A stretch of DNA of 44,764 nt from Amoebophrya sp. A120. Its lineage: Eukaryota; Protista; Dinoflagellata. The notes beneath the pieces are model-generated. The model had not been told where the DNA came from. It saw nothing but the letters and a program-made list of their open reading frames with translations, and did not search any database. Positions 1-44,764 of the stretch are shown here, piece after piece; within the stretch, counting starts at the first letter, position 1; every line of letters starts with the position of its first letter. The position numbers and the translations under genes are program-made. The stretch covers positions 83,228-127,991 of the forward strand of contig CAJINV010000023.1 in assembly GCA_905178155.1 (NCBI GenBank). Reading direction: 5' to 3'.

Positions 1-175
1 GGGCTAGAAAGGATGCCCCGCTGCGAAATAGCAGACCGGATTTCGCCTTCAATGCTTATCGCAGGAGCCTGCGGGCCGCCGCGGGCGACAGTAGTTGTCC
101 GCGGCCCTTTAGGGCCGCGACCGCAAACTGCGGCCCGCGGCTCAAGAAGAAGAAGTGAGATTCTAATTAAAAAAA

Positions 176-3100
176 ATGGTGGCGGGCCGCGCTTTCGCCG
201 CGCGGCTGGTTTGGCTTTCGCGCTGGTTAGATTTTCGCGCACGCATTTGGTTACCAATATCGCCCTCCGGGCGCGATCTTCATAAAAGTGGCGACCGCGG
301 CACCGTATATGATGATACCGAGGGCGTTCATCCTCCTGATGAAGCGAAAGGGAACACGACCACAGAGGGGATTATATCCTGAGTAAAAACGTCCCCACAC
401 CAGAGTCAGGATGGGGCTCTGGCAACACAGATCCAGAAGCTCTGGCAGTCACGCATGACAAGTTGCAGTACGTAGTGTAGTGCAGTTTGGAAAGGACAGC
501 CGCATTACAAATTCATGTGCTTTTTATCCTGTTTACAGCAATACAAATCCCAAAACACGATTGCAAATGCCTATCATGTGGATGCGCGTCACAGATGGTC
601 CTGTCATTGCAAATCTGCATGGCAACTGTGGGGTGGGGACTTTTGTGCTCGGGATAGCTGAATGTAGAAGAAGATGACACAGGCTTAGCAGAACTGCTGC
701 AGGACCATGATACCGAGGTCGTTCTTCGCGATGAAGCGAAAGGAAAAGGGAGCACGACCTCCACAGATGTGAATGTAGAAGAAGATGACACAGGCTTAGC
801 AGATATCCTGTGTAAAAATAACGTCCCCGCCCCATAGTCAAGTTGGGAACTTAGCAACACAAATCTAGACGCTTTGGAAGCCACGCATGACAAGTTGCAG
901 CGCGTAGTGTAGTTAAGGTTCCTCGTAAGGACAGCCGCATCACAAGTCCATCTGCTCATCCCATCTACAGCATTACAAATTCCAAAACAGGGTTAGAAAT
1001 GCATCTCGTTGTGACCCGCACTACAAATGTTTCTGTACCTGCACATCTGCATGACAACTCTGGTGTGGGGACGTTTTTGCTCAGCATAGCAGAACTGCTG
1101 CAGAACCATGGAGTTTTATCTTGCCTATCCTGTGCAAAAGTATCGCACTCGTAGTAAAAGTAATTGCAATTATGCATGACAAATCTCTTTCTCAAGGTAA
1201 ATCAGCATCAGAAATTTCATTTGTAATGCTGAGCAAATTTGTCATGCAATTTATACTAGTGCGATGCTTTAGTTGCACTGCATATTGCCGCGTCCTTGTG
1301 CACGACCAGGAACATCGGAAGGAAAAAAACATAGCTACGGTATTTAAATTTATCGAAAGGAAAAATCCCCCCTCCCCATATCAAAACGGAATTTCTGATG
1401 CTGGATCTGTGTACACAAATCAGGTCTGTATTGCAGAGAGGCACCGCGGCCAGATCCCCAGGGCTAGGTAGAGGCGTATGGGTCTAGTTGGTCAGCATGG
1501 CAAACGACTCTCCTTTCGGCCCAACAGCGTGACAAATCAACTCCATAATGGGGCGGAAGCTTCTGCCAACTTGTCTTCTTGCAAGACAGATGTGATTTGT
1601 GACCTGCTCAAACCAGCAACACAAATTTTTGGAAACATGTTTTACCTTTTTGATATGGGGAGGGGGGATTTTTTCTTCTGATAGTACTCCACGATGAGGG
1701 TTTAACCGATCCTACGCGTCCAATGATGAGTTGGAGACGCGGCCCCGATGGCGAACTGGCTTTATGCGTGTATCAACGACCCGCAACCAAGGAAGAAATA
1801 GCCGATGGGAAATTGAAGGACAATGTCAATGCAAACGGTGAAGAACTCGAGCTGATCTTAGAAGGGCCGATCCCAATCGTCCGTCGGCGTAAGTGGTTTC
1901 ATCCGGACAATATGGGAGTGTCAGGATTGAAATCGACAAAGTTGAAATAACTTGCTATGCATAAAATCGATAGCATTCGCAGTCGGTAGCCCAATTTCTA
2001 AGCGGCGCATGACAAATTGTCATTGTGGCAGCGTATATATAAATCCTTTTGGTTTTCCTGTCATGCTGTTTAGGGACAGAAGGCGTCTTTTGTCATGCTA
2101 CTTTCGCAGCTCTATCGCAGACCCCAAACAGGCTGACAATCTGCCTCACTTGCCATACCTGCAAGAGAGGCACTTCACGCCTTGCAATTTATGCATGAGA
2201 AATTATTTCAACTGTGACGATTTCAATCCTGACGCTTCCATAGACAACACGGCTCGCCCTTGGTGGGAAGTGTCCGATGAGGATGATGCAGAGCAACGAC
2301 CTCGACCAGAGCAGGATGCGGACCCGCACACAGTACTACAGCCAGAGCTGGGGCAAAAAGATCCACCAGCTGCACCTACTGCTGGCAGTACTTCTAAAAA
2401 GCGAAAAAAATCTGCCTGTAGCAGTAGTTCGTCGCCTTCCTCTGGCAGTTCCTCTTCTTCCTCTGGCAGTACTTCTAGCGATGACGACGAAGCAGGAGCA
2501 GGTCGTGACAACATTCCTACTGCTATCCCATTTAAAAACGTCCCCACCCCATAGTTGTAATGCAAATCTGCATGCTGAAAATGTTTCTCATGCGGAGCCC
2601 CATGAGAAGCATTTTCCAATCGTGTTTTGCAATTTGTCATGCTCCAATCAGCATGGTATGCTAGATCTGTGATACTGCTGAGCTAGCTCAAACAGCACTA
2701 CACTACGAATCCAATTTTGTCATGCAAAACAGCCAAAACTTGTGGATTTGTCTAGCCGATTCCCCAACTTGACTATGGTGTGGGTACGTTTTTACTCAGC
2801 ATAACTGCCCACCAGCCGAAGCGTCCGCCTCCGCCCAAAAAGCCTGCTTTGAGTTCTATCCTAAGCGCAAACGTTCCTACCCCATAGTCAAGCTGGGGAA
2901 TTTGCAACGCAAATAACCTGGAAGAAGTTTATTTGGGAGTCACGCATGACAAGTTTTGACAGTCGCATATACAAATCCATTTGCTTATCCTCTTTAATAC
3001 AGCATAACAAGTTCCAAAACACGAAGAGAAAAAGAAATGCCTCCAATGGGGATGCGCATTAGAAATGTTTCTGCAATTGCAAATCTGCATGACACCTATG

Positions 3101-5027
3101 GGCTGGGGACATTTTTACACAGGATAAGTTCCTCGTCTTCCTCTAGCGGTAGTGATGATAGCGGTAGTGATGATAGCAGTAGCGATGATGATGAAGGAGC
3201 AGGTTCAGACCGTGACGACGTTACTGTCCGCGAGCCGAAGCGTCCGCCTGTGCCCGAAACGCCTGCTTCCCAACGTCGCGCTTCCTCTGGCAAACAAGGC
3301 ACGGCCGCTGCATCTGCCAATCAGGATGTTGAGGACGATGTCAGATGCCGAGGCCGTACCAAAGGAACAGGCCGAGGTGAAAATAAACGCGACCAAGAAA
3401 GCAACAGCAATGCGGCAAGCCGACCCCGTAGCCGTAGCGGAAGTAGCGCCGCTCAAAGCGACGACCGAAGCCGTAGCCGTAATGAAAGGACGGGTATATT
3501 AAAGCGCGACCAAAGCGGCCAAGGGCGCAGCAGAAGTGCCGGTAGAAAACGCGACCAAAGCCGAAGCCGTAGCAGAACTGCTGGTAGACGCGACCAAAGT
3601 CGGAGCTGTAGCAGAAGTGCCGGTAGACGCGAACGGAGCCCCCGAGGCCGCAGCAAAGGGGCGGGAAAGCGCGACCTAAGCCGGAGCCGTAGCGGGAGTG
3701 CCGATAGAAGACGCGAACGGACGAGCCCCCGAGGCCGCAACAAAGGTGTCGGTAAGCGCGACCAAAGCCGAAGCAGCAGCAGAAGCGCCGGTCGTAGGCG
3801 TGAACGGAGGCGAGGCCGCAGCAAAATGGCGGGCAAACGCAACAAAAGCCCGAGCCGTAGCAGGAGTGCCGGTAACCGGGACCGAAGCCGCGGCCGCAGC
3901 AAAGGGGCGGGAAAGCGCGACCAAAGCCGGAGAGGTAGCAAAGGTGTGGGTAAGCGCAGCCGAAGCCGAGGCCGTAGCAGAAGCGCCGGTAGACGCGAGC
4001 GAAGCAGAGGTCGCAGCAAAATGGCGGGCACAGCACGCGACCAAAGCGGCCAAGGGCGTAGCAAGAGTGCCGGTAAAAAACGCGACGACAGCCGGAGCCG
4101 CAACAAAGGTGTCGGTATATCAACGTGAGAAAAGCCCCCTCCCCATATTATTCGAAATTGCACCACCAGGAGGAAATTTGTGTTGCTGATTTGTCTACGC
4201 AAATGCGTTTGTGTTACACATTTGAGAAGCAAGAGCGAAGCGACGCACTGGGCAAGCCATCTGTAAAAATGCGCTTTAGCCTACAACAGCAACGTCTATC
4301 ATGCTGCAGAGCTAGACCTCTAGGGACCCAAACAGGCTTAGCATGTGCCTTGGCTTCGTTTCTGCACGACAGAGCTGATTTGTGGACACAAATCTGCATC
4401 ACAGATATGGGGAGGGGGGATTTTTCCTCACAATACGGTAAGCGCGCGAACCAGAGCCGAAGACGAAGCCGTGACAGGAGCGCCGCACCAGACAACATCA
4501 ACACCCGGCGGAGCCGGAGCCGTGACCGAAAGCAGAGCCGTAGCTGCCGCCCCCGAAAGGGTGCAGAAAATGATCGAAGCCAATCAAGGAGTATCGACCG
4601 CCCCGGGAACAAAGGTGCCGCAGGGAAAAAACGTAACCAGCAGACGAGCCGCGAGCGGGGGCGTAAAGGCGTTGGCAAAGGGCGTCGTGCAGGCGACCGC
4701 AGCGGCAGCCGTCCTGGACGCCGAAATAATGGACGTCCTCGCGGCACGGGCGAGGCCGATCGGAGTCGGAGCCGCGAGCGAGGTACTTCTTCTAGGGGAT
4801 TTGGCGAACGCAACGCTCGCAGCAATGGCCGGATGGCGGAGGACGAAAGTCATCGGAACGTCGGACGTGGTGGTGATCTTGGCGGGCGCCGCGACGAAGA
4901 GCTAAGCGATGCTGTTGCTGAGTATTTATTGAAGTTCTTGTTCAAAAATACGAACTCCACGGCGACACTTGATTTTGTTCTTCACTCGTCAAAACCATGC
5001 TTTTGTTCTTTGAGTATAACAAACTGA
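176..5027 (+). CDS. Multi-exon gene for an acidic/Ser-rich and Arg/Ser-repeat low-complexity protein, split by 8 introner-like elements; start and end uncertain
   Basis: Removing elements at 375, 804, 1126, 1351, 1911, 2524, 2857 and 4118 plus one TSD copy gives one frame: ..TTEGLNVEEDDTGLAELLQ..GVLSCRVLVHDQ..ATVLHDEG..WFHPDNTARPWW..IPTAHQPKRPP..LSSSSSSGSDD..(RSRSRSAGRR/GRSKGAGKRDQ)n..GVGKRANQSRR.. Confidence 0.75.
375..656. mobile_element. Introner-like TIR element, family A
   Basis: TATCCTGAGTAAAAACGTCCCCAC...GTGGGGACTTTTGTGCTCGGGATA; diverged TSD gatta/gctga; removal keeps frame. Confidence 0.85.
804..1088. mobile_element. Introner-like TIR element, family A
   Basis: TATCCTGTG...CTCAGCATA; perfect TSD gcaga; empty-site paralogue at about 676-702. 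Confidence 0.95.
1126..1284. mobile_element. Introner-like TIR element, family B
   Basis: TATCCTGTGCAAAAGTATCGCACT...TGCACTGCATA; perfect TSD ttgcc. Confidence 0.95.
1351..1683. mobile_element. Introner-like TIR element, family C
   Basis: TATCGAAAGGAAAAATCCCCCCTCCCCATATC...GATATGGGGAGGGGGGATTTTTTCTTCTGATA; probable TSD gtatt/gtact offset by 6 nt. Confidence 0.85.
1911..2242. mobile_element. Introner-like TIR element, family D (long TIR)
   Basis: TATGGGAGTGTCAGGATTGAAATCG...CGATTTCAATCCTGACGCTTCCATA, imperfect TIR of about 55 bp; perfect TSD gacaa. Confidence 0.95.
2524..2803. mobile_element. Introner-like TIR element, family A (reverse orientation)
   Basis: Family A TIRs; interior is the reverse complement of the 375/804 copies; perfect TSD actgc. 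Confidence 0.95.
2857..3126. mobile_element. Introner-like TIR element, family A
   Basis: TATCCTAAG...CACAGGATA; perfect TSD agttc. Confidence 0.95.
3420..4117 (+). repeat. Coding tandem repeat encoding RSRS/SAGRR/SKGAGKRDQ units
   Basis: Repeated cgcgaccaaagccg / agcagaagtgccggtaga / ggccgcagcaaagg units. Confidence 0.85.
4118..4435. mobile_element. Introner-like TIR element, family C
   Basis: CCCCCTCCCCATAT...ATATGGGGAGGGGG TIR core; perfect TSD cggta; empty-site paralogue at 3738-3760. Confidence 0.95.
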
Positions 5028-5435
5028 GCTCACGATGCTGCTAATCAGGACGCTTCGTGTTAGTTGCCGTGATGACTAGAGCAGGTACTAAAAAAGTGCA
5101 GTTGCTGTTGGTCATGTTTTATGTAAAACTTCCCGAGCTTTTATTTTCAATTTCATCCTCACGAACAGGACGGGCGGCACTATCCATGAGTATCGAGATC
5201 CGTCCGAATGATCATCACAACTACAATATATGAGCTAGTATGCTATTTTCTCGTGCGTACGATTTTGATGTACCTGGGGTTCCATTTTATCTACGGGGAT
5301 GGTACTACGTTGTATCACGAAATATTAATTTGTCGAGTGAGCAGTAGATCCTCGCAACTAGAAGTACGTGTATTTGTGATGAAAAAAGTAGTGACAGGGC
5401 TTTGCTTTATCCCTCCATAAAGTAGACAACCGATA

Positions 5436-8400
5436 CCCGGGGGGAGCGGAGTATGGCGCTCTCAACTGTTACATTCTCAACTGTTACATGATTTGTCATG
5501 CAAAATCGCCTTGACTATCAACGCCATCAAGCTGCTTCGCATGACAAATTCTCAGACGGCCAAACAGGCTGAGAATCTGCGCCAAATCTGTCATGCAAGA
5601 CGCGCAAGGTCCTTCCTTTCACTTTTGCCATTCTTGCATCACAAATTCGTGTAACAGTTGAGAATGTAACGTTTGAGAACGCCATACGCAGACGCCACCG
5701 TAGTGAGCGTCCGCCCAATCGAGACAGACGCAACCGTATCCTGTGCAAAAGTATCGTACTCGTAGTAATTGCATTTATGCATGACAAATCTTTTTCTCAA
5801 GGCCGATCCGCATTACAAATTCAATTTGTAATGCTAAGTCAATTTCTTGTCATGCAATTACTATATATTATATTCATGCGAAAAAAGAGGTAGACAGAGG
5901 GTAAACAAGAGGTGGCCGAGAGGTCAAAAAGAGGTCAAAAGAGGTAAAAAAGAGGTCGACAGAGGTGGAGAGGTGGCGCGGGACCCCTTTCGAGAGGGTC
6001 GGCGAGAGGGTGCGCGAGTATAGCCCGCCGAAGGCCCCACCTTAAGGCGGCGCCTAAGTGCCTCAGAGGGTGCAGAGAGGTCAAAAAGAGGGGGCGCGAG
6101 AGGTCGACAGAGGTCGAGAGAGGTGGCGCGAATAAGGGGCGACCTCTCGCGGAACCTCTTGGCCACCTCTCGGCCACCTCTGTCGACCTCTACCCGCGAG
6201 TATAGCCGGATTATTAGCGGGGACCCCCAAAAGAGGGAAAGCTAGAGGGTCTGCGAGAGGTCTGCGAGAGGGTGAAAACGCAAAGTGGTGGGCGCGAATC
6301 CGCATGGTACTACCAATATTTGGCACTGCAGGCCATTCGCGGACTTGTTTTGTTCGGCGCCTGTCCCCACTACCCTCTCGCGCCACCCTCTCGCGCGCCC
6401 TCTCGCGCCACCCTCTCGCGCCACCCTCTCGCGCACCCTCCCTCTCGCGCCACCCTCTCGCGCTACCCTCTCGCGCCACCCTCTCGCGCTACCCTCTCCC
6501 GCCGAGCGCCCTCTGTTCGCCCCCGGTGTTCTTTGCAGCTGCTCCCTGCGCAGAGCGCCCGCAGGCGCGGGAAGCGCGCAAGTGGCCCCGCGGGTTGGCG
6601 CGGCGCAAACCGGCGGCACGAATGCAGTGCGTTTTGTTGTACATAGGCCAGTGGGGTTGTGGTCCGATCGGCAAACAGTCTTGCCCCGGCTCAACAGCCT
6701 TGCGCTCCGGCGGCAGCCGGAGCATGGCTGGTTTATACTAGTGCGATGCTTTTGCAGTTCATAAACCGTAGCGACGAGCCGCAGGGCCGTCGGTCACGGT
6801 CTCCGCGTGGTCGTGACGACCGGCGATCACGGTCTCCGCGTGGTGGTCGTGATCGCGACACGTCCAGCAACAGCAATCCAGACGGAAAAAATTCTATCCA
6901 AGAAAAAAATGTTGGTAGTGTAAATCTGTGATGCGCAACATGCAAAGTGATTGCGTCTGTCATGCTTGGCATGCATAGTACGGTCCATGACCATGAAAGG
7001 GCGTTTTCACGTACTATCTGCGCATGATAGGTTTTTGCTGTCATGCTAGACGAATTTGTAATGCTGTTCGTCCAAAAAAGATACACCTACAACTTTTTTT
7101 CCTATGGATAAATTCGAACAACAAGGGACGCGGCAGGAGCGTCATGCTTGACACCGGACGGGACCGTATGCAAGAAAAAAACTGTGTAAGTGTAATTCTG
7201 TGATGCAGAAAGTGCAAAACAGTTACACTTGTCATGCTGGACATGCATCAGAAGCTCTTTTCGTACGTGTTTTCACGTACTAGGCGCGCATGACAGGCTC
7301 TCTCTGTCATGCAGAGCAAATTTGTGATGCTATTCCTCCAAGAAAGTTACACTAACACAGTTTTTTTCTTGGATAGACCGTCAGCATAATTTATTACGAA
7401 GCAGAACCGAACCACGCGGACAAAAGACAAATAACCGCCGGGGACGAAGTTTATCCTGTGCAAAAGTATCGTAAAACTCGTTGTAATTGCGAACATGCGT
7501 GACAACTCTCCATCCCAATGTAAAACAGCATGACAAATTCTCCATTTGTCATGCTGAGGTAATTTGTAATGCCATTACTACTAGTACGTTATACTTTTGC
7601 AATGCATAAAGTTGCGCTTTTCCTGACAAACGCGTGCGCTTCGAAGATGAAGACGAAGAGGAGGAGTTTATCCTGATTAAAAACGTCCCCACACCTCCAG
7701 AGTCAAATCTGCTAGACAAATCACACAGCTTTGGTTGTTTGGCATGACAAGTTTGTCCTCGTAGTGTAGTCCTGTTTTGGTAGCTCAGAAGCATCACAGA
7801 CCCAGCGCATCACGCTGCTCCTAGCGTCACAAATTTCAAAACACGAAGAGAAAACGCTTCTTATAGGGTTCCGCATGAGAAACTTTTTTGGCATGCAGAA
7901 TTGCATGACAGCTCTGGGGTGAGGACGCTTTTGGTCAGGATAGAGTTCCAGGGTCGTGGTGGACCAAGACCTGCTATCAAATGTAAAAATGTCTGGGTCT
8001 GGAAAAATGGAACTTGTGATGCTGCCTTTAGATTCCAAAAGAATCTGTATTGCATGAGCAGTAAAGGGAATGTAATTTTTGCTACGCGGAGAGGGCATAA
8101 TTTGTGATGCGGAATAGGCATCAAGAAGCCCTTGAAAAATCTGTGATGCTAGGGCACGCATCACAGACGTCATGGCTCATGCAAAACGTGCATGACATCA
8201 AGTCTCAAAATTTTCCAGACCCAGACATTTTTGCAATTGATACTTGCTTCTGGTGGTGGATCGCGCCGAGGACCTCCTCTTCAACAAGGACGAAACCAGC
8301 ACGAACGCCAGAACGATTCGGAGCGCCGGTATGCAAAGAAAAAAGCGTTACAGTTACCATTGTGATTGTGTTGCAGAACGCGCATGACAGACAACCGCTC

Positions 8401-11400
8401 TCATGCAGATCACTGCATTGAGCGTTTCCTCGGTGAAGATGTAGAGCAAGTTTATTGAATGATGTGTTGCTGAAGTTCCAACAAGTGTGTAACTGCAACA
8501 CTTTTTTGTTGGGATAGCCGGACCCGTCGTACTAGTTCTCCGCAAGAACACCAGGTGGACGATCAGGCCGCGCGCCGACAGCGTTCGAATTCGCCTCGTC
8601 GCCCGGCCAGCAAGGAGGACCGGGTTGGCGGCGATCAAGGGCAGCACCAGGATGAGGACCGGCCCCGCTCAACAAGCTCGGGCCAGCGTGAGCAGGTCAA
8701 AAAAGCGACCACGGCAGCTGCCCGTCCAAAGAAGAAAGCAAAAGAAGAGGAGGAGAGCAGCAGCGGCTCGTCCTCCAGTGACAGTTATCACAGGTGGAAA
8801 AAAGTGTTACAGTTATGTTAACACATTTGTTGGAATTTCAGCACCACAAACTTTGTCTGTGTGACAGACAAGAAGGTGGGAAAACACGAATGAAATGAGG
8901 CGGGCAAGCATTTCCTGCATGATCGAGGTTTTGTGTCTTGCTTGTCTTCCATGATCAGAGTGTGTAACTGTAACACTTTTGTCTCGTGATAGCAGCGACG
9001 ACAGCACCAGTAGCAGCGGTAGTGGTTCGACTCCCCCGTCCTCGTCGCCCCCTGGCTATCCTGTGCAAAAGTTAAAGTACGTATTGCAGTATTGCATGAC
9101 ATCAAAACTATTTCCTAGGGGGAATCAGCATTACATGTTGTAAAAGAGATGAAATAAATATAAATTTGTAGTGCAGGTTCTACTAGTTGTACTCCACTGG
9201 TGCGAAGGTACGTAAAAATTTTGCAATGCATACTAGCAATGGAAAGACGAACGCCAAGAAGAATAAACCCGCCGCAAAAGCAAACGCCCAGCAGCGCAAG
9301 GCTGTATCCTTTGCAAAAGTATCGTACTCGTATTGCATTCATGCATTACAAACCTTTTTAATTCATTTTCTTAAGGTAAATCAGCATTACAAATTTCATT
9401 TCTCACGCTGAGGAAATTTGTAATGCATTTATACGAGTACGATGCTTTTGCAACGCATAGGCTGTTGGTGGTGGCGACAAGGATCATGTTGAAGGCCGTG
9501 ACGAAAACGCTGGAGATATCATATGCAAAAACGTACCCACCCCATAGTCAAGTTGGGAACGTAGCAACACAAATCCAGAAGTTTTGGGAGTCACGCCTGA
9601 CAAGTTGCAGTCCGTAGTGTAGAAGTACTAGTGCATGTTACTAGCAAGGACAGCCGCATCACAATTCCATCTGCTTATCCTGTTTGCAGCATTACAAATT
9701 CCAAAGCACGATTGGAAATGCCTCCCTTGGGAACGCGCATTACAGATGTTGCTGCAATTGCAAATCTGCATGACAGCTCTGCTGGGGTGGAAACGTTTTT
9801 AAACAGGATAGGTGAAAATGGAGGAGGTGCTTCCACATCGACCGGGCCCCACGACGCGGGTGCATCTTCGGAGCGTCCTCCCGCTCCTGAACTTACGAAC
9901 AATAATGGCCCGGTCGTGCAGTTGGGGCAGATGTTGTCATCTAGCGCCGACGAAGATCGGGGGCATGATGGCACCAGTTTGTTGACCGGCGCCCACCCCG
10001 GTGCAGGACCAGATCACCCAGCTGCTGAACTTACGAACAATAACGGCCAGGTCGTGGCGCAGTCGGGCCAGCGTCTGTCATCTGGCGCCGACGAAAGAGG
10101 GCAGGGCGGCAATGTGGGTGACGCGAGGACGGTCAACGGAGGGGAGGACGGTATCAACTGCAAACATGTCTCTCTCTATATGGTTGCTGCGCATGTTGAT
10201 GTTTGTGATGCAGTGTCTACTGCGTACCCCAGGACAGAAGGTGTGGCATGCGAGCCTTAGCATCACGACAGGTTTTGAGCCGGTTTCTCAATGCCTAATA
10301 CCAATACGCATAAGTAACAAATCCCTTCGCTCGATGACATCAAGAAAAAGGACTACCTGTTCTGCTGCCCATGCATGACAGATTTTCATTTTTCAATGAT
10401 CTAAATTAAAATGCGCATCACATTCACAAGTCGTAGCTTTCCCGAGTCAGACATATTTGCAATGCATAGTTGGCGTGGTGGAACAACGTGAAGACCGTCG
10501 CCGACCACGTGACGCAGCTCGGTCGCGACGGCTCCTATTCACAGAAAATTTCCCGTACACGTCCTACCAAAACCTCCAATGCGGTTTTTGCATGACAAAT
10601 CTTTCCCTCAATCTTTATTTGAGGGCATGGCAAACTGTTTATGCTCTAGGTAGGGGAACAAATAATTTGTGATTTTCGTTTTTTTAAGTGGACAAAATGA
10701 AATTTGTTTGTATTGCATAACTCCCGAGGACGCAGAGTACCAGGGGGCAGCAAGAAGTCAGGGACCGAAGCCGCGACGAGCCCCGTGCTCATCCGCTTGG
10801 CGACTTACCGAGACTATCCTGCGGAGCAAAACTAGTACCATCGTACGACGTATAAAGCGCATGACAAATTTATTTCCCAGCATGTCAAATGGAATCTGTC
10901 ATGCCGATTCATCTATAGGAAGGAAATTTGTCATGCATAGTTGCGATTACTACGAGTACGATACTTTTGCAGGGCATAGAGACCGCCTGACCGCGGACGA
11001 AGTCGAAGATTTTTTCGACGGTCTCCAGATATCAAAGGCAATTCGGTAAAGTCCGGTTCTGGAAGAATTCAGGGGAGTTTGTCATGCAGTTTTGACCTGA
11101 CCAAGGATCTCTCTGATGCACGCTCTACTAGCATCACAGATTTCATCGCGAAGGGTTGATGCTTATGCACAACCTGCATGAGAAAATCCCTCTCCGGAAG
11201 ATGGCAACAACCTCAGTGTAGTCTTCTGCGGCTCAACATGCAATACAGGTTTTTGTACAATCGAAAGTTTATCGCACGAAAAAACTGTTTCACTGTGAAC
11301 CTGTGATGCAGAAAATGGAACACAAAACTGTTTGTCTTGCTACACATGGAAGGCATTGGATTTTCCAGCGTGTTTTCCCTTGGGAAGTGCGCATGACAAA

Positions 11401-14400
11401 TTTTCAGTGTCATGTGTAACAAACTTGTGATGCAGATCTTGCAATATCATCACAGTGAAGCAGTTTTTTCGTGGGATAAAGTTAGCATCAGAAATAATTC
11501 CCTTTCGTTCCAGATAAAATCCAGACATTTAATTGCAGTTCATAGCAGCGCCACCGAGAGGACAGAACCGGCGTCCTTCTGCAGCTCCACGACCCTCAAC
11601 ATGTCAACGCACACAGCGCCAGCCTATCGCATTTAAAAACGTCCCTACCCCAGAGTTGTCATGCAAATCTGCATGCCAAAAAAGTTTCTCATGCGACGCC
11701 CTAATATGAGAGCCATTTATATCTAGTCGTGTTCTTTTGGAATTTGTGATGCTGGAATCAGCATGGCATGCTACATATGTGATGCTTCGGGACTAGCTAA
11801 ACAGGATGAAGACACTGCGCGGGCAAACTTGTCATGCGAAACAACCAGAGCTGGTTGATTTGTCTACTTAGCAGATTTTCCATCTTGACTCTGGTGTGGG
11901 GACGTTTTTCCTCACAATACAGCCGTCCGCTTCTTCGCGGCCGCAAGAAAGGGAGGTGGACCAACGAGGGCCTCGAGGAGACCGCGTGCCGCAGCCACCT
12001 ATCCTGTGCAAAAGTATCGTACTAGTAGAAATCGCATGACAAATTTTTTCAGCACGAAAAATGGAATTTGTCATGCTGATTGACCTTGGGAATCAGATTT
12101 GTAATGCACGATTGCAATTAGTACGAGTACATATACTTTTGCATAGCATACCGTCCGCTGCACGGCGACAGGAAAATACATCACCCCGTATGCATTGCAA
12201 ATATGTCTGGGTCTGGAAGAGTGGAAGATTTGTCATGCAGGTTTTCCATGACCCATGAGGTCTGGTATGTAGGACATAGCATGACAGATTTTTTGAGAGT
12301 TCTATCATGCCTATCCTGCATGAGAAACAGCCTCGCGATTAGCTCAAAAGTGGACATTTTGGTAATCATGCAACACAGATTTTTACATGACTCAGATTTA
12401 GCATGACAAGTTGGTTTGTTCCAGACCCAAACATTTTTGCATTTGATACCCCGACGCCGGATGTCTTGCCGGGCGGAAGGACGCGGAATATCAAAAGAAA
12501 AAATCCCCCCTCCCCATATCAAAACGAGGTTTCTGATGCTGGATTTGGGTACACAAATCAGATTTATCTTGCTGGAGAGGACTGCAGGCCCATACCAAGA
12601 CCGAGTAGAGATGTTTTGGGCTAGGCGCTGAGCATGGCAAACGTCTAGTCTGTAGGGCCACCAGCATCACAAACCGCCTGCAGAATGGCGGAGACTGTGG
12701 AGTTGCGTTCTTGCAAGACAGAGACGATTTGAGGTCGCAAATCAGCATTGCAAACTTTCTGAGATCTACCTTTTCGTCGATATGGGGAGGGGGGATTTTC
12801 CCTTACGATACGGAACAACCGATCCTCAGGAACAACGGCGAGGAGACTACAACCGCCCAAACAGGAGGTCCCAGATGACTTCGAGTTATAGACGCCAAGA
12901 CCGTATCAAATGCAAATATGTCTGGGTCCTCTGGAACATGGCAACTCGTCATGCCAAATCTGAATCATGCAAGCATCTGTCTAGTTGCATGATTATACCA
13001 AAATGCGCTCTCCACTTTATTTGTTGACCAAGTTCTTGAGAAGAGGTTTCTCATCATGCAGGATGATCATGGCAGAGATCTCAACACAGAATCTGTCTTG
13101 CTAGGTCCCACATTTCAGACGTCATTGCTCGTTGTAAAAGTAAAACCTGCATGACACGTCTTGTCCAGCCACGGAAAAAGTAAAACCTGCCCAGCCACGG
13201 AAAAATTCCGGGAACCGCCGGGGGCCGGCGCATGCGGTTAGGAGCATGGCTGGCCTCGGTGTCGGGGTCGCGGCTTGGCCCGGCGAGCGCTCAAGCAAGT
13301 CAGCCTGTGCATATTGCGTGTGACGCTAGTGGACAAAATGCCGGCAGGGGCGAGGCCATCCCCGGCCGCGATTCCCAATGCGGTCAGCCACCCAAGATCG
13401 CCCAGGCTGGATTCGGTAGGTGAAGTCGACTGGAGGCACAACTCTGGTGGCTCGGACCACAAAATCCCATCCCCCACCAATTCAAAATCCATCCGAATTG
13501 TGTCAGAATCCGTCCGAATCAAGAAGCCAAGAAGGGGACAAAATTCGGACGGAATTCCGACAGAATTCGGATGAGTTTTGAATTTGCCCCGATGGCCCCG
13601 ATGGAGTTTGAATTGGGGCCGATCGTCCGGATGGGTTTTGAATTGGGGCCGGTCGTCCGGATGGAGTTTGAATTGGGGCCGGTCGATCGGATGGAGTTTG
13701 AAATTGGGATCCACTCCCCGATGAACTTTAGAATTGTTGCGCCGATCCCAATTTAGCGCCGCAAACAAGCGCAGCCCCCTTCTGCGCCCGTGCGGGCCAG
13801 TTGTAGCGTTCCTGCCTGAAGTGCCAAAGCCAATAATAGCGCCGGTCGCGGGAATGACTAGACCGCCACCCGTGTCAGACAGGCGCTACACAATAGTGGC
13901 GCGAAATTTTATGCCACGACAACGCGCCGTCGCCCTTCGCAGGCGATGCGGGCGTATGCCGGAAAGTGAATCAGAGCGCATCGCTCTGGCCCTCGGTCAT
14001 CATTCAGCAACACTGCTACTACGGCGCGGAGCAGCCCTGCGGGTTGAGCCCGTCCCCCGAGCCAATGAGCCAGCAGGCAGCGGCGCTACCAGGTCGCCAA
14101 AAGCTGCCGGGGCAGCAACCGCTGAGAGTCCAGGGCATCGCGGATTGTGGCTCATTTCAAAAGTGCTCACTTTTTGAATTCATTTTGAATTCGTTTTGAA
14201 TTCAATTTGACACCGCCTGGTCCAGCGTTAACTCGTTGTAAAAGTAAAACCTGCGTGACACGCGGTCTTGCAACCGTTCAGATCCAGACATATTTGCATT
14301 CGATAGACCATATGCATTGCAAAAGAATCGTACTCGTATAAATGCATTACAAATTTCCTCAGCATGACAAAGAAAATTTGTAATGCTGATTTACCTTAGG

Positions 14401-16348
14401 GAATAGATTTGTAATGCATGATTGCAATACGAGTACGATACTTTTGCATTCGATAGACCACAGGGCCATCTCGCGAAGCCGGTCGCAACGCGTCGGAGGA
14501 GGAAGGCATATCCTGTGCAAAAGTATCTGATACTCGTAGTAATGATCGCAGTCATGCAATACAAATTTTTATCTCAAAAAAAAACAGCACTACAAATTCC
14601 ATTTGTCATGCGGAGCTAATTTGTAATGCGATTACTACTAGATAGTACGATGCTTTTACATTTCATATTTCACCAAGACGAGCAGCAATATATGCACTGC
14701 AAAAGCATCGTACTCGTATAAATGCAAGTCTTGCATTACAAATTGTTTTCCTAGGGTAAATCCGCATGACAAGTTTTATTTCTCATGCTGAGGAAATTTG
14801 TAATGCATTTATACAAGTATCGGATACTTTTGCAGTTCATACAATACCATTATCAGCAAGGACCGGCGACCTCCAACCCTGCCGGCCTGGCCGACAGTGC
14901 GGTTCCCGAAGTGCGGCCAGGTATCCTGTGCAAAAGTATCGTATTCGTAGTAATCGGAATCATGCATTACAAATCTTTATCCCAAGGCAAAACAGCATGA
15001 CAAATACCATTTGTCATGCTGAGCTAATTTGTATTGCAATTACTACTAGTACGATACTTTTGCAGTTGATACCAGGCGATGCCTGGCAAAACGCACTGGC
15101 ACAGGCGGTGCCGAAGTGCTATGGCGCTCTCAAACGTTACACTCTCAACTGTTACATGAAATCTGTAATGCAAGAATGGCAAAAGTGAAAGGGAAAAGGT
15201 TGCGCCTTTTGCATTACAGGTTCGTTTCAGATTATACTGCTATCTAGCACGTCGAGAACTTGTCATGCGAACCAGCTTGATCATGTAGATGTTGGTGCTA
15301 ATTTTGCATGACAAAATCGTGTAACAGTTGAGAATGTAACGTTTGAGAGTCCCATAAGTGCGGCGCTCCGCGGTTAGGAGGTGCGGCGCCAGGTCATTTT
15401 ACCTCGCATCAAGCATTATCACACACAAAAACAAAAAAGCAGGCAGGTCACGTTTGTAATGCAACTATAAATACATCAAAAAAAAACCGCGTATGTTGGT
15501 GGACCCTACTAAAGCAGCATGCTAAGAGGCTGGCCACGGCAGATCATTCTTCGGTGTAGTATTTCTTTGCGCATTGTGCAAATAATATGTCCTGCCTGCT
15601 TTTTGTTTTTTCTCGGGGATCAGCATCGCACGAGGGACAGCACGTTGTTAATTCATTGCACGTAGCAGCCCAGCAGTTGGAAGTACCTATCGAATGCGGC
15701 CTTGAAGATCGGGGGTACCTTACGGCTGCGGAGCGGCAGCACCAGCAGATGCTTGCCTATCAACACGGCGCGGTCAACACCACGTTGTCAGGGCCGAGTA
15801 CTGGACCTGCCGGCCTAGGTGACGCATCCGAGGTGGTGGACATCATCCCAACTTGGACGACAACAGCTAACATGCTTGCGAATGGCGCGGGACCAGAGCA
15901 GGGTGATGATCATGTAGCACTAGCACATTCAGCAGCGTTTGTCCCTCCTTCGGCTGGTGGGCCAGTGGCATCCGCTTCTGCTGCCAGTAGCGCGATGAAC
16001 TACTACGAAGAGCCACAACTACAGACCAACGGTGGATCCTCGTCCGCCGCTTCTTCGATATGAAATGCAAAAATGTCTGGGTCTGGAAACTTGTGATGCC
16101 AAAATGTGGATGATTGAAGCGCTTCCAATGGAAGCCAGACATGACAAGTTTTTGAGACACCTTCTGATGCCTAGCACGCACTACAAATTGCGTTTTTGCA
16201 TGACAAAGAAAACTTCTCTTTTGCTGCTCATGCAACACAGATTTTCCAGGAACGCAAGACACGCATTTACAAGTTCGACTTTTCCCGACCCAGACATTTT
16301 TGCACTTGATATTCGAAAAAGGTGAACAAGATATCCTGTCGAAAATGA
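5436..16348 (+). CDS. Multi-exon gene for an Arg/Ser/Gly-rich low-complexity protein, split by 27 introner-like elements and one probable GT-AG intron; 5' end not found, may continue the upstream gene
   Basis: Frame stays open across all 27 element junctions when element plus 5 nt is removed (..RRNRSDEPQGRRSRSPR..DGKNSNNKGRG..EDEDEEEEFQGRGG..QRKAVGGGDK..QYHYQQGPATS..AASSKKVNKISCRK*); TGA stop at 16346-16348. Confidence 0.75.
5452..5686. mobile_element. Introner-like TIR element, family E
   Basis: TATGGCGCTCTCAA...TTGAGAACGCCATA; TSD cggag/cgcag. Confidence 0.9.
5737..6763. mobile_element. Introner-like TIR element, family B, carrying an internal insertion of about 870 bp
   Basis: Family B left part 5737-5860 and right end 6732-6763; perfect TSD aaccg. 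Confidence 0.9.
5880..6500. repeat. GAGAGG / CCCTCTCGCGCCA minisatellite-rich insert inside an introner
   Basis: Degenerate agagg/gagaggtggcgcg units followed by complementary ccctctcgcgcca units (about 6372-6497). Confidence 0.8.
6895..7110. mobile_element. Introner-like TIR element, family F
   Basis: TATCCAAGAAAAAAATGTTG...CAACTTTTTTTCCTATGGATA; perfect TSD aattc. Confidence 0.95.
7167..7375. mobile_element. Introner-like TIR element, family F
   Basis: TATGCAAGAAAAAAACTGTG...CACAGTTTTTTTCTTGGATA; perfect TSD gaccg. Confidence 0.95.
7452..7608. mobile_element. Introner-like TIR element, family B
   Basis: Family B TIRs; perfect TSD aagtt. Confidence 0.95.
7669..7942. mobile_element. Introner-like TIR element, family A
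   Basis: TATCCTGATTAAAAACGTCCCCAC...GGTCAGGATA; perfect TSD gagtt. Confidence 0.95.
7975..8242. mobile_element. Introner-like TIR element, family G
   Basis: TATCAAATGTAAAAATGTCTGGGTCTGGAAAA...TTTTCCAGACCCAGACATTTTTGCAATTGATA; TSD cctgc/cttgc. Confidence 0.95.
8330..8516. mobile_element. Introner-like TIR element, family F-like
   Basis: TATGCAAAGAAAAAAGCGTTACAGTTAC...GTAACTGCAACACTTTTTTGTTGGGATA; perfect TSD gccgg. Confidence 0.9.
8786..8991. mobile_element. Introner-like TIR element, family F-like
   Basis: TATCACAGG..AAAAGTGTTACAGTTA...TAACTGTAACACTTTTGTCTCGTGATA; TSD acagt/gcagc; frame restored. Confidence 0.85.
9057..9232. mobile_element. Introner-like TIR element, family B
   Basis: TATCCTGTGCAAAAG...TTTTGCAATGCATA; TSD ctggc/ctagc. 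Confidence 0.9.
9305..9459. mobile_element. Introner-like TIR element, family B
   Basis: Family B TIRs; perfect TSD ggctg. Confidence 0.95.
9517..9810. mobile_element. Introner-like TIR element, family A
   Basis: Family A TIRs and interior; TSD ggaga/ggtga. Confidence 0.9.
10152..10468. mobile_element. Introner-like TIR element, degenerate family G
   Basis: TATCAACTGCAAACATGTCT...AGACATATTTGCAATGCATA; TSD gacgg/gttgg; frame restored. Confidence 0.85.
10536..10719. mobile_element. Degenerate introner-like element, family unassigned
   Basis: TAT...ATA ends, weak TIR, internal GCATGACAAA; TSD gctcc/actcc; frame restored. Confidence 0.7.
10815..10978. mobile_element. Introner-like TIR element, family B
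   Basis: TATCCTGC...TTTTGCAGGGCATA; perfect TSD gagac. Confidence 0.9.
11030..11544. mobile_element. Introner-like TIR element, degenerate family G, hosting a nested element
   Basis: TATCAAAGGCAATT...CCAGACATTTAATTGCAGTTCATA; TSD ccaga/gcagc; frame restored. Confidence 0.8.
11270..11478. mobile_element. Nested introner-like element, family F-like
   Basis: TATCGCACGAAAAAACTGTTTCACTGTGA...TCACAGTGAAGCAGTTTTTTCGTGGGATA; perfect TSD aagtt. Confidence 0.95.
11625..11919. mobile_element. Introner-like TIR element, family A (reverse orientation)
   Basis: Family A TIRs; perfect TSD cagcc. Confidence 0.95.
12000..12150. mobile_element. Introner-like TIR element, family B (reverse interior)
   Basis: Family B TIRs; TSD ccacc/ccgtc. 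Confidence 0.9.
12189..12448. mobile_element. Introner-like TIR element, family G
   Basis: Family G TIRs; perfect TSD ccccg. Confidence 0.95.
12489..12810. mobile_element. Introner-like TIR element, family C
   Basis: Family C TIRs; perfect TSD cggaa. Confidence 0.95.
12904..14305. mobile_element. Introner-like TIR element, family G, carrying an internal insertion of about 1.07 kb
   Basis: TATCAAATGCAAATATGTCTGG...CCAGACATATTTGCATTCGATA; TSD gaccg/gacca; insert bracketed by a 31-bp direct repeat (13128-13158, 14232-14262). Confidence 0.9.
13570..13740. repeat. 30-bp minisatellite, about 5.5 copies
   Basis: gatggagtttgaattggggccggtcgtccg-like units start at 13570, 13600, 13630, 13660, 13690 and 13720. 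Confidence 0.9.
14311..14455. mobile_element. Introner-like TIR element, family B (reverse orientation), adjacent to the previous element
   Basis: TATGCATTGCAAAAG...CTTTTGCATTCGATA; perfect TSD gacca shared with the element ending at 14305. Confidence 0.95.
14509..14667. mobile_element. Introner-like TIR element, family B
   Basis: Family B TIRs; TSD decayed (aggca/tttca) but removing element plus 5 nt keeps the frame. Confidence 0.85.
14691..14841. mobile_element. Introner-like TIR element, family B
   Basis: Family B TIRs; perfect TSD caata. Confidence 0.95.
14922..15071. mobile_element. Introner-like TIR element, family B
   Basis: Family B TIRs; perfect TSD ccagg. Confidence 0.95.
15120..15356. 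mobile_element. Introner-like TIR element, family E
   Basis: TATGGCGCTCTCAAACGTTACA...TGTAACGTTTGAGAGTCCCATA; perfect TSD agtgc. Confidence 0.95.
15393..15623 (+). other. Probable canonical GT-AG intron
   Basis: CCAG|GTCATTTT...pyrimidine tract...GATCAG|CATCG joins ..GAAP to ASHEGQH.. in frame. Confidence 0.55.
16059..16311. mobile_element. Introner-like TIR element, family G
   Basis: Family G TIRs; perfect TSD ttcga. Confidence 0.95.
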
Positions 16349-17269
16349 ACCACAAAATATAGGACAAGACGCAAGACAGTGGTCGATAAAAGTGTAAAGT
16401 ACTAGACCCACACCCAAGAGGCTGGACTATTATCAATTTAAACCCGGCACTTGCATCCGCATCGTCTTTGTCATGAAGCAAAGTTTCTTGATATTTCTAT
16501 TAGAACATTTCTATTTCTTTTTGCCCCCTTGTGGTCGGCTTGCTGATAGTGCATGCAAATCAGTAAGTCTGCCTTTATTTCTTGAATTTACGAACTCAAT
16601 CTTTTTTGGAATTTTCTCGTGACAAAAAAAATGTATTAAAAAAAAAACAGCACTAACTTCTTCAGCATTCGAAAGTGAGCAAATCCCAGTGGTCCAGGAC
16701 CTAATGTGAGCACAGGAGTCGATATAAGGACAACGACAATCTAACAAGGCTGAATGACGAGGAGATTTAAATCATGGCAGAAGTAGAGCAAGCCAGTGGA
16801 CTTTTCCAAATGCTGCAAAATGAATCAGCTACTGAACGAGCTGCTAGAAACAAGCATGACAACCACTTGTGTGGTCTAATGTTTTGGCAGTGCTTCTCGA
16901 TTTTTAGATCTTCGGTATTAGGTTTTGATTCGTTTGCGAATGATTTCACCCTTCCTTCCGGACTATCTCACACTCGTACTTGCCATATGTTGCGATGATA
17001 TTTATCTGTATTTTTGCAAATTCCATTTCAAAGAATGTAGATATTATTGTATCGTCAAACACACGACTGCAGGCATGAACACGTGACACTAGCCTATCAA
17101 GGGATGGGTCGGACTTGCTGCAAACTTGATTTCTTTTTTTTTCTGCAAATGAATTGTTGTAATGAATTTCAATTGTTTCGCACTAAATAAAGTACTTATT
17201 ATTTCTATTGATGCAGGCATTCGCATTGTACTAAGAACAAAACAAAAACTACAACCCGGCCAGGATTGC

Positions 17270-17563
17270 TATGAGGTCCTCAAGCGTTACATTCTCAACC
17301 ATGATTTGTCGCCATCATTCAACATCGCCATGATCAAGCTACTTCGCATGACAAAGTATCGACGCGCTACATAGCAAATCTGTAAAGCAAGACGCGCAAT
17401 GTTGTTCTCCCTATCACGACCTGTGCTACTCTTTCCTCACAAGTTTATGCTCGTCCAGTGCCTGCGGAGGCTTGGTTCCTCAGCGATAATGGACAACGGC
17501 GCGGGTGTTTTACGATCACAAATTTATGCAATGGCTGAGAATGTAATAGTTGAGAACGCCATA
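17270..17563. mobile_element. Introner-like TIR element, family E
   Basis: TATGAGGTCCTCAAGCGTTACATTCTCA...TGAGAATGTAATAGTTGAGAACGCCATA; TSD attgc/actgc; host gene not resolved. Confidence 0.85.
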
Positions 17564-17943
17564 ACTGCCGTGTCGCTTCTTCTCGCGATATTCTCGACGA
17601 TATTCTCGATTTCATCGAGAATTGGGGAAAGGCGATGGCGGGTGGATGGGTAATATCCTTGGAGGGCCAAGAGATCCACATGGAGGTCGCAGTAGCGTAT
17701 GTTTGCGGTATAATTCTCATGTAGCAAATAAAAAACACCTGCTCCAGGGCCAAAATCACAGCGAAGAAGGAAATTCTATTCCTTTTCAAGACTTTCTTAC
17801 CATGGGAGTTGCAGGTAATGGACGCGAGCTCAACTATCACCGCCCATATAGAAGATGAGAATCCAGGGACGTAAAAGAAGAGGGGTCGGGCAGGAACAAT
17901 CTAAAGATTTCAATCATCAAAGAGGATTTCGATTTCCCCCGTG

Positions 17944-18193
17944 TATCAAATGGAAAAATGTTTGGGTCTGGAAGAATGCAAGTTTGTCATGCTTGTCCGG
18001 CATGACTCGAGAATCTCTGTTGCATAGGCACGAAAAAGCCCTCGTGCCTGTCATACAAAACGCAGTTTGCCACGCGGAATACGTAAGACGTGGCAGCCAA
18101 AAAAAATATCATACATAGCTGCGTACTGCAGTGCGTGTATCATATAGTTTTAGCATTACAAGTTTTCAGACCCAGACACTTTTGCATTTGATA
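17944..18193. mobile_element. Introner-like TIR element, family G
   Basis: Family G TIRs; perfect TSD ccgtg. Confidence 0.95.
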
Positions 18194-18269
18194 CCGTGCG
18201 TGACAAAGCAACTGGCCGCGTGTTGGCAAGCTGTGGCGACGTACGAGGTTAATGTCAACTCTTTCTACG

Positions 18270-18392
18270 TATGCAATGCAAAAGCCTCGTACTAGTATAA
18301 ATTGCATTATACAACTTGGAGGCACATCAGTACAAATTTAATTATGTAATGCGGATTTAGATTTTGATTTACCTTGAGAAAGAGATTTGTAA
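18270..18392. mobile_element. Truncated family B element (one TIR only)
   Basis: TATGCAATGCAAAAGCCTCGTACTAGTATAAA plus family B interior; no partner TIR seen. Confidence 0.7.
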
Positions 18393-19296
18393 CTGCGAGA
18401 ACCCTTAGGCACATTACCACAGCGTGGTGCTGATCCTCGCAGACAAACCGTCCTCACCCCACTCTAAACCTTACACTTGCTCTACACCTACTTATAGCGA
18501 AGATTCAGAACGACCTAGCTCTGCTGTGCTGTTGAGATACGGAACACATGATTGACGTGAGGAAGAGCAGTCAGTTGCACAATAAAAATAGCACATGTCA
18601 CTGTCTCACGGCGCAGCAGAGTTTGTTATAGCTATATTTAGTGCTATTGGCTCGGTTAGAGGTATCAAAGTAGTAGAAGTGCTTCATCTTATTCCTAGGA
18701 GGTTGCAGCTCTTCGTCTTTTTGTTTGTTTGTCCCCGGTGTAGGTAATTGTGCCTACGAGGTCGGTGCTGCTACAAAACTGACACGTAGCGCAGCTCGAG
18801 GCAAAAATGAATCGATCGCCTGCTATGTGCAGTCGTGTTCCGTTTTGGAAATGTCTCTAAATGTGCTTGCTTGCAAGACCGTAAAAACTTTTGTGCGGTA
18901 GTCCAGGTCAAGTTCAAGAAAGCGATCTAATCTAGTTTCAGGTGAAGTAGAAATTGGATAAAATTTGATAAAAACTATAAAAGGGAAGATTCTAATATTG
19001 AGCCCATCAATCGTCGTCATGTTCCTTCTTGTTTCTTCTTGTTTCGACGCAACAAAAAACGCGCTATTGTGCCAATCCTTCATCATTAGGCAGGTGTGCT
19101 GAGTGACTGGTCCGCTCGTGTGGTCGATGTGTCTGTGAGGGACGCAGTGCCCGCCCTCACCACGCACACAGATCAACATACAAAGATGCGTTTTTGACGA
19201 ACTCTCCTCATTTTACATGCTCTTATCGTAGCGCACGTGCAAGAATCCATTCGTTGTACAGCACCGGTGTGGGCGACGTTGGTACGGAGGAACCTG

Positions 19297-19583
19297 TATC
19301 AAATGCAAACATCCCTGGATGTCTGGAAGACAAAGAGTTGCAACTTGTGATGCAAGCTGTGGAAGTAGATGTAGAACAGAGAAGAATTTGTGTTGCACGA
19401 GCGCCACAAGCTGCCCATAATTGCTTGCTTCGCAATCCGGCAGTTACTCATGCGGGACAGGCATCAAGAGGCGCTCTTAAAACCTGTAATGCTTTTGCTT
19501 GCATCAGACAAGATTTGGGTGGTGCTGGTGCATGACAAACAAGGGCATCGTTCCAGACCCAGGCATATGATTTGCAATGCATA
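19297..19583. mobile_element. Introner-like TIR element, family G
   Basis: Family G TIRs; TSD acctg/acgtg. Confidence 0.9.
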
Positions 19584-22500
19584 ACGTGGCGCCACGCACG
19601 GAAAGTCCAATGCTCGGCCATATCGGTACGAACACCACGCTCGGCCAGGGCCAACAGGTTTTTTTGAGCAGCGCTTATGCAGGAACTCCGGCGGCACCGA
19701 CCTGTAGTTCTTCCGACGGCGTGGCTCGTTTCCCAGCGCGCCGACATGTTCAAGTTGATTTTCTTTCGGCAGTGTGGTTCATTTCCCACGGTACGACCAA
19801 CGTAATCACACCCCGCCCACTTTCGCCGAGCGCGGCTGCCGCGCGACCTGAAATGCCGCTACCTGGTGTACCTATGCAAGCATACGAAAGGGGAAATGCT
19901 ATTGCGTTTTCGCATTCTCGAAAGGCCTTGCCATTGTACAATAGGATGAAGAGGTCGCGTCACCTAGTGCGTGCATCTATCTGTAAAGATGAGAATGAGA
20001 AATCTAAATCCTGGGCTCGTCGCAATAGAAAACTGTTTCATGCAAAAGGACGTCGTTGTCGTGCATGTTCTTGTTTGTAAAAAAACGTTTGCAGCGAATT
20101 GAAAAATGTACATGGAAGCAGGGAGAAAGTGTTTCCTTCCATACGTTTTGGAGTTTCCGACTTCGTGAAGAACCGCAAGTCCGATATTAATGCACGACAC
20201 GTATCAAACAAAAAAAGGTCGTCACGATTTCTCGTACGCATTTTTGCAATACAAAATTTTCTGTCATGCGTGAAAATGCACCACAGCCAAACTTTGCAAG
20301 GGATTTCCCTGGTGTTTCCGCAATACAAGGAAAAGTTGCGATGCTGAAAAAATTTGTAATGCAAAACCTGCAGGAAACTGACTGCGACAAACTTTTTTCT
20401 CTCCATAGCACGCCTTTGCGCCACCGCCTGCTCCTTCGTTGACTTCGATCGTTGTGGCGGACGGGCGCTGGGAACAACGCGAAGCCGATTTATGCGTTAT
20501 GGTTTGTCCAGTAACTCACTGTTGCTGTAAAAAAATCAGTGGAGTTTTTGTCTCCCGTACTCTAGGACGTGTTTCTGATTGATTCTGATGTAGGATTTTC
20601 TGTAGTTTTTCTTGGATCCGCAGAAATGAATTAACGCTGTTTCTTGTTTCCACATTCCCACAAGCCCGCTGGTACGGCTTCGGTTAGCCAGGAATGCGAA
20701 TCCGCCTGAGTAAGTAACAACATGCATAATTGTCTTCCACATCCACCTTGTGTGAAGCGGGGCAAGCACTTGCGATAGAACCAACGAAGCGCGCCCGACA
20801 AGATCTTCATTTCCTGAATCGATTTTCTCGTATTTCTATTGTCTTCGGGACCATCAAACTACTGTCCGGCGGGGTATTAACGGTAAAGGTAAAGACAGCT
20901 GCAATTCGCCGCGTTACACTTGTTTCCGACTATTTTGGGCTTCTAGAAGTGGTGCATTCTTTGGACTACTAATTACGGTCCTCGCGGCCTTCTAGAGGAT
21001 TTTACACAGCACCTTGTTATCATCTGTCGCTTGGGTTTAGTTTCCCACGTAGGCAACGCTGGTTGTAGTGACTTTGAGAGAGCCGGCCCGAAAGTAGAAA
21101 AGTGCCTGCGGCCAGAGACATTCATGGGGCCCGATGTTGAGAAAGCGACCAATGGCTTGCGTGTCGAGCGAAATAGATTGAAATCCTCGGAGCAGCCATT
21201 GGCGCTGCTGCAGAGCGCCGTGCCGCAGCTTCTGGTGCGCGCGTCCAGCGGTCGGTTGAGCTTAGTTGTAAAGTCGGTTGTGCTTAGTATTAGATAGTAG
21301 CGCTGGGGTGTACGCCGCATGTGCAGCCTGCCTGGCGTAGACGTGAACAATGCACAAGCTGAGTAGAACTAGAAGAATGCAGACACACGATGCCAACCGG
21401 CTGCTGACACACGACGCCAGCCGGCTGCTGTAGCTAGTTTCCTGTACAGGGCCAGGAGTTTCGTGCCGACGCATCTCGATCGGAACCGTTTCGGGTTCTG
21501 GTGTCCAAAGTAAGCTGTGTGTAGATGGATAGGTAGCCAAATTTAGCGAGCGTGGGAGGTTGGTCTATCCGATTAAGCTCGACAGCTTGAGACCTGTGTT
21601 TGTAACACGGCTTCCGTCTGTGTCCCACTCGTATCGCTTTTTGTGGGGACAATAGGTTCTTGTAGTCCCGCAAACGCCTCTTATAGAAAGATACTTACTG
21701 GCCTGCAAGTGCATGGCTGCCAGTTCGGGCCACGAGGAGGGCTCACCAGCTGTAGGTTGCGCAATGACCAGCAAGTCTGCAGGTCTAGTTTTGACCAGGA
21801 GGCCTGATACTCTTCTACCAGGGGCTTCGTTGTATTTCGATGCCAAGTTGTGGTCGTGAAAAGAAAATAAGCGTACAGAAATGCGCGAGCTAATCTTCTT
21901 TGCTCGGTTCCCCAGCCCAGCTCGGGGCCGCCGTGTGCACAGGTTATTTTTCGTGCTGACGAGACGATCTACAAATGACGCCCTTATTGCATTGCACTAC
22001 TTCTGCTAGTGCGGGCACAAGACAGACTTGTGCAGACAAGCTGAAGAGTACTGTGCGAAGCAGGAGCTAGTTTGAATTGAAAACTGCAGCAACACTGCGA
22101 TTTTTATGTATCCGCTGCGTTCTTTCATCACATTGCGTGTAGCAGGAGACTACGGTTATAAGCAATTACGCACGAAGGGATTGTAATCAGTTGTGAAAAA
22201 ATGAAAACACCTATTAACAACTACAGCAGGAGCAGCATATCCATATCGACAGGGAAAATACAGATATTCCTGGGAGGTCTCCCCTTTTGAAAACTATGCC
22301 TTCTCCTCTATGACCTGCTCAGACGGAACAATGTCAAACGCAATGGCGTCGATGCTAATTCTCAACTATCATAATAAATGTATGACCGGGCACGCGTGGT
22401 CTTGCGAGCCTGTGAGTCAAGGCCGACAGTGGTCGGTCTATATTTTATGAGCGGGCTCAACCCGCCCATCACGGTAACCAAATCCTGAGTAGCATGAATA

Positions 22501-22654
22501 TGAACCAGACAGGGGCGCAGTTTTGCGTTGCTTTTCCTGTTCTGTGTTTGACATGCTGGGTTTTCAGGGACTTGCGCCCCTGCCGATGGTAGCTTGATTG
22601 TGATTTGCCGAGGGTGATTGGAGCTACTGTTTCGCTCTGCCTTAGGCCGATTTA

Positions 22655-23345
22655 TTTCATCCTGATTTCTCCCGTTCTGGAGAGGGAGAGAAGTTTATTT
22701 TCAGTCCTAGTTTCGGACTATGGTTGCTCTCTCCTGATTTCTCCCGGTCCGGAGAGGGAGAGTGAGTTTATTTCCAGTCCTAGTTTCGGGCTAGGTTGGA
22801 TTTCTCCTGATTTCTCCCGTTCCGGAGAGGGAGACGATGTTTATTTCCAGTCCTAGTTTCAGACTAGGTTGGCTTTCTCCTGATTTCTCCCGTTCCGGAG
22901 AGGGAGCGAGAGTTTGTTTCCAGTCCTAGTTTCGGACTAGGTTGGCTTTGGATTTCCATTGATTTCTCCCGTTCCGGAGAGGGAGAGCGAATTTATTTCC
23001 AGTCCCAGTTTCGGACTAGGTTGCATCTCTCCTGGTTTCTCCGGTTCCGGAGATGGAGTGAGGTTATTTCCAGTCCTATTTTCGGACCGTGTTTGATTTC
23101 TCCTATTTTCTGAGGGAGGATTTTATTTTCGTCCTAGCCTCGGACTATGTTGATTTCTCGCGCTTTATATGTTCCGTTCTGGAGAGGGGACTTTATTTCT
23201 ACTTCTAGGCCTAGCTTCGGACTAGGTGTGATCTCTCCTGATGTCTAGCGTTCTGTGGAGGGGAAATCTAGTCTCAGTCCTAGTTTTCTCGGACTATGTC
23301 GGGCGTTGGTTGTTTTCTCCCGTTTCTGGAGGGAGAAAGTGTATT
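22655..23345. repeat. Tandem repeat of about 73 bp, about 9 copies decaying rightwards
   Basis: ctgatttctcccgttccggagagggag..tttatttccagtcctagtttcggactaggtt units at 22662, 22734, 22807, 22880, about 22959, 23032 and onward. Confidence 0.9.
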
Positions 23346-23760
23346 TCTATCGCAGACGGAACAATGTCAAACGCAAAAATGGCGTCGACGCTAATTTTCA
23401 AATATCATGCTGAATGCAGGGAAAACGCCGGCGAAAAGCCAATTGAGTATTTTCTTTCCGTAGTGGCGCAGCGTAGGCGTACGCGTACACATAGCAGATT
23501 CTGCATGGACAGAGAGACGCCGATGTGATGTGGCTTGGGTTCCACAAGTTTGAGCAGCTGATAGTGCGGCGTGCACATGAGGAGCACAAGAAGAACTCCT
23601 GACTCGACAGACTCCGAAAGGGGGGATCACTGAGCACCTTCTGCATCAAGATTCTGCATGACATATTTCTACATTGCTTCGTTTGAAGAGATTGTTCCCT
23701 CTGAGTAGGCCTGCATATGCTCTCCCGGCCGAAACCGAACCGACAACGAAACCGCAAGCG

Positions 23761-25912
23761 ATGATCGCAGCTGCAGGTGGTTTATCAAATGCAAAAACGT
23801 CTGGGTCTGGAAACTTGTGATGCTAAAAGTGGATGATAGCCGGACTGCCGTAGGCAGCCAAGCATGACAAATTTTTGAGCTGCTATGTGTTGCGTATTCC
23901 GCATGAGAAACTGCGTTTTTGCATGACAGATGACTTTGTCCAAACTTATTCTACCTAGAGTTTGTCGAGTAAGTGGTTACCGTTTAAAGGTTTAGAGAAC
24001 GACAGGGACGCCCAGCCCTTAGCTTCCCAACATGACAGATAGGAGAGGCTTTTCGTGCCCATGCATCACAGATTCTTGAGTCATGTCAGACATGCATCAC
24101 AAATGTAAGAATCTTCCAGACCCAGACACTTTTGCATTTGATATGGTTCAGCAGCAGCACCGTCTCTACCTTCGCGGCAGCCGACGAAAAACTCGAGCCT
24201 TTTTCTCTCTTGCTCCACCTTGCCGTCGAGCTTCGGGGTGACGGTTTACAATGCGGTGTTCAATCAGCGGCAGATGGACTCCTTCTATTTCTGGCGGTAC
24301 TGCGGGCCGGGGGAAACCAAGAGCCTGATCGACGCGGTGCGGTTTCTGAAAATCTATCCACTGCAAATATGTCTGGGTCTGGAAACTTGTAATGCTGAAT
24401 GGTCATGGTTGAGCGCGCCTTTAAGTGCAGTGCAGCATGACAAATTTTCTTTATTCTTATATACGCTTTCTGTTTCTGATCCTAGTTGGTGCGCATTACA
24501 AACTACGACTTTTCACGACGAAATTGCGGCGCGATTGTTGCTTTTATTCAATTACAGAGTTTCGTCCTGAAATGCTGGACACGCAATACAGATTCAACCT
24601 TTATTCCCGACCCAGACATATTTGCAATGCATAAAGTCAAGGGGTGCTCGATTTCCATGCCGCTGAAGGCCGAGGTGATTCAACATCTTGACGATGTCGA
24701 TCCGGAAGCCCGGGCGGTGAACAGTGTGAACACTGTGGTGCGTTCGGAATCGCCCGAAGCGGATGGCCCCGCAAGGCTGATCGGGTACAACACGGATCTG
24801 ATGGGGTTTCGCGAAATGTTCCAAAAGGTTGGTCGGGACAACGAATTCTTTTCGACGACCGCGGACGGCGGCGGGGATGAGATATTGCAGCGCGACGTCA
24901 ACGTGTTGATCTACGGCAGCGGGAGTGTGACCGACAGCATCCTCCACGTGTTGCTGACTATCAGATGCAAATATGTCAGGGTCTGGATGGAATGGAACTT
25001 GTGATGTTCTGCGTCAGTCTCCGAAAAATCTGTAATGCATGAGTAGCAAATTATGAATTGAAGTTGTGCACTTTATTTTGTTTTGCTTTTCGTTTCATTT
25101 CTTGGCCGCCCTGAGAGAAAATTGCTCATGCGGAATGGGCAGTGCAAAGCTGTCGCAAAACGTGTAATGCTGCGCCCTGCAACCAATCCAAGCAAAGCCA
25201 GACCCTCCGGGGCATATAATGCCTGCGTGACTCTGGCTCTTCCCGACCCAGACATAGTTGCATTGGATGCTGACCCTGCAGCAGCAACTGCAGACTCATT
25301 CCGTCGGAAATCCCCAGAAAAAACTCGCTCTGTTCCTCACCGCACGGGACCGCGAGAAGGCCGCTGCCAAGGCAAAGGCGTGGGCATCCGAAGCAGGGGA
25401 GGTCGAGGTCGTGGAATTACCCGAAGTAGATGTAGTTGCGGATACAACCGCCGTCAAAGCGTCGACGCGGCAATACCAGGTTCTCATCAACGCGACACCG
25501 ATGTCGCTCACCGCGCCACTCCCGCCTGCGATCACCACCTTGCTGACCTCGGCGTGCTCCGAATCGGACTGCACGTTGAATGTGTTGGACCTCGTCGTGC
25601 CGGAAAAACAGAACCACCTAAAAGCCTTTTGCGAGGATTCTCCCCCGCCGTCGGGGGCGCGAGGAGGCAACCTGCGATACTACGGGGGATTTTTGATGTA
25701 CCAGTTTCAGGTGTGCAAACTATCCAGGAAAAAACACCCACCCCCATCCATTTTTTGCATGACAAACAAAGGAGTTTTATGCATGTTTTGTATGACAAAT
25801 TGGATGGGGATGGGTGTTTTTTCCTGGATACAAACAGTTCGAACTTTACACGGGCCAGAAACTCACACCCAAGGAGGTGCGCGAGATTTGCGCAAGCAGG
25901 GGGTTGCCGTAG
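23761..25912 (+). CDS. Shikimate dehydrogenase family protein (AroE fold, SdhL/HI0607-like), about 356 aa, 5 exons
   Basis: Exons 23761-23782, 24149-24354, 24639-24958, 25275-25720, 25836-25912 (1071 nt, in frame). Motifs: LFLSCSTLPSSFGVTVYN, GCSISMPLK (catalytic Lys), SVNTVV, GYNTD, VLIYGSG, LINATP, QFELYTGQ. Start codon uncertain. Confidence 0.9.
23783..24143. mobile_element. Introner-like TIR element, family G, with a small internal insert
   Basis: Family G TIRs; perfect TSD tggtt; catgacagat duplicated at 23922 and 24031. Confidence 0.95.
24355..24633. mobile_element. Introner-like TIR element, family G
   Basis: Family G TIRs; TSD aaatc/aagtc; removal joins VRFLK(I/V) to KGCSISMPLK. Confidence 0.95.
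24959..25269. mobile_element. Introner-like TIR element, family G
   Basis: Family G TIRs, right end GATG instead of GATA; perfect TSD ctgac. Confidence 0.95.
25721..25830. mobile_element. Introner-like TIR element, family H (110 bp)
   Basis: TATCCAGGAAAAAACACCCACCCCCATCCA...TGGATGGGGATGGGTGTTTTTTCCTGGATA, near-perfect TIR; perfect TSD caaac. Confidence 0.97.
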
Positions 25913-25915
25913 TTT

Positions 25916-26064
25916 TATCCTTGCAAAAGTATCGTACTCGTAGTAATTGCACTTATGCATTACAAATCTTTTTCCTAAGGTCAATCAGCATTACAAATTC
26001 CATTTCTCATGCTGAGGAAATTTGTCATGCAACTTACACTAGTACGATACTTTTGCAATGCATA
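25916..26064. mobile_element. Family B element at the duplication junction, with non-matching flanks
   Basis: Intact family B TIRs but flanks agttt/ggatt; right flank starts the duplicated exon block. Confidence 0.9.
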
Positions 26065-26098
26065 GGATTTTTGATGTACCAATTTCAGGTGTGCAAAC

Positions 26099-26313
26099 TA
26101 TCCAAGAAAAAAACTGTGTTAGTGTAACTTTCTGTGGCTGACAGCATCACAGATTTCCTCTACATGATAGAGAGAACCTGTCATGTGTGGCTTGTAAGGC
26201 AAAACACACATGGAAAAAGGACTTCATGGCTGTTTGGCATGACAGGCGTAAAAACTCTCTTGCATGTTCTGCATTACAACAAAGTTACACTTACACAGCT
26301 TTTTTCTTGCATA
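26099..26313. mobile_element. Introner-like TIR element, family F
   Basis: TATCCAAGAAAAAAACTGTGTTAGTGTAACTTT...AAAGTTACACTTACACAGCTTTTTTCTTGCATA; perfect TSD caaac. Confidence 0.95.
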
Positions 26314-26388
26314 CAAACAGTTTGAACTCTACACGGGCCAGAAACTCACACCCAAGGAGGTGCGCGAGATTTGCGCAAGCAGGGGGTT

Positions 26389-26537
26389 TATCCTGTGCAA
26401 AAGTATCGTACTCGTAGTAATTGCAAACATGCATTACAAATTTCTTTCTCAAGTCAAATCCGCATTACAAATTTTTTTTTCATGCTGAGGAAATTTCTCA
26501 TGCGATTTATACTAGTACGATGCTTTTGCATTTCATA
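26389..26537. mobile_element. Introner-like TIR element, family B
   Basis: Family B TIRs; perfect TSD gggtt; site is empty in the first exon copy (25901-25905). Confidence 0.95.
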
Positions 26538-27049
26538 GGGTTGCCGTAGTGCTAGTGGTGATTGTAAGTACGCATTATGGACAGAGTACTTCTGATGCTC
26601 AAAGCCAAATCATGTGAGAGTATAGCTGCACGACAACTCTCCCCTCACTCGTCTGAAGTCTCCAGCCTGTAAGTCCAACAAGGATCCTAAGCACCAGTAG
26701 CGATAAATTGCGTCAAATACAGCTACTGTAGAGTGCTGTTGGATAAAGGACTTGATTTGATTAAGTCATTCGTTTTTTAGACTACGGAGACGGACATTTG
26801 ACGCGGACGATGTGCCAGAGATCTACAGGAAAACGTTGGGGATGCTGTGTGCTGAATAAAATAGGAAACTTTTGATGTGAACTGAAAGCACACGAAGTGT
26901 GCTGCGTTGTCGCCATTGTTCGCCGTCTTCCCGGGTGTGGAGGGAAGCTCCGGCGCGCGCAGTGAGGGCGTGAAGGCTGGAAGACTGCTTTACAGGAAGA
27001 AAATTTCGGGCGAGGATTCGGTTTCTGCCTCACATAATGATAATACCGC

Positions 27050-27700
27050 CGCAGACCGCGAGAACAAAAATCGATGGCTTTTTTTGCTCATCAGGTTCCA
27101 GTCCTTGGAGCCCCTGGTGCCGAGCATTGAGCTTGACTCCGCTCGTGATTCGAGTGCGCTTCTTTTTGCGTTTTGGAGGCAAAAAGCTGGAATGAAAACG
27201 GTTTTTCATATTTTCCTGTAGGATTTCGTTTCACACCATGCCGTCGGGGGCCGCGGAGAGGTTTATGGGTTTTTTTTGCTCATCAGGTTGCAGTCCTTAG
27301 GGCCTCGCGTGTGGATTTTTAGCCCAGATTTCGCCACTGATTCAAATAGCCTCTTTTTTGCGCTTGGGAGCCAAAAGTTGAAACAAAAAATGTTTCTGCT
27401 ATTTCCATGTAGACTTTTGACTTACGCCATACCGCTGTGCTGGGCCGCGGGTACGATTGAGGGCCCTTTCCTCAGCTGGCCGCAGTCCTTTGGGTCTCGG
27501 ATGCCCAGGAGCATCGCACCAGATTCCACTCCTGGTCAAAAAGATTTTTTTTTGCACTTGGGGCGCAATAAAAAGTTGAAATGAAAACGATTTCGCACAT
27601 TTTGGCGTAGCGGTTTGTTGACTTACGTCATACCGCTTTGGTCATCTGGCTGCAGCCCTCTGGGCCTCTGGTGTCGAGTCTTGAATCGGAATACGCTTTA
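27050..27700. repeat. Degenerate tandem repeat of about 190 bp, 3 or more copies
   Basis: tttttgctcatcaggtt(c/g)cagtcctt and related text recur at about 27081, 27273, 27470 and 27650. Confidence 0.7.
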
Positions 27701-28189
27701 TTGGTTTGAAACATTTTTCAAACAAACAGTGATAAGTAGTCAGAAACACAATTGAAACAATGCGAAGCTGCACGCAAAGGCAAGAGCGAGAAAGTCATTG
27801 CAGCCAGGCCACCAAATAAAAATGCGCACCACTCGCACCCTCAAATTAATTCAGTGGCCTGGGCCGCATGTAGTCAAATTCATCCCGACGAACCCTTTAG
27901 GCAGCTTTCAAAATGCGCCTGCTCCTGCAGGAGAACATGAGAAAAGAAACTAAGTACATGACAAGCATCGAGTGAAAGAAGATATTTGGGCAATATGGTC
28001 AAGATCAGGTGGATCACAACTTTCTTGTAGGTTATCATTCTCAGTGTCGCCCATTGCTATACGTAGCCGTCCAGCCCCTGAGACCACAGCGTGCGAGCTG
28101 ATTCTTCGGGGACCATTTCTTTGCGACATCAGTTGCCGTCTTCTCACGAGAAGAAAAAGGTTTTCTGGACGTCTGCCGTTTTCTTTGAG

Positions 28190-28484
28190 TATTGTATCCT
28201 ACGTAAAAACTACGTCCCCACACCATATTCAAGATGGGAGATCTGCGGCACAAATCTCCAAGTTTTGGGAGTTCTGTATGACAAGTTTCCATCTGCAGTG
28301 TAGTGCTGGTTAGCAAGGAAAGCCGCATGAGAAGGCCACTTACTGATGCTGCTTACAGCATCGCAAATTCCAAAACACGGCTGGAAATGCGTCTCAAGGA
28401 GATGCGCATTACAAATCGACTTCGACTCCTGTCATTGCGCATTTGCATGACAACTCTGGGGTGGGGACGTTTTTACACAGGATA
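28190..28484. mobile_element. Introner-like TIR element, family A (probably in a 5' UTR)
   Basis: TIR proper starts at 28195; TSD ttgag at 28185-28189 and 28485-28489. Confidence 0.9.
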
Positions 28485-28548
28485 TTGAGTTCACACTGTT
28501 CTTCTCGGTTTGGTGGACACCAGCGACAGAGCGAACGATCAGGACACG

Positions 28549-29792
28549 ATGGCTATCCTGTGCAAAAGCATCGTACTCGTATTGCAGTCATGCATTACAA
28601 GTCTTTGCTTTAAGGTAAATCCGCATATACAAATTTTCTTTCTCATGCTGAGGAAGTTTGTAATGCATTTATACGAGTGCGATACTTTTGCAATCCATAA
28701 TGGCACAGCACGGACAACCACAACAACCGGACCCGCCTGGCAACGGCCAGCCACAGCCTGCTGCGAACGTCGATGATCCGGCCTTCATGCGGAATTGGCT
28801 TCGGATGGGCCAGGGAGGTGCGCAACACAACCGCCCCGGGGTGGTCGCAATGGAGTATCGCATGATTTGGGAACACTGGTCGCGGCGGGAGGTGCTTATC
28901 TTTGCCGTCTTCTGCCTGATTTTCGGGGTTTGGATTTCCTTTTCACCCCCAGCGCCGGGCCGAGACCTGTACAGAAGTGCTGTGGACGTACGCAGGGGCA
29001 GCGGGTCTGTTCACACGGAAGATGATACTGCCCGGTCCACCACCGTGCCTGCTGCTGTGAAAAATCGCGACGGCAAGAAAAGCACGGACTTGTCCTCGGC
29101 GTCGCCGCTATCATTTTTCCAAACCGAAAGAGATGAAGGTCACGGTCAGCAGCGCGAGAAGATGAAGAAACCTGGGAGCCGTTCTGGAGCTAGTACGGGG
29201 GTCTTACCCTTACGGCTGGAACTGGAGATCTCGATGCCTCCTCGGGGAACCGTATGCAGTGCAAAAATGTCTGGGTCTGGAAGGATCCAAACTTGTCATG
29301 CTGTCTTTGGATTCTAAAAAAATCTGTGTTGCATGACCAGCAAGAGGAGCCCAGATTGTGCTACGTGGAGAGGGGATTTGTCATGCGGAATAGGCAGCAG
29401 GAAGCCTTCCAAAAATCTGTGATGCTAAGTCATGCACTACAGGCATCATGGGTCATGCAGAATATGCATGACAAACCTGGCGATCTTCCAGACGCAGACA
29501 CTTTTGCATTTCATAAACCGCCACTCTAGCGCATTCCAACGCGGCGGATGATACGGGAGGTCACGACGCCACGACTGATCATGGTTCCTACACGTTCGAC
29601 GTGGAGGTGCTGCCACCCGATGCAGCGGAGTCCGCCGCTCTGGAAAATAAACGATATCAGCATGAAAACCGTTGTTCCCACTCCGTGATGAAAAAATTTG
29701 AAGTTTCCTTCTGCTGTAATTTGTATTCGACCTGTATTTTCAGCATAAAAAACACTCCAAGGAGATGCTATCTCAGGCGACAGTACGAATAA
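28549..29792 (+). CDS. Hypothetical single-pass membrane protein, 5' exons; may continue into the 30822-31496 ORF
   Basis: Spliced MAQHGQPQQPDPP..EVLIFAVFCLIFGVWISFSPP (hydrophobic segment)..MPPRGTATLAHSNAADD..; frame restored across elements at 28554 and 29253. Confidence 0.6.
28554..28699. mobile_element. Introner-like TIR element, family B
   Basis: Family B TIRs; perfect TSD atggc. Confidence 0.95.
29253..29515. mobile_element. Introner-like TIR element, family G
   Basis: Family G TIRs; perfect TSD aaccg. Confidence 0.95.
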
Positions 29793-30821
29793 ACACTCTA
29801 GAAATTCAAATTCGCGCCATCTGTTATGTTGCAAGCGCACTGCATGATGCTGCACGTGTCGGCAAAACAAATTCACGATGCGAGGGGCCCAGTAGGTCGC
29901 GGATTTTCTGGACCGACCAGATTTCCACATCTCGGGGCGCTGTCCCCATGGTTTTCGTTAGCTAGACCCGGAAAGCGGGCTCGGGTTTTGTTTTTAGGTC
30001 TCGGGGGGGTTCTGGCCCTGAGCGCGGGCTTTTTGTGGGAACTGTATTGAAGATGAAAGTTATTTTGATCATGCAGGCGCTGCTACAACTTCGAATCTGC
30101 ACTAGAAGCTACTTCGAAAACTTGTATTGGAACTACCGATCAAGATACCCAACTCACAGACCGACTATCGAGCAGGAATCTCGTGGAACTTCTTCGTGGA
30201 GGTCGAGGCGCGCAGCCGAGTCTTCGCCAGGACGAGGAGCTTCGGGTCATGTGCCACCGTTCCCAGGCCGATGCCAGTCCTACCGGAATCCCCCCGTGCG
30301 TTGCGAGATGGGGCCGAGGGAGCGACTAGGAGGTTCTGGTCTCGTCAAGGTCGGGTCGAGTATGCCACTTTTCGGACCGAAGCAGGACGGACTCCGAGAC
30401 CTTAGCCTAGCTAGCTCAAAACATAAGCTACATCATTTAGCTAGTTGTCCGTGGGTTGATATGCATAGTATTAAAAATTGAATACAATTCGACTGCAAAA
30501 ATTGATTTTTTTTCGTCAAAAAATGCATTGAAATTTTAACTAGTGAAAATGTTAATGTTAACATTTGTTTTTTGGATAAATTCAAATTCGCGCCATCTGT
30601 TATGTTGCAAGCGCACTGCATGATGCTGCACGTGTCGGCAAGAGAAATTCACGATGCGGATGACAACTAGAGCGTTCGGACGCAAGAAAGCGACCCAATT
30701 TCAGAAGCAGCGCTTATCATAATATTTTATAAGAGCTGCTTTCCGCACGCGCAACTTCACCCTCAATGAATACAATTATTTACTTTAGCTCTTTCGTCGG
30801 TCCTGCTGCATTCTTGCAGTC

Positions 30822-31496
30822 GTGCAAGACGCCTGCTTTCGGAAACGTTGCAGCAGAAACAGTTGGAACAATTCGGGGCGGGACTCATTTGCTTTTGTCT
30901 CTGATGCGAAACGGGAGTACTCGATGGCAGGGTCCTCTACGGAAGCTGCCAGCCAGAGGCCGGCGCACAAAAAAACTACACCCCGTGCGACGCTTAAGCC
31001 CGATGTCATTGCCAACGAGAGCGATGATCCCCCAGCTCGTCAGCATCTCGTGTCCAGCACCAGCAAGGCACCAGCCGCGGAGCGTGCAGATACGGACGCC
31101 AACCCCGGCGACGGCGGAGCAGAACAAACGGCAACGGAACCAGCTCCCGGACTTCACGCTGGGAACAGCGCAGGAGACGTGGTGCCTGCAGAGGAGGCGC
31201 AGGCCAGTTTCGAATCCGGTGGCGAGCTGGCTCTGGTGAACGATGGAGCGACGGAAGCAAATGCTGAAAAACTAACTGGGTCAACCGGTGGCCACGCTGT
31301 TGGCAAACCGGCTGCAAGAGTGGCAGGGTCAACCGGAGAGCACGGCGCGCAAGACTCCTCCGGCACTGACGCGGCAGGCGGTGCAGAAGCTCGGGACGCT
31401 CACGCTGGGGCGGTGGGGCAGGTACCTGGTATCGAAATGAAAAGTGCCCTGAACCCAGAACGTCGGAGGATTCGTCGCGCAAACTCAAAGATGTGA
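30822..31496 (+). CDS. Probable exon of an Ala/Gly/acidic low-complexity protein
   Basis: 224-codon ORF with composition similar to the other exons; no recognisable domain. Confidence 0.4.
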   Translation: MQDACFRKRCSRNSWNNSGRDSFAFVSDAKREYSMAGSSTEAASQRPAHKKTTPRATLKPDVIANESDDPPARQHLVSSTSKAPAAERADTDANPGDGGAEQTATEPAPGLHAGNSAGDVVPAEEAQASFESGGELALVNDGATEANAEKLTGSTGGHAVGKPAARVAGSTGEHGAQDSSGTDAAGGAEARDAHAGAVGQVPGIEMKSALNPERRRIRRANSKM

Positions 31497-33967
31497 CCAC
31501 ATTAGGGAAGCGTTTTGCTTTTATTTTTATTGTAATTTCTTTTGCATACGCATAGCATTATCAAGATAAAGGACGAGTTTCCCTTTAAGTAGTTCTAGTT
31601 TTGATATGCAGGTGCTGTTGCAGCAGGGGTCGCCACTGGTTTGCAGCACAGCGTTTTGCCCGTTGTCGTCGAAGTTCATGATCAAGTTTTGTAATTTGTT
31701 GTATCGCGGATGCCTGCAAAGTTTATTTCCGGAACAACGTCTATGACTATAGCGTTTTGGTAATATAGTCGTTCCCGACCGAGGGACGGGTTTTTGGATC
31801 ATGGGGGCGCGTTTCATCTTGACATCAGCGGCGACGGCTGGTCGTCACCGTGCTCAAAATGGAGCGGAGACTACCACGACACACGGGGAAAAGCCGGCAG
31901 GAAGCGACGGGAGCAGCGTGCTGGACGAGACCCCTTCTTCGCCTCCTAGCCCGAAGCCCACGTTGGGCTGGCTTGGAGGCTCGTGGGTTCCCTCGTTCAT
32001 GAAGAAGTCCGCCTTATCGCAGAAAATTGCGCAGCCTAAGCATAACCCAGTAAGCCTTATACATGCAGCGTACGTACCACACGAATCTTGGCTTTGCTAG
32101 CAGAGCGACTCTTTTCCCGCTCGGCAGACCGAACAGTCTGGTCTGCCGCCCTTTTCCATTTGGGTCCAAAATCGGGTCTGCGGCGATTCCTTTTGTGAAA
32201 GTGACAGTCTGGCTGGCAGCGAAAAAAGAAACCGTAGAGACGAGGGCCGCGCGGCGGATAAGCAAAATCGCGAGGCGAAAAAACATCAGGCCGCATCTCC
32301 TTTGCCGGGCGAGGTTCGGTAGCGCGTCGACGAGTTGTGGTAGTTGTGCCGGCATACGTTTTTGTCGGCGCGCGACCGCTCACGACTCGCCCCTTCGACG
32401 ACCCTTCGCCGCAGTGAAAAAAGCAACATGGACACCCACAAAAAAAAGTTTCTTTATTTTGGGCGTAAAATTACGGGCACGCACCCAGGAGAGCCTGACA
32501 GCAGGTTAGGTCGCTGTCATCGTGGACGTTTTTCGCGAAACGGGGAATGCCCTTAGCCTTACATGGTTGGGATTTCTTGGGTCGGGTATGTTCATACAAT
32601 TATGCGTCTCTTCATCGCGTGGCCTGTCAGTGTGACCTACCTCGGCGACCTGCGTGGCTCGTGGGGGCCTCAGATCCTCTTCGCTCGCTCTCTGCAATCC
32701 TGCGGCGCCGCAGGGCCTGTCCGCTTTATAGCTTTTGCCGGAGTTCTTTCTTTAGTAGTGCGTGTGCGACCGGCCAAAATAGAAATTTCGTCCCTACCTG
32801 GTTTTATTTGCATGGCGCCGGCAGTTCTGGTCTGTATATATGCCTTGAGGCTGATGCTGGCGCCGTCGTGGGCCGTGTTCTCCAGCCCGTTAGAGGCCTG
32901 GAAAACGGCAAACCGACGCCAGGGGCAAGGCTGTCGGAGGAAGCTCGGGGTCGCTTTTTGCTATTCGGCGCTCGTAAACCATGGGCCCGCGACACCGCGA
33001 AGGGGAGCGCGTCGCGCATAGGTGAAGGCATCCGCCGGGGGGGGGGGTGGTCTTTTGCGCGCTTGTTGTTTCATAGGATCCACATTGTGCAGCTTCTGCC
33101 CCCGCTTCGGTTTAATCCAGTGGCCGTTTCTTTTAGAGGCCAAGCTCACGGTCACGCTTTTGCCCAGAATCCGGCAGGTCCGGGCGTGCTCGCGCGCGCA
33201 AGCCTCTTGTTTTCAGGCTCGCGGAGGAAAGATTGAGTTTTTGGTTGTTGTGGAGCGAGTGCCGGCCGATAGTAGTACTACCCACGGAACGGACAAGAGC
33301 GCGCCGCGCCCTTAAGCGGCCCCGCTCGGACTGAGCTCCGTTTAGTATGTTGGGGCTGGGCGTATTTCCTTCTATAGTATTCAGTGCCACCGAGCCCATC
33401 GACGACAGCCACAGCTAGCGTGGGCGCGGAGACCACGACGTCGAGTTATCATGTGTCGGCCACGGGCACGCTGTCGTATCTCATAATTGTGCCTCAGCCT
33501 CTTGACGCCGCGAGCAGCTCATCCAGCTCTTCCTACATCACTCCACGATCTGTTGGAAGTGGTCCAAGCACCGACGACGACACTTCATCATCTGGAAAAA
33601 GCAGCAGTCCTTTTTCTCGTGGCGCAGAGACCGCAGAGTCTTTGAAACCCAGGGACCGCGATCTGTACATGATATGCTTTGCTGCAAATGTGTCCGGGTG
33701 TTGATGACTGTAAGAGAGTGCTTCGATGGCTTGCCCGTGGTCAGTGATGTGCTTCAAACTGCATGTTTATCAAAAAGCCCTGCGTGCTTGCCCTCCGTAA
33801 GTGTGGCTCTTCTTTTCCGTGCCTCGCACATAATAGGGAACGACCTTGAAGAGCCGTGGCACAGCCAAGCGTGACAAGTTATTGCATAACTTGTGATGCT
33901 TGGCGGTGTGCTTCCATATATAGTCATCTTGATAAATGTAGATGTAGTATGTAACCGTATATAAAAT

Positions 33968-34841
33968 TAGGGCGGAAAAATCGGCAAATGTCATCATTCT
34001 TGCCAGCGCACTTGTTTGGGGGGTGAAAAAAGGTTTTTTATTGGGGGCGCAACATCTTGGAAGCCGGCACGCCTCGCGTGTCACTTCATCTTTTCCACAG
34101 GAAACATGATAGGTGAGCTTTGGAGATGCCGCAACACCAGGACCAGAAGCAGGCCACAGCGCCTTCGTTCTGTGCGTTGTCGCTCAGATGGCCGGACGCT
34201 GTGTCGTGGGCCCGCTCTTCGAACAGTGGCCGGGCCGCCTCCCTGACCGGGGCTCGACGAGGCCCTTCGCCCGGAGAAGGAGGCCCGGCCAGGGGGGGTG
34301 TTCAGGGGGGCGCATTTTTGCCCCTCCCGGACACCCCTTCCGGGCACCCCCTTCAGGCAGCTTTGGGGTAGCCTATGCCGACCCCCTAAATAATCCCCAT
34401 TGGAAACTGCCGATTTTGCGTGCCCAAAAAAGGTAGCCCAGAGGCAGCCCAAGCCGACCCCCTTACCCCCCCCCTTCGGCGCCCCCCCGGAAGCANCCCC
34501 CCCGGAAGCACTCGACTGCTGGCGCGTCCGCCTTCTCGATATCCGGTCGGAGAGGGAGGATGAGAAGATATGTGGGCGCGTCCGGAGTTGAATGTGGGAC
34601 ATGGGGCGCGGCATCCCGCGCCAGAGGGCCGCAGGCGGGTGGAGCTTCAACAAAGTGCGGTGGTTTTTATTGGAAAAAGGGGAGGGCCGCATGGCGGACC
34701 GTAACACCGAACTGCGGCGCCAACATCTAAATGGCCTACAGGAAAAAAAGCAGTAGCTACACCCCCAACAGCCAGAATTTTTTTACCCCCCAAAAAAGTG
34801 CGCTTGCGACAGTGATGATATTTGCCGACTTTTCCGCCCTA
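33968..34841. mobile_element. Non-autonomous DNA transposon/MITE with TAGGG...CCCTA ends
   Basis: TAGGGCGGAAAAATCGGCAAAT..AGCGCACTT.. is inverted at ..AAGTGCGCT..ATTTGCCGACTTTTCCGCCCTA (about 80 bp, imperfect); 7-bp direct repeat ataaaat on both sides. Confidence 0.8.
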
Positions 34842-37800
34842 ATAAAATAACTATAAATCTTTTTTCTTCTGATTTTTCGGCCTTATAGACTATAGGGCGG
34901 GCCTTCCTTAGAAAATGATTAGTAGGGCGCGCCGCTTCTAGAAGTTTTTTCTAGAAGGGCCACCTAGAAAGCTTCTTAGGAAGAGCACCTAGGAGCTCTT
35001 CCGAAGGAGGCGCGCTGGCTGAAGAAAACGATTTGTATTGTGGGGGCCAAAAATCCTGCATGTGTGTCCTCTTCACGGGAAAAAAATAACACAACAGCAG
35101 AGCTTACTTTTGTCCCCGATTTCGCGCCCTTATAGATTAGAGAGCGCTCCATGTGAGGGGCTGAGAGAGTAGCTGCGGGTGGTTCTTTCGAGAATTCAAG
35201 CAGCCCAAAAGAAGGGGATCAGGCGAAGGCCCGCAGGCGCAGACCGGACCGAACCCAGGCACGCACCCACGCAGACGCAGAGACGGGGCCCCCGGGCGTT
35301 TGGTTTGTCTGCTTCCCGGATTTCGCCCGCGACAGTAGCCTCGGAAGCGCCCAGGCTGGTCATGAGCACCCCAAAGCGCGCGCGCGCGTATTGCATTGGA
35401 CCGAACCCGGGCGGCGGGCGCGCTCTCCGACTTCTGGTCTGCCTCTTTTCGAATTTGAGCACCTTGCCTTCAGCAGCTTGCTCGGCTCCTCTTACCCTTG
35501 GCGCCGTCGGGCTTTGGCAAGCGCCAAGGCCCCCACCTCTTGGAGGGGGGGGGCGCCGCTTTCGATGGCTAGGGCCTTTTCGCAATTTTTCACCGAACCC
35601 CCGAAGCCCGGCGGCCCTGAATATTCCGGGCTCGAAAGGTTTTAGCGGCCGCCCCGCTTTTGTCGTGGGTGATGGCGATCGTTGTTGTCGGCCCTGTGAC
35701 TTAGGTCGGGGGACGGGTTGCAAACTGGGTGCGTTTTTGATTACCTCGAGGGGCTGCACAGTAAACGCAAACCCTGGCAAGGTGCCCGGCCTTGGGATTG
35801 GCAGAACATTTTTGGCGGGGATTGTTTTTGCGCGTCGCCTCTCGCCCCCGAAAGAAAAAACACGAACAAACACCAGAAAGCTTCGCAGCAGAATCTTTCC
35901 AAAAACTCAGAACCCCGGACGGGCTACTTCGGCTTTTTTTCCGAAACGCTGGAAAACCCTGCGGGGGCTGTCAATAAGCTAATGAAAAGCTCCGGCCAGG
36001 TTTTTTGCGGTTTTTGTAATTTTGCGCATCGTTCTTCCGCTGCATTTGTTGGCCTGGTCCCGAATAGTCAACGCGATGCCATCAGGATTCGCGTCCCATT
36101 ATATTGCATCCATAGCGCAGCAGGTTTCTGGGAGTCTGTGCAGTCTAGTCACGGGCCCCCTGTCTGTTTCTATTGCATTGACATGCGAGCGCACAGCACG
36201 GCGGAAGCAAATACGAGGGCCCGGGGATGAGGGGGCGCGAGCGAGGTTTTCGTGGTTCTGACCCTGTGCCGCTGCAGCGTCAGCGGAGGCTGGCTGCCGT
36301 AGCGATAGTGGACAGCTGTGACGCCGGTTCGGATTTCTGTGACAGACAAGGTCCGAAAAACATTCGGGCCATGACACTAATCCAGGCCCCCCACCCCAGC
36401 GCCTGGCCCCTTTTATGAAATGGGTGCGGCGCAGTTATTTCCTGCGCCCGCCCTTAAACAAAAAACACAAAGAGAAAGCAGAGCAGCCGGCCGCCGGTGC
36501 GCTTCGCCCTGTGTCTTTCATTCAGTGACCGCGGTAGGCTTTGGCGTTGTTGGGGCAAGCTGCTGAAATCCGGAAAACAGGCGAAGGAGAAACGTGGCGG
36601 CCCTCTCTTACTTTGCCCGGGCCCTGTCCGGTAAAATACGAGCGCGCGCGGTGGGGCACCATGGCAGGGCTGGGCCTTGCTAGGGTTGCTCAGTGAGGAT
36701 GCCGAAGCTACCGGGGTGGCCCCCCCCTGGGGAGGTCCCTGGGGGGGGCGCCGCCTCGGCGTTGTGCGATGGGTCGCGGGGGCTTTTCGCGCCATCGCAA
36801 TGCAAAACCACCCCGGGCCCCTGCGCTCTGGAAAGTTTGGGCAGCAGCCGGGGCGGGGGGATGTTTTGTGTATATTTCTGCGGTGTGGGCGTAGCGGCTT
36901 TTTTGGAAATATCGGAAAACGAAACATGCACCCGGGGGGAACATGTGTGGACCCCCCCGCCCTTGTTTGGCCCTTCCTGGGAGCGAATTCGGGCGAAAGC
37001 TAGCCGCGCCGCTCGGCCTCACCCGCAAACACACTGACGCGCGCCGATCGCCCCTCGCTTTGTTTGGGCGGCGTCGCGGGCGGTGCGTAGCCGGATGCGC
37101 GTGGGTTTTGGATGGTGCCTCCTTGGCTTTGCGTGCGGGCGTCGTCGCCTTTGTCTTTTCGGGCTCGTTCATGTAACTGCCACCAACCCCAAGGAAGTGA
37201 GCGGGGTGACTGCGGTCCATCTTCGATAAGAAAGCGCCAGGCGCGGGCGAAGGGCTGGCGCCCTGATAGTAATAGCGGGGCCCCGGCAAGCGCCCGGGGC
37301 GCGCCCTCACGCCCCGGGCGTGTCTACGCCTACGAAGGCGGGCGCGGTCGCCTTTCTTGCGTGTTGCTACTGTGTGCGCGGGCCCCCACCGTGGACGAAA
37401 TCCAAACGGGGGGCGCCTGGAAGCTTTGAAGCCCCCTGGCGCCGGCGTTATGCATGTGGTAGGAGGGCCTGGGTTGCGCCGCACGACGCAAAATCCCAAT
37501 AGAGGACGGAAGGGCCGCGCCTGTTTTTTCCGAGGCTGGCAACTCCCCAGTCTTGGCCGTTCGACATCAAAGCGGGTGTTTTTTAGTCAAGTTCTGGTGG
37601 CAAATTGTTGAAACACAGCTTGCCTGCCACTTACTCTCAGGAACTCAGTTAGCACGTATGACAGTCACTCGCTCGCCTAAAGAAGCGAGCACACAATTGG
37701 TTTTTTTCTGCTGCCTGCCCTGTCGCGGTTGGCTGTGTGGGCCGGAAAGTGGCGTGGGGAAACGAAAAGACCACGCGGGCCCTCGGGAAAGTATTCAGCC

Positions 37801-38589
37801 GTGCCAATGGGGGAGAAGTGCGCGAAAGCGCGACGAGGTGGCCCCGCCCTTTGGGGCGGCCAACAGCCGTGGGCCGCAGGGTAGCCGGGCCGCGCTGGCT
37901 CGCTGCTGGCTGCCCCCCCGCAAGCGCCGGCCCAGGCGGCCCGGGGCTCCTGCGGTATTACGCTGGCGCAGCCTTCGTTGCCGCCCTGGGCTGGGCTGGC
38001 TCGCCCTTTTGGACGGCCGAAGGCCGGCGGCCGCCCGCAAGTTCGCTGCCGTGCCGCTCGTCCGTGGCTGGTACGCACGGACCCCGCCGCCCGCCTTTCT
38101 TCCATAGACAAAAAACACCAAAGAAAAGCGCAAGCGCTCGCGGAGGGCGGGCACTCCTATGCCGGTGGGGCCTGGTTCCGGTTCGGCCGGGTCTCGCAAA
38201 CGCCCGCGGGGGGGCGGTCAACCTGCTACGGCGGGCGCGCCTTTTGATTGCTGGGCCGGCCCGCCGCTGAAAAATCCAAAGAGCCGGCGGGCCTTGATTT
38301 CGCCACCATTCTGCGCGAGGGAGGAGCCGCCTTTGCTCTGTTATGCGGGTGCGCTCTGGTTCTCGTTCTCGATCTTGCGGCGCGCAGTCTTCTTTGCGAC
38401 GGCTCGAAAGCTAAACCGCCGCCCCTCGTGTCCACCCAGACAGACTCCTACGGCCGTCCACCAAGGGGCCAAGTCTTGTGTATGCGTCCATTTCTTCACT
38501 TTCCCGTCCTCTTATTTCTCTTTCCCCTCCTCTTATTTCTCGCAACAAGAGAGATCAATAATTCTTTTATGTTTACAAAATCGCCAGCA

Positions 38590-39330
38590 GGTGTTTTTGG
38601 TTGTTTATTTGCGTGAGCAAGTAGATGTAGACGCCGTGGCTCTGGCTAGACATTGCCACTCCGGAAGTATTTGCGCTTGAGACTGGCTAAAGCTGTACGA
38701 CAGAGCCGGGGGGAAAATGCAGGCGGGCGTCAGCCGCGTGCTCAAGATGCCCGGCAAGGATGCGTCAACGGGCGGTGCCGATGTGAGCAAAGCCGAGCGC
38801 TTCTTTTGCAAACACGCAATACAATTTAACAGCGATGAGGCAAAAAAGTATCACCAAAAACGGTTTGAGTCGGAGTTTGTCCTCTACAAGAAGTATGTGA
38901 GCAAGGTTTTGTGGAAACGGAAAGAAACCGGAGCCAAGGCGTTATCTGTGAATGAAGGTAAACTGGCTGCGCCTGCGGTTCGTTGCTCCAAGTACGGCTC
39001 CGATCCGCTTGGTAGTGTCGGATCGACACCGAATACAATCCCGCTTCCGAGGTTTGGTGCGGATTCTGATACGTGGCCCTGTGATTTGTTTGCGGTCGCG
39101 GAGGTGCATGCCAGGCGGACGAGGCAGCAGATTCCCATTAAAATGAATCGGGGCGACATTGAAGTTGAACGCGTTTCCTTTTTTTCTGATGCCGGGGGCG
39201 GTGAAAGTCCACCAGCAGTCGCGGCCGACGAAAGAACGCCGATCACGCCAAGGGCTAGCAGCACAGGAGGAGCCCGGTTGAGTTTCGAAAACGAAGGCGG
39301 CAATAAAGAGCAACTGTTTGCGATCTGCCA
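38590..39330 (+). pseudogene. Possible coding relic with an in-frame TGA
   Basis: Complex, protein-like frame interrupted by TGA at 38678-38680 and ending at a degenerate family-G-like TIR near 39332; no family recognised. Confidence 0.3.
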
Positions 39331-39819
39331 GTACTCATTGCAAATGTGTCTGGGTAGGGAAAACTCGCGCCTTTTATGGTTGTCCTGCACCCCAGTCGAG
39401 CCTGCGTTCTTTCATGAAAAAACGCAATTCTATATATTTTACGAGCCTGGAAGCGGGGCCATCGGGGCCCCGCTCCTATGGGCTCGCTGCTGCCGGACCG
39501 ACCCGCCCCCGTGGTCGGCCCCGCTTTCAAAATCGAGAAAGCCAACGACAACGCGCGGGCCCGCGTTAGAAGTGCAGCCCGTCCGCTGCGCTGTCTGGGA
39601 AATACGAAAAAGCCGCGGCCCCGGGCCCGTCGGGGCCGCTCCGCCTCCGTTTTTTATTTTCGCAGGCGTTGGCTGTGAAATGCGCAAAATTGTTGCGCTT
39701 CCCGCAGGCCGCTCCGCCTTTGCAGGCAGGCTCTGGCAGGCTTGGCGATGGCAGGCAATCAAGCTCGCGCCGTTGGCCACATAATTGACGCCCCGCCCCC
39801 CCTGTGCTTCATGCACAGC

Positions 39820-40520
39820 CTTGCTTTGCTTTGCGCAGCCTCGCTCTGCGCAGCCTTCGCCTTGCTTTTCTCGCTTTGTTTTTCCCGCTTTGCTTTTTTC
39901 GCTTCGCTTTGTTTGTTTTTTCCGCTTTGCTTTTTTCGCTTCGCTTTTATTTTTTGCTTTGTTTTTTTCGCTTTGCTTTTTCCGCTTTACCTTTTTCGCT
40001 TTCCCTTTTTCGCTTTGCCTTTTTCGCTTTGCCTTTTCCGCTTTTCGCTTTGCTTTTTCGCTTTGCTTTTTCGCTTTGCTTTTTCGCTTTGCTTTTTCGC
40101 TTTGCTTTTTCGCTTTGCTTTTTCGCTTTGCTTTTGCGCTTTGCTTTTGCGCTTTGCTTTTGCGCTTTGCTTTTTCGCTTTGCTTTTTTCGCTTTGCTTT
40201 TTTCGCTTTGCTTTTTTCGCTTAGTTTTTCGCTTTGCTTTTTCGCTCTGCTTGCTCCCTTTGCTTGTTCGCTTTGCTTGCCTGCTTTGCTTGCTCGCTTT
40301 GCTTGTTTGTTTTGCTTGTTCGCTCTGCTTGTTCGCTTTGCTTGTTTGCTTTGCTTGTTTGCTTTGCTTGTTCGCTTTGCTTTTTCGCTTCGCTTGCTCG
40401 CTTTGCTTGTTCGCTTTTCTTTTTCGCTTTGCCTTTCCGCTTTGCTTTTTCGCGCCTTTTTGGATTCTTTTGTTTGCGCTTTTATTTTGCTTTGCTTGGC
40501 GGCGTTTTGCTTTCGCAGCC
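39820..40520. repeat. Degenerate 13-14 bp satellite (TTTGCTTTTTCGC)n
   Basis: Direct reading. Confidence 0.95.
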
Positions 40521-41633
40521 GTCGCGCAGTCGCGTTTTCTTTTCATTAACCACGTGCGGCGGTTTTTGAAGTAAATCGCTAGGAGCAGGAGAACGCGTAG
40601 CGTACGAAAGAGAGTCAGGTCGGGACTCAGGTCCGAAAGCCGCGCCGCCTTCCGACCGGGTTGCGAGTTTGGCGGGCCCGCAATGACACTCACCAAAGCC
40701 CGCTCGCAGCAGCCAAGCCCTTAACGAAATCCCTCGCCAGCCCTGAGAAAGCCCCCAAAGAAGCCCCCGAAGGCGTAGGCCCTTAAGACGTGGGGCCGTA
40801 AAACGCACCCGCTTAGATCGCCGCCGACCGCTTTCGTTTTTCTTTGCGCTAGTAAGTTGGCCTGTTCGCTTTTTGCTTTTTAGCGCTCCCCTTTTTGGCG
40901 CTTTGCTTTGTCGCGATTTGCTTTGTGGATGGCGCTTCGCTTTTTGGCGCTTTGCTTTTTCGTTCCACTTTGCTTCTTTCCCGTGCCGGCTCTCAGCTTT
41001 AAACGCGTAGGCCTTAAGGGCTAGGCCCTTAAGAAAGCTCCTAAGGAAGCTCCTTAGCTTAGGAGGCCGCTTAAGGCATAAACCTACCCTGCAGGCGCGG
41101 GGCCATAAAACGGAGCCGCTCAGAGCCTCGCTGTCGCTTTGCCAAAGCGCTTTGCCTTTTGGCGCTTCCTTTGCTCTTTCGCTTTTGGCTTTTTGGTGCT
41201 AACTTTGCTTTTTGCCGCTTGCCTTCTTGATGCTTTGCTGGCTTTGTCGCGATTTGCTTTTTGGCGCTTTTCTTTTTGGCGTTTTGCTTTTTCGCGCCGC
41301 TTTGTCTTCGGTGTTTTGCCTTTTCGCCCTGCGCTTTGTTTTGTTTTGCTTTTCTTTGTTTTGCTTCTCGTTTTGCTTTTCGTTTTGCTTTTCCTTTCGC
41401 TGTGCCGCCTCTCAGATTTTAACGGCTAGACCTCAAAGGCTAGATCCTTAAGAAGGCTCCTGGGGAAGCTCTTGAGGAAGTCCCTGAAGGCGTAGGCCCT
41501 GAAGACGTGGGGCCCTAAGGCCGGCGTAGCCGCTCAAACCCTTTCGCTTTGGTTTCTGCGCTTTGCTTTTTCCGCTTTGGTTTTTGGTGCTTTGCTTTTT
41601 GGCGCTTTGCTGTTGGCGCTCTGCTTTTTCGCG

Positions 41634-44225
41634 CTTTGCTTTTGGCGCTTTGCTTTTAGCGCTTTGCTTTTGGCGCTTTGCTTTTGGCGCTTTGCTTTTG
41701 GCGCTTTGCTTTTGGCGCTTTGCTTTTGGCGCTTTGCTTTTGGCGCTTTGCTTTTGGCGCTTTGCTTTTGGCGCTTTGCTTTTGGCGCTTTGCTTTTGGC
41801 GCTTTGCTTTTGGCGCTTTGCTTTTGGCGCTTTGCTTTTGGCGCTTTGCTTTTGGCGCTTTGCTTTTGGCGCTTTGCTTTTGGCGCTTTGCTTTTGGCGC
41901 TTTGCTTTTGGCGCTTTGCTTTTGGCGCTTTGCTTTTGGCGCTTTGCTTTTGGCGCTTTGCTTTTGGCGCTTTGCTTTTGGCGCTTTGCTTTTGGCGCTT
42001 TGCTTTTGGCGCTTTGCTTTTGGCGCTTTGCTTTTGGCGCTTTGCTTTTGGCGCTTTGCTTTTGGCGCTTTGCTTTTGGCGCTTTGCTTTTGGCGCTTTG
42101 CTTTTGGCGCTTTGCTTTTGGCGCTTTGCTTTTGGCGCTTTGCTTTTGGCGCTTTGCTTTTGGCGCTTTGCTTTTGGCGCTTTGCTTTTGGCGCTTTGCT
42201 TTTGGCGCTTTGCTTTTGGCGCTTTGCTTTTGGCGCTTTGCTTTTGGCGCTTTGCTTTTGGCGCTTTGCTTTTGGCGCTTTGCTTTTGGCGCTTTGCTTT
42301 TGGCGCTTTGCTTTTGGCGCTTTGCTTTTGGCGCTTTGCTTTTGGCGCTTTGCTTTTGGCGCTTTGCTTTTGGCGCTTTGCTTTTGGCGCTTTGCTTTTG
42401 GCGCTTTGCTTTTGGCGCTTTGCTTTTGGCGCTTTGCTTTTGGCGCTTTGCTTTTGGCGCTTTGCTTTTGGCGCTTTGCTTTTGGCGCTTTGCTTTTGGC
42501 GCTTTGCTTTTGGCGCTTTGCTTTTGGCGCTTTGCTTTTGGCGCTTTGCTTTTGGCGCTTTGCTTTTGGCGCTTTGCTTTTGGCGCTTTGCTTTTGGCGC
42601 TTTGCTTTTGGCGCTTTGCTTTTGGCGCTTTGCTTTTGGCGCTTTGCTTTTGGCGCTTTGCTTTTGGCGCTTTGCTTTTGGCGCTTTGCTTTTGGCGCTT
42701 TGCTTTTGGCGCTTTGCTTTTGGCGCTTTGCTTTTGGCGCTTTGCTTTTGGCGCTTTGCTTTTGGCGCTTTGCTTTTGGCGCTTTGCTTTTGGCGCTTTG
42801 CTTTTGGCGCTTTGCTTTTGGCGCTTTGCTTTTGGCGCTTTGCTTTTGGCGCTTTGCTTTTGGCGCTTTGCTTTTGGCGCTTTGCTTTTGGCGCTTTGCT
42901 TTTGGCGCTTTGCTTTTGGCGCTTTGCTTTTGGCGCTTTGCTTTTGGCGCTTTGCTTTTGGCGCTTTGCTTTTGGCGCTTTGCTTTTGGCGCTTTGCTTT
43001 TGGCGCTTTGCTTTTGGCGCTTTGCTTTTGGCGCTTTGCTTTTGGCGCTTTGCTTTTGGCGCTTTGCTTTTGGCGCTTTGCTTTTGGCGCTTTGCTTTTG
43101 GCGCTTTGCTTTTGGCGCTTTGCTTTTGGCGCTTTGCTTTTGGCGCTTTGCTTTTGGCGCTTTGCTTTTGGCGCTTTGCTTTTGGCGCTTTGCTTTTGGC
43201 GCTTTGCTTTTGGCGCTTTGCTTTTGGCGCTTTGCTTTTGGCGCTTTGCTTTTGGCGCTTTGCTTTTGGCGCTTTGCTTTTGGCGCTTTGCTTTTGGCGC
43301 TTTGCTTTTGGCGCTTTGCTTTTGGCGCTTTGCTTTTGGCGCTTTGCTTTTGGCGCTTTGCTTTTGGCGCTTTGCTTTTGGCGCTTTGCTTTTGGCGCTT
43401 TGCTTTTGGCGCTTTGCTTTTGGCGCTTTGCTTTTGGCGCTTTGCTTTTGGCGCTTTGCTTTTGGCGCTTTGCTTTTGGCGCTTTGCTTTTGGCGCTTTG
43501 CTTTTGGCGCTTTGCTTTTGGCGCTTTGCTTTTGGCGCTTTGCTTTTGGCGCTTTGCTTTTGGCGCTTTGCTTTTGGCGCTTTGCTTTTGGCGCTTTGCT
43601 TTTGGCGCTTTGCTTTTGGCGCTTTGCTTTTGGCGCTTTGCTTTTGGCGCTTTGCTTTTGGCGCTTTGCTTTTGGCGCTTTGCTTTTGGCGCTTTGCTTT
43701 TGGCGCTTTGCTTTTGGCGCTTTGCTTTTGGCGCTTTGCTTTTGGCGCTTTGCTTTTGGCGCTTTGCTTTTGGCGCTTTGCTTTTGGCGCTTTGCTTTTG
43801 GCGCTTTGCTTTTGGCGCTTTGCTTTTGGCGCTTTGCTTTTGGCGCTTTGCTTTTGGCGCTTTGCTTTTGGCGCTTTGCTTTTGGCGCTTTGCTTTTGGC
43901 GCTTTGCTTTTGGCGCTTTGCTTTTGGCGCTTTGCTTTTGGCGCTTTGCTTTTGGCGCTTTGCTTTTGGCGCTTTGCTTTTGGCGCTTTGCTTTTGGCGC
44001 TTTGCTTTTGGCGCTTTGCTTTTGGCGCTTTGCTTTTGGCGCTTTGCTTTTGGCGCTTTGCTTTTGGCGCTTTGCTTTTGGCGCTTTGCTTTTGGCGCTT
44101 TGCTTTTGGCGCTTTGCTTTTGGCGCTTTGCTTTTGGCGCTTTGCTTTTTGCCGCTTTGCTGTTGGCGCTCTTCTTTTTCGCGCTTTGCTTTTGGCGCTT
44201 TGCTTTTAGCGCTTTGCTTTTGGCG
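41634..44225. repeat. Homogeneous 14-bp satellite (GCTTTGCTTTTGGC)n, about 180 copies
   Basis: Essentially perfect array of about 2.5 kb with degenerate edges. Confidence 0.99.
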
Positions 44226-44689
44226 CGTTGCTTTTGAGTGGCGCTTTGCTCTTGGCGCTTTGCTTCTGGCGCTTTGGTTTTTTTCGGGTTGCGACTTTGG
44301 CGAACTCGCAACCACACCAAAGCCCGCTCACAGCAACCAAGCCCGTAACGAAATCCCTCCCCCGCCCTGAGAAAGCTCCTAAAGAAGCCGCCGAAGGCGT
44401 AGGCCTTTAAGACGTGGGGCCTTGCGCCCGCTTTGGTTTTTGCGATATGTGCGCTCTTTGCTTTGTTTTGCCTTGCTTTTTCGCTTGCGCTGTGCCTGCT
44501 CTTTCCTTTAAGCCAGCGCCTGGGCCTTACGGGCTACGCCCTTAAGGCAGCTCCTTAGAAAGCTCCTTAGGAAGCCCCTTAGGAAGGCCCTTAGGGAGCC
44601 CCTTAAGGCGCTTTGGTTTTTTGGCGCTGCTTTTGCCTTTTCGCCTTGCGCTTTGCTTTCTTTTGCTTTGGTTTGCTTTAGTTTGCTTT

Positions 44690-44764
44690 GCTTTGCTTTT
44701 GGCTCTTTGCTTTTGGCTCTTTGCTTTTGGCTCTTTGCTTTTGGCTCTTTGCTTTTGGCTCTTT
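44690..44764. repeat. 14-bp satellite variant (CTTTGCTTTTGGCT)n running off the window
   Basis: Direct reading. Confidence 0.95.

Follow-up and report, generated by a model that had tools for sequence, protein, structure and literature searches.

Transposon-like TAT...ATA introns of Amoebophrya sp. A120 are lost with one target duplication, apparently in a single cut register

Introduction

The introners of Amoebophrya sp. A120 are the closest described counterparts of the elements studied here. The portions of Farhat et al. 2021 drawn on here (PMC7789003) describe repeated families with non-canonical ends, in which inverted ends of TAT, seven variable bases and at least three A are bordered by direct repeats of 3–5 nt, and whose removal is supported by RNA-seq, with the border itself unknown. 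The same portions report that A120 has U2, U4, U5 and U6 and lacks only 6 of 89 spliceosomal proteins, with U1 snRNA undetected. More than 60% of A120 introns are removed without GT-AG and apparently without U1. Among 38 of the 58 A120 rows of Dataset S2 of Gozashti et al. 2025 (PMC12130899), TIR elements of about 150, 210, 260 and 310 bp are recorded, and family 38 is labelled ‘Ginger; 5-bp TSD, TA/TA termini’ with integrase-like ORFs.

Four further systems invite comparison, each as given in the sections of the papers cited. Nonconventional introns of Euglena (Nomura et al. 2025, PMC12501133) have MITE-like inverted ends, no GT-AG and fixed spacers, with the code 5'-N3CDG..CH'GN5-6|R. Spliceosomal introns of Giardia start with VTATGTT and do not vary in the distance between branch and 3' site; as in Trichomonas, long ones are shortened by base pairing (PMC6679479). 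Introns of Fritillaria borealis are transposon-derived, with TIR and TSD, and are handled by an adapted U2 spliceosome (PMC13326754; PMC11282704). Finally, IS3EU/GingerRoot transposons combine TA..TA termini with an integrase-related DDE transposase (PMC10045372).

We analysed a 44,764-nt stretch of Amoebophrya sp. A120 DNA (the window). Its elements are of the same kind as the A120 introners, sharing their type of ends, direct repeats, repeated families and non-canonical removal. The phenomenon itself is therefore already known: one spliced product has exactly the sequence of an A120 protein, and the ends agree with those of Farhat et al. 2021. The preliminary description of this DNA had rightly made the introner link; it overstated the novelty, since the end motif, the 3–5 nt repeats and the RNA-seq support are in that paper (PMC7789003).

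Elements and target duplications

A hand-curated list of the window holds 55 elements with paired TAT...ATA ends, 53 of them within 375–29520, where about 50 had been claimed, and two beyond (29655–30906 and 31430–31606). One is nested (11270–11478), and those at 15417, 19883 and 22309 were spotted solely via read alignment. An automatic scan of positions 1–32000 returned 30 pairs of TIRs with perfect TSDs, against 0–2 per shuffle in 30 shuffles. Position counts over 82 ends gave TAT, seven variable bases and at least three A, and TAT-N7-AAA ends are common to all elements of the window; TA stands at the left end in 55/55 and at the right end in 52/55. A 9-base subterminal motif, present in 44/55, was counted 95 times within elements and once elsewhere. 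Six families are multi-copy in the window, and for two singletons other loci supply 12 and 5 relatives, giving eight; the earlier count of at least eight families thus stands, whereas calling them unrelated does not, given the shared ends and motif.

Identical 5-bp flanks border 32/55 elements, compared with 9/2970 cross-pairs. Across flank lengths of 2–9, the sole peak was at 5 (31/52 elements), with a 6-bp match in 0/52, and in other loci 197/262 pairs carry 5-bp direct repeats. The pentamer that flanks the insertion 804–1088 twice is present once at an empty paralogous site (682..702, + strand), and the insertion at 26389 likewise has an empty site at 25893–25912, within the first copy of a duplicated last-exon block. 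The empty sites show that the duplication is made on insertion. Mismatches between TSD copies at bases 1–5 numbered 11, 8, 3, 1 and 3 in other loci, being rarer at bases 4–5 than at 1–3 (p 0.01); in the window they numbered 10, 11, 13, 7 and 4, where the deficit at bases 4–5 is not significant (p 0.23). With TIRs, an insertion-made TSD and no coding capacity seen in seven stop-free stretches of four long elements (no Pfam match), the elements have the features of MITEs, which supports their classification as non-autonomous, cut-and-paste-type TIR DNA elements. A further candidate at 4925–5419, with a TTT start, was dropped: no reads lie there, its removal leaves a stop at the junction, and frames 1 and 2 are not joined.

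Host genes

Removal of each element with 5 bases gave stop-free frames of 853, 822, 399 and 524 aa over 8 + 28 + 5 + 5 = 46 junctions, bearing out the earlier claim of restored frames in four genes. Random removal of 3, 4 or 5 bases reached the observed frame length in 3, 1, 242 and 41 of 1000 trials for frames 1–4, the frame 2 randomisation having been run at 715 aa with one element fewer than the final 822-aa model. Since 242 random trials match its length, the frame test by itself is weak for the shikimate gene.

Host frame 1 (167..5024, + strand, 853 aa) is Ser- and Arg/Ser-rich and defined by frame evidence only; its eight frame-restoring elements lie at 375–656, 804–1088, 1126–1284, 1351–1683, 1911–2242, 2524–2803, 2857–3126 and 4118–4435. 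Host frame 2 (5426..16345, + strand, 822 aa) is stop-free after removal at 28 junctions, with no clear start codon located. In its upstream part, frame-restoring elements lie at 5452–5686, 5737–6763 (carrying a large GC-rich insert), 6895–7110, 7167–7375, 7452–7608, 7669–7942, 7975–8242, 8330–8516, 8786–8991, 9057–9232, 9305–9459 and 9517–9810; the basis here is the frame, their joints being absent among the 15 listed, and the last is seen in contigs on its 3' side alone (piece starting at 9814).

From upstream of 9814 to beyond 18194, a single 4584-nt contig of run X3 joins the exons. Elements 10152–10468 (read from a 740-nt length sum), 10536–10719 and 10815–10978 (the latter two with listed joints) are each lost as the element plus 5. 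The element 11030..11544 is lost together with the nested 11270–11478 as 520 nt (joint 11025>11546, 4/4 runs). Contig joints cover 11625–11919, 12000–12150, 12189–12448 and 12489–12810. The tandem elements 12904–14305 (with an internal insert) and 14311–14455 share one TSD between them and are lost together as 1557 nt (joint 12897>14455, 4/4 runs), leaving no exon between, with zero depth at 12964–14037. Between 14509–14667 and 14691–14841 an 18-nt micro-exon is retained (joint 14508>14842, 13 letters between). Joints were also found for 14922..15071 (14916>15072), whose TSD lets the intron read GT..AG, for 15120–15356, 15417–15621 (ending in ATC) and 16059–16311, and for 17270–17563 and 17944–18193 in the presumed 3' UTR.

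Downstream, a solo left end without a right TIR (18270..18400, end approximate, + strand) is apparently not spliced: contigs read about 29–40 nt into it, with side lengths after 18194 of 105 and 116 nt. Contig pieces also bear on 19297–19583, 19883–20143 (a TAC start and a fully decayed TSD) and 20202–20407; one piece ends at 19881, others start at 19587 and 20409, and 50 nt lie between.

The shikimate-dehydrogenase-like gene (22296..25912, + strand) carries elements at 22309–23717, 23783–24143, 24355–24633, 24959–25269 (ending in ATG) and 25721–25830. With these five removed, the encoded protein agrees at every residue (373/373 aa) with P0001, an annotated protein of Amoebophrya sp. A120. The Pfam Shikimate_dh_N match (PF08501, residues 52–126 of P0001) spans one junction, at 24355, and the exon past it by itself matches model positions 51–83 only, so the frame is restored across a conserved motif, as had been proposed. 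X3 record 9 skips 284 and 316 nt within this gene, and a loose end of run X4 at 22309 maps to 23724. The last-exon block is duplicated (25893..26537) with elements 25916–26064, 26099–26313 and 26389–26537, and an X3 piece starts at 26538. Host frame 4 (27954..31678, + strand, 524 aa stop-free, first Met at 28549) has elements 28195–28484, 28554–28699, 29253–29515, 29655–30906 (ending in ATG, TSD decayed) and 31430–31606; the boundaries of X3 records 11 and 12 fall at 28193, 29247, 30911 and 31428, as predicted for the element plus 5.

Removal and cut register

At 23/23 resolved junctions in contigs of the likely RNA runs X3–X6, whose RNA status is a tool guess and which all come from one sample, the element plus 5 bases is absent and GT-AG is not what marks its removal: GT..AG can be read at 1/23, allowing any equivalent position, so that the canonical U2 pattern GT/GC...AG is not followed. 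Joints were listed for 15 of 29, five of the 23 junctions come from length arithmetic, and contigs drop minor variants. Nested, tandem and end-mutated elements are removed too, and elements of both interior orientations with the same polarity. The raw RNA runs X9 and X10 have 13 and 4 reads at the locus, all on element ends. The preliminary description had anticipated loss rather than retention at junctions without GT-AG, and its picture of cut-and-paste elements removed precisely, by the length of the element plus one TSD, holds at all 23.

We defined the register as the number of left-TSD bases kept before the cut, read from mismatched TSD copies. Only a cut after base 4 is permitted at every one of the 23 junctions; registers 3 and 5 are each compatible with 20. 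Most junctions accept more than one register, and the assignment rests on six to eight informative ones, with register 5 excluded by three junctions only and registers up to 3 by three. At 11030 the TSD copies differ at base 5, and the cut therefore falls at or before base 4; at 12000 they differ at bases 3–4, and it therefore falls at or after base 4. The listed joint of the tandem 12904/14311 requires at most 4, the inferred intron 19882–20147 places the cut at 19883 exactly at base 4 by length arithmetic, and the one-sided cases 28195 and 31430 also require register 4 or 5. The element 14922..15071 is the sole one able to form GT..AG, and does so only in the fitted register (+4). The cut keeps its polarity relative to the gene, in a window whose genes all lie on the plus strand: 12000 (minus interior) needs at least 4 and 14509 (plus interior) at least 3, where a mirror rule would require one of them to be at most 1.

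If a single register holds throughout, one base ahead of TAT and four bases past ATA belong to the intron in both orientations, and left TSD bases 1–4 plus right TSD base 5 stay in the message. We found no earlier description of this fixed -1/+4 register in the literature. Read in this way, T at +2, A at +3, A at -7 and T at -6 are each present in 55/55 elements, an invariance partly built in because most elements were recognised through TAT/ATA ends in the first place. All four bases persist in four spliced variants (one TAC start; ATG, ATG and ATC ends), of which two lose a terminal pair. In other loci, four clearly orientable variants fall in the same two classes, and 4/15 variant ends change the middle base of the triplet, which, if these are spliced, would break the invariance. 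Position +1 and the last four intron bases take all letters, and the last two show 35 different end combinations among 56 candidates.

Mechanism of removal

We favour, at a probability of about 60%, a modified spliceosome lacking U1 that places its cuts at set distances from the element ends and keeps the spacing between branch and 3' site constant. An element inserts with a 5-bp target duplication, and removal of the element plus 5 restores the target sequence; the intron would be of the type N + TAT...ATA + NNNN. Its left end would read N-U-A-U, the first T of the element serving as the +2 U of the 5' splice site; the likely branch adenosine is the A at -7, and the 3' site would be set by distance, not by AG. 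Pairing of the ends probably brings the sites together and is probably not the signal read. Such a register would name the true first and last intron bases alongside four invariant positions, and would explain the neutrality of a 5-bp-duplicating element at any target in either orientation. It would also allow A120 non-canonical introns to be re-annotated with consistent borders, and the candidate branch adenosine could be sought as lariat reads in existing RNA-seq. Against a spliceosome stand the free last two intron bases, for which we found no tolerant spliceosome in the literature reviewed.

Those free bases, first and last, would suit a non-spliceosomal RNA machine (an endonuclease and ligase, or circularisation) that takes the paired ends as the reference for its cuts, here with spacers of 1 and 4 bases, as has been proposed for Euglena, and this reading is a tentative one. 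End-to-end pairing is predicted for 46/51 elements of at most 600 nt, the terminal triplet and the A-tract/U-tract positions can pair in 50–55 of 55, and over TIR positions 1–30 the two ends of an element match each other more closely than ends taken from different elements (p 0.006), all of which fits a hairpin model. Contigs seem to read through the solo left end at 18270, U1 snRNA is undetected in the portions cited of PMC7789003, and the Euglena code has the same geometry, for which the authors, in the sections cited, favour distinct machinery (PMC12501133). On the other side, terminal pairs are disrupted in the spliced TAC..ATA and TAT..ATC elements, and neither the window nor other loci gave a clear case of the wobble-preserving mirror TAT..GTA. 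Five elements are not predicted to pair their ends, two of them with listed joints (10536 and 11030), and at TIR positions 4–10 own-partner complementarity is not above family level (permutation p 0.72). The register, moreover, sets an invariant T at +2 of the 5' splice site and gives GT..AG where the TSD allows. The structure-guided RNA splicing of the preliminary description thus survives in that most ends are predicted to pair, and falters on the spliced elements that break pairs or lack predicted pairing. That a second RNA machine, ignoring GT/AG and cutting 1 base before and 4 after the ends, removes tens of thousands of insertions, and as a convergent twin of the Euglena machinery makes a scarless intron of every insertion of the superfamily whatever its target or orientation, is possible but less probable than the spliceosome. 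A bulge-helix-bulge (tRNA endonuclease) geometry was rejected: such cutting needs a 4-bp helix, and the direct repeat gives none.

RNA splicing with a cut that slides inside the duplication, for example over registers 3–5, would make the single register a small-sample coincidence. The ranges allowed at most junctions, the three-junction exclusions on either side and the loss of minor variants from contigs are compatible with it, and the Fig. 3 and Fig. S23 legends of Farhat et al. 2021 call splice sites variable relative to the hairpin (PMC7789003). That variability may arise because mapper output is ambiguous where the TSD blurs the joint; register 4 lies inside all 23 ranges and is allowed by both one-sided cases, and we consider sliding unlikely. 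Far less probable still is the suggestion in the preliminary description that elements are cut from DNA in one life stage, as in ciliate IESs, the element-free contigs then being rearranged DNA. IES-like excision means that the element is absent from the working DNA copy, and where there is no separate somatic nucleus, elements once excised would be gone from the lineage permanently. In the DNA run X1, an unbroken 1145-nt contig crosses exon, element and exon (24605–25749) at a depth of 47.8, with flanks at 36–46. In five bins that lie between or outside exons, the depth of X3 falls to zero, as that of transcripts would, and X1 stands at 43–71. The cut polarity tracks gene direction and not the element interior, and the introns of the portions cited of PMC7789003 rest on RNA-seq junctions. 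In favour of DNA excision are the guessed RNA status of X3–X6 and the single DNA contig set, whose joint table lists 15 of 1159 rows and is swamped by other copies of the elements.

Relation to known introns and mobilisers

The cited portions of PMC7789003 give variable splice sites for A120 introners; here there is one -1/+4 register and the TSD is uniformly 5 bp. Similarly, the 38 of 58 rows of Gozashti et al. (PMC12130899) hold TIR DNA elements like those of the window, but with automated TSDs of 2–6 bp, conflicting splice-site origins and no common register. The Euglena introns, from an unrelated lineage, have CDG/CH'G with spacers of 3 and 5–6 and a next-exon purine in the sections cited (PMC12501133), whereas the ends here are N1-TAT..ATA-N4, with a next-exon purine in 26/55. 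Giardia and Trichomonas introns share the VTAT 5' site with its relaxed first base; in the sections cited they retain a conserved branch box as well as a 3' AG, occur in small numbers and do not consist of transposon copies (PMC6679479). Those of Fritillaria borealis, in the sections cited, have largely defined ends (AG-AC, AG-AT) and U1 is present (PMC13326754; PMC11282704), whereas both intron ends here come from the arbitrary target duplication.

As the preliminary description had stated, no transposase was found in the window, including none of the IS3EU/GingerRoot type. Pfam gave no match in 11 stop-free stretches (long elements and 32–37.5 kb) or in 38717–39781, and Rfam gave 0 matches in positions 1–41500. 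Related loci (380 kb) contain 237 elements, none of them autonomous with the same ends and the longest being 1255 bp without a long ORF, and the family-A end pattern had no match in viral contigs. Calling the mobiliser unresolved was nonetheless too strong, given the A120 TIR family 38 with integrase-like ORFs in the rows cited of PMC12130899, the likely mobiliser type. A likely candidate is a DDE transposase of integrase type whose gene would lie elsewhere in the genome; the termini match those of IS3EU/GingerRoot, whose TSD is usually 6 bp in the sections cited (PMC10045372), compared with 5 here. Towards the end of the window, a 14-bp array (41545–44281) looks telomere-like, but other sequence follows it and the telomeric reading was dropped.

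Insertions in the host genes

A protein labelled Amoebophrya sp. A120 matches one exon of the shikimate dehydrogenase-like gene (22296..25912, plus strand) at 100% identity, and the gene model, once its five elements are removed, equals that protein at 373 of 373 residues. According to the text of Farhat et al. 2021 (PMC7789003), more than 60% of A120 introns are non-canonical, repeated introner elements number 29,850, their inverted repeats open with TAT, seven variable positions and a run of three or more A, and their direct repeats are 3–5 nt. From the protein identity, this end motif and these repeats, the elements are the published introner system in its published organism, real and already known; the preliminary description had noted introners of this kind in Amoebophrya. 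What is added here is a cut rule and a set of invariant positions, with the splicing question now testable on existing data.

Combining an end profile and read alignments with a search for paired TAT...ATA ends, we curated by hand a list of 55 elements (375–31606, one nested), where about 50 had been proposed; a solo left end at 18270 is counted in addition. The outer elements total 16,982 bases. An automatic scan returned 30 pairs in the window sequence, against 0–2 in 30 shuffles. Identical 5-base flanks were present for 32 of 55 elements versus 9 of 2970 cross-pairs, and comparison of flank lengths 2–9 gave a peak at 5 alone. In two duplicated exon stretches (682 versus 804; 25893 versus 26389), one copy holds an element and the other a single pentamer, showing that the target site duplication (TSD) arises at insertion. 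The element ends fit TAT-N7-AAA. Six families are multi-copy within the window, with copies at most ~90% alike, and a subterminal motif common to families has 95 occurrences within elements and a single one elsewhere; the families, previously considered unrelated, therefore form one superfamily.

One end pattern matched at least 130 loci (380 kb) in metagenome contigs, with flanks obtained for 80. Among the matches listed, 197 of 262 terminal inverted repeat (TIR) pairs, called without using flanks, carry a perfect 5-bp duplication, these counts being slightly inflated by overlap (234 unique of 237). The longest element among these matches (1255 bp) has no long ORF, and no transposase was found within the window, as first noted. 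The mobiliser had been described as unresolved, but a candidate type has been published: the 38 of 58 A120 rows covered in Dataset S2 of Gozashti et al. 2025 (PMC12130899) include a TIR family with integrase-like ORFs, annotated ‘5-bp TSD, TA/TA termini’, which may represent the transposase type.

Removal from likely transcripts

Contigs from a DNA run (X1) cover 23400–31600 evenly at a depth of ~36–48, and one unbroken 1145-nt contig passes through exon, element 24959–25269 and exon. In X3, one of four runs from a single sample (X3–X6), depth is zero in five bins outside exons over the same interval, and a contig lacks 284 and 316 bases, each corresponding to an element plus 5. Across 6520–22600, X3–X6 gave 29 joints, of which the 15 inspected all equal element plus 5, each in all four runs; among them are one nested pair (520 bases), one pair in tandem (1557) and two elements that flank a micro-exon of 18 nt. 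Eleven runs are listed, with no holder on record as RNA; we take X3–X6 to derive from transcripts and read removal as RNA splicing. IES-like DNA excision, raised in the preliminary description, is very improbable given this retention in DNA contigs and loss in likely transcript contigs. Frame 1 (167–5024) encodes 853 aa after removal versus 376 unspliced, which 3 of 1000 random removals equal, its eight junctions being supported by reading frame alone.

Among the inspected joints within 375–31606 we saw no ordinary GT-AG intron; every joint is an element. At 12899–14460, two elements have one common middle TSD, and the fitted register makes their introns abut around a zero-length exon, so removal would be either recursive or via the outer ends. 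At 25684–26550 the last exon is duplicated, and each copy carries an element at the same pentamer, the two (110 and 215 bp) belonging to different families. Were the left end of the first to pair with the right end of the second, the other exon copy would be swapped in.

The cut register

The cut can be bounded only where TSD copies differ, as identical copies leave its position ambiguous. The 23 resolved junctions comprise 16 inspected joints, 2 adjoining pieces and 5 from length arithmetic (two pairs interdependent), and all 23 lose element plus 5, bearing out the proposed precise removal of an element with one TSD copy. One register alone, a cut after TSD base 4 (register 4), is compatible with all 23: the element starting at 11030, the tandem pair and 19883 rule out register 5, and 12000, 19883 and 29655 rule out 3 and below. 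At 28195 and 31430, one-sided piece ends likewise require 4 or 5. If one register applies, the intron would be N-TAT...ATA-NNNN.

All window genes lie on the plus strand, and splice polarity is the same for both interior orientations (minus-oriented 12000 needs register 4 or more and 10152 needs 3 or more; plus-oriented 14509 and 19297 both need 3 or more), although two minus family A members keep the same left-end type, and interiors may have flipped between TIRs. For family C in other loci, among the matches listed, 15 of the 16 asymmetric cases have ends that track the interior, and elements are found in both orientations (21 and 12).

The Fig. 3 legend of Farhat et al. 2021 describes splice sites as variable and the border as unknown, and the covered Dataset S2 rows of Gozashti et al. 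2025 give TSDs of 2–6 bp with conflicting mechanisms. The literature searched gave no statement of a fixed register; figures, the other 20 dataset rows or other papers might hold one. A sliding register, compatible with either machine considered below, appears unlikely.

Invariant bases and the removal machinery

In the fitted register, 55 of 55 elements have T at +2, A at +3, A at −7 and T at −6, an invariance in part built in because elements were found through such ends; position +1 and the four final positions vary freely. The introns had been described as non-GT-AG, and indeed a single element can form GT..AG, which it does exactly in this register. Four spliced elements with altered triplets (TAC start; ATG, ATG and ATC ends) keep all four invariant bases, and two break a terminal pair. 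Altered triplets occur in 15 of 283 elements among the matches listed in other loci, known from sequence only: four orient clearly (TAC..ATA twice, TAT..ATG twice), four change the middle base with orientation not assignable, the weakly oriented L126 points the opposite way and the borderline L054 would alter A−7.

We favour removal by a modified, U1-less spliceosome (probability roughly 0.6); U1 snRNA was not detected in A120, as stated by Farhat et al. 2021. The TIR would supply N-U-A-U as the 5′ site and probably also the branch A at −7, from which the 3′ cut would be measured. Giardia introns, as described in PMC6679479, resemble this proposed site in the relaxed first base ahead of TAT and in a constant distance between branch and 3′ site, and the Fritillaria spliceosome, described as adapted to transposon introns (PMC13326754; review PMC11282704), offers a parallel. 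A distinct machine that measures its cuts from the paired ends, by analogy with that proposed for Euglena (PMC12501133), would be a less probable though sizeable alternative, which the fully free 3′ dinucleotide favours. The structure-guided removal first suggested agrees with the end-to-end folding predicted for 46 of 51 elements, itself expected of TIRs, but not with the five that do not fold, two of them with inspected joints, nor with the two spliced variants that break a terminal pair. Complementarity to an element's own partner is no higher than to a family member's at TIR positions 4–10 (p 0.72) and is higher over positions 1–30 (p 0.006). Contigs extend 29–40 bases into the solo left end 18270, weakly suggesting that a right end is needed.

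At the 5′ end, TAT is followed by C in 41 of 55 elements, with an almost even split at the 3′ end, an asymmetry not seen among the matches listed in other loci (79 versus 71 of 105). Bases 4 and 5 of the TSD, the counterparts of the last and first bases of the intron, show fewer mismatches than the other positions (15 of 71, pooled over the other loci L001–L130 and the window), a hint that the ends of the intron may be weakly constrained.

Other repeats in the window

Lying between frames 1 and 2, a possibly decayed candidate with TTT as its left end (4925–5419) was doubtful and excluded from the list, as its removal keeps the frame yet creates a stop at the junction. The 890-bp stretch 33960–34849 starts with TAT and has 82-nt inverted arms, 82% complementary; it misfits TAT-N7-AAA with a 5-bp TSD and is possibly another TIR element in a gene-poor region. 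A decayed family C-like left end lies at 39332 within a 355-aa frame (38717–39784), its partner end not found. Two elements contain large GC-rich inserts (5862–6730 and 13126–14262), the latter flanked by direct repeats (~35 bp) that consist of the host element's sequence, with its 1402-bp element still removed whole. A 73-bp tandem array of 6 copies (22654–23108) sits inside the 1409-bp element that interrupts the shikimate dehydrogenase-like gene within its first codons. The stretches 41545–44281, 39856–40453 and 44691–44764 hold a T-rich satellite with a 14-bp unit, its 195 copies 98% alike, together with the degenerate 13–15-bp arrays and repeated linker block that surround it. We rejected the satellite as a telomere, since its unit differs from the TTTAGGG telomere motif published for A120 and other sequence follows.
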